A stretch of 63,163 nucleotides of DNA, the filler included, from Sanchytrium tribonematis (Eukaryota): assembly GCA_018985235.1 (NCBI GenBank). It is 9 parts of 9 records of this genome, joined end to end, with 100 filler letters (N's around TTAATTAATTAA, not from the genome) between each part and the next. Parts side by side here need not be neighbours in the genome. Positions count along the whole stretch, not along the records: positions 1 to 6,952 come from JADGIG010000478.1; positions 7,053 to 14,002 come from JADGIG010000479.1; positions 14,103 to 21,040 come from JADGIG010000480.1; positions 21,141 to 28,074 come from JADGIG010000481.1; positions 28,175 to 35,107 come from JADGIG010000482.1; positions 35,208 to 42,137 come from JADGIG010000483.1; positions 42,238 to 49,167 come from JADGIG010000484.1; positions 49,268 to 56,170 come from JADGIG010000485.1; 1 more part is not named here. One strand, 5' to 3'. The stretch's first letter is position 1. The number at the start of each line of letters is the position of its first letter. Under the pieces are notes generated by a model. It saw only the letters and a program-made list of their open reading frames with translations. It made no database searches and was not told the DNA's origin. Shown here in pieces: positions 1 through 63,163 of this stretch. Both the position numbers and the translations under genes were made by a program.

Positions 1-1119
1 TAATTTGAAATCAAATTTGTAAAAGTCCGAAAATACCTTTCCAGTTCTTCCGCCATATATGTAGAGGTTATCATCTAGTAGTAGCACCGAAAAAAAGGAT
101 CTTGCGGGTGGTCCTCCATAAGAGATTCTGTCATTTGTGCCTGAATGGAAAATTTCCAATATATTATTGATTGAAGATATTTTGAAATATTCTTGTTTGT
201 AAATAAACCCATATTCAGCCTTATTTTGTGTCGATCCGATAGATTTGACTAGTTTAAGAGAGTATTCTTTAGCGCAAGACGTATCTAAATATTGCAACTT
301 AGAAAAGCAATCAGCACTGAATTCTTCATTCGTAGAACAATGTGTTATGGCATAGTGTTTAAGAAAGTCAACCAATTCTTCCAATTCTTCGCACAGCTGA
401 ATATCTTGAAGTTTTTCAAAATCAAAATCGAATGCGTCGCACCAATTTAACAAATTATATGCTCGAACATATTCAAAATATCTTGAATATCGCTCGACCT
501 GTGATTTCAAAGTTGGATACTTGGTCAGTCCCTTCAAAGGTGCAATTTTTTTGAAATGCTGCAACATTTGTTCGGAAAATTGATTGCCATGGTTAATTAT
601 CTGTTCAAAAACTACCAAGTCCAGTTTTTTATACCTTAGTTTTTTGCCCAGTACATACAATAAATTATCCGCTTTGGTAGCATTGATATAAACGAGGACA
701 CATTCCGATATAACAACTACATGATCAGTAGGATCTACTAATTTTTGGATTTCTTCGAAAAAAAGCAACTGATCTCTCAAATCTATCTCCTTCAGATGAT
801 ATTTGAAAGGTGTCTCTATATTCAACAATTTTTTCTTGGAAACAATTTCGGGTAGATCACAATCAATCCATTTCTTGCAATATATATGAAATGAATTTGG
901 ATTCTCCATTCCACAGCCAAGGTTTATAACTATATCACAGTGAGTTGGCAAAATTTTCCGTAATAAAGTATGCCGTACAAAATACCCGTAATTGATTAAA
1001 GGTGCGCGTTTAGTGCTGCAATCTACTAAGGGAGGCTCGTCTAAGTAACCCAATTGATATAGCGAACCTTTTGAGTGAATAGCGGAAAAAGCAGTGGATT
1101 GTACCCGTGTCATCCCCAT
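1..1119 (-). CDS. TYW4: tRNA wybutosine-synthesizing protein 4 / LCMT2-like methyltransferase with Kelch repeats (3' partial, runs off window)
   Basis: Manual translation from ATG 1119 gives MGMTRVQSTAFSAIHSKGS..KRAPLINYGY..VINLGCG..SECVLVYI (LCM family motifs). The same frame near position 1 reads PPARSFFSVLLLDDNLYIYGGRTGKVFSDFYKFDF (Kelch-like). Absent from the ORF track because there is no stop in the window. Confidence 0.8.
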   Translation of the reverse strand, partial: MGMTRVQSTAFSAIHSKGSLYQLGYLDEPPLVDCSTKRAPLINYGYFVRHTLLRKILPTHCDIVINLGCGMENPNSFHIYCKKWIDCDLPEIVSKKKLLNIETPFKYHLKEIDLRDQLLFFEEIQKLVDPTDHVVVISECVLVYINATKADNLLYVLGKKLRYKKLDLVVFEQIINHGNQFSEQMLQHFKKIAPLKGLTKYPTLKSQVERYSRYFEYVRAYNLLNWCDAFDFDFEKLQDIQLCEELEELVDFLKHYAITHCSTNEEFSADCFSKLQYLDTSCAKEYSLKLVKSIGSTQNKAEYGFIYKQEYFKISSINNILEIFHSGTNDRISYGGPPARSFFSVLLLDDNLYIYGGRTGKVFSDFYKFDFKL

Positions 1120-1219
1120 TTATTTTAAAAATCCTGCCCACAACTCAATAAAACGTGATTTATTATTAAAGCTAAAAAATTGTTTATAGACTATTTAATC
1201 ACCTTAACTCTAAACATCA

Positions 1220-2641
1220 CTACTTTTTCTTTTTCTTTTTTAAAATGATTGACCCTTCTTCTAGTTCTTTTTTATCCTCATCATTTAATTTAGAAATCTT
1301 TTCCTGAGCCTGCAAGTAAAACATTAAATCATTTATCTGTTCTTTCAAATCGCAAATGATTGCATCTTTAGACTTCAATTCGATGTCATAAGCTGCTTTG
1401 TAAGATTTCTGATTTTTTAATAAAGACTCATATAAAGCAGTCTCTTCTGCCAACTGACTTTGATATGAATTGTTCTCATGGATTAATTTTGAACTCGAAG
1501 CTTTCATCTTTTCTTTTTCAATGGCATCTGATTTCAAAATTAATTTGAGTTCTTCTTGTTTCTCAATACATTTTTTCAATTCGGCAGACAGTATTTGGAG
1601 CTCATTGTCTTTTTCTAAAATTTGCTTCTCGAAATAATGCCGCTGTGAGTCCAATTGAGTAGTTAAAAGCAAAGCCAGGTCATTTTTCGGCTTTTCAGAT
1701 TCATCTTTCTGAATAGATAAGGGATCCGTGGGCACTATTTTCCCGTCGCCTTGAATTAACCGGTGTACGAACCCATCATTTTGGTAGTCCCAAACTCTCT
1801 GCGTTTTAATTTCCAATGCAAAGCAATGATTCGAGCTTTGAAAGTGAAGGTAAGCATGTCCAAAATTGTATCTACCGCAACCTACATTTCCACAAATTAA
1901 ACAAATCCAAGAATCTTTAAAGGCGGCCTCATAATTTTCTTCAATGCATAATGCACAGGGCGTATTGACTTCTATATTTCGACAAACAGGACACGAATTC
2001 CCCCATTTTAAAAGACAATCACAGTGGAAAGTGTGGTTGCAAAGTATTGTCATAACTCCACTAGTTCCTGTGTCAATTTTTTCTAAACACACTGGACAAT
2101 TTGGCAATTCAATCATGGCCTCTAATATGGGTGATTTGGGATGTACATAAACGTCCTTAATTTTTAAAATATTGCAAACTTGGTTGTCAATTAAGCTAAA
2201 AGTTTTTCCATGAAATAAATCAATAAATTCATCGATTGCACCATCTACTTTGATTAGTATCATCATTTGAGACCTTAAATAGTCGCTATCTGTTCTATCT
2301 TGTCTGATACATCGAAAATATAGTATTTTATCTTTCTTTTCATTCAAAAACTCAAACACCTCGACAATTCCCATGTAATCTGGAACGTTCAAAATTAATC
2401 CCAAATTTGAATGACTGTGTTCTCCTTTGATGGTGTTTTTATATAAATGCAAGCTTCCCTCAACTAATAAGTGTCTTACTTTTTCATTTGGTGTGCAAGG
2501 AAGCAAGTAGTCTTCAATAAATAAAGTCTCCTTTTTCGTCGAGTCAGATTTCACAAACTGTACTCTTGATTCAGATTTATTCGAAAATTCTGAATCGCCT
2601 TCAAATTGGGTAGCTGTCTTTATATGAAGATTGAAGGACAT
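1220..2641 (-). CDS. ETP1: BRAP2/Etp1-like E3 ligase (BRAP2 domain, RING-H2, ZnF-UBP, coiled coil)
   Basis: ELPNCPVCLEKID..ILCNHTFHCDCL..CPVCR RING; WICLICGNVGCGRY..HA..H..VWDY..DGFVHRLIQ ZnF-UBP; C-terminal LKEQINDLMFYL. Confidence 0.9.
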   Translation of the reverse strand: MSFNLHIKTATQFEGDSEFSNKSESRVQFVKSDSTKKETLFIEDYLLPCTPNEKVRHLLVEGSLHLYKNTIKGEHSHSNLGLILNVPDYMGIVEVFEFLNEKKDKILYFRCIRQDRTDSDYLRSQMMILIKVDGAIDEFIDLFHGKTFSLIDNQVCNILKIKDVYVHPKSPILEAMIELPNCPVCLEKIDTGTSGVMTILCNHTFHCDCLLKWGNSCPVCRNIEVNTPCALCIEENYEAAFKDSWICLICGNVGCGRYNFGHAYLHFQSSNHCFALEIKTQRVWDYQNDGFVHRLIQGDGKIVPTDPLSIQKDESEKPKNDLALLLTTQLDSQRHYFEKQILEKDNELQILSAELKKCIEKQEELKLILKSDAIEKEKMKASSSKLIHENNSYQSQLAEETALYESLLKNQKSYKAAYDIELKSKDAIICDLKEQINDLMFYLQAQEKISKLNDEDKKELEEGSIILKKKKKK

Positions 2642-2751
2642 CTCCTTTGTGACATACTCTTGCTGTAAAATTGTTAAATATTTTAAATCAGTTCAATTTT
2701 TCGAGAAAAAGGTTAGGTTTTGAGAAGTATCCCAAACAGTGCGTCGCCCAG

Positions 2752-3125
2752 ATGTTGAAAAGATTTGACTCGAGTTTAGGCGAACAAGCTCCTCCTAGTC
2801 TTGAAGCTAGTAAAAGAGAAGTTGTAAAAGCAGCCCATTCGGTAGTTTATATCGGAGATATGGAGGAGGGGTCTGTCAGTCTGGAAAAGGGTTTAATTCC
2901 TCGAGTCTGGGACAGCTATAAACCAACAGTGCAAGATTTAACGAGTCGATGGCTGAAAAAAATGGAGGATATTGGTGGCTATGTTTGTGACACCATTGGA
3001 ATTACCCGGCCCCAGTATGAATACGAAATATCAAACTATTTTGAACAGGAACAAGGTACAAGTTGTTTTATTTAGAAGAGCAACGGAAAATCATTGCGCA
3101 AGACTTAATCAATAAATATGGCTGA
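2752..3125 (+). CDS. FAM177-family small protein; exons 2752-3055 and 3076-3125
   Basis: GITRPQYEYEISNY resembles the FAM177 motif. Splicing the 20-nt intron gives ...EQEQEEQRKIIAQDLINKYG* (117 aa). Confidence 0.55.
3056..3075 (+). other. 20-nt spliceosomal intron (phase 1)
   Basis: GTACAAGTTGTTTTATTTAG; contains the apparent TAG stop; T at -8 and A at -6 as in the other introns. Confidence 0.6.
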
Positions 3126-3179
3126 TTGGCAGAATTGTAATTATTTTAAGTTATAAAGATTTGGAAGATTGATTCGAGA

Positions 3180-3650
3180 ATGCTTTTGCCAGTTTTGCTT
3201 GCTTGTGATTACAAAATGCCTCAGGGATTGTCAGAAGGTCAAGAATTCAACATACAACCAGTTGCAAGTTATCTGCCAAATTCTTCGCAGAAAATAACAG
3301 TTTCAGGGATTTTTATAATTCAGGATGCTTGCACTGTGGTTATAAAAGACCTAGTTTATACACCCCAGATACAGCAAGTTTATCTATATTCTAGCAACAC
3401 GGCTAATATCAATGATTCATCGGCACTAGGTGAACAGATTAGTGCTAAGGAGATCCAACACTCTGCCTTCAAGGGAACAGTACAAAACATCACTCTAACG
3501 AAACCAATCGATAATGCCAAATCTCTGAAGTTGTTTGGAAGCCAGGATAACTTTGTTCTAGCGGGAGCCTCGATCTCTAGTTGTGGTGGCGATTTTTCGA
3601 CTTTGTCCATTGCTTTGGTGACATTATTGCTAGGTGGGAGCTTGCAATAG
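3180..3650 (+). CDS. Small secreted, probably GPI-anchored protein (DM13-like)
   Basis: Short hydrophobic N-terminus MLLPVLLAC, beta-rich core VSGIFIIQDACTVVIKDLVYTP, hydrophobic C-terminus; AATAAA at 3655. Confidence 0.6.
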   Translation: MLLPVLLACDYKMPQGLSEGQEFNIQPVASYLPNSSQKITVSGIFIIQDACTVVIKDLVYTPQIQQVYLYSSNTANINDSSALGEQISAKEIQHSAFKGTVQNITLTKPIDNAKSLKLFGSQDNFVLAGASISSCGGDFSTLSIALVTLLLGGSLQ

Positions 3651-3670
3651 TAACAATAAAATTTATTTCT

Positions 3671-4322
3671 TTAACCACAACAACTTTTTTGCTGACCATC
3701 TTTTGAAGGTGTCAAATTAATAGCATCACCAGCTGAAGGCTTGACTCCATTTCCTCCCTCCAGCTGCTTTTTCGATGCATTGCGATATATTTCTATATAA
3801 GTAAAATATACCAGTGAGAATTTTTTGAAACGCTTGCTCTACGTTAGTAGAGTCTAGTGCACTAGTCTCAATAAACATAGTATTATTATCAGTTGCATAT
3901 TGTTTTGCCTCCTCAGTTGGAACTGCTCTCAAATGACGCAAATCACTTTTGTTTCCGACAAGCATTATAACAATGTTATTGTCGGCATGATCTCGAAGTT
4001 CCTTTAGCCATCTGTTAACATTCTCATAAGTATTATGTTTTGCGATATCATACACCAGTAGGGCGCCCACGGCACCTCGATAATATGCGCTAGTAATAGC
4101 CCTGTATCTTTCTTGACCAGCTGTGTCCCAAATTTGAGCTTTGATGGTTTTACCGTCAACTTGAATACTTCTAGTAGCAAATTCCACTCCAATGGTGGAT
4201 TTACTTTCCATATTAAACTCATTACGGGTAAACCTAGAAAGCAAATTTGACTTTCCTACACCACTATCTCCAATTAACACTACTTTGAATAAATAATCAT
4301 ATTCATCTTCAGCCTTTGACAT
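3671..4322 (-). CDS. RAB11: Rab11/Ypt31 GTPase; exons 4322-3812 and 3792-3671 (210 aa)
   Basis: [36 protein letters not shown]. Removing the 19-nt intron restores ILTEIYR and a C-terminal prenylation motif KSCCG*. Confidence 0.97.
3793..3811 (-). other. 19-nt spliceosomal intron (phase 1) in RAB11
   Basis: GTATATTTTACTTATATAG on the minus strand; required for the CC C-terminus. Confidence 0.95.
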
Positions 4323-4507
4323 TCAAATGTGTTTCAAGATTAACTCCGAAGTACAAGTAATGCCTTGGAAATTACATGTTGAGATTCAAGCAGCAAACAG
4401 GGGATAACAAATTGAGCATTAAACATCTCAGCTTCTAAGTGTCAAAGTTTTAAAAAATTTGCTTTCAAATTTGGTTAGCTCGGAGGATATGATTTTAGTC
4501 TGAAACC

Positions 4508-6952
4508 ATGAAGTTGTTCAAAACACATTTTCTTTCTACGAACGAGGATGAATCAATAGAATTTTATACCAAACTAGGATACAACGTATTAAAATTAAAT
4601 CCGTTGATAGTGCGAAAAGAGGAACATATTATCGAATTTAGTGCGACAAACCCAGGTGTTTGTACTGTTCAAGGCAGCGAAATTGATATTCAGGACCCTG
4701 ACGGAAATCTAATTAAATTCGAGTCAAGTTCTTTATCCAGTATCGAGAAAGAGCTACTTTCCCCATTGCATTCACAGCCCTCTCAAACAAGCCCTCAAAT
4801 TCAAAAAGAATTGTTTAAGAGAAAGCGAATCGCAATTCTTACCAGCGGCGGCGATAGTTGCGGTATGAACGCCAGTGTTAGAGCGGTCATTCGGTCTGCC
4901 TATAATATGCAAATGATACCATATGCAGTTTATGATGGTTACCAGGGCTTAGTTCAAGGAAATCTTAAAAGGCTTGAATGGAGCGATGTTCAAGGATGGC
5001 TTAGTCTAGGTGGAACTGATATCGGTACTGCTAGATGTGCAGAGTTTCGCGAGCGATCCGGTAGGATTGAAGCAGCTTTTAATCTGATTAAAAACGGTAT
5101 CGATGCCTTAGTTATAAATGGAGGTGATGGATCTCTCACTGGAGCTGATATTTTGAGAAGCGAATGGACCTCTATATTGAAGGATCTCGTAGCCATGAAT
5201 CGAATTTCAGTTGATGAGTGTGAAAAATATAACAAGCTCAAAATTGTTGGATTAGTTGGTTCGATTGATAATGATATGTGTCTAACTGACTTTACTATTG
5301 GTTGTGCAAGTGCTCTTCATCGAATTATAGAAAGCATTGATGCAATTCAAACTACGGCAAGCTCTCACCGAAGAGCATTCATTGTAGAGGTGATGGGTAG
5401 ACATTGTGGCTGGTTGGCTCTTATGGCAGCAATAGCAGTTAATGCAGATTGGCTGTTTATTCCTGAACATCCGGTTTTGGATAAAAAATGGGAGGACGCC
5501 ATGGTAGAACATCTCGAGGTTTTAAAAGGAATGAATCACCGAAAACTTATTATTATTGTTAGTGAAGGAGCAATTGATAAAGATTTGAATCCAATTACAT
5601 CATCTGATGTACAGAAGGTTATAAAAGATCGCCTTTTCTATGATTGTCGAGTAACTGTCCTTGGACATGTACAAAGAGGCGGAAATCCTTGTTTCTTTGA
5701 TAGGTACCTCGGCACGGTACAAGGAGTAAAAGCCGTGGAAACCATAAAAAACAATATTTCAGATGAGAGCCCACTTATCGGTATTAAAAATAATGAAATC
5801 ACTGTCGAAAATATGATCGAAGCTGTTGCTACAACAAAGAAAGTAGCTTCTTTTATTGAAAAAAAGGATTTTACGAGTGCGATGAATTTAAGGGACCCTC
5901 AATTTGTTCCAACTTTGAAGAGTTATTTTAAATTAAGCGCACCACGAGTTATTGATGCAAAGGTAAAGGAACAGGGAATCCGGCTTGCATTTATGCATGT
6001 TGGCGCACCTTGTGGCGGTATGAATATAGCCGCTAGTGTATTGGCAAAATACAGTCTTAATAGAGGACATCAACCAGTTGCCATCTACAATGGATTCGAA
6101 GGGCTTTTGAAGGGACAAGTGAAAGACTTACAGTGGACTGATGTCACCAATTGGATAACTAAAGGAGGTTCTTCTCTAGGAACAAATAGGTACCTTCCAT
6201 CTACCTCTGCTGATTTTGGAATTTTGGCTTATCAACTGCACAAATTAAATATTAATGCACTCATGATCATAGGCGGGTTTGAAGCCTTTACAGCCGGTCA
6301 ATTAATATTAAAATATAGAAATCAATATCCTAGCTTCAATATTCCTGTGGCTATTTTACCTGCAACAGTTTCAAATAATGTTCCTGGTACCGATTATAGT
6401 CTCGGTTGCGACACAGCCTTGAACGTTATCATGGAGAGCTGTGACAGAATCAAACAGAGTGCAAGTGCAAGCAGAAAAAGAGTTTTTATTGTGGAAGTTC
6501 AAGGTGGTAACGTTGGCTTTCTGGCAACATTGGGCGCCTTAGCGGGTGGTGCCACAACATCCTATATTGTTGAAGAAGGTATAAATCTTGAAATGATTCA
6601 ACAAGATGTTAGACATTTGACTAGATTATATACCAATGATAAAATCAACGAGGGTAGAGTGATTTTGAGAAACGAAAATGTAAGTAGCACATATAGTACC
6701 GAGACTATTTCCAATATACTTAAAGAGGAAGCCAATGGATGCTTTGACAGTAGAACAGCAATATTGGGTCATTTGCAGCAAGGTGGTTTGCCTTCCCCAC
6801 TCGGTCTTTATTTTTAATTTAGATAGAATCAGAAGTGCTCAACTCGCAACTTTGAGTGTGGAATGGTTTGAAACACATGCAACAAGAAGCGAAAAAGATT
6901 GGATGCCTAAAATATTTAATGACGACCCAGAGACAATTGCAGTTGTGGGTAT
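4508..6952 (+). CDS. PFK: Eukaryotic ATP-dependent 6-phosphofructokinase with fungal-type N-terminal glyoxalase-like extension (3' partial; intron 6804-6822)
   Basis: TSGGDSCGMN, GGDGS, GSIDND, EVMGRHCG, GHVQRGG and a duplicated regulatory half. After splicing: GHLQQGGLPSPLDRIRSAQLA. Confidence 0.96.
6804..6822 (+). other. 19-nt spliceosomal intron (phase 1) in PFK
   Basis: GTCTTTATTTTTAATTTAG; removal restores conserved PSPLDRIR. Confidence 0.95.
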
Positions 6953-7052
6953 NNNNNNNNNNNNNNNNNNNNNNNNNNNNNNNNNNNNNNNNNNNNTTAA
7001 TTAATTAANNNNNNNNNNNNNNNNNNNNNNNNNNNNNNNNNNNNNNNNNNNN
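6953..7052. other. Artificial contig spacer (N44-TTAATTAATTAA-N44); the same spacer is at 14003-14102, 21041-21140, 28075-28174, 35108-35207, 42138-42237, 49168-49267, 56171-56270
   Basis: Identical 100-nt linkers with stops in all six frames; contig lengths fall or stay equal from 6952 to 6893 nt. Confidence 0.98.
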
Positions 7053-8197
7053 TGATAACGATGATAGTCCAAAATTTTAGCATTTGGCAATTTGCTAAAA
7101 TACAATTCTCCGGATACAAGAAAATCCTCGAATCTAATAATAGTAAAAGCACCAGGGCAGCACGTAACTCCACCCAAACAAGACTCCATGACTCGAAAGA
7201 TCATTTGACCTTGCATATATTCCGGTTGTTGATAAAGAACTAAAGGATTCCAACTCTTGCTTGTACAAGTAATAAATCCAGTAAGGACTTTTTTGTTCGG
7301 GTTTTTGTGGAACACGACTGCAATATTATGTAATGCGTGCTTATCAAGTACAACATCTGAATCGATTAAAACCACAAAGTGATTTTGTTGATTAACAATT
7401 CCATTTCGTTTCTGAACCATCGACCATCCATTTCCTTGGGTAATACGTTTACCACCATGAACACAACGAGCAATAATCAATGTAAAATCTTCCGTTAGTC
7501 TGTGCTCAATTGTCATTGGCAGATTATCAGGATTTGACGTATCAATATGATAAGCGTTCAAAAGACCCAGGTAGCAGTCACTAATTTCTTCGTCGTCAAA
7601 GCAACAGTAGCAATCGATTTTTCCGTTCACTTTTGAGTTAAAAACACTTTCAACAGTAGCTATTAAATCTTCCAAGACTTCATTATAGATAGGCATGATC
7701 ACACTAATCTTTGGGGCAATCATATCCTTAGGCTCTTTTAAACGATCTAGCCAAACAGTTTGACTGAAAAACGAATAAACTCCAGTGATAATTGGGAGAG
7801 AACCAAAAACAAAGTAGGTGACAATAACAACCCAAAATACTTGATCTGCAAAAAAAGGCGGGATCGTGTAAGTTGCCCCACTTTCTCTTTCTTCGGGACT
7901 TGGAGGAATCAAATTAAATGACAATGCCACATACATAACACGGACATACATGACTACAGCCGTAAATAACATCGCCATGAATTTTTGCTTTTTCGTGTAG
8001 TTCCCAAACACTTTTCTGATGGGCAAGAACATAGAAATGACCGTGTACATAAACAATTCAATAAGACCGTGAATGACCAAAACATAAGCGACAATGCGCA
8101 GCCACTCAGGAACATCATATGCGTCGTAAGTTGCGTAGAACTTTGCAAATGCTGCTCGTGGTGAATTTCCATTTTGATCTGTAAACCAATCGCTCAT
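7053..8197 (-). CDS. Chitin synthase-like GT2 glycosyltransferase (3' partial)
   Basis: N-terminal TM helices, SVIMPIYNE, HGGKR, VLIDSD (DxD), LYQQPEY, VTCCPGAFTIIR. Confidence 0.8.
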
Positions 8198-8240
8198 TTT
8201 AGAAAATCAAGGAGAACTCCTCCCAAACTAGTTGTGTTCG

Positions 8241-8480
8241 ATGATTACTCCAATTTTTTTCGTAGCTGCATTAGCGCAAAATCAACAACCCGTTCAGCAG
8301 CCTGCTGTTCAACCTAATCAACCTACAGGACAAGTTCAAGCTGTCACACCTCCAGTCACTGCTACCAGCAACGCTACGCAGTTATCGACTGAAAATGATG
8401 TCACCCATGTCAACCCTAATTACAGCAGCTCTTCAACTCTAGGATCTATTTTATTTATGAGTTTTGCAAATGTCCTTTAA
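8241..8480 (+). CDS. Small secreted Q/P/T-rich protein, probably GPI-anchored
   Basis: Signal-like MITPIFFVAALA, low-complexity body, SSSS plus hydrophobic tail; TAATAAA at the stop. Confidence 0.6.
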   Translation: MITPIFFVAALAQNQQPVQQPAVQPNQPTGQVQAVTPPVTATSNATQLSTENDVTHVNPNYSSSSTLGSILFMSFANVL

Positions 8481-8642
8481 TAAATTGTTGTTTTTGCAAT
8501 ATTTTTTGTTTGAAAATCATGTTAAAAAAATTCACCCATTCCTCACCGCAACCAATGTCAAGAATTTCATATCGGACGATTTCTGGTCCTAATATAAAAC
8601 TCTCTCAAACTACTATAAATCAAGGGAAAAACAGGGAAACTT

Positions 8643-9515
8643 ATGATCTCAAATTTGTTTGTCAAAGACATAGATGAAAAAGCCGACAAATTCATGCAGA
8701 AGCAACTTAAAAAGGCTAGAAAAGAAGCCAAAAGACAGAAGAAAGCTTCTGAGCAGATCATAGAAAATTTGGAGGAATCTAACACAACCGAGATCAAAGT
8801 GGATGACAAATTGGAAATACAAGAAGCAATTGAGACTCATAAGAACAGCGATATTAGTCCTAAGAAAATCAGGAATAATGCTGATAAAATTCTAGAATCG
8901 AAGAAAACTATTTTTGTAGGAAATGTTGATTTAAGTTTAACAAAAAACAATCAGCCTTTAAGAGATCTTTTCGGTGCTGCAGGAGTAATTGAGAGTCTTA
9001 GATTTAGAAGTATTCCAAGAAGCAGACTTTTGAAAAGAAAAGATGCTGCAAACCATCAAGAATTCAATACAAAAAGAAAAACTTGCAATGCTTATATTAT
9101 ATTTAAACAGGAAGATAGTGTAGAAGCTGCAATATCTCTAAATGGAACAGAATTACTAGGTCATGTTTTGAGAGTAGACAAAGCCTTGCAAAGGAAACAA
9201 GATTCAGGCGTTTTTGTGGGTAATCTTCCACCTTCTATTGAAGAAGTTGAATTGCATCAACACTTTGAAGACTGTGGAAATATTGATTATGTTCGCGTTA
9301 TCAGAGACCCCCAGATGAATATGTGTAAAGGAATTGCTTATGTGGTTTTCAAAGACCCTTCTGCCATTAGACTTGCACTTAGATTATCGGATTCTGTCTT
9401 GAAGGAACGTAAAATTCGAGTTACAAATATTCAATCGAACCCCAAAGCAAACAAGAAGGCAATTACTGGTAAAGATGTTGCCAAAAGGCTAAAGAAATTG
9501 AAGAAAAACAAATAA
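8643..9515 (+). CDS. NOP12: Nucleolar two-RRM protein (Nop12/RBM34)
   Basis: KTIFVGNV..IESLRFRS..CNAYIIF and VFVGNLP..VRVIRD..KGIAYVVF; Lys-rich ends. Confidence 0.85.
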   Translation: MISNLFVKDIDEKADKFMQKQLKKARKEAKRQKKASEQIIENLEESNTTEIKVDDKLEIQEAIETHKNSDISPKKIRNNADKILESKKTIFVGNVDLSLTKNNQPLRDLFGAAGVIESLRFRSIPRSRLLKRKDAANHQEFNTKRKTCNAYIIFKQEDSVEAAISLNGTELLGHVLRVDKALQRKQDSGVFVGNLPPSIEEVELHQHFEDCGNIDYVRVIRDPQMNMCKGIAYVVFKDPSAIRLALRLSDSVLKERKIRVTNIQSNPKANKKAITGKDVAKRLKKLKKNK

Positions 9516-9518
9516 ATT

Positions 9519-9935
9519 TTAATTTCTGTATTTTTCTAATCTACAAGTTGGGCACGAATCTTGAGTCCACATGTCAAGACAGCTTTCGTGATATAAATGA
9601 AGGCATTTGGTTATCTCATAAGTAGATTCCAATGCTTCCATACAAATTGCACAGACTTCGTCCATTAAATTAATTGTAGGGTCATACGTTTTTCTTCTCG
9701 CCTCCAAGTCTTTCATCAATTTATACCGGTGTATTCTTCTTTTTATTTTAAAGTAGTTCCCATTAATTGGATAAAATTGGTGCAGAACAACTAGCAAAAT
9801 AATCATTCCAATGCCGCCCCAAATTGATAATATAAAATAGTGGAAATAAGGAATCGGAAATACAGCATAAATAATAACCATTATCAATGTAAAGACAATT
9901 GCAGACATTTCTATCCAAAAATGGAATAATACCAT
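9519..9935 (-). CDS. Transmembrane RING-H2 E3 ligase
   Basis: Two TM segments, then CAICMEAL..CLHLYHESCL..W..SCPTCR. Confidence 0.75.
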   Translation of the reverse strand: MVLFHFWIEMSAIVFTLIMVIIYAVFPIPYFHYFILSIWGGIGMIILLVVLHQFYPINGNYFKIKRRIHRYKLMKDLEARRKTYDPTINLMDEVCAICMEALESTYEITKCLHLYHESCLDMWTQDSCPTCRLEKYRN

Positions 9936-10227
9936 TTAAAACAAATTTGAACACGTCGTCATCCAGTTTCTGACCTACATTGCATTTCAAAATTTGCCTT
10001 AATCATGTAATGATAAAATAAAAGAAAATCATTTTCCTTTTAGGTTCAACCTTTTCATATCAAACAACGGGTATCGCAGTCTAAATTCAACATGCCCTAT
10101 CGGGAATTATCTCATTATCGGAATTTATGAAACCAATCAAAAAATGAATTAGCGCTTAGAGCCTAGACATGTGGATTTTAGTATCTTTAGATTTGAGTAT
10201 ATATGACGCTGCCATCCTTTACAATTA

Positions 10228-11154
10228 ATGGTATCTCAATCACCTACAGTAAAACTTAGCACAGGACAACAAATGCCACAACTTGGACTTGGAACTTGGA
10301 TGTTAGACCCAAAGAAAGCTCCCGAGACTGTGTTCACAGCCCTAGAACTGGGTTACAGATTAATTGACGGTGCCCTAATTTACGAAAATGAGAAAGAAGT
10401 CGGTGAGGGAATTCATCGTGCAATGGATGAAAAATTAGTTTCTCGCGATGATATCTTTGTGGTTTCCAAATTGTGGAATACTTATCATCGAAAAGAGTTG
10501 GTAGCGAAAGGTATTGATGAGACTTTAGCTTCATTGAAGTTGAATAACCTCGACTTGTTTTTAATGCATTGGCCAATTTCTATGCCTCCTGGAGAAGGTT
10601 TATGGCCAAAAGATGGAGACAACGCAAAATTGGAAGATGTCGACCTAATGACAACCTGGACAGCTATGGAAGAGTTGGTGAAATCCAAAAAAACTAAAGC
10701 AATTGGATGTTGCAATATGAATAAGTCCCAATTGCAAGAAATATTGGAAAAGGGTTCCATTAGACCAGCAGTGTTGCAAATTGAAGTTCATCCATTATGT
10801 TACGAAGCGGATCTTTTAGAGTTTTGCAAGAAGGAAAATATTCATGTCATGGCATATTCTCCATTTGGACATGGTGACGCTACTTGTGGCTTGTTTGAAA
10901 ACAAAACCATCAAAGAAGTTGCTAATAACGAACAATTAAGTCCGGCGCAAATCTTGCTATTGTGGAATTTGTCGCAAGAGAGAATTGTCATCCCAAAGGC
11001 CTCTAGCAGAGAGCATTTGAAAGAAAACTTTGAGTTTTTAACGAAAATGCACGAGTTGCCAAAAGACGAAGTTGCGAAGGTTCAGCAATTAACGAAAGGT
11101 AAACAAATCCGTACATGCGATCCCGAAAAGTTTTTTGGAGTCAAAATCTTTTAG
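10228..11154 (+). CDS. Aldo-keto reductase
   Basis: MPQLGLGTW, GYRLIDGA.IY.NE, SKLWN, LDLFLMHWP, LQIEVHP, AYSPFG, VIPKA. Confidence 0.95.
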   Translation: MVSQSPTVKLSTGQQMPQLGLGTWMLDPKKAPETVFTALELGYRLIDGALIYENEKEVGEGIHRAMDEKLVSRDDIFVVSKLWNTYHRKELVAKGIDETLASLKLNNLDLFLMHWPISMPPGEGLWPKDGDNAKLEDVDLMTTWTAMEELVKSKKTKAIGCCNMNKSQLQEILEKGSIRPAVLQIEVHPLCYEADLLEFCKKENIHVMAYSPFGHGDATCGLFENKTIKEVANNEQLSPAQILLLWNLSQERIVIPKASSREHLKENFEFLTKMHELPKDEVAKVQQLTKGKQIRTCDPEKFFGVKIF

Positions 11155-11199
11155 GTTCAAAATAAATTATTAGGTGAATTTAATTTAATTTTTGAAACA

Positions 11200-11898
11200 A
11201 TGACTTCCCTTTGGACAGCTTTCAATTACTTGCCGTTTTTTACTAGGTTTCTGTTAGGAAGTGCAATAGTTATACCATTACTCGGAAAGTTTTTAATCAA
11301 TCCATATCATATGGTTTTAATTTATGATAAAGTAAAGCGATTTGAACTATGGAGGCTTTATACATGTGTATTCTTTAGTGGTATTAGTTTCAATTGGTTA
11401 TTCATGTGCTTTTTTTTGTACCAGCAATCAATTTACCTCGAAAAGAAAATGAGGAAAGCAGAGTACTTCTTTTTTCTTGTATTTATTTGGATTAATTTAC
11501 TAGCAATCGCATATTTTCAACAAATGGGCACGTTGTTTGTACCATTGACAAGCGCATTGGTTTATTTATGGAGTAGGTTCAACTCAGAAGCAATTGTAAC
11601 ATTTTATTTTGGAATTCAATTTCCAGGCAAATATCTACCTTGGGTTTACGTTGCCATGGAATATCTTAATCCAATGCCACAGCCAATACCACCTCTTATA
11701 GGAATTTTGGTTAGTCACGGATATTATTATATAACCACAAACGAAATGATTGCAACACCAAAAATTTTCGATGATATTTACAACAAGTATCTATTACCTG
11801 TTGAGCCGACAGAAGGACCTCATGTCAGTGATGTCAATGCTGGAAGAGCACGCCAGGGACCGAGGCCTTTTGTAGGTAGGGGCCAAAGATTAGGATAA
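11200..11898 (+). CDS. DER1: Derlin (ERAD pseudo-rhomboid)
   Basis: ELWRLYT, YLWSRFN, YLPWV, GILVSHGYYY; C-terminal SHP box FVGRGQRLG. Confidence 0.9.
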   Translation: MTSLWTAFNYLPFFTRFLLGSAIVIPLLGKFLINPYHMVLIYDKVKRFELWRLYTCVFFSGISFNWLFMCFFLYQQSIYLEKKMRKAEYFFFLVFIWINLLAIAYFQQMGTLFVPLTSALVYLWSRFNSEAIVTFYFGIQFPGKYLPWVYVAMEYLNPMPQPIPPLIGILVSHGYYYITTNEMIATPKIFDDIYNKYLLPVEPTEGPHVSDVNAGRARQGPRPFVGRGQRLG

Positions 11899-11902
11899 TA
11901 AA

Positions 11903-12646
11903 TTAGATTTCTGCATACATACTTTTTAAAGGCTGAAAAAATATTAATTTGACCCGATTGAAGCTCTTTCTATCAAAATATTTAAATTTGAGATTTTGAC
12001 TCAACTTTTTAATTAAGTGTAGATTTGTTTTGATCTTTAATTTATCATAGTAAATTTGCACAGCATTGTAGTCTTCTAAGTGCATGCAAATAAGACTCAA
12101 AATACAAAGGTCTCCCTCTGTAAACTCAAGTAAATCAACATTCTTACAAATAGAAAGGACTATTCCCAACTCTGCTACCTGAATAAGAGCTTGAATACAA
12201 CTGGGAAGATCATTTTCAAAGTAATAAAAATACGACTGAAGTCTTTTTAGCCGCAATTCTTTAGCAATGACTAGCAAATATGGATCGTTCATTTTTTGAC
12301 ATTCTCGAAATAAATTAATGGTCAAGCCGATATCTTTCTTTTGAATCAAAAATTGCAATCTATTGATAATTACTTCACATTGAAATTTTATGTTGTTTTC
12401 TCGTGATAAAAAAACCAATGACTCCAAAATTTCTTTGCAAAGGCTATATTCCTTCAATCTGCATGCAGTTTTTGATAAATTCCATAAAACGGTCATTTTT
12501 TTCTCTCCAATTTGAATTGTCTTCGTCTTTTCAAATGCAGATTTTACGTCTTTCAATGATTTTGACGTATTTGGTAAGTTTGTAGGATGAAACGGGTTCA
12601 TATGGAGATGAATGGATAATGCCATGAAATATCCAAAAATGTCCAT
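11903..12646 (-). CDS. Hypothetical helical-repeat protein (start uncertain; GTG 12688 or ATG 12646)
   Basis: Long ORF ending 4 nt from the Derlin stop; no motif recognised. Confidence 0.5.
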   Translation of the reverse strand: MDIFGYFMALSIHLHMNPFHPTNLPNTSKSLKDVKSAFEKTKTIQIGEKKMTVLWNLSKTACRLKEYSLCKEILESLVFLSRENNIKFQCEVIINRLQFLIQKKDIGLTINLFRECQKMNDPYLLVIAKELRLKRLQSYFYYFENDLPSCIQALIQVAELGIVLSICKNVDLLEFTEGDLCILSLICMHLEDYNAVQIYYDKLKIKTNLHLIKKLSQNLKFKYFDRKSFNRVKLIFFQPLKSMYAEI

Positions 12647-12719
12647 CAATCTCTCATGCGAAGTCTGGACAATTGTTGTATTTTCCACCAGATTGAACGG
12701 GGTTAATTATTTTAAAAAA

Positions 12720-13367
12720 ATGGAAAACTCTCTACCTGCTTTGTGCAATTCCTCAGTGCATGATTTTATAATTTCTGAATGGGTCAAAATAGACTCAAAA
12801 CCTTTATTTACTACTCCAGATGTGAGAAAACTGGTTTGTAATATTTCATGTGCTGTTGAAAGCATGATAAATTTAAAACAAGAAATTCAAGGACCAAACT
12901 ATGCTATTGTAGGTGCTAGAGGTTGGCTAATGCAGAATATAAACATATTGCTCAATAGGTATTTCGAGCAAAAAAAATTAAAAGCACGTAGTTTCTACCG
13001 CGACATGTCTGTATCGGAAGAATTACCATTTGATACGATGCAAAAATGGTTGAACACGCAAGGTTCTACATTGGATTACAGTACCTATGATGACTGGTTT
13101 GCTTGGTTCAGAGCTGTACGAGAAGAGGGCTTCAGACTATTTTACTTTGTTGATGAAATTCATAATGTTTACGAGCTGACCGATAAGGAATTTAGCAAGA
13201 TAATCATAAAACAACTTTATGTAATTGGTAAATCGACGTGCTCATTAGGATTTATATCGAGTAGTTCTTACAAGTGGACCAAGTATGCATTCTCTGATAT
13301 TCCAGATTATCCAAATTTTATGAAGTTGCCGGTGCCGACCATAATGGATTGGATGGATTTATTGTAA
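12720..13367 (+). CDS. Degenerate P-loop NTPase-like protein (resembles Crinkler-type NTPase domains); possibly truncated
   Basis: YAIVGARG lacking GKT at the Walker A position; Walker B-like FYFVDEIHNVY; LGFISSSS. Confidence 0.4.
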   Translation: MENSLPALCNSSVHDFIISEWVKIDSKPLFTTPDVRKLVCNISCAVESMINLKQEIQGPNYAIVGARGWLMQNINILLNRYFEQKKLKARSFYRDMSVSEELPFDTMQKWLNTQGSTLDYSTYDDWFAWFRAVREEGFRLFYFVDEIHNVYELTDKEFSKIIIKQLYVIGKSTCSLGFISSSSYKWTKYAFSDIPDYPNFMKLPVPTIMDWMDLL

Positions 13368-13657
13368 GTACTAAAGATAAGATAATCGACATTAGGTGAA
13401 CACATCACGAAATTGACTTGGATTGGTGTGGCATTTCTATTTGGATTAGTCAAATCTACGATTTGATTGGCAAGTCATATCAGTCTAAGTTTATATTTTG
13501 CTTTAAAATAAAAATTTCAAACTAATCAACCTCGAAAGGACTTTTTTGAAGACTTCTTAATTATCATTTAGTGTCCCAAATGCAGTTAAAGTGATTTGGT
13601 ATTTAAACGTTTGCCATTTTTCACTTAATGAACGAAACTTAAATAATTTTTAAAACA

Positions 13658-14002
13658 ATGTCGACACGAATGCCTACTCTCTTTTTATCACACGGGCCAG
13701 GTCCGTTGTTTTTTGCCAAGGCTGCCAATTCCGATAATCCAATGATAAAAGCAGTCAACGAAAATGCCCCCATTACGAACTGGTACCGACAATTGGCTAA
13801 ACAGGTTGGACTTGAAGAAAACGGAAAGTATGGAAAGCCAAAAGCCATGGTAATTTTTAGTGCGCATTGGGAAACTCCAAATCATTTTTGGATTACCCAT
13901 AACCCTGATATCAAACTATTTTACGATTATTATGGATTCGATAAATACTTATATGAAATCAAATATCCTGCAAAAGGTGATCAGAAATTATCAGAGCGAA
14001 TT
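13658..14002 (+). CDS. LigB/DODA-type extradiol ring-cleavage dioxygenase (3' partial)
   Basis: MPTLFLSHGPGP, FSAHWET, LFYDYYGF..YEIKYPAKGD. Confidence 0.9.
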
Positions 14003-14107
14003 NNNNNNNNNNNNNNNNNNNNNNNNNNNNNNNNNNNNNNNNNNNNTTAATTAATTAANNNNNNNNNNNNNNNNNNNNNNNNNNNNNNNNNNNNNNNNNN
14101 NNTGACT

Positions 14108-14500
14108 TCATTTTAAACAGTCATGTGCAAAAATACCCCCAAATTTTACCCGTGAAATCAACATGAAAGATTTAACAATATACACACTATTTGTCACTAG
14201 TGGTATAAAAACACTTATTACTAATATGGGGCTTCTCAAAAGTTCAATATTTAACATGTAAAGGAGATTTAATGTAAAACTGAAGAATATGGCACTTAAT
14301 ATAGAGAATAATGAAGCAGATACGGCATGTAAATGATATGCAACTCGCTTCATTTTCAAATTGGAGTGATAAACAGCCACCAGCAAGAACAAATAAATTA
14401 GCATGAATAATGGAATATGGCTTAATGAACAATTTGATGCGCCAAATATGACAATGCTAAACCAGATCAACAGATATTCTCTGTTTTTAATGCCTTTCAT
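14108..14500 (-). CDS. Hypothetical multi-pass membrane protein
   Basis: 130-aa hydrophobic ORF, about 4 TM-like segments. Confidence 0.45.
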   Translation of the reverse strand: MKGIKNREYLLIWFSIVIFGASNCSLSHIPLFMLIYLFLLVAVYHSNLKMKRVAYHLHAVSASLFSILSAIFFSFTLNLLYMLNIELLRSPILVISVFIPLVTNSVYIVKSFMLISRVKFGGIFAHDCLK

Positions 14501-14564
14501 CTAGTAATAGTCCATTTTTGAATTAATAAACAAGACAGTTTAAAATCATTGGTTCAAATCTGAT

Positions 14565-14990
14565 TTATTTTTGGGCTTCTAAATCGCCGTATTCATCATC
14601 GCTATCCTCATTAGGAACCAATTGATGTCCATATGCCATGTCACTTCTATCTACGAATTCTTTCAGGTACTCTTTTAATAAAATATCAATAAAGAGTGAA
14701 AAATACATGAAAATCCCACAATATACGATTTTGTATAGACTGTGCATGATATCAAATACCGAGTAGCTTGTATGAATACACGATAATAATATAAGAGCAG
14801 CTTGTAAGTAACTAGCTGGTAAATGGACTCGAGGAGCCATGGTTTTGATTTCATCATTAGTAGTTAAAATGGCAATTATTTGAAATAGATTGAGTAATGT
14901 GCAGACGATTGCGAATGCACCTGGTAGCGAGACTATTGAAGAGATTAAACAGCCACCGAACCATAGCAGAAGACGTAATCTGAGATCCAT
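14565..14990 (-). CDS. Hypothetical multi-pass membrane protein with acidic tail
   Basis: 141 aa, about 4 TM-like segments; two CCAATC boxes at 15020-15025 and 15041-15046 just upstream. Confidence 0.6.
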   Translation of the reverse strand: MDLRLRLLLWFGGCLISSIVSLPGAFAIVCTLLNLFQIIAILTTNDEIKTMAPRVHLPASYLQAALILLSCIHTSYSVFDIMHSLYKIVYCGIFMYFSLFIDILLKEYLKEFVDRSDMAYGHQLVPNEDSDDEYGDLEAQK

Positions 14991-15149
14991 TGTTGGGGAA
15001 TTCTCCGAGTTTTGCTTTTGATTGGCAACATTTGAGCGTTGATTGGCAGGTTCTTCATTAATTTACCAGTTCAATGGCTTCAGATTTATCAATTTACAAT
15101 CTTTTATTTACCAGATCCGGTTCAGCAAAATCCTCTACAAATTAATGTG

Positions 15150-15728
15150 TCAGAGAATTTCATTTATTTTTATTCTTTCCAAATGATAATGTAGCACATG
15201 CACAGGTGCTTTTATTCTTGTCAGCAACAAATGATCCTTGTAGATATTAGGGGTGTATTCGTTCAATAACTTGATAATTGCGTGTATTCTCATCAATTTG
15301 AAGTATTTGCCATGATCCTCAATATAAATATACTGTCCATGTTCTTTAAATCGATACTCTTTGCAAATGATGCCTTTTTCGAAGAACAGGTTGATTTTAC
15401 TGGTCAAAATGGACTTTGAATCCAAATGAATGGGTATTTTCAACTCATTATCAATAATTAGCCATGGTAAATTAATTTCAAGTGTTTTGGCACTTGTTAT
15501 CAAATGAATCAAATGACCCTGTGCTTGTAAAGTGTTCAATCCCATTAATAATCTTTTAATGGAGATAATAGTGCCATGAAAGTAGTATTTCAAGTCATTA
15601 TAGATAAAATAAATGTAGAAATGATGTATTGGCTGAGTAAAATTGGATATTTCTAGTATAAATGGCTTCAATTTGGAATTGAATTTGATGAAAAGTTCTT
15701 GTTTCATGATGAATCTTCTAAATCCCAA
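15150..15728 (-). CDS. Hypothetical protein
   Basis: 192-codon ORF in AT-rich DNA; no motif; start uncertain. Confidence 0.35.
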   Translation of the reverse strand: MGFRRFIMKQELFIKFNSKLKPFILEISNFTQPIHHFYIYFIYNDLKYYFHGTIISIKRLLMGLNTLQAQGHLIHLITSAKTLEINLPWLIIDNELKIPIHLDSKSILTSKINLFFEKGIICKEYRFKEHGQYIYIEDHGKYFKLMRIHAIIKLLNEYTPNIYKDHLLLTRIKAPVHVLHYHLERIKINEIL

Positions 15729-16239
15729 GGCAATGAATAGATTAATAAATTAATCGCCAATAATTCATTATTACTATTACCCAATACTATGTGAGTACAT
15801 CTTCCTGAATGATTTACTCAAATGAACTCAGTACTGAGTGATTTCAATGATTCCAATCAAGCGACTTTTGTAAATTACAAATAGCACCAACCCATCTCAT
15901 GGTAAAAAATGAAGAAATTATTTGTTTATTCGTTGCAGGATGCATTAAATGACATTATTAGAGATACCCAGATGTTACATGTGTATCAAAAAGAGCAGGA
16001 TACATTTACAGATGATATTGCCAATTATTACATGTATTGACATGAAATCGAATAAATTATATCAAATTAATCCTTTGTGCAACTTGCCAGACCTCTGCAC
16101 GCGCAATTTTACGCCATTCGGGTTCAGAAAAAGTTGTTAAACACCAAGTTGTTTTTCAAAATTGGTTAAATGACACAGACAATTTCGGCCATTCACATCG
16201 TACCACTTTTAATTAAATGACAATCACCCTTCTAGACGC

Positions 16240-16389
16240 ATGTTGTTATCAAAAATGGACGTGGATGATATTTTAGAAGAATATGCGTCCCTTCAACTCA
16301 AACCAAAGACCAAACGAGTCAAAACTCCAATTATGGAACCATTGGATAAAATGATGGAAGATTTGATTGATTGCTACTACTTCAAATAA
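16240..16389 (+). CDS. Candidate microprotein (49 aa, or 44 aa from ATG 16255)
   Basis: MLLSKMDVDDILEEYASLQLKPKTKRVKTPIMEPLDKMMEDLIDCYYFK*; AATAAA overlaps the stop, as in bona fide genes here. Confidence 0.4.
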   Translation: MLLSKMDVDDILEEYASLQLKPKTKRVKTPIMEPLDKMMEDLIDCYYFK

Positions 16390-16428
16390 ATCAAAATTGA
16401 CATTTTCTCTCCTCGTTTTATTTCAAAA

Positions 16429-17310
16429 ATGCATCCATTTGGCGACAATGATTTCGTTAAAATGCAAGCACCCATGGTCAGATACTCCAAATTAGCATTC
16501 AGAGAACTCATTAGAGATTATAATGTAGATATTACCACCACCCCAATGATATTAGCCAAAGAATTCCATAGAAATCAAAAAGCAAGAGAAATGGAATTTT
16601 GTACTTCCAAATCAGACCATCCCCTCATCGTCCAATTTGCCAGTCAAAATGCCACTGATTTACGATTAGCCACCCAATTAATCATGAATTATTCAGTTGG
16701 CGTCGATTTAAATTGTGGATGTCCACAATCATGGGCCATCTCAGAAGGTATTGGTGCTTATTTAAGTGGTCAACCAGAATTGGTTGCAGATATGATCAAA
16801 CAATTACAAATGATTTGTCCTTCTACATACTCTAAAAGCATCAAAATCAGATTACACAACAATTTACAAATTACCACTGAATTAATGAAAAGAGCAGAAA
16901 TGATGGGTATTGATTTTATCACAGTCCATGGCCGTACTAGATCTGAAATGACCAAAGTCCCCGTCCGCATTCACGATATGAAAATTTTGAATGAAACCGT
17001 GCAAATCCCCGTTATTGCCAATGGAGATGTATTTTCCCTCCAAGATGCTCAAAATATGATCAAATCTACCCGTTGCAGAGGTGTATCCGTAGCACGTGGA
17101 TTATTAATGAATCCTGAATTATTTACAGGTGCCTCTCAAACCAGTTGGAATTGCATCTACAAATATTTAGATTTAGGTGTCTCGTATGGCACTCATCCAT
17201 TTATTATCTCACATCATTTGAGTTATATGATGGTATTCCGAGTATCATTGATTTTATTGAAGAAAAGAGTGAAGTGTGAATTTATTGAGGTTAATTTCTG
17301 TGTCTTTTAG
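16429..17310 (+). CDS. DUS4: tRNA dihydrouridine synthase Dus4-like; C-terminus apparently frameshifted near 17233
   Basis: QAPMVRYSKLAFR, PLIVQF, DLNCGCPQSWA..EGIGA, SIKIR, TVHGRT, ANGD, ARG. Confidence 0.88.
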   Translation: MHPFGDNDFVKMQAPMVRYSKLAFRELIRDYNVDITTTPMILAKEFHRNQKAREMEFCTSKSDHPLIVQFASQNATDLRLATQLIMNYSVGVDLNCGCPQSWAISEGIGAYLSGQPELVADMIKQLQMICPSTYSKSIKIRLHNNLQITTELMKRAEMMGIDFITVHGRTRSEMTKVPVRIHDMKILNETVQIPVIANGDVFSLQDAQNMIKSTRCRGVSVARGLLMNPELFTGASQTSWNCIYKYLDLGVSYGTHPFIISHHLSYMMVFRVSLILLKKRVKCEFIEVNFCVF

Positions 17311-17720
17311 GACGATGTTGTTTCAATTTGCAGCGTTTAAGTGCATCTCCCCAATAACCATGACACGGGTTAACCGGAATTCCCAAGTTACCACCGTGAC
17401 AATGTTCTTTGTTCTTATCCCAAGTGCCGCCTTCTCTTTCACAATTCTCTTTTGAATTTCCACAATCATGATTGCCAGTTAACATACAATGTGGAATGCA
17501 GTGATTGTCTTTCCATTGGCCTTGTTTTTTCTCACAACTTTCTCTTGTTGGTCGACCACCACCAATTGCAAAAATGCTGATGCTTAATAAAAACAACATG
17601 TACTATTTCGATATCTGCTTCAATTTAAACAAATACGCATGACTTGCATATAATGGCAATCACATCACATTCCAATCAGCAAAATTAAAGTTGATTTGCA
17701 AGGACTTGCTGCAAAATAAT
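17234..17720. repeat. Locally triplicated unit, copy 1 (DUS4 3' end + peptide gene + promoter); other copies ~18705-19170 and ~20329-20706
   Basis: TATTCCGAGTATCATTGATTTTATTGAAGAAAAGAGTGAA at 17234 and 18705; shared signal-peptide DNA; shared upstream TTTGCAAG[G/C]ACTTGCTGCAAAA. Copies 2 and 3 are near-identical over ~190 nt around and upstream of the ATG. Confidence 0.85.
17291..17599 (-). CDS. Secreted Cys-rich peptide, family copy 1 (102 aa, 8 Cys)
   Basis: Signal MLFLLSISIFA; paralogous to 18756-18986 and 20342-20548. Confidence 0.85.
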   Translation of the reverse strand: MLFLLSISIFAIGGGRPTRESCEKKQGQWKDNHCIPHCMLTGNHDCGNSKENCEREGGTWDKNKEHCHGGNLGIPVNPCHGYWGDALKRCKLKQHRPKRHRN

Positions 17721-17786
17721 TTAACAAATATTTTTAAGACGACGACATCCATCTATTAAACATTGTTTCATAATAAACTAGGCCAA

Positions 17787-18722
17787 ATGTTTCTAATTTC
17801 TCTTCTACTCGGCATCTCTCCAGATTGTCCAAATATTATCCAACTTGCTCAACAATTAAATATGCATTTAACAGCACCAACTAAATATAATCAACTTATT
17901 TCAGACTGCTGTTCTTCTGTAGATCTTGCGTGTAGTAATAATCGAGTTGTAACAATAGCATTCTCATTTATGAAATTAAATGGCACATTAAATGGTCAAT
18001 TAATACCTCCACTAGTCACAAATATCAATTTTGAAAGTAATCAACTTCGTGGTCCATTTCCTACTTTAAATCCAAGTATCACATACATCACTTTGGACAA
18101 TAACTATTTCAATGGAACAATTGGTTTTTTAAGTGACCAAATTATCAATTTTTCAGTCGGATTGAATAACTTTAAAGGGAATTTACCAAATATTCCCCAA
18201 TCTGCAAAATATTACTCGGTAAGAGACAACCAGTTCAATGGGACATTACAGTCACTCCCAGATGCATTGTACAGTATTGAATTGAAATTTAATATGATTT
18301 CTGGTAATCTTGCAAATGTATCAGCCTCCTTGCAATACTATTTAGTGAATCACAATTTATTTACTGGTACTATTCCAGATTTGAGTAAATTAGTGTATTT
18401 TTGGGGTGCTAATAACTACTTGAGTGGAAAAATGCCTTCAAATCATGCCCAATTATCACATTTAACATTAGAGAACAATGTGAATGTATTTGGATCTATT
18501 TATTTGAATGATCCCAGATATTTAACCATTTCAAATACTAAAATCAGTGATGTCGTAGTTGTAAATACAGGTGGTTTACAAAAATGCGATTTAAGTTTGA
18601 CTCCATTGTTAAATAATCCCAATATTCAGAACATCATTGGAATGTGCAACACAACAGGGATTTACAATGCATTTACTAGTTCGAGTTCGACATCAAGTGT
18701 AGAATATTCCGAGTATCATTGA
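17787..18722 (+). CDS. Secreted leucine-rich-repeat protein (plant-like LxxNxLxGxIP repeats, Cys caps); C-terminus cut at a duplication junction
   Basis: Signal peptide; N-cap DC..DCC..C; repeats such as FESNQLRGPFP, LDNNYFNGTI, VNHNLFTGTIP; C-cap CDLSLTPLLNNPNI..C; Ser-rich stalk start. Confidence 0.85.
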   Translation: MFLISLLLGISPDCPNIIQLAQQLNMHLTAPTKYNQLISDCCSSVDLACSNNRVVTIAFSFMKLNGTLNGQLIPPLVTNINFESNQLRGPFPTLNPSITYITLDNNYFNGTIGFLSDQIINFSVGLNNFKGNLPNIPQSAKYYSVRDNQFNGTLQSLPDALYSIELKFNMISGNLANVSASLQYYLVNHNLFTGTIPDLSKLVYFWGANNYLSGKMPSNHAQLSHLTLENNVNVFGSIYLNDPRYLTISNTKISDVVVVNTGGLQKCDLSLTPLLNNPNIQNIIGMCNTTGIYNAFTSSSSTSSVEYSEYH

Positions 18723-18755
18723 TTTTATTGAAGAAAAGAGTGAAATGTAAGTAAT

Positions 18756-18986
18756 TTATTGAGGTGGATTTCTGTGCCTTTTAGAGTTATATTCGCAGCC
18801 TTTTTTCGAAGACCATGTACCATCTCTTGCGTTGCAATTTTCTTTTGTATCTCCACAGTCTGCGGTCACACAGCGGGGTCGCGGCAAATTTTCAAGGCAT
18901 TGTTTGCGTGCTTTTCCCGTTTTACCTTCACACTTTTTCAACTGTTCTCCAACTGCAAAAATACTGATGCTTAATAAAAACAACAT
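18756..18986 (-). CDS. Secreted Cys-rich peptide, family copy 2 (76 aa, 6 Cys)
   Basis: Signal MLFLLSISIFA; shares DCG..KENC and KRHRN with copy 1. Confidence 0.85.
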   Translation of the reverse strand: MLFLLSISIFAVGEQLKKCEGKTGKARKQCLENLPRPRCVTADCGDTKENCNARDGTWSSKKGCEYNSKRHRNPPQ

Positions 18987-19330
18987 GTACGATGTGGTTC
19001 CATCTTGGTATTTATTTATTAATTAATAATGCAAGGCTTGCATCGACCAGTAATGCGCATCACATAATTTGCAAGCACTTGCTGCAAAACAGTTTGAAAT
19101 GGATTTTCAAATCAATATTTTTTGATCCGAATGTCCACAACTTTATTCTAAGGCGTGCTCTGTTATGTATTGTGAAATGGAAATGAACCCGTACAAAAAA
19201 AGATTTTCAATAAAATATTTCAATGAGTTGATTGGTTCAAAATATGCCATTTTAGAAGATTCTAATGTTTGATCCAGTAAATTGGCGACATTTCAATTTA
19301 TAAACCCTGGTGTCACTTTCTTGTTCACAA

Positions 19331-20263
19331 ATGTTGTTGGTATCATCGCTCTTTGCGTTGACGGATAGTGAGAATTTGAAACAATTTGCAATCCATTTAA
19401 ATATGCCACAAATTCAACCAGATTTGATGAAAGATGTCGATACCAAATGTTGTACAGAATATGTCAATGGAGTAACATGTGATTCGGGAATTATTACAAG
19501 TATAGAATGGTCATATTTGGGATTAAATGGCACCATTGATACAGCTTATTTACCTTCTCAATTGATTCATTTGAATCTAGAACAGAACCAATTAAACGGA
19601 ACTCTGCCACAGACAGGCTACCCGCTTACTTTGGAGAGTATCAATGTGGCCACCAACCAATTCAGTGGGAAAATACCTCGATTCCACAATGGATTGGTTA
19701 GCATGATACTCGACAATAATTACTTTACTAGTTTTGATACATTACCAGTCACTTTGACTCTCTTCTATGCAAATTTCAATCAATTAAATCAAAGTTTCCC
19801 AGCAAATTTGCCAAAGAATATAATTCAATTTTCAGCTCAAAGCAATCGACTAAATGGTACAATAAGCGATTTGCCTGCAACTTTGACTTCTCTAAATTTA
19901 GCATACAATTTTATGAGTGGTGTCATTCCAAATCTTCCTGCTGGTTTTTTGTATTTAGTGGTACATTACAATCAATTCATAGGATTGACATATCCACTTC
20001 CAGACTGACTTAAAAATATTGAAGACACTTCACAGATAACTGATTGTGAAATTTCTGATATGAAAATGCTGAATAACACAAATATTGTCTCATTATTTCC
20101 ATTTTGTAGACATGCGAATTTACATCAATTTGACAATTATCTTGCTTCTATTTCGAACACAATATTGAATGAAACCACTTCCACTAGAACAAATTTCATT
20201 GCAGCCACTAGAAATATAAAACGAACAACAGAAATGACAACACTTAAATCCATAAATCTATAA
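19331..20263 (+). pseudogene. Second LRR protein; in-frame TGA at 20006-20008 separates the repeats from the C-cap and Thr-rich stalk
   Basis: Signal peptide, LRRs (LEQNQLNGTLP, VATNQFSGKIP). The same frame continues after TGA as LKNIEDTSQITDCEISDMKMLNNTNIV..C, similar to the LRR1 C-cap. Confidence 0.65.
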
Positions 20264-20341
20264 AACCAAATCAAATTACAATAATTGATTTATCTCTTAT
20301 TAGAATTATCAGATTATTTATATCTGTATTTATTATGGGTG

Positions 20342-20548
20342 CTATTTCACAGCATTTGAGTAACAATATCCATTTGCCCATTTTCCCCCATTCTTTTCAC
20401 AATTTCTACAGCGATACAAAACATGAACTTTTAATCCTTGGCAAGGATTTTCTGGTTGATTTTCACTGGAACAGTCGTCATATTTCCAACATGGTTCTCG
20501 ATGACCACGGCCAAGTGCAAAAATACTGATGCTGAATAAAAACAACAT
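20342..20548 (-). CDS. Secreted Cys-rich peptide, family copy 3 (68 aa, 6 Cys)
   Basis: Signal MLFLFSISIFA; modules NPCQG..C and CEKNGGKW..C shared with copy 1. Confidence 0.85.
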   Translation of the reverse strand: MLFLFSISIFALGRGHREPCWKYDDCSSENQPENPCQGLKVHVLYRCRNCEKNGGKWANGYCYSNAVK

Positions 20549-20777
20549 GTAAAATGTGGGTCCATCTTGGTATTTATCTTTTAATTAATAATGCAAGGTT
20601 TGCATCGACCAGTAATGCGCATCACATAATTTGCAAGCACTTGCTGCAAAACAGTTTGAAATGGACTTTCAAATCAATAATTTTTGATACAAATGTCCAC
20701 AACTTTCTTTTTACTTTTTAGTCAATCACAGTGTGTTTACCCGGACAATAAATTAAACTCGATATTTTTTGATACAA

Positions 20778-21040
20778 ATGTCCACCCGTGAATTTCTACT
20801 CTTTGGCGTGCTCTGTTATGTATTGTACATCACAAAACCATCTATATCTGACTTGGAAATGTATTGTCAAGGCTATCCTATTAATATCCATATTGCCCAA
20901 TTCATGATTTGCAATTCCAAATTAATTATTGGAGTTGCAAATCAAATTAAAGTCATTCATAATGTACCCTATTTACATAATATTGAATATTATATGCCAT
21001 TATTAGATTATTCATCCTCGTTTGCATCCCATTACTTTAA
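20778..21040 (+). CDS. Hypothetical protein with N-terminal hydrophobic segment (3' partial)
   Basis: MSTREFLLFGVLCYVLYITKPS...; a degenerate copy of its 5' end lies at ~19130-19172. Confidence 0.5.
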
Positions 21041-21905
21041 NNNNNNNNNNNNNNNNNNNNNNNNNNNNNNNNNNNNNNNNNNNNTTAATTAATTAANNNN
21101 NNNNNNNNNNNNNNNNNNNNNNNNNNNNNNNNNNNNNNNNTTTACCAAGGGGGGAAACTCTCAAATTTATGTTCACGTGATTAATTTGCACCCAATCAAA
21201 GTCATTGTACAAGTCCTGGGGTTGCAAACAATTGATTAGTTTTAAGCCAATCAGCGTGGTTACGTCGTGTTTTAAATTCACATGACTCCCCGTTTGGTAA
21301 ATGGCAAAAGGAAAAGGATTATTCAAAACAAAGTCCCGTAACGAACGTAAGTACTGCAAGAAGCATGATACTTCGGCTCTAAATTTTACGGCAAATCGCC
21401 TTAAATAACGGATTATGCAGGCCGTTAATCTTTACATTCGCCCTCCGGCAAATATAGCACGTGACACCGACGAACACCACGAATATGAACGTGTGGTATC
21501 GGCGTTTTGAGGGGCTTATCGAGAAGCATTGGAAAGAGTGGAATTGGAGCAAGATGAATTCGAATGGATAAGAATCGTAGCCACACGTTTACTGTTTGAT
21601 TGTTAAGCGAGAACAATTATTTATTAAAATTTGGTTTTAATGCAGCTTTCTAGTATGCTTTTCCCAAATAAAACAATCCGTGTTTCAACTTAAGAATGGG
21701 GATGTGCAGTCCCAATATGGGAGCTGCAGCCATCGTCAGAACACGTGATTGGTACAAGGGGTTCCCAAAACACATAAATACCGGCTCTCCCCCAAATAAA
21801 TATCTTTCTTCACTTGAATACGAGTTATAAGCCCTTGGTGGGGTCACCAGATTATCAAAGTAGAAAACATCATTTTAAAAGATTTTAAAGAAAAGAAAGA
21901 AAAAG

Positions 21906-23695
21906 GTGCCTTTAATAAAAAGGATTTGGCAGGCTTTGAGCCTAAGACAATTGCGTCACACGCCTCAAAGTTGGAAAGCTATAATGGTGGACCATTGGGA
22001 TCAATGGAAGGAAATATGGCACCACGTAAGAGAAAGTCTTATGTTCGACCAGAATTTCAAAAGAAATATTAATACAATCAATATGACAAAGGCGCAAATA
22101 CTGGCAAGAGAAAAGCCTGATAAGTTTAAAGCTCAGTGCTTTGGATGTGGCAAATTAGGTCATTTTAGCCGAGACTGCCCTTAGAAAAAGAAGGGTTTTT
22201 TAAAACCTGATATGAGCAGACTTAACACATTCACTTTTTCAAATAAACCAGTTGAACCTTATTCTGTCAAGCAGAGACTGTTCGAAGTTCAAGTTAAATT
22301 GAACAATATTGAATCAACAGTCTATTCCTAACCTTATTTCAGTGCAGTTTGCACTTGATAATAATTTTACAAACTGAGAACGAATAGACTGTTCTGATAT
22401 AGTGGTACCTAATGGGAATAAAATGAACGTCATTGGGCAGATTAAGCTTAACATTGACAAGTTTAATTCGCGTACAAGTGACACGGATGATTAGAGATTT
22501 ATTCCGATTGAGGAAAGTGCTGAAGACATGAACTTTGGTCCTGATTTTGAAGAATCAGAGCTTTCTTATGAACCTGTTAACATGGGATAGGAACTAGGCG
22601 CTGATCTTAAGGCCAGATTCTTTTTGTTATTGGAAAGTTTTAAGCATTCAATCAAGTTTAAAAGTGAACCCTTTAGACAAAAACAGTATTGAGCATCTAA
22701 AGCTCATAAGGAACTAAATCAGAAAGAAATTCATTATATGATTGAGAAAGAGTCATTGTGCCTTCTAGCTCAGCATTCGCAAGTCCTATCGTGATTGTTC
22801 CTAAACCCAATGGAAAATGGAGATTTTGTGTTGATTTCCGTAAATTAAACGAAAAAAAACAGAATCAGACAACTACTTAATTCCGAATGTGCAGGAACGA
22901 TTGTCAAATCTTAAAGGCGCTAAGTTCTTTAACAAAATTGATCTATCTGCAGAGTATTGGCAGATTCCTTTAAAAAAAGATGATCAAGACGAAACAGCAT
23001 TTATAACTAATGGCCAGCAATATGAGTTTACAGTAAAGCCATTTGGGCCTTAAAACGGCTCCAGCAACATTTCAAAGAATGATGGATACAATGTTTGAGG
23101 ATCTTATTAATCAAGGAGTCTTGGTTTACTTAGATAATTCACTCATTTATGCTGAGTCAGTAGATAAATTATGTGATCTGACTGTGGAAGTCTTAAAGAG
23201 ACTTGAAGCTAATAAATGTGATTTCGGATTCGAATCTATCGAATACCTAGGTTAGAAGGTAAGTGGCCTTGGAATACATATATCTATGGATAAGGTCAAG
23301 GCAATAAGAGACTTGCCTATACCTAAGACGCAGAAAGCGTTGAGAAGATTTTTAGGAATGGCTTCATATTATAGAAATTTCATCCCCGGTTATTCAACAA
23401 TGATTGCACTATTGAATAGACTTTTGTCGAAGAAAACTAAATTTAAATTTGAAACAAGTCAGTACTCGTGCAATTAAACAGCTTAAAGAGGCTCTTTGCT
23501 CGGAAGATCCAAATTATAAAGTCTTAAGACATCCAGACTATACTAAAACATTTACTATCTTTACAGATGCTTCCAATTATGGAGTTGGTGCTGTATTGAT
23601 GCAAGATAGCTATCCTATATGGTACACGTCTCGGTCATTAAATGACTTAGAAAAAGTACGATACAAGGGAAAATGAGGCAATAGCTATAATTTTA
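21906..23695 (+). mobile_element. Decayed Ty3/Gypsy-type LTR retrotransposon (gag zinc knuckle, RT, partial RNase H; no integrase or LTR seen)
   Basis: CFGCGKLGHFSRDC; SPIVIVPKPNGKWRFCVDFRKLN; KIDL..YWQIP; PFGLKTAPATFQRMM; YLDN (degenerate YLDD); FLGMASYYRNFI; FTDASNYGVGAVL; multiple stops and frameshifts. Confidence 0.9.
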
Positions 23696-24075
23696 AAATT
23701 ACAAAAAGGAGCGGATGTTTCTAGCTGATGTTACCCCTGTTTCAAAGAGTTGTACTTTGAGTTAAATAAATTATTACAAACAAATCTATAAACTAACATT
23801 ACTTAGACATTTACAACCACATAGAGAACTCGAATATATTATCTATGTTGGGGAATTAACAATGATTCTTTATTTAAATTGCAAATGGGCTGCATGTATT
23901 TAGTGCAGATACCTTTTATTGAGTCATCAATATATTAAATAGATATTATCAGCTGATTGAAACAATGCTTTATTATTTCACATTATGGCACCCAGCGGAT
24001 CTTTTTGGCTAATGATATTTTCAGCTCTTTTAACAATATCAGCTTTTTTTCTCTTTTAGGGGATCTCCTGTAAAC

Positions 24076-25602
24076 ATGAATAATTTTCCAACTACTACTA
24101 CTATCAAACCGATTGATTTGACACAGCAAATACAAATTACAACAGAATCAAAGCAAATTGGAACTGCTAAGCTTTATAAAGCCAAATTAAAAGGATTTAT
24201 TGAGTTTATTGAAGATGCAGGTTACTCATTAGACATAACAACAAGTCAACATCCTATATTAATAGCACAATATTTACATCAATCTACAATAAAGCATCCT
24301 GCAGATGTAAATAATTCAAATACAGTTTATTACAGTGAACGTCATTGGTACAACACTTGGTCAGCATTAGCAGATCATTACAATACTTTTCTTGTCGCTG
24401 GATGGGCAAAAGAATATGAACAGCACGATATCGCAACAATTTTAGACATTTTTGTAACACCTCCCATCAATTTAAATTTGAGAATGTTATCCAATCCACT
24501 TGATTCTATCCACGTAAAAACCCGCAAATCCTTACTCAAAAAGATCAATTTAAATAGTGAGAGATCAAAAGCATCCGATATATTACTGCCAGGTGACTTA
24601 TACTCATTTCGTACTTTTGATTTTAGTTTATATGATCATTCAGAGGGAATGCTATTTTACAGTTTTGGTGATATTTGTGATTTAAAGTGGAAAAATGTCA
24701 AATTTGGAATTTCCGCAAATCCTGATGATCCCTCTCAAATAGTGCAGTTTATTCAAATAAAATGAGATATAGAAAACTGACATAAAGAAAAATGGAGTAT
24801 CACGTAAAATCTATCCAAGATTTAGTTCAAAAGAGTCTCTTGACTGTGCTTTTAATTTATTTCAAAAATGGCATAATGCCGTATTAACTATGCTGAATGG
24901 GCGTATTGATCCCCAATTGTATGTATTTCTAAATTTTATTTGTAGAAATAAGTAAGGAATGGTTGATTTCCAATTTAATGATAGATTATTTGAAAAGGCT
25001 ATAATGCCCATAATCATTAAGTTTTTGACCACATCCAAGATCCTTACTAATGGCAAGACTCATTGCTTAAGCCGTTCAGGTGCACAAATTCTTGCAGTTT
25101 ACCAAACAACTGGAGCAAGATGAAATTTATCACTAGTGAGATCATATTGCGGGTGGACGTGTGCGAGTAAAAGAGAAATGATGTCTAGGTATCTCATACA
25201 CTGTGCTAAAATCTAGAAGATGAGTCCCTAGAAGCATTCAATCCATTCCTAGGTAAAAAAAATATTATTACTAGTGATGAGGTATCACAACAACTGTCTT
25301 CCAAAAAAGCATCCAAATCATTGTTTTTAAGACTTACAGTATCCAAAAAGAGGTTGGAATCCTTGCCGGACATTGTTATAAATGAATGGTACAATGATCC
25401 GTATAAAATTAAAATTTTGGTAAATAAACCAGTAAACAAGAACTCCAGAATTATTAACAAATTGTATGAATGGCATAAATTGGGAAATTTATTAGAGCAT
25501 TTAGGAAATGATAAATTTATTAGAAAATATGAAAACAAGACTTGGAAAGTGATGTTAAGAGATGGATGTGAATATGTGCGAAGTAGTGGGTTAAATAAAT
25601 AG
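24076..25602 (+). mobile_element. Decayed tyrosine-recombinase gene of Crypton-like type
   Basis: DICDLKWKNV, RKTD (~24771), then at 25049-25210 GKTHCLSRSGAQ..R*NLSLVRSYCGW..MMSRYL, which fits the YR HxxR..GW..Y catalytic layout; in-frame stops. Confidence 0.65.
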
Positions 25603-25999
25603 ACTGGAAGACCATCAAAGCAACAGGATATCATTGTGCTTGCGACTGATTCAAAAAGCAATAAATATTTATTCAACAACCACAATTGACTTGTTTGTCT
25701 TATTAAAGTATAATGCCATCAAATAACAGTCGGCCACATCGTCAATATTATTCAATTGTATCAATTCATTGTATACGTTATCTCCAAATTGTAATCTTTT
25801 ATCTCTTCAATGTTTCTTAAATATGTCTATTGATAATTGCTTTACAGCAGCACGATTATATTTTTATGGTTGCAAGAATGTTGTAAAAGGGTCTTGCCAA
25901 ATGTAAAGCGACTACGAGGACTGCAACCAAACAACATGCTTCCTCGATCCTTTTAAATAAGAAGGTAGCGAATATTGAATGACATTGTTGCATAATAAA

Positions 26000-26697
26000 G
26001 AGTAATTTGATTTTCCTTTGCAACAAGCTAGCTGAACCTCTACAATAAAAGCATCTACGTCGCTTTATTTTGCCTTTATAGTTTCTAATAAATTCAATAC
26101 AAATTCCCAGTTTAGTGTGTCTATTTGATAAAAGTTGAAGCTTTTAAGTATGAATAGTTGCTCATTTGTCTCAATTACACACACTACAGTGTTTAGTTTG
26201 CCAACATATAATGGACACAAAAGACACCATGCAGTAAAATATCAATCGTGTATTCTTTGGAATAGAATTATTGTACATCTTTCAGATGTTTTTGAAGGCA
26301 AAAAGCATGATGTCGCTATTTCGGGAGAATCAGGGTTACTATTAAAACTAGAGCAATATCAAAAACAGTTTAGTGAATACAATTTATTTGTATATGGGGA
26401 TCCAGCCTATTAAGTGGGTCGAAGTATAATTTCTCCATATAAGGGCACAAACAATACCATAGCAATGACATTATTTAATACATGCATGCATCATTCAGAA
26501 TATGTGTAGAATGGGGATTTGGTAAGGTGGTAATGGACTGGGCATTTCTTGATTTTTACAAAAATCTAAAATTATATAAACAACCAGTGGCTAAATTGTA
26601 TGCTGTTGGAGTGCTGTTATCAAACATTAGATCATGCTACTACAATAATCAAACATCTCAAGCATTTGGTATTCCTGTTTCATCAATTCATACTTAA
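26000..26697 (+). mobile_element. Decayed PIF/Harbinger DDE transposase (DDE_Tnp_4-like)
   Basis: YNGHKRHHAVKYQS, GKKHD, YGDPAY, RICVEWGFGKV..WAFLDFYKNLK..PVAKLY.VGVLLSNIRSCYY.NQTSQ.F; stops and frameshifts. Confidence 0.88.
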
Positions 26698-26710
26698 AAA
26701 AAATAAATAA

Positions 26711-27400
26711 TTTATTTATTTCCAAATTTTTCATTTTTAATGACAACCACATGTCTCTCATCATTGCATTTTCTTGCTCTTTATTCATGGCATTCTTTGA
26801 ATCTACTTCCACTTTCTTTTCTTCAATCAAAATTCGTTTTTCATCCAATTGCAGTCTTTTTTCTTCAATCGCAACTTTTTTTTTCTCAATTTCTTCCAAA
26901 GTGGTCAGGTTAATAATATTACTAGGTTTATGTTTACCCTCATCCTTGGACTTTTCATTGAAGGTCGCATTTCAAATGCCACTTTCTAATCCTTTTCTAC
27001 TTGGATCTTTTGCTTTTCTTTATCTTCCTTTTTGTTGGCTTGTTTGCTGTTGAAATCTTCAAATAACTCACTACACTCCAAAGTAATTTGATCATGCTCA
27101 GTAAATTCACCAGGATCCCCACTTTTCCATTGATTTGCCAAATCATCTTTTTTAAATTTTTCCATTTTTTGCTAGAAACGACGCTGACAGCTCACACCAG
27201 ATGGCACTACACCATATTTACCACCTTAAAATGCACCCAATCTCATCCCACTTGATCATCTGCTTGCCAGGAAAACGATAAGGAAAATTTGCCAAAGTTT
27301 CCTTTAATCAATCGTATTCCCGCTCCGCAGAATTTAATCTGAACTGTTTGGGTTTACTTGAAGCTGTTTCTGAAGCATTTGAGGGCAAGTTGGAGGACAT
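26711..27400 (-). pseudogene. Harbinger companion Myb/SANT-like + coiled-coil ORF, decayed, convergent on the transposase
   Basis: ATG 27400; WDEI..SGVSCQRRF..KSG..E motif; EEIEKKKVAIEEKRLQLDEKR coiled coil. The two-gene layout is typical of Harbinger elements. Confidence 0.7.
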
Positions 27401-28174
27401 TTCTTATTTGTAAATCAATTTACAGGGGAAATTTAGAAAGAGGAGGATTTATTAACATACCGAGGCTGAAGGATATGTATTCGATCCCACAAATGCATTA
27501 ATTTTGCGTCTAGCTCTTTCCCGATAATCAATATCTTATGCAAATTTAGTACAATTAATACAATTCCAACTCAAAGCATCCAAATGAAACTCCAGTTTAT
27601 GTGCCATGTGCAATAAGTAGCTTTTAAGGAATATAACTCGATTATTTAGCCTATTAGATCATATTACGTCAGTCAGCCAAATATCTTTCATCTTCTATTT
27701 TTTTATATTTGTTTTTTTATTTTAAGTGTAAAAAGAAAAGTGTTGAGTGTAAAGTTTGTTTGTGGAGTTTAACGAGAAGGAACTCGGACTACTTTCATCA
27801 ACTTCAGAAGAACTCTAAAAACTAGTTTAGAACATTATGTAAGTGTTTGTAAACTTATTTCGCATTAAAAGAACATATGGATCCAATGGCTTCCTTGTCC
27901 AAAGCGACTTTGACTTTGTGACACATCGAATCTGTTTTGTTTTTTTAATAACTAAATTTTATTTGTGGGCTTTCATTTACATTTGGATGGTCCTTGGGAT
28001 TTGCGGCTAACTCGTATAATAAATTGATTGGTTCCTTAATAGAGGCAAGAGGATCCCCGCGAATTTCTATATATNNNNNNNNNNNNNNNNNNNNNNNNNN
28101 NNNNNNNNNNNNNNNNNNTTAATTAATTAANNNNNNNNNNNNNNNNNNNNNNNNNNNNNNNNNNNNNNNNNNNN

Positions 28175-30533
28175 CCTGACGATTCAAACGCTTGGTATGC
28201 ACACTTTACTTATTTTTATGCAATATCTTTCTCTCTTTATTTTTTTATATTCAAAGTCAACTCTATGTTCATTGATTTTCGACAAAAACATTTGATGTTG
28301 TCAGCAAAACGAAATTATGTAAATTCCAGGAGTATTTTGGTTCAAGGCATTCCGCATGCGATGAGATCTGGTCCTTACCTCAATCAATTTTTCAACAGTA
28401 TCAACATTGGTGAAGTTGATCAAGTCATAGTATTTAGAAACTTTAGCTCCTTACTGAAAATTATAAAGCGCAGGTACAACGCGATCGTCGCTTTAGAGCG
28501 ACTGTATGAAGATTGGCTAAAAATTTCTTTAAAGAAGACAACCGGCCAAGATTTGCAAAGAATGATGAGTAGTACTTCCTTAGAACTAAATAATGTCAGT
28601 AATTCTAGATCCTCGTTGATCGCTCCAAAATTGCCGTTAAGAAAGTCAAGCTCGCCATCTATTTTGCCTACAGATGGATATGATATCAAGCAGTTCTCTC
28701 CTCATGCCTTTCCTATTGCAGGACACACTCCGTTGCCAAATTCCACGTATAAGAATCTTCCTGGTCACTGGAGACCACGAAAGTGGAAGAAAACTCCTTT
28801 GCCTAATATGTTTGCGCCTTTATACTGGGTTATTTTTCACATTGTCAAAAAAATTGGCGGAAGTAATCATTCCTTTCCAGATGCTTATAAAAAGGACGCC
28901 ATCGACCATTATTTTGAAAAATTTAAAAAGTATGATCTCCAAGTATCTCAAGTGCGCAGTTGGTATTCAAAAAATATAGATCTTTTTGATGAAGAATACT
29001 CCAACAATTTTAGACAAGATCTTGCTAACTTTACAACGGAGTCTACTAAACAATTCTTGATGGAGCAATACTTAGAATTTAAGAAATTATCGAAAAAGTT
29101 TTTAGAATTGGCCAAAATCGACAAGCTTCAAAATGCAATCAGCGTTGGCGATATTGATCAACAAAGGTCTGATCTTCAAGATATAGTGGACATCGACGAT
29201 TTTGAACCTACTTCTAGTGCTATTGTTACTTTTAGATCCACCGTCAGTGCCCAAGTTGCTTCTCAGATTTTGATGCATCGAGTTCCTATAGTTTTGAAGT
29301 GCACTCTCGCCCCATCTTATACTGATCTTTACTATTCTAACCTATCATATCCTCCTATTGTTAACTATATAAGGTATGCTGCAGTTTTAGCTGGCATATT
29401 GGCTTTGATTATTTCATGGAATGTCGTCATGGGAGCCATTACGACTTTATTTCTAAATGAAAAAACGCTGACATTCTTATTTCCTTCTGAGTCAGTAAGA
29501 GAATTTATGCAATCGGTCATACCGCCTCTTATTCTTAATATTAGCGTTAGTTTTTTACCAATGCTATTTACTATGACAGCAAAATTTCAAGGACTCATAA
29601 GTTGGTCATCAATCGAGCATGATGTCATATCAAAATATTTTACTTTTTTAGTTGTAAATGTTTTAATCTGTAGTTTTTACTTATATAGTGTATCAGACTT
29701 TTACTTTTGGCACTAATTTAATCGTCCAATTTCTTTATGATCAAAATATTGGAGATCTGACGGAAAAGTTGAGAAAGGTTCTTCAAGGCATGGCACCTTT
29801 CATGGTGTCTTATGTGTTTCTACAAGCTGTCCTCCAAGTTCCTCTGGATATTTCCAGATTACAGATTATTGGTTTATCAAGGCTAACCAGGATATTTTCA
29901 AAAACTCCAAGGGAACAGGCCGTCAATTTTAAAACTGCTCCGGCAATCGATTATGGTGCCTTAGTGCCAGTTCCTTTATTTATTTTTTTATTGTCCATTG
30001 TTTATAGTGTATTGGAGCCGATGATGATGCCAATCTGTGCATTTTATTTTTTAGTGCAAAGAATATGTAGAAAGTATTGCTTTTTATTTATTTACGAACG
30101 CAGATACGAGACAGGAGGACAAATGATTGTTAGCAATGTCACAAACTTTACTTTTGTTGCTTTGGTACTTTACCACATCACATCCATCGCCTATTTGGGA
30201 ATCAAGAATAGATTTTTACTATCTGGGCTACTGATACCTCTTTTGATAATTGACGCCATACTCATTTACTATGCAAATACAATCTTGAAAGAAAGAATGC
30301 AGTTTTTACCAGGTTCTTTAATTAGTGAGAATTCTGTAGGGTCACCAGAATTTCAAGAGCCACAGCCTGAAGTTGACATATCTAACGCACAAGCTTATGG
30401 CGATGAGGAGCGGATGGTATTTGGTGACTATAGCCATGTGCTGCCACAACACCACCCAGATATTGATCGCGAATATCAGCATCCAGCTATTTCTGGAAAA
30501 CTGAGCAAAGTTTGGTTTAAAACAGAATTTTAA
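28175..30533 (+). CDS. OSCA/TMEM63 (CSC1/RSN1) calcium-permeable channel (5' partial; intron 29670-29688)
   Basis: WYAHF, SRSILVQGIP, SAIVTF..AQ, LAP..D..YSNL, KYFTFLVVNV, KTPRE, IVYSVLEP, KY..LFIY..YETGG; two track ORFs joined by a 19-nt intron. Confidence 0.9.
29670..29688 (+). other. 19-nt spliceosomal intron (phase 1) in the OSCA/TMEM63 gene
   Basis: GTAGTTTTTACTTATATAG; joins the two frames (VNVLIL-YQTFTFG). Confidence 0.88.
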
Positions 30534-30616
30534 ATCCATCTCTATTAGAAATCTTCTTAATCACAAAACGATACAATTTAATAAACAGTTTCCTAATATT
30601 TTCTCCTCTCAAAACA

Positions 30617-31768
30617 ATGATCTTGAATCGTACTATTTTTCCTTCTTTATGGTCAAATTTAATTGCAAAACCAGATAATTTTACCACAAACGATATCCAA
30701 AAACTAATTCAATATAAAATATTTCGAGAAAAGCCTAGGAATCAAATGCCTAATTGGAAATTAATCGATCCTTTCATACAATTGGGACTGCGCTCTAAAA
30801 AAGTAGAATTACCCAATATTTACTATTATTCACTGTTTCATTTATACTCTCACAGTCAAGAATCTAAAAAAGTTGAAATATTATACAACCACTACGACCA
30901 ATTTGGAAAAGCTGATTTAATAATTAAAACAGATTTATTGTCTCACTACGTATCAACATTTCAAATAGAAAAAGCTCAAAACTGGTTTAATTCTATGAAT
31001 CCAATAAAGCCAATTGCTTTAAATTTAATGTTACGCCTGTATTCTCAAATTCCAGACATCGAGAAACTCAAATCTATTTTAAGACCTAAATTTGACGTGG
31101 ATATAGCATTAGCAGAACCTCAAGATATAGTGGATGAGACGGATTATCAGTCTAAACTGGAGAATTACTTTTGTTTTGCTTTGAATCTACTTAAGACCAA
31201 TTTATTTAAAAAGGGTTCAAGAATAATGGCTAATCGAACCAATGAATTCACTCAGCTGTTTGGGGTCGACAAAGAAATCGTTGTAGAAAGTGCATACGGA
31301 AAAAGCAGATACCACGGCATGATTCATCCTTGTCAAAAACAATACCGAACCTTGATTTTTGCGTACGCAAACAATAGAGAACCGTTGAATTCATTTCAAA
31401 TTTTTAATTGGCTATTACAATCAGGGAAGCAAGTCCACGTTAACCACATAAATGCATTATTGTATAGCGTTGTTGACAATCCAATCAAATTCGAGATATT
31501 TTCTAAATTTTTTGATATAATTGAACCCAATACTGTAACCTATAATTTAATGATGATGAATTCTGAAGACGACATCCAAATCAAACTATACCAGCGAATG
31601 CTTCTCCAATCTGTTAAACCCAATCTTATTACTCAAAATATTTTGAATCATAGAACAATACTTGCCAAAGACTTGATGATTGAAAAACCAAAAAACGTAT
31701 GGTTTAATACGGAGACTGATAGCTGCCATTCAAAATTCGATGAACTTTTACCAAATTTATTCAAGTAA
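30617..31768 (+). CDS. Pentatricopeptide-repeat-like protein, probably mitochondrial
   Basis: Motifs QYRTLIFAYAN..FQIFNWL, EPNTVTYNLMM, LYQRMLLQSVKPNLITQNIL. Confidence 0.7.
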   Translation: MILNRTIFPSLWSNLIAKPDNFTTNDIQKLIQYKIFREKPRNQMPNWKLIDPFIQLGLRSKKVELPNIYYYSLFHLYSHSQESKKVEILYNHYDQFGKADLIIKTDLLSHYVSTFQIEKAQNWFNSMNPIKPIALNLMLRLYSQIPDIEKLKSILRPKFDVDIALAEPQDIVDETDYQSKLENYFCFALNLLKTNLFKKGSRIMANRTNEFTQLFGVDKEIVVESAYGKSRYHGMIHPCQKQYRTLIFAYANNREPLNSFQIFNWLLQSGKQVHVNHINALLYSVVDNPIKFEIFSKFFDIIEPNTVTYNLMMMNSEDDIQIKLYQRMLLQSVKPNLITQNILNHRTILAKDLMIEKPKNVWFNTETDSCHSKFDELLPNLFK

Positions 31769-31810
31769 TGCTTTTGTCAATAAATATTTCTTGTACAATG
31801 GTGAAACCCC

Positions 31811-32329
31811 ATGCAACAATTTCGACGGACTGCCCCATACGTGGGCCCTATTCTTTTATTTTCCTTTTACTGCAAGGAAAACTTTCATTTTGTGAAAGTG
31901 CAAGGCATGTCAATGCACCCCAACATCGACCATGGTGATTATCTTCTTGGCTACAAATGCAACATTGAATATCTGGAAAATGGGGATGTAATTTTACTAA
32001 GGTCTCCCCAAAATGGCACTTTACAAGTGAAGCGGTTGGTTAGCAAAAAGCTGGTAATCCCAGATCCAGATTCTAAATTTTACGTTGGTCCGGGCGAGGG
32101 ATTACTTTTACCAAAAGGCACTGTCTGGGTTGAAGGAGATTTCAACAGAACTTCCCAAGACTCTAATTATTATGGTCCTCTGGTTTCTAGCGCTATTCTT
32201 GGAAAACTAGTGTACAAAGTGAACAAATTTGAAAAATTAAAAAAGCAAAATGAGAGATATTCGAAAAGACTAACATTATTTAGTGGGAAATTTATTGAAC
32301 ATCCTTGGTGGTGGTATTATAATATTTAA
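31811..32329 (+). CDS. IMP2: Mitochondrial inner membrane peptidase subunit (S26, Imp2-like)
   Basis: VQGMSMHP (Ser), VKRLV (Lys), VWVEGD, SQDSNYYGP. Confidence 0.8.
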   Translation: MQQFRRTAPYVGPILLFSFYCKENFHFVKVQGMSMHPNIDHGDYLLGYKCNIEYLENGDVILLRSPQNGTLQVKRLVSKKLVIPDPDSKFYVGPGEGLLLPKGTVWVEGDFNRTSQDSNYYGPLVSSAILGKLVYKVNKFEKLKKQNERYSKRLTLFSGKFIEHPWWWYYNI

Positions 32330-33495
32330 ATTTCAAAATCTAGTTCAAACACTTTCAAATTTTCCTCTTTAATTTTAGCAAAAATTGATGTGCAATAATC
32401 TTCCTTCGTGCAAAGAGCTGTGTAGTAATTGTAAGCAATTAGCAAAAATTGGAAATTATTTAAATAAACATTTTCTTGTAGCCAGATCAAGTCAATTTTA
32501 ACAATTTTTTCTACCCTATGGATTAATGCATAATCACCTCTGCATAGCATTTTGATAATTAAAAACACCATGACAGGAAAACATTCTTTATCATAGTTTA
32601 AATTCGCCCATGTGTACCAGCTAGTCAAAAACAGCAAATGATATAAATTTTCAGTTAAATTTAATTGAATTAAAAGATCATTCAATTCTTCAAATGAATC
32701 CTCAAATGGTTCTGAAAGAGAAACACTCGGACACCTTTTAGCTTTTTTTCTTTTACCTTTCTCAAAAACTTTCACAATATCCGAAGCGCTGCAACGATCA
32801 TCCAAATCTTTACAAGCCCATTTGACAGAATAATCTAAATTCTCAGAATCAAATACAAATTCTGACATTTCTAAATAAAAATCATCCCAAAGCCTTAACT
32901 GAAGTTCTTTGTTAGGCGGTTTGTCTTCTTTGTGCTGGTATAATGGTCCCTTTTCAAATTTTAAATAAAACATCATGACACCCAAGGCAAAAATGTCCGA
33001 CTTACAACTCAAAGTCTGTCTGTTTATCACTTCCTTAGGTCTATATGGCCATGCGTATGCGCTAAGCTCATTGTGTATAGATTTTTCAAATTGGCTCAAA
33101 TTGAAGTCAATCAGCTTGATATTCCCGTTACTCAAAAGGATATTTCTAGGTTTGATATCACAATGAACAATGTTCAAACTATGAATAAATTCAAGAGCTT
33201 TAGCAATCTGAAGAAAATGGTCCTTCAAATACCGTTCCTTATCTTGCTGACAAATATTATTGTAAAAAACTTTTAGATCAATTCCGGCATATGCCATTCT
33301 TATTTTAAGACGATCTTCACTGTACACGGAATAATCGTACAGTTCTGGAACAAATTGTGATTGAATCAATTTAAGCAAACAAACTTCATCAAGCCACTCA
33401 TGCATCTCATAACCCTTTAATTTTTTGCTCGTCTTTTCGACAATCTTCCCAACATGATTTACTTTCGCAAACGATCCTTCTCCGATGACTGTCAT
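32326..33495 (-). CDS. Divergent Ser/Thr protein kinase with helical C-terminal extension
   Basis: IGEGSFAKV, VEK, HCDIKPRNIL, DFN in place of DFG, YRPKEV, SDIFALG. Confidence 0.85.
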   Translation of the reverse strand: MTVIGEGSFAKVNHVGKIVEKTSKKLKGYEMHEWLDEVCLLKLIQSQFVPELYDYSVYSEDRLKIRMAYAGIDLKVFYNNICQQDKERYLKDHFLQIAKALEFIHSLNIVHCDIKPRNILLSNGNIKLIDFNLSQFEKSIHNELSAYAWPYRPKEVINRQTLSCKSDIFALGVMMFYLKFEKGPLYQHKEDKPPNKELQLRLWDDFYLEMSEFVFDSENLDYSVKWACKDLDDRCSASDIVKVFEKGKRKKAKRCPSVSLSEPFEDSFEELNDLLIQLNLTENLYHLLFLTSWYTWANLNYDKECFPVMVFLIIKMLCRGDYALIHRVEKIVKIDLIWLQENVYLNNFQFLLIAYNYYTALCTKEDYCTSIFAKIKEENLKVFELDFEI

Positions 33496-33683
33496 GAATT
33501 AATGAAAATGAAAAGGGGATTGTATCACTTTATATCTGTCCAATTATTCACGCAAGGCGTCGCACAAAATAGATCTTGACCACATGTGTATCAGTAACAA
33601 GAACAGTGTTAAGCTTTCGATGGTTGGGATTACATTTAATGCAATTAGAATGAATTTATAATATAATTTTCGTAACTTGTTTT

Positions 33684-33992
33684 ATGGTTCCCTTTAAAAA
33701 TGAGGACAGTGCTAAAATAACTAGAAGAAAACGGTTTACATATAAAGCCTTCTTAGAAAAAGAAAGGGCAAGACCGATAAACGTTATAACTTACACTACA
33801 CTACTAGCACCACCCTCGCTGGTGCCACAAAAAAAGTATTGCGACATCACTGGCCTTATTGCCCATTACAATGATCCCAAGACAGGACTTCGATATCACA
33901 ATCAAGAGGTATATGCATATATTCGGGGATTGACTCAATATACTTGCCAAGAATATTTAAAAATTAGAAATGCAAATCATAATTTGATTTAA
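33684..33992 (+). CDS. IES6: INO80 complex subunit Ies6 (YL1-C domain)
   Basis: APPSLVPQKKYCDITGL.A.Y.DPKTGLRYHN.EVY..YLKIRNA. Confidence 0.9.
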   Translation: MVPFKNEDSAKITRRKRFTYKAFLEKERARPINVITYTTLLAPPSLVPQKKYCDITGLIAHYNDPKTGLRYHNQEVYAYIRGLTQYTCQEYLKIRNANHNLI

Positions 33993-34004
33993 GCAATAAA
34001 TTTA

Positions 34005-34907
34005 TTACATCTCTTTCACAAATGTGGCATCAAGTTGACTTATTTGTGGTAAAGATAGTATAACCTTACGTCGGTACGCAGTGGGTTCAGCTAGTTGCAA
34101 GGGGTTGCGTTCCAAGTAAATTGTTTTTAGATTTTGATTTTGCTTCAAGGAATCCAGATTTGAAAATTCAATTATCTGGTTATCATTAAGCCATAATTCC
34201 TCCAGAAAATTTAAATGATTTAAATTTTCGAGTTTAGTTATTCTGTTATTGCCCAAATCAAGTACTCGTAGCTTTATATTTAATTCAATTCCGCATATTC
34301 TGTCAATCCCATTATGCGAGAGATACAATTCTTCTAAGTTTTCCAACGAGCTCAAATTGTCAATAAGTTTAATTCTGTTACTAGGCAGGGAAAGAATCCT
34401 TAGGTTTTTCAATGCCGATATACCAGCTATTTCCCGGATACGATTTTTGCCTATCCACAATTCCGACAAATTTGTCAAGTGATTTAAATTGTCCATCTCC
34501 TTGATTCGATTCGCACCAAGTTCAAGATTTCTTAATTGCTTTGAAAACTTGATAAAGGGGATTTCTTTCAAGTCGTTTGAAATGAGAAAAAGTTCTTCAA
34601 GTGATATCAATTTGTCAAAAACTTGGCTATCAATCTCTCTCAATAAGTTGTACGATAAGTCACAATATTTCAAATGGATAAGTTCCGATAAAATACCAAG
34701 ATTTTTAAGCTTGTTATCGTACACATCTAAATATTCTAAAGAAAGGGGCAAACTTTCAATTTTCTCAAATAAATTTTGTCTCAATCCCAAGCTTCTTAAC
34801 TTAAAAAACCTCTCTAGTTGTAATTCTTTCATATTCTTAAGGCGGCTATGTGTTAAATCTAGTTCCATTTCATCTAGGTCAATATTCTCCAAGTAGTCAT
34901 CCTCCAT
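34005..34907 (-). CDS. SDS22: PP1 regulatory subunit Sds22
   Basis: LGLRQN, LELGANRI, LWIGKNRI, LYLSHNGI, IYLERNPL..YRRKV..LPQISQLDAT. Confidence 0.92.
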   Translation of the reverse strand: MEDDYLENIDLDEMELDLTHSRLKNMKELQLERFFKLRSLGLRQNLFEKIESLPLSLEYLDVYDNKLKNLGILSELIHLKYCDLSYNLLREIDSQVFDKLISLEELFLISNDLKEIPFIKFSKQLRNLELGANRIKEMDNLNHLTNLSELWIGKNRIREIAGISALKNLRILSLPSNRIKLIDNLSSLENLEELYLSHNGIDRICGIELNIKLRVLDLGNNRITKLENLNHLNFLEELWLNDNQIIEFSNLDSLKQNQNLKTIYLERNPLQLAEPTAYRRKVILSLPQISQLDATFVKEM

Positions 34908-35207
34908 TACAATTTTTCAAGGAGAAAATAAAAAGAAGAAAGATTGAAATGTTATTTGTGTGAAGTATTTCGACTAAAAAGTTAACAGAATAGTTTAAAC
35001 CAATAAAATATTATAGGGGACCAATATAACTATTAGTCTTTAAAAATTGCCTAAAACCGATTAGTAATAGGACACGTTGGATGTTTAAGTTTGCGGTCAG
35101 CAATAATNNNNNNNNNNNNNNNNNNNNNNNNNNNNNNNNNNNNNNNNNNNNTTAATTAATTAANNNNNNNNNNNNNNNNNNNNNNNNNNNNNNNNNNNNN
35201 NNNNNNN

Positions 35208-35325
35208 CTTGCAGAGTCTTTTCATTCAATAATCTCAATCTATTGTGTTCTCTCTCTTCAGCTATGATTTTAGCATTTAAATTGAGCTTGGCCAGTATTT
35301 CTTTAGCGTCAAATGTTCCCCCCAT
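35208..35325 (-). CDS. Hypothetical protein, 5' fragment cut by contig end
   Basis: MGGTFDAKEILAKLNLNAKIIAEERE...; GATTGG box just upstream. Confidence 0.35.
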
Positions 35326-35471
35326 TTGACCTATGACTGGTTCCAATCAACCATGCACGATAGTGAGTTTTTCAGGAGTGAATGACGCCATTATCTCCTA
35401 CGATTTGTTTAAAAAGCAACTACATCTAATTGTGCTGCATATAATTGATTAATAGTACAAAATTGTGAACG

Positions 35472-36872
35472 ATGTACCAAGTCAGTAAACCAATCAGAAC
35501 ACGTTTTGATGCTCAGGCAAATAAAACCAATCAATCAGATATTTTAAATCACGAATATACTTTTAGTGACATGAGTTTCGATGATTTTACAAAATTTCTG
35601 TCTACAGACTGCTGGGACGCGATATTTGAGAAAATGACCAAGAAGGAGTTGCTTAAGTTAGGCCCAATCAACAAAAATGCCAGTATTTCTTTATACCGTT
35701 GTAGATGGAAAAAATTAGTAGTCTCAAATTTAAGTGATACCCATTCTTTAGACCAGATTTTTGAATTTGGGACATTCCCGTACCAAGAATATGTGGAAGA
35801 ATTGACAATTTGTTTAAGAAAAACAGACACGGTGAGGAATCTAATATGGTTAAGACATCTTACAGAATTAAAAAAAATTGTCTTGCAATCCAGCGAAGAC
35901 TTTGATAAGAATTATGTTATTGATCCAACAATTATATCTTTTTTGTCGACGGTTTTTGAAAAAAACAAGAAATTGTGGAACATTACAGGCGGATGTAAAT
36001 TTCTTGAAGCTATTAGGGGCAGTCCTGTAATAACAACTGTGACTCTGTGTTGCGAGTGGACCAAAAATTCAGCAGCTGTTGTTTCTTCGTTCCCAAATAT
36101 GAGAAAATTAATACTGAAGAAAAAAATTCAAAATTTTCAGTATTTTGGGAGAATCGAACAAGTCAGGCATCTTATTGTCGAAACATCATGGATGGATCAG
36201 TCTTCCTTTTTAAGATTGAACAAACAATTTCCTTTAGTCGGTAATCTCAATATAAATCAAGAATGGGGTGCTGAATCCATCAATTTGTCAGGATTTCAAT
36301 ACTTGACTTCTCTCGAGTGCAGTTATTTAAATGTAGCAACATTCCCCCCTCAACTAAAATCATTAAAGATATGGGGTATCAAGTTGGAACATCTTTATTC
36401 ACTTCCAATATACACATTGAATGAACTGCAAACATCTGCATACCTCGGACACGTTTTCGACTTTTTACATCCAATCTTTGACCATCTTCCATCCATGATG
36501 AACAGAATTGTTAAAATGAGTTCGTTTGCTTTCGCCTTAGAAGATGGTACAAGCCAGATTATAATCTCGAACAATATCAAAAGTTATTGCTCTCCTTACG
36601 TGCAGTATGGGGATTTACAAATTGCTTCGGTAGAGAAGAATTTATGTTTTGCGATTTTGCCTGGTGAGTCTATACCTACTTTTATTGAATATATAGGAGA
36701 TTCTATGTTGTCCATTTTAAAATCTGGATCCGTTATTTCTTATTCAGCCAGCATCCAATATTCTAAATTTTTAAAATCGTTATATTCATCGATGATCAGG
36801 GACACAAAAGATGAAAATGTGATACGAGATATTAATGAATATTATCGACGCAAGCGGAACAACTCTCAATAA
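35472..36872 (+). CDS. Hypothetical F-box/LRR-like protein
   Basis: F-box-like LSTDCWDAIFEKMTKKELLKLGPINK..W followed by degenerate LxxLxL repeats. Confidence 0.55.
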   Translation: MYQVSKPIRTRFDAQANKTNQSDILNHEYTFSDMSFDDFTKFLSTDCWDAIFEKMTKKELLKLGPINKNASISLYRCRWKKLVVSNLSDTHSLDQIFEFGTFPYQEYVEELTICLRKTDTVRNLIWLRHLTELKKIVLQSSEDFDKNYVIDPTIISFLSTVFEKNKKLWNITGGCKFLEAIRGSPVITTVTLCCEWTKNSAAVVSSFPNMRKLILKKKIQNFQYFGRIEQVRHLIVETSWMDQSSFLRLNKQFPLVGNLNINQEWGAESINLSGFQYLTSLECSYLNVATFPPQLKSLKIWGIKLEHLYSLPIYTLNELQTSAYLGHVFDFLHPIFDHLPSMMNRIVKMSSFAFALEDGTSQIIISNNIKSYCSPYVQYGDLQIASVEKNLCFAILPGESIPTFIEYIGDSMLSILKSGSVISYSASIQYSKFLKSLYSSMIRDTKDENVIRDINEYYRRKRNNSQ

Positions 36873-36878
36873 ATTTAC

Positions 36879-37512
36879 TCAAACGCAAATTCTATAAGTA
36901 ACATATCTACCAGCGGTTTCGGATGGTCTCGTAATTTTCACTACTTGCCCTCTGATCAAACCGTAATAGCGAGAAACAGGATCGTTGTGTTGTATCCTGG
37001 GCAATTGGGTCTCCTTAAGCTTACTAGATTAATTTAAAATACTATCTGTCTAATAATTTTTGCTTATCCTGGTCATCCAGTAGTTCATGTTTCGGCACCA
37101 AAACATGCTTGGTGATATTTACGATTAATTCGCTCTCTAAAAATACCTCGAGCAAATACTTAGATCCCATTTGCTGAAGAACTTTTTTAGCACTGGGAGT
37201 CATTGGTTTTTTAACGACAATGATTCCTCGTTCTATATTGTGTTGAATCATTTTCTCACAATACTGACGAATGTGTTTAACTCCTACACTTTCCTCTTCA
37301 GCGTAAATAACGTATATTTGGACATTTGGTTGATTTCTTTTTGCTGCGATTAAGTTTAATTCCGCCTTATTTACAACTCCATTAATGACGAACTTTTTGG
37401 AGAACTCTTCAAAGGACATATCAATTTCAGACTTGCTGAGATTATATCCCCTATCTTTAAGCATTTCAATGATTGTTTTTTGAATTCTAAATTGTCGTAC
37501 TATATCGGACAT
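36879..37512 (-). CDS. RPB5: RNA polymerase I/II/III common subunit RPB5; exons 37512-37043 and 37023-36879 (204 aa)
   Basis: [20 protein letters not shown]; after splicing [51 protein letters not shown]. Confidence 0.97.
37024..37042 (-). other. 19-nt spliceosomal intron (phase 2) in RPB5
   Basis: GTATTTTAAATTAATCTAG; removal restores the essential conserved C-terminal domain. Confidence 0.96.
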
Positions 37513-37587
37513 TCTCCTTGTATTATCCCAAATCAAAATTTTATTGGTGCTGCAGTTCTACACTCCTTTGAGGGCAATAGTCGTTCC

Positions 37588-38358
37588 TCATCTGGATTGC
37601 AAATATCTTTCTAAAACACTCTGTCTTTCTGTTTCTGGTAAAGATACCCACTCTACTCTTGTTTCAAGAATTGTAGTGGCTTCTTCCACGTTTTTGCAAT
37701 TTTTGCATGCTTTTTCGATTAACAAAAATAAAGACTCTTTGGCGCTTGTGTGTTCGGTTGAATTATTAAGTTTTTTCCACTGCTTAAAATATTTTCTGCG
37801 CTGTAGTTCATCAACATATTTCCAACGAGTATCATTTCTGAATTTATGCTTGACATGTACATATTCATAATTGACGGGACACTCTTTAAGCATTTCAAAG
37901 AAGTCATTGGTGAGATTTTTTGGTTTAACTTTTATAGTTGCATTTTTGCAATATTCACCGAAAATTCTGCGTGAATATTTTTCTTCCAGATTAAATTGAC
38001 CACACATTTTTTCGACAACTGTATTAAATGGAGTGTATGGAGATACTTCATTTGCAATTAACCATTCTTTGAAAAGTCTCATTTGCAATTCAACGCCGTC
38101 CAAGTTAGCTTCATTTTCTTCAAAATCTGAAAAACCAAATTCCTCCCCATCAGAGCATTGCTCAGCACTGATTGGATTTCCTTCCGCTCGATCAAGAAGT
38201 ACGGCTTTAAGTGAATTGATTAAATCTGGAGAAAAATCTAATTTTTTAAGATTAAAAGAGCTTTTTTCACCCGAAACATAAAAGATGTTTCTTTTATTCG
38301 TAACGTAAAGTTGAAATTTGCCATCATAATCCAAACCTAACAACACTACTTCTCCCAT
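37588..38358 (-). CDS. FF-domain protein (TCERG1/Urn1-like)
   Basis: FKEWL..EVSPYTPF..RRIFGEYC; FFEMLKE..KHKFRNDTRW..RRKYFKQW; RQSVLERYL. Confidence 0.65.
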   Translation of the reverse strand: MGEVVLLGLDYDGKFQLYVTNKRNIFYVSGEKSSFNLKKLDFSPDLINSLKAVLLDRAEGNPISAEQCSDGEEFGFSDFEENEANLDGVELQMRLFKEWLIANEVSPYTPFNTVVEKMCGQFNLEEKYSRRIFGEYCKNATIKVKPKNLTNDFFEMLKECPVNYEYVHVKHKFRNDTRWKYVDELQRRKYFKQWKKLNNSTEHTSAKESLFLLIEKACKNCKNVEEATTILETRVEWVSLPETERQSVLERYLQSR

Positions 38359-38374
38359 TGTAACATATAATTTA

Positions 38375-38977
38375 TTAGTATAAAAACGGGATTAATGCGA
38401 ATGTTTCTGATTTGTATTTTTTGTAATCCTCTTTGAAGTGCTCCAAAAGTGCAGCTTCTTCATTCCTAATTCTCAATATGAGCATGATTGCCATACCTGC
38501 TAGAATTTGGAAAACGCCCACTGCCGTCATTTTTATATAAATGGCGAAACCAACATAAGCGAAAATCATTCCTGTATAAGACGGATGGCGAATATACTTG
38601 TAAGGACCAGATTTTATAAGCTTATGCTCTTTTTGAATACTAACATTGTAAGTAAAGTGTTTATCAAGCAATTTAAATGCTAATCTTCTAAGAGCAACAC
38701 CAAACAAACATGTCCCGCATCCTAAAATAGCCGTTATGTCTATGGGATCTGTAATAGGATTACCGCCAAAATTTGGCAAAGACAAATTGTAATAAAATGC
38801 AAGGAATAATAGAATAGGGCTTAAAGTGCCAACGAAAATAAAACTTTGAAGACTCTTTTTCGACTTAACATAATAGTCCTTATTCTTTTCATTGAAAGTG
38901 TCGAATCCGTTTGGTGGAATAATAATTGTGATAAGTTGCCATGTAATTAGAAAGTAAACTATAATATTTAAAATCAT
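38375..38977 (-). CDS. Isoprenylcysteine carboxyl methyltransferase (ICMT/Ste14-like) family membrane methyltransferase
   Basis: HKLIKSGPYKYIRHPSYTG, RIRNEEAAL..F..Y..Y..LIPFLY. Confidence 0.85.
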   Translation of the reverse strand: MILNIIVYFLITWQLITIIIPPNGFDTFNEKNKDYYVKSKKSLQSFIFVGTLSPILLFLAFYYNLSLPNFGGNPITDPIDITAILGCGTCLFGVALRRLAFKLLDKHFTYNVSIQKEHKLIKSGPYKYIRHPSYTGMIFAYVGFAIYIKMTAVGVFQILAGMAIMLILRIRNEEAALLEHFKEDYKKYKSETFALIPFLY

Positions 38978-39016
38978 GTTTTAAAAATTTAGAGTAAAAA
39001 CATTTTGGGCAAACTT

Positions 39017-40255
39017 TTATTCTTCTATCCAACATTCAGTGATTAGGTCATTTTCAGAAAATATACTCTTCCTAGCTTTAAAAGACGGGTTGCTGCAAAT
39101 TAAGGATAACCCCGCAAATTCCAAAGTATGGGAGGGCAGACACATCTTGCTAATTTTTGAGTCCAAATAGGAGTCTAAAGTTATACCTTCTTCATTTTTA
39201 AGAATTTTGATACAAAAATGAGCTTTTAAATTTAGAAGTGTTGGATACTTTGGTAATCGTTTAAAGATTGATTTTGTAAGTCGGGATTGCAAGCCATAAA
39301 TAGGGATACCAAATGGAAATTGTATCATGCAGTTCTGTGCGCAAACAATTCGGTGATCTGGAGACATTTTTTCAAATGATTGAAGAATGATATCCGCTAA
39401 AGTGATGTTATCTCGATTTCCTTCAAAAAGATCTTCATAAAGCCTCTCCACTATCCATCCGGGTATTGCAATTCCATATTTAGAATTGATATTTAGTGGA
39501 ATTACTGCCCAATCGAGACTTGATTTATAAATTGGCTCTTGATATATTGTTTTGAAAGCACCAAATGATTTGGTCACTTCTTTCAGTGATATTTCAGAAT
39601 TATTTGGTTCGTCACCCACAAAGCAGTGACTAATTATTCGTCGAAGATAACTGAATGAAAGCCTATTTTGGCTGTCTTCATTCCACTGTATAGTTTTTAC
39701 AGGCAATCCATCTGAGACCTCAACGAGACCCTTTTTGGGATTTAAAAACTGCTTGGCCTCTCCTGCTAAAACATCAAGCCTTAAAAGATGGCCTTCTTTT
39801 AATATTAGGGTTTTCAATTTGTCAGTAAAATGATTCATTCCCAAATCAAAGTAACTTAATGCCTGAAAATCAGGATATGCAAATACAATTGGCAGCGAAT
39901 AAATTTCATTATTATTGAACTTAATTAAAGTACCGCTTTTTTGCCGCAGCATCGCAAAAGGACCATTGCAATTGAAGATAACATCAATTTTCTCAATTTT
40001 TAAAAGCAGCAAGGACTGAAGAAATATCTTCTTTCTTGTCCACGTATTAAAAATGTCCTCTGCCAATATCAGATTTTTCGGTCGAAATAGCAATTTTAAA
40101 TTAAATATTTCTTTTAATATTGACACATATTCATCTATGGTATAGTTTTTCTGTTCAAATAAATAGTATCCATGTTGCTGAGAGATTCCACTTATTCCAT
40201 ATGTAATTCCCATATCGTTGAGAACGAGTATTGCAGTTAAATTTGCTGTGTTCAT
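39017..40255 (-). CDS. Divergent actin-related protein (dynactin Arp10/Arp11-like)
   Basis: VLNDMG..YGISG, LILAED, IPGWIVERLYEDLFEG, GLQSRL, FAGLSL. Confidence 0.6.
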   Translation of the reverse strand: MNTANLTAILVLNDMGITYGISGISQQHGYYLFEQKNYTIDEYVSILKEIFNLKLLFRPKNLILAEDIFNTWTRKKIFLQSLLLLKIEKIDVIFNCNGPFAMLRQKSGTLIKFNNNEIYSLPIVFAYPDFQALSYFDLGMNHFTDKLKTLILKEGHLLRLDVLAGEAKQFLNPKKGLVEVSDGLPVKTIQWNEDSQNRLSFSYLRRIISHCFVGDEPNNSEISLKEVTKSFGAFKTIYQEPIYKSSLDWAVIPLNINSKYGIAIPGWIVERLYEDLFEGNRDNITLADIILQSFEKMSPDHRIVCAQNCMIQFPFGIPIYGLQSRLTKSIFKRLPKYPTLLNLKAHFCIKILKNEEGITLDSYLDSKISKMCLPSHTLEFAGLSLICSNPSFKARKSIFSENDLITECWIEE

Positions 40256-40333
40256 ACTTCAAGGAGTGAAAGATTTATGTTGTATACAACTATGAGAAGT
40301 TTAACAATAAATTAAGGATTGTCTGATTGATCT

Positions 40334-41440
40334 TTATTTAAAATTCAAATCCATATACTCTTGTGGGTCAATAGTTCTTTCAGCACTAGAATGGTGATCT
40401 ACTGGTTCAATGTTCTTGCCATTAAACACCTCAACATGCTCGATTATGTCGTCTAAATTACTTAAAGAGTTAGTGAATGTCAGCTTCTGTAAACCAACTT
40501 GGTTTCTGAGTTGTTTTGCGTCATCCACAGAAATGCTGCTATGAACTGTTTTCATCCAATTGTAGCTAGAAAAGACTTCACGAATTTCAATCAAAGCAGA
40601 ATCATATTGAGAATGAAATGTTTTCAGTGTTCCGAGCCACTTTAAATTCGAATTTAGACATTTTTTAAATAAATATGATGCATTTTTACACTTTGTGATA
40701 GTACTTTGTTTTGGATCTCGCGCAAACTGTTGTACGAAATGACGACTTAAGTATAAAGATATGGAATTTAACAAATTAATAGCCGTAGGCACGATCATAG
40801 ACGCAGCAGAATTCATTTCTTTAATTTGTCGCTTGCTTGAGGTTTTTGAATTCTGTGGCCAAATTTTAATAAAAGGCATAAGCTTTTTTAACAGTGGTGA
40901 AATATAAAAAGGAGCATCAATTTTTAAAGCAACATCAGTTAATATAGCTATTGATTTTTTGTATTCGGCGTTTTGGTGATAGCACAAGGCTTCCTGAACT
41001 TTGATCGAAACTTGATCTTCTATTTCAATAGCCGATGGCTCGATACTTTTAAGAGTCTCCAAACATTTTTGATAGTTTCCATTATTATACATAATAAGTG
41101 TAGAGTTGAACTTTTGTTCAAAGCTATCAAAGCTCAAATTTGATTTTAAGAATTGCATGTTGATATCTAAGGAGGAACCAGAGACTTCAGATTTTGCATA
41201 GCTTGAGACAGCTTTTGCAAAATCTCCTTTTCGATAATAAATTTGAGCTTGCAATAGATATTTGAGACTGCCTTCCTTCACTAGGGAACACTCCTCTAAC
41301 GCTTTCTCTAATTGGTTCGTTCTGTATAGGGAATAGCATCTTATATGGGGTATGGTACATTTTCTCAGCACATAACCATAATTCTCATTGTCAAGATGTA
41401 TCTTCCAATCTTCCATATAACAAGGAGTGATAAGATACAT
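40334..41440 (-). CDS. TPR protein, possibly a divergent SRP72
   Basis: CYSLYRTNQLEKALE..LLQAQIYYRKGDFAKAVSSY..FEQKFN resembles the SRP72 N-terminal TPRs. Confidence 0.5.
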   Translation of the reverse strand: MYLITPCYMEDWKIHLDNENYGYVLRKCTIPHIRCYSLYRTNQLEKALEECSLVKEGSLKYLLQAQIYYRKGDFAKAVSSYAKSEVSGSSLDINMQFLKSNLSFDSFEQKFNSTLIMYNNGNYQKCLETLKSIEPSAIEIEDQVSIKVQEALCYHQNAEYKKSIAILTDVALKIDAPFYISPLLKKLMPFIKIWPQNSKTSSKRQIKEMNSAASMIVPTAINLLNSISLYLSRHFVQQFARDPKQSTITKCKNASYLFKKCLNSNLKWLGTLKTFHSQYDSALIEIREVFSSYNWMKTVHSSISVDDAKQLRNQVGLQKLTFTNSLSNLDDIIEHVEVFNGKNIEPVDHHSSAERTIDPQEYMDLNFK

Positions 41441-41672
41441 TTCTCCAAATCATCCACATGTTAATGATATTCAAACACTTGATTCCATTCGTGGTTTGAG
41501 AGCAGACAATCTGTTATGATACTGCGTTTTAATTTCCCTAGCTCATGTTGCTAAAATATTTGCAAATGATTTTGAGAATATTCTAATTATATAAATATCC
41601 ACAAGCCAATCATTTGTGCCTCAATTAGCACCATCGCGTATATATAAAGAAAAATGTGAATCAATCAACAGA

Positions 41673-41948
41673 ATGACAAACAAGTGCAAAGCATGTGGTA
41701 AAGCTGTTTACTTGATGGAACAAGTTGTTGTTGGTGAAGACTATTATCATAGTTCCGGATGCTTCAAATGTGCTACTTGTTCAACAACATTGACAATGGC
41801 AACGTTTGCTTGTTTGGATGGGGTCAACTATTGTAAACCTCACTTTAAGCAATTGTTCAAAAGAAAAGGAAGCTACAAAGATATCCAACCAGACGCTTTA
41901 CAAACTGAAGAAATGAAAAGAAAAAGTATGGCTTCCCAGGGAGAATAG
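41673..41948 (+). CDS. Single LIM-domain protein
   Basis: CKACGKAVY..YHSSGCFKCATC..YCKPHFKQLFK.KGSY; CCAAT 41606 and TATA 41639 upstream. Confidence 0.9.
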   Translation: MTNKCKACGKAVYLMEQVVVGEDYYHSSGCFKCATCSTTLTMATFACLDGVNYCKPHFKQLFKRKGSYKDIQPDALQTEEMKRKSMASQGE

Positions 41949-42083
41949 TTTTTTATAAAATAAATATATTCTATTCAACTGCAAATGTAAAATTCAATTT
42001 TGAATATCGATATTTTATTTGTCTCGATTAAAAAAACGCGATTTGATTAGCGTTGAAAATAAACGAAGCCATTTTCTGAAAAA

Positions 42084-42137
42084 ATGTCAGGAAATAGAGC
42101 TTGTGGATCTTGCGGTAAAGTTGTTTATTTTGTAGAA
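42084..42137 (+). CDS. Second LIM protein, 5' fragment cut by contig end
   Basis: MSGNRACGSCGKVVYFVE, similar to the upstream gene. Confidence 0.6.
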
Positions 42138-42237
42138 NNNNNNNNNNNNNNNNNNNNNNNNNNNNNNNNNNNNNNNNNNNNTTAATTAATTAANNNNNNN
42201 NNNNNNNNNNNNNNNNNNNNNNNNNNNNNNNNNNNNN

Positions 42238-45200
42238 GCCGCCATGCTCCATACCATTTTTCATTAATTGCCGAGCGTGTACTTCTTGACCTTGCCCCAT
42301 AGAAATGATGTTCATTGGAACTTTTGATTGTTTGCTCAAATTCTCTAAATCGCTGGTAGGATCAGATCCCTGACTCAGAAGCGCGATCATTGGTGTTTTA
42401 TTGTTAGACTCCATCAATAACTCAGATAGGTTTAGAATGAGAGGCTGCGTAAATACTTCTCCAAGTGTACTTTGAATATATTTCCTTGCCATGCCCAATA
42501 CTTTGTCAATGCAGAAACATCTAATGAAAAGCATATGATGAAATGGTTTCAATTCTAAATTTGGAAGCGAGATAGTTTCTGGCTGATCATTTTCGTACCA
42601 CGCTTTCCATTGCTTTTCATTATGCTCTATATTCTCCAAAATTTCATGAAATTGTGGCAAAACCTGGATAGCGGTCAAGTTCAGCCAAATTGTATCAGAT
42701 ATCCAACTAAAAGGTTTTTTGGCGGTAGATTGACTTAATGCGCCTGCCCTTATAAACAAATTGAATTCATCCATGGTAATTTTTCCCAAATTCAAATCGA
42801 TTTTGAGACTTAGCAACAAAGTAAACATCAATTTGTGTTTTTCGTACAAACCTCTGGTAAAATACGAGTAAACCTTGTAAGTTAGATATTCCAAAATGTT
42901 TTCTATTCTCTTGTTTGTCATAATATCGGGTTGGCTTTTCTCCATGCTATAGTCAAATAATTGTAAAAATTGTTTTAAACTTGTTTGATACATATTGCAA
43001 ACATTAGCAAAGTCACTCAACAAAAAGTACAAAATACTGCCTCGAACTGCAATAACTCTGTACTCATCTCTAGCATGAGTTATCTTTTTATTGGTTTCAG
43101 CAGCAACAACCAGCTTGTCATTGACCTCGACACTTGTTTTTTTAGTATTTTCCAAGACTAAAACCAAGGATTCATCTTCAACTAAACTACCTTGAGTTGA
43201 GCTTAGTCTTTGTAATAAATTATCTTCTAATTCTTTGATTTTCTTTTTGTTGCTACTAATTTCTTCTAAAAGCTTTACTCTTTCAATTTCCAATTCCTTC
43301 TTTTCTCTTAAAATTACTCTGCCCAATAATTGTTCCTCCAGACCACGCTGGGTTACCGTAAAGTCGATAACACTGGTCTTAGCGAAGATTTCGGGTGTGT
43401 AATTTGGATTGGGTAGTTTAGTCGTCATATATAATTTAAATCCATTAGTGAAATCAAGATCTTTGTCTCCAAACATAACTTTGAAATTTTTACCACTTTT
43501 CAACAAATTTCGCTCCAAAATATTGTCCAAAGTAGGATCAACGAATTCTTCTACGTCCTCAATTAATAATGGCCTGCCACTATTCACAGCGTCCTCTACA
43601 TGGTTTCTGAAATACTTGTTGGCAAAATTTGTAACAATCAAAGATTTACCTTCCTTTTTAGCAATCCAGCTTCTTGCTTGAGATTGAGGATCTATTATCA
43701 GAGGATATCTACTTCCCATTGTTGTAATAATTCCATTTTGAACAGACAATTCATCGTTAGGAAGTCCTTGTAATTGCCATTCGTCCAAGACTATATTTTC
43801 GACCATGAAACTAGTCAAATGAAAATCGTTTGAAAATGGAATCTTATTTTCGAGCAATCTTGTTTTCCAATTTTGCATCATTTTGAATCTAAATTCAAAA
43901 TTAAACGGACCGCAATAGCTTAAAAAGGCGCTCGCTAAAATTACATCCCCAACGAGCTGACCCATTAAATTTTGTAACTCTTTTGCAGTATTTGTCCATC
44001 TTTCTTTCTCTCCTTGAAGCCCATTGATTAGCGCAGTGGCAATTTTCATTTTTTTCCTGCAGCTATCTGCTATATCTTGTAAGTTTTGCTTTTGAGTGAT
44101 AGCATCGTCATACTTCTTCTTTAGTTTATTTAGTTCCATTTCTTTTTCATCCAATTGAGATTGTGCAATTCCAAGATCATTCATTGCAATATTGTACTTG
44201 TGCTCTTGTACAATCAAATTACTTTTTAAGGGAATAACTTTCTTATTAATTTTATAATAAGTACACATGGCTCTGACCCAACAAGCCAGGCCAGCGACAT
44301 CAGCGCTTACCTTTTTTGCACCTTCCATGGTAAAGTCTGCCATTTCAATATAAGGCTCAACCAGTTCCACTGTTTCTTCGGTCATTTCATCTTTTGGAAA
44401 TTTTAATAAACTTCCCAGAAAATCAGGCGTACTAAGAAGTTTTAGAGACTCAGCCCAACTTGGTTTGACGCATGGCCGTTCAGGATCTTGTGTTACACCA
44501 TCTATTTTCTTTTGTTGCAAAATTAGAACACCATCCATAATTCTCATAATTAAATGGGGTGGCTTAGCTAATTTTCTAACCGCTGAAATATGACTAGGCT
44601 GAATACTATTTAATGCATTTGCTGCTTCCTCTAACGCAGGCTGAGCTGCTTCTAATTCAGCCTCGGCAATTTGTTTATCTTTGCTAATTGCATCTGCTAT
44701 AGACTGACAATTGATTTTTACCTTGAACACTTCATCTTTGACAATTTGTGCTTGTGATGTACTGGTCGTAACTTCCTCTAGTACTAAGTCAGCTTCCTTG
44801 CTCGCCACTAATAATTCCTTATCTTTTATAAGTAACTCGCTTTGTAAAACTGATACTGCTACACTAGCTTCATTCAATTTGTTTAGTCCAGTATTCATTC
44901 TGTCAGCCATAAGCCCTACAGTGGAATATTTTAATGCGTACATTTGAATAAATGAGTTGATGAAAGATAAATAAGATTTTGGAGTTAAGAAGACTCGCCT
45001 CCTGAACTGATTTAAATAAACATCACACTGTATTTGACAATCAGTGTGTATCCATGCGATTAGTTGAATGGCCTTTAATTTGACTTCATCCGAACATTGT
45101 AATTGACTGCTTTGTAAATATTTTTCACTAACTGCAATTAGAGCTTCCTGAGGCCATTTATTGAACCAGTCCAAAGTACAGCCACTTATCAATCCAGGAT

Positions 45201-48200
45201 ATTTGAGAGATCTTTGCCTCAATTGATCACCGACAGGGCTAAAGCATAAAATTACGTGCAAATTCTTTTTTACCCTGTTCATGAAGTAGCCAAATAGTGC
45301 TTCATTAGAGTCTGTTGCTTGAGGAAACTCCTTCCGCATAGGTGTTCTCATGTCGTTACAGATTTGCAAAACCTCATCTTTCAAGAACAAATTTGGAATT
45401 TCGCCACTTGTCAGAATATTATTTATAATTCCAAGAAATGATTCATCTTTGATATCGTTATCCGTAAATATGAATGTGGCACTATTGTTGTTTCCACAAT
45501 ATTTGTAAATCAACTTTAAATCTTCTAAAAATGCATTAATATTATAGTTTTTGGTCATTTGCAATTGAAATATTTTAGACTGACAAATAAATGCACTTAA
45601 TTTTGTGAGTGACTGTTTTCCACTTCCTCCAACACCAACTAAAACCATGGATCCTTTTGGTGTCTGTAATTGTCTACAAATCCTGATAATATGATAAATT
45701 GCATCATCAAATAAAACTAGATCTAATTTTCCACTTTTGACTGATTCATTGTATTGAGTTTGATAATTTAATAGTTTAGATCGCAATAAGTCGATTTCGT
45801 ATACTGGCTCATAATATTTGTAATTGGTAATTTCAGGGTCCTCCGGCGGATCTCTCATGAAGTCACAGAATACACTTGGTTGCAAATGTTGCTGCGTTTT
45901 GGAAGGTACATTCATGACACTTGATATTGTATTATTAAACCAACCCAAATCCTTCTCGTTGACCAATCTATCACTAAGTACTCTATGGCACTCGTGGTCA
46001 AGTAAAAGGTTAAATTCATTTACAGTTTTAATTGACGTGCTTTTTACTTGAATCATACCTTGAATAATTCTACTTAAATCTCTAAGGTTAAAAATGTAAT
46101 GAAATTTATCAGGCGTAGGCAACATTTTATCCTTGGTAGCTTGCCAAATATTTCTAATTGTCTGAATTGACTGAGAGGAAATAGACTGAATCTCTTGAGT
46201 AAATCCCCTATTATTGAAGTATCCGCTTAATAGTTGGCCAAATATCTTGTCTATACTCTTATTGCTGGGTAAAGTGCAATTTAAAATGCAAAATTGTCGC
46301 TTCAATCTATTTGGAATATCATTCCTACCTCCACCAGGATGCATCATAGCTGCCAAATATTTCACATCCACAATTGATGTCCATTCGCCAGGTCTATCTA
46401 AAGAATACATTCCTCCATTTTCCATTAGTTGACGTAATATTTCAGCAGTTGGTTGATCACCCCAATTGTTTATTTCTGGCATATTAACATCATCAATAAA
46501 TAAGTTTAATTGTTTACCACTAGGCGGTCCATAAGTGCTTCCCAATCTTTTCTCTACTATGCTTTCAATAGTTCGTTGGAAAACATTTGGAGTCGTTGCA
46601 CTGCTGAATGCCACTACTTTATTCATTTGATTTGTAGATTGAATATATTTTGAGATTGTAACCGTTTTGGCACTTCCAGGCTCCCCAATAAGCATCACTG
46701 GTTGATGGTCCATTAACTTTTGTATAAGATATTGAGTTTTAATATTATCAATATTAGGAATAAATAGATCGCTAAAATCGAAGGCACCTGCAGGGAATTC
46801 CCAGTTTGGGACCAAATTTGACCACTCTTGCCATTCATGATTTTGAAGAAAATAATCACCCAAAGAAGCTGGGCTTGTTGGATCTGATTTCTTTGGTAGA
46901 TCGAGCCAAGTAAATTCATTTCTGATAAATTGATATAATAACTCTCGTTCCTGAAGCTCCAAGAGACTTCCAAATGACCACATGATTGAAAATGCATAAG
47001 ACCGATTAACACTTAAAGCATCTACTTTGTCCAATAATATCGCATCCATCATTTTACTGGTAAACTGAAAATAAGACACATCAGGGATTTGCATCCTAGG
47101 ATGTAGCTCCTTTAGATATGAAAGAAGTTGAGAAAATGACTTTGTAAAGCAATCTTCGATGGCGCCCGAGGCGGAGGATCTTTTGGTATTTCGCAACAAC
47201 CAACTTCGCATTACCTGTTGCCATGTGAGTGTATTTTCTCCAACATAAATCATTCCACATCTACTGACTGTAGCTGGAGAAGCATTTCTCAAAGAATCCA
47301 CCTCAAAAACAAGCTTTGCAGTGTTGGACATGATCAATCGATCTCCATTTGCCAACGTAAGAGTCTTGTTGTCGTCCAGCACAGAATTCAGATTTTCAAT
47401 CCATACAGCATCCACGGGGCCATCCAATATGATCCATATGTTTTCTCCCTTTCTTTTTAAGGTTTTACGCCACAAGGCACTGAAAATACCATCAGTCCAA
47501 TCATTTGTTGAAACGTCAAGCTTGCCAAACATTTGGAAGTCCAAAATAGATTTGGGATTCATTCTAACATCCTTATGTGGATTATTTAATATTGTAAATG
47601 CATTAAGCAATGTTTGGATAATTTTTGTTTTACCACTACCTGTTGGGCCAAGCATCATTATTCCGTGTCTAACTTTTTGCGTCTCATATAATTGAATGCA
47701 TTTTAAATTGAATTCGTCTGATCCAGTCAGCTGAAGATCCAGCAAGGTCTTTTGTATAGCGGCCTCAATTTCAGGATAGCTACCTTTAGGTGAGGTAATG
47801 GATGGAAATAAATCAGTAATAAGTCCGCTGAAGATCTGTTCGTCTTCATCTACAAGTTTTGACATATTCATATCTCTAAGTACTCTCATCATAATCATAT
47901 CTTCACTGTCTAGAGGATTTGATCTCTTAACGCTTCCACAAGTACGCAAAACACTTAAAATATTTCGAAGACCAAAATCGTAATGAACCTGCTTGCTCAA
48001 TTGCTCTTCGCATAATTTATAGAGTACAAAAAACTTTCTAGCAAGTGCATTATTATTGATGAAACCGCAACCCGCTAATTTTACTTTAATAATAATTTGA
48101 CGATCCGGAACCATCATTGCAACGTATCTAAAGTAAACTTTGAGATTTTCAGGCAATTCTACCCTGCCGGCGTAGCCAGGATTCATTGTGATAAAAAATC

Positions 48201-49167
48201 CAACTTCTGGATTCAACTCAATTTGTTCGCCATCTGTAAAAGTAAATATAGATTTTTTCTCTTTCTTGGCGTTCAGCACTGAGGCAATTTGTTGCGCGGC
48301 GACACTTAAAACAGGTAGCTCAATTCTGTTAAACTCGTCAAAGCATCCCCAACAACCGCTTTGTGCTAATCCTTTATATATTCTTCCGAGTCCTCGATAA
48401 TCCATTTGATCTGAACAATTAAAAACGACAACCCACTTTCCTAAAGCTTTGCCCATATCTTTTGTTGTTTCTGTTTTACCGGTACCAGCTGGTCCTGCTG
48501 GAGATCCACCCAAATTGAGTCCCATTGCTTGAGCTAGAGTACAGTAACATCTGTCAGTCAAGGGCGTGATGACCAGTCTATCTGTACAGCCTAGATATTC
48601 ACACTGATATTGAAAGTCAAAGTTTGTTATACTAACAACACATTTGTCTTCATCCTCTCTGTAGTAAAATCTGGACTGCTTTAGCCATTCAAAGTCATCA
48701 ATTCCTTTGATATTCATCTTAAAAAGATCCTCAGATACGTCTCGGTGATGAACTTGAATAGTAATAAGAGTCTCATATTTAATTCTGTCCATTTTGTTAA
48801 GTTCTTTAGTAGTTTGACCAATCAAAGTATTTAAGACCGCAGTGATCTTGCCAAGTGCCAATTGCTGAGATTTTTTGTCTTTGCTCAATATTGCCTCTTC
48901 CATTATGCTGGTCCAACTTATTTGAAGACAAAGCAAACCAATTTGAGCGGGGTATTTTTCAATTATTTGAAAAAGGTCCACGTCTTGCATCTCAGAAACT
49001 GCTTGTTTGATCACATATTGCACAGTTTTCCGGACGGTATCCAAAAGAGTTCCCAGCCAGATTTCCACGTTACCTGTGGCGGTAAACGACTTGTAAAATG
49101 GTACAGTTTCGCCTTCCATACTTTCCATGCCAATGATCTTATCATATTCTTTTGAGTCAAACTGCAC
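42238..49167 (-). CDS. Axonemal outer-arm dynein heavy chain (DNAH5/8, gamma-type); internal fragment, no frame-breaking intron
   Basis: AAA1 GPAGTGKTET, AAA2 GPTGSGKT with FGKLDVSTNDWTDGIFSALWRK, AAA3 GEPGSAKT, AAA4 GVGGSGKQSL, stalk, AAA5; ORF spans the whole contig. Confidence 0.93.
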
Positions 49168-49267
49168 NNNNNNNNNNNNNNNNNNNNNNNNNNNNNNNNN
49201 NNNNNNNNNNNTTAATTAATTAANNNNNNNNNNNNNNNNNNNNNNNNNNNNNNNNNNNNNNNNNNNN

Positions 49268-49853
49268 CCTCAAGTATTTCTGAATCACTGTGGCCATAGT
49301 TTCCATTAAAATTAATGTAAATTTCCCTATAAAAAAGTTTTGCCAGCAATTCTACTTGTCCATGCAATTGAATCTTATTGTTTTCCAAATCGATGACTTT
49401 TAAAGTTTGAAACTCATTTGCAATAATTTGAATAAATGGTAGATCTTCTGCTAGCAAAGTACCATTAGGAAGGTTTAAATAAACAAGATTTTTCACGCCT
49501 GCTTGATATAAGCTTTTCGAAATCGTGTCCTTCAGCTCGTCACAATAAACATTTCGAGAATCCTTTAGTAATGGTATATTCAACTTTGATGAATGTACTT
49601 TACCATCTAGATCCACTACCAGACCCCCTTCAAGTATTTTTAGGACAGGGGAATCATCACTTAAATGCAATTGATTTACCAATGCAATTATTTTAATTAA
49701 ATGATTTTTTAAAGGTGAACTACGTTCAACTGCATCAATTAAATCATCTCTGGTAACATAATTATATTGACTCTCCGTCAAGTCTGTAAAATATGGCCGC
49801 AAATCAGAGAATTGTTTAAATTTTAGTAAGGTCATGAACTTTCCGTAAGACAT
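49268..49853 (-). CDS. Hypothetical protein with LRR-like segment (3' partial)
   Basis: LVYLNLPNG..LKVIDLENNKI..YINFNGN. Confidence 0.55.
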
Positions 49854-50184
49854 GTCTCACTTTTCCTCCCTTCAAATTAAATCACTTATAAATTAAACTT
49901 GCTCCGGCGATCAAAAAGTAAACTCTGGTATTTGGAAAAGAGATTTTGAATGGGTGCTCAATAAGTTGACTTTTGTATTTAGCAGTAAAATTTAAAATCT
50001 GTATAAATTTAACAGCTATCAATAGAACATGCTATATTAAATAGGAATAAAATCAAATCAAAATTTTAACTGATTCTTAATTGCCTACTTTTGTCCCTAT
50101 CATTGGACATTGATCTAGCTCAATGTAACTTTTAAAAATCAGTAAATTTATTTTTACCATACTTAATTGTACGTAACACAACTT

Positions 50185-50538
50185 TCAAGAGTTGGATGGA
50201 GCAATTGCAGCCCTAGTCTGTTGCTGCACCGCATTGGCTTGCTGTTGAAGTTTTCCAGATTGCTCGGAAGACACTGGCGGTATTTGTAAATTTGGTAATT
50301 GATTTCGGTCACCATTTTGAGCAGTCGTGATATTTGGTAGCTCGGGTCTATGTTGTTTGTCTTTTCCTAATAAATGCTGTATTCCAACAGTAAGTAAAGG
50401 CGCTAGCACCAATAGCGAACTGGCTGAAATCACCCATCCCATTGCAGCATTAGCATGATTGGCTAAATCTACTTTTCTCATGAGATTCCCGAGGTGTGGA
50501 ATTGGACTACAAATTACAACAAAGATATAAAACAACAT
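50185..50538 (-). CDS. Hypothetical secreted/membrane protein with Gln-rich tail
   Basis: Signal-like MLFYIFVVICS-PIP, one internal hydrophobic helix. Confidence 0.5.
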   Translation of the reverse strand: MLFYIFVVICSPIPHLGNLMRKVDLANHANAAMGWVISASSLLVLAPLLTVGIQHLLGKDKQHRPELPNITTAQNGDRNQLPNLQIPPVSSEQSGKLQQQANAVQQQTRAAIAPSNS

Positions 50539-50644
50539 TGTCACTACGGGGAAATATGGATTCAAAAATGTGTTTTAGTAGCACAAGAAAATTTGTCCCT
50601 CTTGTGCTACGTTGCACTGCCAACATTTCAAGACTCAAAATTTA

Positions 50645-52429
50645 TTACTTGGTCAAGTCCAATTTGGAATCAAGTCTCTCGCTTAACTCTCCATCGACCT
50701 TGTAATTTAAGAATGGTGCAAATACTGCCTCACTCCCCAAGGTAAAATCATTGTGAACTGCAGTCAACAAGCTGTATTCGTTTAACACATTCATCAATAA
50801 CTCACGACTTTTGCTACCGGAGTCGTATAAATTGGCCCATTCTTTCCATAATTCGTAAGCCTCACTCTTCCATGCAATCAATGCTTCTTTCTGCATAATT
50901 GTTGGTTGCATGACTTCTTTTCCAGGAAACACACCCCAAGTTAACGCAATTGGCTCATCATCTGCATGATTTGTTGAGATGTCGCCTTGTTTGTTAATCA
51001 AATAATAAGTGATCTGATCAGAATTAAAAGATTTCACTAGATCTAATTGACTATTATGCACAAAACATTCCACATATGCTCTCTGATAAACATAGCCATT
51101 GGAAGGACCCCAACCGTGAACAGAATCACTGGATTTTAAACCATTAACACTCGGCTGAGAATTAATTGTCAAAAATCCACGATTGTTCATTTGACCCAAT
51201 AAATCACTGATTTTTGAGGATTCTGCACTCCATTGATCACACCAAGGAAGCATTGTAATCTCTCTATTACAAAATTTCATAAAAACTTGAATCAAATCAC
51301 TTGTAGATGTTGGATATCCCCACATTTCAAGTGCTTGACCGCGTTCTACTTTCAATTGACATCCATAACCATCCAATTCACCAAAAGCACAACTATCCGC
51401 ATTACCCCATCGTCCATTGGGAAATTCATCCCATTCTTTAGTGCGTTGTAAATACGATTCTGTTCTGTTGCTCCAATAAACGGGTCTGCAATATTCGCTG
51501 ACTCTAGATTCATGTAATGATTTTGGCCATGGAAGTGGCTTTACTTGATCATACAGAGGCACGAGATGCAATTCATTTAAAATACATTTAGTAGAAGTCT
51601 CCAAATTGAGAGTATAAAAATGAAAATTCGAAATATCATACTGCATAATCTCTTTGCACATTTGAACAGCCAACTTGATACCATATTCTTTTACCAATTG
51701 ATCATCTTCCTTAATTGGCTCCAAAGATTCCATGATTTCTTTAGGCACATGAGTTTTACAAAGTGAAGTCATTCTCATGAATCCTTTATAGGACTGGATT
51801 GGCATGATACCTGGTAAAATTGGGATATTGATATCTAGATCGCGACAATCTTTGACAAACTTCAAAAACAAATGCGTGTCATAAAATAATTGAGTCACAA
51901 TATAATCTGCTCCAGCTTCTACTTTTTCTTTCAAATATTTCAAGTCAGTCTGCATATCGACAGCATCCGAATGCATTTCTGGATATCCTGCAACGCCAAT
52001 ACAAAAGTAATCTCCATAATTCTTTCTCATATATTTAACAAGATCAACAGCATGGTTAAATTTGTGATCTGACGAAAAATAATCTGCGTTAAACTTTGGT
52101 GGATCGCCTCGCAATGCCAAAATATTACGCATGCCCATTCGCTGGCATGTGTCCAAAGTATCTTTTAAAATTTGCTCCTCCAAGTTGGTGCAGGTCACAT
52201 GTAAACAGGTTTCCATTCCCAATACATTATACATATACTCGGCGATTTCCAAGGATAGCTCGCAAGTAGATCCAGAAGCACCCCACGTGATGTCACTAAA
52301 TGTGGGTCCTAATAATTGCATATTTGAAAGCCGCTTAAATAGATTATATTTTCCAGGGAGCGTCTTGGGAGGAAAGTATTCAAATGACCAGTTGAGTGAT
52401 TTTTGTTCCAATTTCTTTGTAATTTTCAT
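50645..52429 (-). CDS. MET13: Methylenetetrahydrofolate reductase (eukaryotic, with C-terminal regulatory domain)
   Basis: SFEYFPPKT, HVTCTN, ILALRGDPP, VAGYPE.H, TQLFYD, HFYTLN, WDEFPNGRWG, TINSQP, TWGVFPGKE. Confidence 0.95.
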   Translation of the reverse strand: MKITKKLEQKSLNWSFEYFPPKTLPGKYNLFKRLSNMQLLGPTFSDITWGASGSTCELSLEIAEYMYNVLGMETCLHVTCTNLEEQILKDTLDTCQRMGMRNILALRGDPPKFNADYFSSDHKFNHAVDLVKYMRKNYGDYFCIGVAGYPEMHSDAVDMQTDLKYLKEKVEAGADYIVTQLFYDTHLFLKFVKDCRDLDINIPILPGIMPIQSYKGFMRMTSLCKTHVPKEIMESLEPIKEDDQLVKEYGIKLAVQMCKEIMQYDISNFHFYTLNLETSTKCILNELHLVPLYDQVKPLPWPKSLHESRVSEYCRPVYWSNRTESYLQRTKEWDEFPNGRWGNADSCAFGELDGYGCQLKVERGQALEMWGYPTSTSDLIQVFMKFCNREITMLPWCDQWSAESSKISDLLGQMNNRGFLTINSQPSVNGLKSSDSVHGWGPSNGYVYQRAYVECFVHNSQLDLVKSFNSDQITYYLINKQGDISTNHADDEPIALTWGVFPGKEVMQPTIMQKEALIAWKSEAYELWKEWANLYDSGSKSRELLMNVLNEYSLLTAVHNDFTLGSEAVFAPFLNYKVDGELSERLDSKLDLTK

Positions 52430-53243
52430 TAATTAGCAAATGTTTGAGAATGGGGACGGATTTCAAACATATCGCGCGAATGGTTCCCATCAGAAGCAAG
52501 GAGTTTCTTATTGGTTATTAATTAATTTGGTAAAACACCAAGCGGATGCAAAGGTTACGCGTAAAAATGAGAAAAGGTAGTGGTAAAAATTGTCAATTTT
52601 GTGGAACGGTATAAATTAAATTTATGTAAAATTACCTATGCAATAAAACTCAAAATTTTCGGATATCATATAGGCATGCAAGGTCTATCCTCCTATACAC
52701 GTATGACGCGAAACATTTCCTTATAATTGTTTAAAAAGTCATGTTGTGTCTCAGAGTCTTCTAGTTGAGGCCATGGTAGGTGATTTTTAGGATTTGATTG
52801 GTTAAATGTTAGCCAGTTAAATAAAAACTAAAATACCAAATTATCTTTCAATTTATTAAATTTCCAAGAAATTCATTTTTGTGAGTATGTTAGGTAAAAA
52901 ATATTTGGGAGTTTGCAGATTGAAATTTTCAAACGTATTCTCTGTATAGATTTCGGCCAAATACGATTTTCTTTTTTCGATTTCATATACGAAGTAAATC
53001 AATTAAACTATATACTCTTATGTGTAAAAATTCCTTTATCTAAATTCGACGTTGCAACAAAGGAGTGCCATCTTGATTTAAATGCCTCAGTATATTTTCG
53101 ACATCCCATGGCTAGATCCGCACTATTAAAAAGGATTTAAATGGCATACGAAAGAATCTGAAACGAGATACCAATGTGACTATGACGTCAACACAAAAAC
53201 GACGTTTTGGTCACTTTATAAAGAAACAACCTGATTATCACAA

Positions 53244-54331
53244 ATGAAACTAGTGACTTTCATTTCCATACTTTATATCGGATTCAGTATTATTTTCACT
53301 ACCATATGGACTGGAATCTGGATTTTATATCCAGGTAATTTAAATCTGTCATCTGAAATAGAAGCTCGCAAATTATTTACACCCATGCTTCCGACTACTA
53401 TATCCCCAAACTACTACAAAGGAACAGAAATTTCTGGAATATCAATTGCTACCATGATTACTTTGGAGAGATTACCGAGGCTGAAAATCTTAGTTGAAAA
53501 TTACAAAGGACCAATTAGCTGTGTTTTGCACATTGAAAATGAAGAACAATTAACAGAATTACATAAAATGTCATTTACTCAACAAGAATTATCCAGATTA
53601 TATCTTCATGTCATCATGGACAATTTTGATCGACAATTTAATTTGTGGCGGAATGTAGCCAAGTTCTATGCCCCATCAGATGTCATTTTGATGCTAGACA
53701 TTGATTTTTATTTACCAAATGTCAACGAAATGATGCATTCTGTAGATTTCAAGGCAGTGGCTGAAGGTAATTTAATATTAATTTAGGAAATTTGGTTTAT
53801 GTCGTTCCTGCATTTGAATATTCTAATCAACATAAGCAAACTCTTTATCCCGACTTTCCAAAATCCAAGCAGGATCTATTATTAGAACTAACCAAAGGCA
53901 CGATTGAAATGTTTCATAAAAAATGGGACAGAGGCCACAAACCAACCAATTATTCAAAATGGTACCATGCGACAGAACCATATCCGATTTCTGACTACAC
54001 TTATAATTATGAGCCATATTTAATTATGGGTAAAAATACCCCTTATTGCGATGAAAGATTTGTAGGTTATGGCAGTAACAAGGCTGCTTGTATTTATCAT
54101 TTGTATTTACATGGATTGGATTTTCAAGTTCATCCTCACTTATTTTTAATTCACCAATATCATCCTTATCCTGAAGCGGATCGGAGTAAAGAAAGAGAAT
54201 ACAATAGATTGTTATATGAACAATACAGGCTGGAAATGTGTATTAAATACATGCGAATGAAAGAAAAGACTACGAAATTGGACAATTTGAAAGGATATAT
54301 GAAACAATGTAGTAATTTACAATGGATATAA
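53244..54331 (+). CDS. GT49 (LARGE-like) glycosyltransferase, type II membrane; exons 53244-53766 and 53787-54331
   Basis: N-terminal TM, QFNLWRNVAK, MLDIDF (DxD), VYVVPAFE, YEPY..PYCDERFVGYGSNK. Confidence 0.85.
53767..53786 (+). other. 20-nt spliceosomal intron (phase 1) in the GT49 gene
   Basis: GTAATTTAATATTAATTTAG; joins two track ORFs into AEGNLVYVVPAFE. Confidence 0.9.
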
Positions 54332-54424
54332 TTCTGACGCATTTTTTAATAAAAGAATGTTTAAAATAACTAAACGATATAAAATTTGTAGCAAGTACAC
54401 TGGGGCAGCATCCTAAAATGCAAA

Positions 54425-54497
54425 AGGGTCCGATGGGATTTGAACCCACAATCTTCTGATTCGTAGTCAGACGATATAACCATTAATCCACGGACCC
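54425..54497 (-). tRNA. tRNA-Arg, anticodon ACG, intronless
   Basis: Acceptor GGGTCCG/CGGACCC, anticodon arm TCTGA-CTACGAA-TCAGA, T-arm GTGGG-TTCAAAT-CCCAT, followed by a T-run. Confidence 0.93.
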
Positions 54498-54753
54498 CGC
54501 TACTTAGAGCCTCATTTTTGACTTATATAATCTTTTCAGCAATGTTCAGTTCACTTCAGAGATACTTGATTGTTTTTAAAAAAGTAATTCTAATTTTGTT
54601 GATGAAGTCTTGATTTTTAAGTGCATAGTATTATTTGTAAACAAGTAAGTAAAGCACCGATTTTGTGCATGATTTGATTCTTTTTCGGTAAATATGGGAA
54701 CTGAGGTAATTTCTCTCAAGTTTGGAACCAGAATTTTCAAAACATTCAACTCC

Positions 54754-55279
54754 ATGTCCAGTCCAAGAAGAAGGATTGAAAGTGATGTTATGAAATTATT
54801 AATGAGCGAAAGTGAAGTATCGTTAGTGAACGACAATATGCAAGAATTTTATGTGAATTTTAAAGGACCAGAAGGAACACCATTTGAAAATGGCGTTTGG
54901 AAAATTCATGTTGAGTTGCCAGATGCTTATCCGTACAAGAGTCCGTCCATAGGATTTGTCAATAAGATTTTTCATCCTAATATGTATATTTTATTAACGA
55001 AGAGACGAAATGAGTGGAAGTGTTTGTCTAGATGTCATCAATCAAACTTGGTCGCCAATGTTTGATTTGATTAACATATTTAGCGTATTTTTACCACAAC
55101 TCTTACGATATCCTAATCCTACTGATCCTTTAAATGGAGAAGCGGCTGCCTTACTTATGAGGGACCCAAATGGTTACGAATCTAAAGTAAAAGAATATGT
55201 ACAACGTTATGCATTAATAACAAACGAAGAGGAAGAAGAAGACATAGAGCTAAGTGATGATCTGGATATGGATCTGTAA
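54754..55279 (+). CDS. UBC8: Ubiquitin-conjugating enzyme Ubc8/UBE2H; exons 54754-54983 and 55003-55279
   Basis: [25 protein letters not shown]; after splicing [26 protein letters not shown] (active-site Cys); acidic tail. Confidence 0.96.
54984..55002 (+). other. 19-nt spliceosomal intron (phase 2) in UBC8
   Basis: GTATATTTTATTAACGAAG; TTAAC branch-like motif; restores HPNID..SGSVCL. Confidence 0.96.
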
Positions 55280-55324
55280 TCAATAAACTTTTCACAAATT
55301 TAGAAAAACTCATTAATGCATTTA

Positions 55325-55429
55325 TTAATCGCAACACATCTCGTAACAGCAGAAGAGGCAGCACAAGTTTCGAATCCAGTGATGACTTTCTCTTTTTTGC
55401 TGATGATGGTGTCCTCTTTCTTGATCCAT
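55325..55429 (-). CDS. Candidate CYSTM-like Cys-rich microprotein (34 aa)
   Basis: MDQERGHHHQQKRESHHWIRNLCCLFCCYEMCCD*; stop overlaps AATAAA; CCAAT-box element 55482-55487 upstream. Confidence 0.55.
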   Translation of the reverse strand: MDQERGHHHQQKRESHHWIRNLCCLFCCYEMCCD

Positions 55430-55805
55430 TGTCCAAAGGGGAATTAATCCAATTTTTAAATGCGAGCAAATTGAAACTTCACCAATCAAGGGCTGAAGCA
55501 TTTTCAATTCATCCAAAATATTGCAAATTTGTGCGACATGACTTGGAAGATTTGAGCACCTCTCCAACATCACAATGAATATAAGAGTGAATTCTAATTG
55601 TACAAATTCATTCAACAAAGTTATATTTCTTCTTTTCACAATTTTGCTGGAGCTAATAACTGGTTTGGTCAGATTTATTTACAATAGTAGCCTAGGTAAT
55701 ACTAACAAAAAGGTACATAATCATGCTGAGTGTCGCTAATTTAGAATTAATAATTTGATTGGATAAGATTCGATTAAAATATCCTGACTTCCTTTCAGGT
55801 TGAAA

Positions 55806-56170
55806 ATGCCGCAGTGTTGGGCTTTGAGTTTATGGGAATCCTTGTGGTATGTTCATACAGAAGAAAGCTTGCCACTATTGGAATTTAAATGCACTCGCTG
55901 TTTAGATCCATACGTTACAGAAGTAGAATATTATTCGAGGCTCACGTCCTTACTCAAGGTACACAGCTCATTATTATTTGCGTTAATTGGACTATTTATG
56001 TGTTCTGCTATTGTTGTGACAAGTAGTATAGCCTTGTTAATTCATGGTGATTCGGATTTATTGGAAATGCCAATATTTTCATTTTTTGGGATCCGTGGTT
56101 TGACAGTACGAGTATGGTCTATTATTCTTTGTATTGGTTATGTTTTTGTGAATGTTTTAATGTGGTGCTT
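55806..56170 (+). CDS. Hypothetical membrane protein (3' partial)
   Basis: Two TM-like segments; GATTGG at 55757. Confidence 0.5.
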
Positions 56171-56607
56171 NNNNNNNNNNNNNNNNNNNNNNNNNNNNNN
56201 NNNNNNNNNNNNNNTTAATTAATTAANNNNNNNNNNNNNNNNNNNNNNNNNNNNNNNNNNNNNNNNNNNNGAATTATTTCAGCATGATCATGTTGGTGAT
56301 TCTTATTTTGCTTAATTCACCAAAATAAATAGAAATCAATTATTATTATGGAAATATCATTGTCTTCAACATAGTATATCCCAAAAGCGTAATAAAAAGA
56401 ATTATTAGATTCTGGTTTATTTTCACATTTTGAGTGACATCTTTTCGTCACAAATTAGAATTTGGAAAAGGGAAACAATTCAAAACTAAATTAATCAATT
56501 CTACCTTGAAAATATAGAATCTTGTTTTTTTTGTAATAAAATCTTAGGAATCGATTATAAAATAACATCGAAGCACCAACCCTTACAACTTAATTTAAAA
56601 TACTAAG

Positions 56608-57720
56608 TCAATGTTTGAGATCTTGAATTATAGCAAAAGCTGCATCTAATCTATTTGTATCATCTGCTTTGGAGACACCATCTATTAAGATAAATTCTGA
56701 GAATACTTTTCCGCGTATTTCAGAGATTTCAACTTCATCTTTTAGCATTTTCTTGAGCAATATTTCTGTTCTCATTAAATCCCACTCTTGTTTTGATCTG
56801 AAATTCGAACCATGATAATCTTTTTCTGCAAAACTTGATACCGTATTTAGAAGTGCTGCCAATTGATTTCGCAATAGTGGATCGTCAATAACAACATGAG
56901 GTTCTTTCTTCAGCAGTGACATTGGACTTTCTTTCGGAGTCTTCTCTTGTTCATTGTCTTCTAGCTTGTTACCATCTCTATTATGGAGTGTTTTATCGTC
57001 TGACTCTTTGATAATTCTAGACTTTTGCTCATGCTTATTTGGAAGTACAATATAATCTTCAGTACCCACGGAGTCACAAATTTTGTATATTACAACAAAT
57101 TTTTGTTTGCTCCGTGGGCGAGAGGTTGCCAAGCCCTTTGATTTAGTTTCAATTTTTGTTGGCAACTCGGAAATGTGCTTGCTGATATAATGAATGGGCA
57201 AATCTGTATGCTTCCGCCTTTTGTAAACACCGGCTTGATTTTTAGCGCTATCGTGGTAATCCTCCGCTTCAAGTGTTCTCTTCACTCCTAATCCAGGGCT
57301 AGTTTCGCCTGCAAACAATATTTTGGGGCGCTTATTTGGTTTCTCGACATAGTTTGCCGCCCGCTTTCTATGAACCCAAGTGTATGGGGCGTTAACTTGA
57401 AATTGCTGGTGTGTTTGCTCACCATTTTGATTCCCAGGCTGGTTTTGGCATGTCGCTTGACTCTGCTTAAATTGAGTAGCAACAGGTCCTTTTTCTTTGC
57501 GAAGAACTAGCCTCTTTTTTGGACTCCAGATAGTCTGCATATTTTCATAATCTTTTGTTATATTTCTGCGCCAAGGCTGACTTGCGAATCCTCGGCAATT
57601 TCTTTCAAGTAGAGTTCTAGCACTATCCTTTTCAACATTCCATTGTTTTTCTTGCAGTTTTGTGGCAATGGTATCGAAAATGCTTGTAATTTGTGTTTTC
57701 AAAATAGCGAAATACGACAT
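56608..57720 (-). CDS. Hypothetical basic, largely disordered protein
   Basis: 370-aa ORF from ATG; no motif recognised. Confidence 0.55.
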   Translation of the reverse strand: MSYFAILKTQITSIFDTIATKLQEKQWNVEKDSARTLLERNCRGFASQPWRRNITKDYENMQTIWSPKKRLVLRKEKGPVATQFKQSQATCQNQPGNQNGEQTHQQFQVNAPYTWVHRKRAANYVEKPNKRPKILFAGETSPGLGVKRTLEAEDYHDSAKNQAGVYKRRKHTDLPIHYISKHISELPTKIETKSKGLATSRPRSKQKFVVIYKICDSVGTEDYIVLPNKHEQKSRIIKESDDKTLHNRDGNKLEDNEQEKTPKESPMSLLKKEPHVVIDDPLLRNQLAALLNTVSSFAEKDYHGSNFRSKQEWDLMRTEILLKKMLKDEVEISEIRGKVFSEFILIDGVSKADDTNRLDAAFAIIQDLKH

Positions 57721-57869
57721 TTTTTGGCCTTAAAATTCTGATTATTTTATTTAATGAGGCTATTTCTTTATAGTGGTTCACTAAACTTCAAAATTGCGAT
57801 TGGATTAGTTAAATGTAGACCTGTTTATTCAATTCTACAATTAATGTACCCCTAGACACAAATACAAAA

Positions 57870-59873
57870 ATGAATGAATTACCAATTTTGAAGTACAAGA
57901 CTCAAATAATTGAGAAAATATCTGCATGTGATAGATTGCTGGTTGTTTCCGACACCGGATCTGGTAAAACAAGTCAAATTCCACAAATTGTACATTTCTT
58001 TGACAAATCAGCAAAAATTTGCGTCTCCCAACCCAGACAAGTCGCATGTATTTCCAACAGCAAGCGTGTAGCATCTGAATTAAAATCACGCATTGGAGAC
58101 TTGGTAGGATATCAAGTCAGATTCGACAAGAACTTTGGGCCTCAAACAAAAATTGTGTTTATGACCGATGGTGTAATATTGAAGTATTTGAATGACGAGA
58201 ATTTTGAATTTGATTATTTTATTTTAGACGAATGTCATGAGCGTTCCGTAAATACCGATTTACTTTTAGGATTATTAAAAAGCAAAAGCTGCAAACTCAT
58301 AGCTATGAGTGCAACTGTTGACACAAAGAAATTTGAAAAATATCTAAACTGTGATACATTTTACGTGCCTGGACGTCCATTTCCAGTCGAAATACTTCAT
58401 TCAAATATATACAAGCCTTTTAACGAATTGCAAATGTCATATTTTAATGATTCCATAAAAATGGTTAAAAAGATAAATCAAGGTAAAGAAATGGGAGATA
58501 TTCTAGTCTTTTTGACTGGCCGCGAAGAAGTTGAACAGGCATGTAATATAATCAGAAATTCAGAAACAGGTATTGTTGCATTTCCACTCTATTCAGATTT
58601 AGACACTTTTGAACAGCACCAGGTTTTTGAAAAAACTGTAAAAAGAAAAGTCATTTTTAGTACCAATATAGCTCAGACAAGTGTTACAATTCCTAATATT
58701 AGATTTGTAATTGATTGCGGATTTTCAAAGGATATGGTTTATGACAATACAAATGGGATTTCGTCACTCATTGTGGAACCTATTTCTCAGTCTGCTGCAA
58801 ATCAAAGATCTGGAAGGGCAGGGAGAACTAACGCAGGTCGTACATATAGACTATATTCAAAGCAAAATTTTGATCAAATGGATTTTGAATCAATCCCTCA
58901 AATACATCGCGTCAACATAGTAGATATTGTACTAATTCTGCTTCAAGTTTGCAAAAATGTTCAAGATTTTGATTGGCTGGATGCTCCAAATATCGATAAT
59001 ATGGAGGCTGCAATATTTCAATTAAGATTGCTGGACGCATTTGAAGAGGGTTCAGACGATCTGAAACTATCAAAAATTGGCAATATATTTTGTCAATTTC
59101 CTCTAAGCCCTACACTTTGCAGGGCTCTTATTGCATCAGTGGAATTAAATTGTTCATCCGATTTTTTAAAAATAGCCTCAATGTTGACTACCGAACGAAT
59201 ATACCTCCATAACCGCCTTCTTTCAGACGAGGAGTTGCTAATTGATCGAAGACCTTTATTTCACGAGAGCGGTGATCACTTGACTTTGCTGAATATATAC
59301 AACCTCTTTCTAAGTAATCAAAAATCCAGGCATTGGTGTATGAATTTCCACCTTAATCCAAAATCTCTGATAAATGCAACTAGAATCCACAAACAACTGA
59401 CAAATACTATGTCAAGAGTTGGACTGGAAATCACAGAAGGGGGCAATTCTAATGACATATTGAAAGCTTTGGGTACTGCTTTCTTCAGAAATGTGGCGAA
59501 AAAATACGGAAATCAAAAATTGTTTTTCAATTACTTTAAGACACTTTATCCGAATTGTAAACCAAAGCATGAGAAGCAGGTTGAAGGTACGGAAATTCTC
59601 CATTTAAATTCACAATCTGTGCTAAATTTGCAAGAAAATTACGAGCTGGTTTTGTTTACGGATATCATCTATACAAACAAGCCTTCAATAATTTATTGCA
59701 GCAAAATTGATTTGAATGATTTGATCGGACTTGGAAAAATCGAGAAACAATTTGGCAACTCTCAGCCACTCTCCGTAGCAAAACCAAAAAAGAGAAGCAC
59801 AGAGAAAAATATTGATATAGATGCCGCGAAAGAGCGTTATAAAAGAAGAAAAGTGAATATGTCATTGGACTAG
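57870..59873 (+). CDS. DEAH-box RNA helicase (DHX40-like)
   Basis: DTGSGKTSQIPQ, SQPRQVA, DECHER, SAT, STNIAQTSVTIP, QRSGRAGR, HA2 region; C-terminal IDAAKERYKRRK. Confidence 0.9.
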   Translation: MNELPILKYKTQIIEKISACDRLLVVSDTGSGKTSQIPQIVHFFDKSAKICVSQPRQVACISNSKRVASELKSRIGDLVGYQVRFDKNFGPQTKIVFMTDGVILKYLNDENFEFDYFILDECHERSVNTDLLLGLLKSKSCKLIAMSATVDTKKFEKYLNCDTFYVPGRPFPVEILHSNIYKPFNELQMSYFNDSIKMVKKINQGKEMGDILVFLTGREEVEQACNIIRNSETGIVAFPLYSDLDTFEQHQVFEKTVKRKVIFSTNIAQTSVTIPNIRFVIDCGFSKDMVYDNTNGISSLIVEPISQSAANQRSGRAGRTNAGRTYRLYSKQNFDQMDFESIPQIHRVNIVDIVLILLQVCKNVQDFDWLDAPNIDNMEAAIFQLRLLDAFEEGSDDLKLSKIGNIFCQFPLSPTLCRALIASVELNCSSDFLKIASMLTTERIYLHNRLLSDEELLIDRRPLFHESGDHLTLLNIYNLFLSNQKSRHWCMNFHLNPKSLINATRIHKQLTNTMSRVGLEITEGGNSNDILKALGTAFFRNVAKKYGNQKLFFNYFKTLYPNCKPKHEKQVEGTEILHLNSQSVLNLQENYELVLFTDIIYTNKPSIIYCSKIDLNDLIGLGKIEKQFGNSQPLSVAKPKKRSTEKNIDIDAAKERYKRRKVNMSLD

Positions 59874-59916
59874 GTCTAGAACTTATTTAATAAGTAAGAA
59901 TGGCCTAATTTTCTAG

Positions 59917-61071
59917 TCAAACCGAGTGTGTAGGGGACTGTTCCTGTGACGCAAATGATACTCTTCTTTCATCCTTAGGGCTATTGTTGTTGCTACCATT
60001 ACTATTTGTGTCTTTTAAACAAGATTTAGACGGCGACTTTAATTCCTTAGCGCTCATAACTTTCTTCAATTTGTAGTTTTCCTGATTATTTCCAGATTCC
60101 AGCATAAATTTATCGCTATTTGAATGACCATTCAAGGGTTTGAATTCAAGAAATTCATCGATACTCTCAGCACTAGCCAATGGCTGGTTATAAATCTCAT
60201 TTATGGGAGATTTGAGTGGCTGCTTGACTATCTTAGGTGTGAATCTATAAAAAAGTAGGTCTATGTCGTCCATTGGACTTGAAATGTCAACAGAATCGTC
60301 CTCTATAAAATCCTTCTCTAACTGTGTAATAACTCCCAACTGACTATTCCTCATATCTTCCAAAGAATCATTGGCAGAAACAAGTTGGATGGAATTAATA
60401 TCCCATCTAGGATACTCGCCATTTAAAGCATTAGTAGAATGAAATAATAAGTGATATTTGATACTCATATTAAACTTGTGGTGCCAGATTTGGTGCATCC
60501 ATTCACTCATTTTCATTGTTTTTTTGGTAGTAATAGAATTAGATCTGACGTTTGATTGAACAATTTGTCTCATGTCCATGTAGTCATTTATATCACTCAA
60601 CGAAGATATTGGGGAATTAATGTCTATGGTGTTCATGTTTTCACTGGAAGATTGAGTGCTCAATTGTATATGAGCATATAGCCCCTGCTGTTGCAATATC
60701 TGCTTGTATTCAAATAAAATTAAACCTCGCCATAAAAGTCTTCTCCTCCTGTCCATTGGCGATTTGAATAGTTTAAATTCAATTAATGGCGTGTCTAATA
60801 AATGTGAATGATATTTCGTAAGATGTAATAGATGTTTACAGGCATATTTCAAGGTGTATAGTATTGAATCTGTAAAAGCGTGAGATAGCCAGTCTTTTGC
60901 CAATAATGGAGCCAGTAAAATCTCTATTAAACAAAACATGTAGAATACTACTAAAAAGAGTGGGAATAATATGAGATATATGACGGTTAGTAGGGATAAT
61001 AAATGATATCTTTTCATGTTGAAAGTAAATTGTGTTTCAAAAAAGTCAGTGAAACGGTGCACATGGGCCAA
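59917..61071 (-). CDS. Hypothetical protein with N-terminal TM segment and Ser-rich tail ending KSCLK..RRVSF (PP1-docking-like)
   Basis: 384-codon ORF; start uncertain. Confidence 0.55.
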   Translation of the reverse strand: MAHVHRFTDFFETQFTFNMKRYHLLSLLTVIYLILFPLFLVVFYMFCLIEILLAPLLAKDWLSHAFTDSILYTLKYACKHLLHLTKYHSHLLDTPLIEFKLFKSPMDRRRRLLWRGLILFEYKQILQQQGLYAHIQLSTQSSSENMNTIDINSPISSLSDINDYMDMRQIVQSNVRSNSITTKKTMKMSEWMHQIWHHKFNMSIKYHLLFHSTNALNGEYPRWDINSIQLVSANDSLEDMRNSQLGVITQLEKDFIEDDSVDISSPMDDIDLLFYRFTPKIVKQPLKSPINEIYNQPLASAESIDEFLEFKPLNGHSNSDKFMLESGNNQENYKLKKVMSAKELKSPSKSCLKDTNSNGSNNNSPKDERRVSFASQEQSPTHSV

Positions 61072-61187
61072 TTTGAACTTTTCTTTCAGTTGCAGAAAGC
61101 TTATCAGAATTTACTTAATCTAAAACGATCCATTTGGTTAAAATAATGTAAAAAAACTGGTAAAAATGCAAATTGTAAAATTACCCC

Positions 61188-63163
61188 ATGTCTGATTCCA
61201 CAACATCTCTAGAATGGACAGTCATTCGAGCCTTCTTTAAAGAAAGAGGGCTCGTGAAGCAACAGCTTGAGTCATTCGATGACTTTATTAAGATACAAAT
61301 ACAGCAAGTCGTGGATGATCAAGGACCTATTCGTGTGGAAACAGCCAAACCGGATTTAAATAGTAAACTGGAATTGGTAAAGCAATACGCCATAAATATG
61401 AGCCAAATATACGTGAGTAAACCAACCAATACTGAAGCCGATGGAAGTAATCAACCCTTATTGCCTGTTGAGGCTAGGATGAGAAATCTTACTTATGCTG
61501 CTCCTCTGTTTGTAGAGATGGAAAAAAGTACAAAGGAGTTTACCAGAGATGCAGAGTCTGTAACAATTGAAGAATTGGCAGAGGCAGAGGCTCAAGTTGA
61601 AGATGACATCAAAACTCGATCAAAAGTGTTTCTGGGAAAAGTTCCCATCATGATTCGTTCCTCATGCTGTATTTTATCAGATATCACAGAAGAAGATCTT
61701 TTCAGTATTCATGAATGTCCGCATGATCAAGGAGGGTATTTTATTATCAATGGAAGCGAGAAAGTTATTATTGCACAAGAACGGATGGCTGCAAATCAAA
61801 TCTATGTTTTCGATAAAGCAGCACCATCTCCTATAGCTTACATGTCCGAAATCAGATCTATACCACAAAAATCTTTTAGGAGTCCTGCTCTTTTGCAACT
61901 AAAAATGAAAAGAAGTCATACTGATCGACATATTCGTGCTACAATTCCTTATATCCGACAGGACATTCCTATTATGATTGTATTTCGAGCTTTGGGTGTG
62001 GTGAGCGACAAAGATATATTGGAGCGTATTTGTTATGATATGGAAGACGAGCAAATGTTAGAAATGATTAAGCCTTGTATCGAAGAATCTTTTGCTATTC
62101 AAGACCAACAATTGGCTATGGATTTTATCGCCAAAAGAGGAGCTGTGGTGGGAGTCACCAAGGAAAAGCGTTTAAGATATACAGAGGATATTCTAACCAG
62201 AGAAGTCTTACCACATATTGGAGTTTCTCAAGTGGAAAATATTAGAAAAGGTTGGTTTTTAGGTTATATGACTCACCGTATGTTACTCTGTGCTTTAGAG
62301 CGAAGAGAATTAGATGATCGTGATCACTATGGTAAGAAGAGATTAGATTTGGCAGGCCCTTTAATGACAGGGTTATTCCGAATTTGTTACATAAAAATGC
62401 GAAAAGAAGTCACTAAATATCTTCAACGATGTATTGATAATAACAGAGACTTCAATCTCACGTTGGCTATTCGAACCAAAACTATTACTGATGGGCTTAG
62501 ATATTCATTGGCAACTGGTAATTGGGGAGACCAAAAGAAATTTATGCAAGCCAGAAGCGGTGTCAGTCAAGTCCTGAATCGATACACTTATGTTTCCACA
62601 CTAAGTCATCTGCGAAGATTAAACACACCAATTGGTAGAGAAGGTAAATTAGCAAAACCCAGACAACTTCATAATTCCCATTGGGGCTACTTATGTCCAG
62701 CAGAGACTCCAGAAGGTCAAGCATGTGGTCTTGTTAAAAACCTTGCTATGATGGCAACTGTGAGTGTTGGAAGTCCTTCTGATGTTGTGCAAGAATTTTT
62801 AGAAGAATTTACAGTAGAAAATTTAGAAGAAATCAGTGCAGATGCCTTCAAACTTGGTACAAAAGTTATTCTTAATGGTGCTTTAATGGGTCTCCACAGA
62901 GCTCCTTATGATTTAGTGAGAAATTTGAGAGATATGAGAAGAATGGGCGAATTTAGTCATGAAGTGAGCATTGTATACGATTTTAGAGATAATGAAATAC
63001 GTATCTGTACTGATAGTGGTCGAATTTTGAGACCCTTGTTTATTGTGAATGATCATGGCAACGAGCTCGTTTTTCAAGAAGAAGATTTGAACAAATTACA
63101 CGCTGAAGAAATCAATTGGTCCTATTTGGTGGCAAATGGCATGATTGAGTATATAGACACTGA
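61188..63163 (+). CDS. RPB2: RNA polymerase II second-largest subunit (3' partial)
   Basis: Manual translation: GLVKQQLESFDDF, EARMRNLTY, GKVPIMIRS, GGYFIINGSEKVIIAQE, DDRDHYGKKRLDLAGPL, SLATGNWG, PRQLHNSHWG..CPAETPEGQACGLVKNL. Not in the ORF track. Confidence 0.97.
   Translation, partial: MSDSTTSLEWTVIRAFFKERGLVKQQLESFDDFIKIQIQQVVDDQGPIRVETAKPDLNSKLELVKQYAINMSQIYVSKPTNTEADGSNQPLLPVEARMRNLTYAAPLFVEMEKSTKEFTRDAESVTIEELAEAEAQVEDDIKTRSKVFLGKVPIMIRSSCCILSDITEEDLFSIHECPHDQGGYFIINGSEKVIIAQERMAANQIYVFDKAAPSPIAYMSEIRSIPQKSFRSPALLQLKMKRSHTDRHIRATIPYIRQDIPIMIVFRALGVVSDKDILERICYDMEDEQMLEMIKPCIEESFAIQDQQLAMDFIAKRGAVVGVTKEKRLRYTEDILTREVLPHIGVSQVENIRKGWFLGYMTHRMLLCALERRELDDRDHYGKKRLDLAGPLMTGLFRICYIKMRKEVTKYLQRCIDNNRDFNLTLAIRTKTITDGLRYSLATGNWGDQKKFMQARSGVSQVLNRYTYVSTLSHLRRLNTPIGREGKLAKPRQLHNSHWGYLCPAETPEGQACGLVKNLAMMATVSVGSPSDVVQEFLEEFTVENLEEISADAFKLGTKVILNGALMGLHRAPYDLVRNLRDMRRMGEFSHEVSIVYDFRDNEIRICTDSGRILRPLFIVNDHGNELVFQEEDLNKLHAEEINWSYLVANGMIEYIDT

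Follow-up and report, generated by a model that had tools for sequence, protein, structure and literature searches.

Seven segments of 19-20 nt that interrupt protein-coding genes of Sanchytrium tribonematis are, with a probability of roughly 0.87, U2-type spliceosomal introns of a sanchytrid fungus, apparently shrunk close to the smallest size that can still accommodate a GT(A) donor and a branch site as well as an AG. The window, which is the whole 63,163-nt stretch of DNA analysed, consists of nine contigs of ~6.9 kb with N/linker spacers between them. The sequence-only reading had listed seven GT..AG segments in it, five of 19 nt and two of 20 nt, spread over four contigs. Every one of these was found at the expected coordinates with the GT..AG termini of a U2-type intron (7/7).

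Probable intron loci and restored reading frames

The segments, the putative branch adenosines and one additional candidate are as follows.

3793..3811, minus strand: RAB11 intron, 19 nt, phase 1, after CDS nt 511; exons 4322-3812 and 3792-3671
3798, minus strand: RAB11 putative branch A, T-8/A-6 motif
37024..37042, minus strand: RPB5 intron, 19 nt, phase 2; exons 37512-37043 and 37023-36879
37029, minus strand: RPB5 putative branch A, T-8/A-6 motif
54984..55002, plus strand: UBC8 intron, 19 nt, phase 2, AAG end; exons 54754-54983 and 55003-55279
54997, plus strand: UBC8 putative branch A, T-8/A-6 motif
53767..53786, plus strand: GT49 glycosyltransferase intron, 20 nt, phase 1; exons 53244-53766 and 53787-54331
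53781, plus strand: GT49 putative branch A, T-8/A-6 motif
6804..6822, plus strand: PFK intron, 19 nt, phase 1; exon 1 4508-6803, exon 2 from 6823, leaving the contig
6817, plus strand: PFK putative branch A, T-8/A-6 motif
29670..29688, plus strand: OSCA/TMEM63 intron, 19 nt, phase 1; exon 1 28175 (contig start)-29669, exon 2 29689-30533
29683, plus strand: OSCA putative branch A, T-8/A-6 motif
3056..3075, plus strand: FAM177-like candidate intron, 20 nt, phase 1; exons 2752-3055 and 3076-3125; weakest of the seven
3070, plus strand: FAM177-like putative branch A, T-8/A-6 motif
56486..56504, minus strand: additional 19-nt candidate, AAG/GTAG..TTAATTTAG; motif score 10.2, rank 8 of 13,708

Removal of the segments restores the homologous protein exactly for RPB5, UBC8, RAB11 and GT49, as judged against Pfam, PDB and relatives, and it does so well for PFK and OSCA and weakly for FAM177; the claim that conserved proteins are recovered in this way was thereby borne out. 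Pfam domains are broken at the segments in RPB5 (Rpb5_C, 1-26 and 28-73), UBC8 (UQ_con, 9-76 and 77-139), OSCA (RSN1_7TM, 3-115 and 117-273) and GT49 (Glyco_transf_49, 112-143 and 167-328). When RPB5 was compared with PDB homologues, exon 1 was found to extend to chain residue 162 and exon 2 to begin at 164, with only the split codon between them; left unspliced, the frame meets an immediate stop at the TAG. Spliced RAB11, GT49 and UBC8 align gap-free across the junction to relatives, and no gap was found at the junction against Rab11 of Catenaria, Allomyces and Gonapodya. The unspliced PFK ORF corresponds to profile positions 1-661 of 744, and a homologue carries D at the residue restored by splicing; exon 2 searched alone gave no PFK match. 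For the FAM177-like gene, the family identity is a lead only (Atlas score 0.87), the unspliced ORF terminates at the segment's own TAG, and homology does not pin the segment. In OSCA, an alternative donor at 29673, 3 nt inside the segment, may be used instead and would give a 16-nt intron.

The seven introns are located in the 3' half of their genes, at a density of ~1 per 7 genes in the window. The additional candidate lies ~105 nt 3' of the stop of ORF 57729-56611 and is possibly a UTR intron. As the sequence-only reading had also stated, longer introns were absent: Pfam continuity, motif scan or inspection of about 49 gene spans (48,982 bp on the nine contigs) revealed none. Its term "genome-wide" has these nine contigs as its basis. 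For genes without a homologue comparison, the screen for in-frame introns was by motif only. In RPB2 of the window, compared with two relatives, no in-frame insert of 18 or 21 nt was found. Several further motif matches were rejected as introns: those of 21 nt at 18970-18990 and 17583-17603 contain the start codon of small secreted-peptide paralogues, the one at 52419-52436 is antisense over the MTHFR start, and the one at 22840-22862 is degenerate retroelement coding sequence. An apparent second frame at 13300-13400 was likewise rejected. The window contains, besides this degenerate retroelement, a Dus gene with a frameshifted end.

In EukProt all seven genes are unspliced or split, letter for letter. 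RPB5, UBC8, RAB11 and PFK are truncated in the sanchytrid entries, and GT49 and OSCA are split, which agrees with the expectation that gene calling would miss these introns. The sanchytrid genome paper describes ORFs called without splicing (PMC8371127, section 18).

A shared internal motif and the proposed mechanism

T at -8 and A at -6 are common to 7/7 introns. The invariant T.A column pair was recovered in 0.015% of 200,000 interior shuffles (P 0.00015), for a pattern spotted post hoc on these same seven. Using the U2 GUAGUA motif (PMC9505925), pairing was best at the A-6 register, where on average 5.0 of 6 pairs formed and the A was bulged in 7/7; six slid registers gave 2.0-4.3. At the sequence level, each intron offers a putative branch adenosine in a U2-pairable context. 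The poorest fit is FAM177 (3/6 U2 pairs, leave-one-out score -2.2), and UBC8 scores low (2.7). Past GT the donor signal is weak, with A at +3 in 5/7. Scanned without the ORF condition, the bare motif was weakly enriched at 19 nt (16 matches vs 7-9 for four control dinucleotide pairs), and the same scan returned 17 matches at 14 nt.

Based on these features, U2 snRNA would base-pair to the intron segment from -11 to -5, whose consensus is TAYTWAY, and bulge the invariant A at -6. This A would attack the GT donor, closing a lariat loop of 14-15 nt, after which the AG lying exactly 5 nt past the branch A would be used, without a polypyrimidine tract and without scanning. The branch point would in this way set the position of the 3' end, and introns would differ by their 1-2 nt between donor and branch site. 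We infer a branch site fixed 5 nt from the intron end, a geometry with A at -6 that has been published for Stentor (PMC9505925) and Yarrowia (PMC2483917). Since only ~2 nt would lie between the donor hexamer and the branch helix, U1 and U2 probably bind one after the other or in a changed arrangement, not side by side.

Inserts of this size could also be removed by Ire1 and tRNA ligase, as in hac1, or be passed by ribosomal frameshifting or hopping. Introns of ~20 nt of this type are found in fungal hac1 (PMC4488935), and 19 and 20 nt amount to +1 and +2 shifts. However, the CNG-CNG motif was found at 0/14 junctions, no folding beyond shuffles was detected (z -1.0 to +1.7), and the homologues of RPB5, UBC8 and RAB11 leave no space for 6 extra residues. 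With GT..AG ends and a branch-like A also present, these routes are considered quite improbable, and spliceosomal removal is preferred.

Orthologous inserts, spliceosome components and wider meaning

The nearest named relative is Amoeboradix gromovi, of a genus of algal parasites. Its Rab11 (P0403) was found to be interrupted in frame by 7 extra residues (21 nt), at the codon and in the phase of the RAB11 intron of the window. Back-translation of this insert forces ACN-AAY-YTA-G at its end, which places A at -6 and gives a TAG end. Four further relatives also read into the site. P0521 is consistent with an intron of 20 nt that has T-8 and A-6, provided its stop is the terminal TAG, P0522 is back in the +1 frame after 19 nt, and P0523 and P0407 stop within the site; the lengths for P0521, P0522 and P0523 are deduced ones, and the relatives' protein tails fix only the first insert base (G), not GT. 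Across this orthologous site, length varies from 19 to 21 nt. Judged from read-through proteins, G was found in 10 of 117 matched Rab11 entries (122 examined). Because G is also seen at the site in five other fungal or animal entries, one of which then resumes EIYR, the comparison may point to an old spliceosomal position for the Rab11 intron.

Two of the seven are without orthologous support, since neither the A. gromovi GT49 homologue nor the UBC8 relative P0005 has an insert. A metagenome scan with P0005 as query gave 80 UBC8 loci, with HPN[IV]D uninterrupted in 80/80. Three carried a 48-51-nt intron 9 nt further on, the UBC8 intron of the window lying 9 nt upstream of the position in L072, L073 and L078. 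As 0/80 loci exceeded 85% identity, these loci include no sanchytrid DNA. An origin by tandem duplication of adjoining exon sequence was unsupported (0/7; p 0.11-0.98).

These comparisons also bear on the view that the inserts arose as errors of assembly or whole-genome amplification, or as lesions in pseudogenes. The sanchytrid genomes in print were assembled from amplified single cells (PMC8371127), and the window has other broken sequence in its retroelement and Dus gene. In DNA run X1, which may be the window's own source, contigs of depth 50-124 span 5/5 tested sites ungapped, these being the sites in RAB11, PFK, UBC8, GT49 and the FAM177-like gene. Moreover, RPB5 is an essential gene, GT..AG ends and a common internal motif occur in all seven, and different inserts at the same Rab11 codon in other genomes largely refute an artefact, which is regarded as extremely improbable. 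The sequence-only reading, which had set sequencing frameshifts aside, was upheld here, as was its proposal that a zoosporic fungal lineage has ultra-short introns, which are most likely spliceosomal.

This lineage is the sanchytrids. Compared with EukProt A. gromovi proteins, RPB2 of the window is 89% and Rab11 94% identical, and an RPB2 profile search of protein representatives gave distant matches only. A quick RPB2 tree of 39 rows, none of them Blastocladiomycota, contained a three-row long-branch clade (SH-aLRT 100, stem 1.44). The GC content of the window is 34.3%, spacer Ns counted, and published values are 34.64% for S. tribonematis and 36.27% for A. gromovi (PMC8371127, Table 1).

The annotation of A. 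gromovi includes U1-70K, the U2AF small subunit, BBP, SF3B1 and Prp8, and U1-70K is annotated in both sanchytrids. Further A. gromovi rows match the presumed ids of the U2AF large subunit and Prp40. For the presumed ids of Brr2, Slu7 and Prp18, no rows were found in the searchable annotation table. Of the spliceosome inventory suggested earlier, these core proteins are annotated in the relative A. gromovi, and no snRNA gene was found within the window.

A different proposal for real introns is a strongly reduced, caliper-like spliceosome that senses total length and not a branch signal. It would suit the narrow 19-21-nt range and the weak donor, and perhaps the missing Brr2, Slu7 and Prp18 rows; precedents are a proposal for chlorarachniophyte nucleomorphs (PMC6009652) and Mikrocytos, for which no U1 is reported as found (PMC10245619). 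Such a device implies no internal motif, but T-8/A-6 is invariant and U2 pairing is best at one register. In addition, the 3' geometry is kept while length varies at one orthologous site, and A. gromovi has U1-70K, U2AF, BBP, SF3B1 and Prp8 in its annotation. A caliper is therefore unlikely. The earlier description of a length-defined system stands for the narrow range and is qualified by the branch-like motif and the variable Rab11 length, and that of a miniaturised splicing system is so far unsupported.

With U2-type introns as the preferred reading, a wider one is put forward tentatively, its parts taken jointly at somewhat under even odds. The whole phylum Sanchytriomycota would splice only 19-21-nt introns, the shortest typical opisthokont intron, with a fungal spliceosome that is still largely intact but, during assembly, cannot fit U1 and U2 next to each other. 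Introns would still be gained (UBC8, GT49) while ancestral ones shrink (Rab11), and ~1,000 missed introns would have split or truncated ~1 gene in 7 of the published proteomes. If so, part of the reported sanchytrid gene loss would be an annotation artefact. Since these proteomes were called without splicing, phylogenomic and gene-loss analyses using them need re-annotation. No report of sanchytrid nuclear introns was found in the openly accessible literature searched. In the available text of PMC8371127 and PMC10459994, "intron" occurs in a reference title only, and the large supplementary files of PMC8371127 could mention introns.

Comparison with known tiny introns

At 19-20 nt, these segments, most likely real introns, fall below every fungal spliceosomal intron for which a report was found, the shortest found on the fungal side being 22 nt (Encephalitozoon). 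Spliceosomal introns of less than 22 nt would then have originated independently within true Fungi, converging on the branch-A-at-minus-6 geometry of Stentor. Fungi are the kingdom with the best-known splicing mechanics, and sanchytrid factors could be set directly against yeast structures. Such a comparison bears on how a lariat loop of 14 nt is accommodated by a spliceosome and on what determines the lower limit of intron length.

The precedents first named, ciliates and nucleomorphs, hold, and the list is extended by Mikrocytos, myxobolids and Encephalitozoon. Heterotrich ciliates including Stentor coeruleus have 15-16-nt introns and keep most of the core spliceosome (PMC9505925). The seven introns share with these the GU..AG ends, AU-richness and a fixed putative branch A with a 5-nt 3' tail. 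Sanchytrid introns are longer (19-21 nt); their lariat loop would measure 14-16 nt, their YTNAY branch motif is closer to the fungal type, and they would have an origin of their own within Fungi. Mikrocytos mackini and Paramikrocytos have 16-17-nt introns, with 17-19 spliceosomal proteins and U2, U4 and U6 identified (PMC10245619). They are likewise parasites with few introns, a very narrow length range and conserved intron sequence; they are rhizarian, and U1-70K, U2AF and BBP, by contrast, are retained in A. gromovi. The introns of chlorarachniophyte nucleomorphs (18-21 nt, ~3 per gene) are similar in length range, AT-richness and GT-AG ends (PMC6009652). They are described with no motif beyond the ends, in contrast to the fixed branch motif, ~1 intron per 7 genes and main nucleus seen here.

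Encephalitozoon cuniculi, also a holomycotan parasite with a TAAY-type branch motif near the AG, has very few, poorly spliced introns of 22-76 nt, and its U1 snRNA is given as not identified (PMC3629993, PMC2483917); introns of the window are shorter, vary less in length and lie in the 3' half of genes. Splicing efficiency amounts to <20% in Encephalitozoon and >80% in nucleomorphs. The fused branch point-AG introns of the fungus Yarrowia lipolytica also have A at -6 and no polypyrimidine tract, but are long and have strong consensus sequences (PMC2483917). Finally, introns of myxobolids and dicyemids have medians of 22-27 nt (22 in myxobolids) (PMC13644364). These opisthokont parasites similarly have a donor reduced to GTa and keep ancestral positions; they are animals with slightly longer introns, in which the putative branch A moves with length, whereas in the seven introns it is fixed at -6.

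Seven GT..AG segments of 19-20 nt

The seven GT..AG segments described by the sequence-only reading are all present in the window sequence and were confirmed as observed:

FAM177-like, 3056-3075, 20 nt
RAB11, 3793-3811 (-), 19 nt
PFK, 6804-6822, 19 nt
OSCA, 29670-29688, 19 nt
RPB5, 37024-37042 (-), 19 nt
GT49, 53767-53786, 20 nt
UBC8, 54984-55002, 19 nt

The statement that no longer intron occurs also held, since none was seen in the window's gene spans by Pfam continuity, motif scan or inspection. The Pfam domains of RPB5, UBC8 and OSCA are interrupted by the segment and continue with the profile position that follows. Aligned to solved homologues, RPB5 exon 1 runs to residue 162 and exon 2 resumes from residue 164, which leaves no space for a translated insert. 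Spliced RAB11, UBC8 and GT49 are gap-free at the junction in alignment to relatives. Without splicing, PFK reaches only position 661 of the 744 in its profile, and its restored D is present in a homologue; PFK exon 2 searched alone gave no match. An alternative donor is possible 3 nt inside the OSCA segment. FAM177 is a weak case, as the family assignment is only a lead; its unspliced ORF terminates on the TAG of the segment itself. Contigs from the DNA sequencing run X1 span five of five sites tested, ungapped, which excludes only an assembly slip because X1 may be the window's own source. Between 55129 and 56093 the window and X1 contigs differ at 18 positions, with two alternative contigs around 55478-55579, which suggests heterozygosity or mixed strains.

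Intron density in the window is ~0.14 per kb of coding span (~1 gene in 7), which would correspond to roughly 1,200 introns if scaled to an 11-Mb genome. All seven introns are in phase 1 or 2, none in phase 0, and lie at 0.46-0.95 of coding length, the PFK and OSCA genes being truncated by contig ends. This differs from intron-poor yeasts and microsporidia, whose introns are biased to the 5' end, with the proviso that the sample is small and 5'-terminal introns are harder to detect.

Putative splicing signals and a proposed mechanism

Aligned by their 3' ends, the seven introns have T-8 and A-6, the latter followed by a pyrimidine in position -5 (7/7). Of 200,000 shuffles of the intron interiors, 0.015% produced an invariant T.A pair and 0.45% an invariant A column at any position. 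The pattern was first noticed in these same introns, and relatives are therefore the real test. The U2 branch-binding motif pairs best at the A-6 register (mean 5.0 of 6 pairs, bulged A in 7/7), against 2.0-4.3 pairs at six slid registers, and the donor signal extends scarcely beyond GT(A). A weight matrix from the seven introns, self-trained on the sequences it then ranked, placed six of them at the top of 13,708 GT/GC..AG candidates (15-40 nt); the FAM177 leave-one-out score was negative. The bare motif, without an ORF condition, was only weakly enriched at 19 nt. One further candidate emerged from its weight-matrix score:

56486-56504 (-), new 19-nt candidate intron

The best explanation is that the segments are U2-type spliceosomal introns of minimal length (probability roughly 0.87). 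The sole known origin of fungal introns of ~20 nt is Ire1-type splicing (PMC4488935), which failed the motif and structure tests on the introns. As U2-type introns, the segments would pair with U2 over positions -11 to -5; branching of A-6 to the G of the donor would form a loop of 14-15 nt (16 for the 21-nt insert of Amoeboradix gromovi). The AG 5 bases downstream of the branch A would be used without a pyrimidine tract, and the donor-to-branch-site stretch would absorb length variation. A 19-nt intron leaves ~2 bases between donor hexamer and branch helix, so that joint occupancy by U1 and U2 seems sterically difficult and would probably be avoided by engagement in sequence or by trimmed factors.

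The sequence-only reading had proposed a miniaturised, length-defined splicing system, and this interpretation is supported in part. Ultra-short, most likely U2-type introns remain, given frame restoration and T-8/A-6. A strongly reduced spliceosome is not supported yet because core factors are annotated. Two ids with rows in the A. gromovi annotation are presumably U2AF large subunit and Prp40; among the annotation rows listed, there was none for three ids that presumably denote Brr2, Slu7 and Prp18. The annotation rows seen from that source (PMC8371127) list U1-70K, U2AF small subunit, BBP, SF3B1 and Prp8 for A. gromovi and U1-70K for S. tribonematis.

Two other window genes are possibly splicing-related, judged from similarity. 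These are a short FF-domain protein, Prp40/Urn1-like as a lead only (37591-38358, -), and a DEAH helicase without a long N-terminus, nearest to DHX8/Prp22 among solved structures (57870-59870, +).

Relatives, host and neighbouring genes

The relatives' proteins were called without splicing, thus read-through into introns reveals them. At the codon of the window's intron, A. gromovi Rab11 (P0403) carries an insertion of exactly seven residues. Back-translated, this must be a 21-nt phase-1 insert with the end ACN-AAY-YTA-G, which puts A-6 within a branch site close to the canonical fungal form and gives a TAG end. Four other relatives depart at the same codon: P0522 is back in shifted frame after 19 nt, P0521 would accommodate a 20-nt intron with T-8 and A-6, provided that its stop is the terminal TAG, and P0523 and P0407 stop within the insert site. 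Of the 122 Rab11 entries in the comparison, the test pattern matched 117, and G stands at this site in 10 of them: the five above and five entries from two further fungi and three animals. One of these last five resumes EIYR after a retained stretch. The Rab11 comparison points to a probable ancestral opisthokont intron position. Human RAB11A and POLR2E presumably have introns at codons matching window RAB11 and RPB5.

The insert is absent from the A. gromovi GT49 homologue and from the UBC8 relative P0005. In three other UBC8 loci the intron is 48-51 nt long and lies 9 nt downstream of the window's position. These observations tell against uniform ancestry. For the UBC8 and GT49 introns, either gain or sliding in the lineage of the window or loss in others could account for the pattern; no support was found for tandem duplication as intron origin.

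The window consists of nine contigs, each near 6.9 kb, with spacers between them. It is gene-dense (about 49 gene spans totalling 48,982 bp), uses the standard code and has 34.3% GC, a match to the 34.64% of S. tribonematis (PMC8371127 Table 1), which is the probable species. Window RPB2 has two close relatives at 91% and 89%, after which identity falls to about 55%. The three form a clade in a quick 39-row tree (SH-aLRT 100, stem 1.44), placed loosely among zoosporic fungi. The A. gromovi EukProt proteins are the RPB2 relative at 89%, Rab11 at 94% and one GT49 homologue. As these are the nearest named relatives and window ORFs are also in EukProt, the host is, on protein similarity, a sanchytrid other than A. 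gromovi. Sanchytrid-like proteins (P0122, P0005, P0407, P0521-P0523) sit in several environmental assemblies, hence public data hold further genomes of the lineage usable for intron-length mapping.

The interval 42238-49167 (-) encodes 2,310 aa of an outer-arm axonemal dynein heavy chain without interruption; DNAH5 is the best match. Both this stretch and the axonemal heavy chains and DNAL1 in the paper's own A. gromovi table contrast with the absence of axonemal dyneins from sanchytrids stated in PMC8371127. There may be a motile stage, or the inventory of losses may be incomplete. The Dus gene (16390-17310, +) switches frame near its end and apparently misses a short stretch; a 90% copy of its final ~80 bp lies at 18705-18784, 1.5 kb downstream. 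An intron was rejected here in favour of local rearrangement or an amplification chimera. The gene-poor contig 21141-28074 carries the remnant of a DDE_Tnp_4 transposase together with a degenerate Ty3-like retroelement (pieces of zinc knuckle, RT and RNase H); the frameshifts here are without intron motif. Other features are as follows, one LRR frame having a single in-frame TGA at 20006-20008:

17294-17602, 18759-19022 and 20345-20584 (-), small Cys-rich secreted-peptide genes, three paralogues
17760-18719 and 19304-20260 (+), LRR genes alternating with the Cys-rich peptide genes
54425-54497 (-), tRNA gene between GT49 and UBC8, sole Rfam match in the window

Tiny introns in other lineages

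The sanchytrid genome paper called ORFs by TransDecoder on genomic contigs, and in its available text the word 'intron' was found only in a reference title (PMC8371127). Nine of ten window ORFs looked up are present in EukProt; eight of them are unspliced or fragmented and together represent all seven genes. A literature search found no report of sanchytrid nuclear introns, and the PMC8371127 supplement may bear on novelty. Tiny introns as a kind are known; their occurrence in this lineage, so short a length within Fungi and the consequence for the proteomes appear unreported. Published introns measure about 30 nt in Rozella (PMC6349667), 22-76 nt in Encephalitozoon (PMC3629993), a median of 22 nt in myxobolids (PMC13644364), 18-21 nt without an internal motif in nucleomorphs (PMC6009652) and 16-17 nt in Mikrocytos (PMC10245619). 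A fused branch point-AG is known from Yarrowia, but in long introns (PMC2483917). The introns of Stentor, at 15-16 nt (PMC9505925), have the same 5-nt tail after the branch A as is predicted for those of the window.
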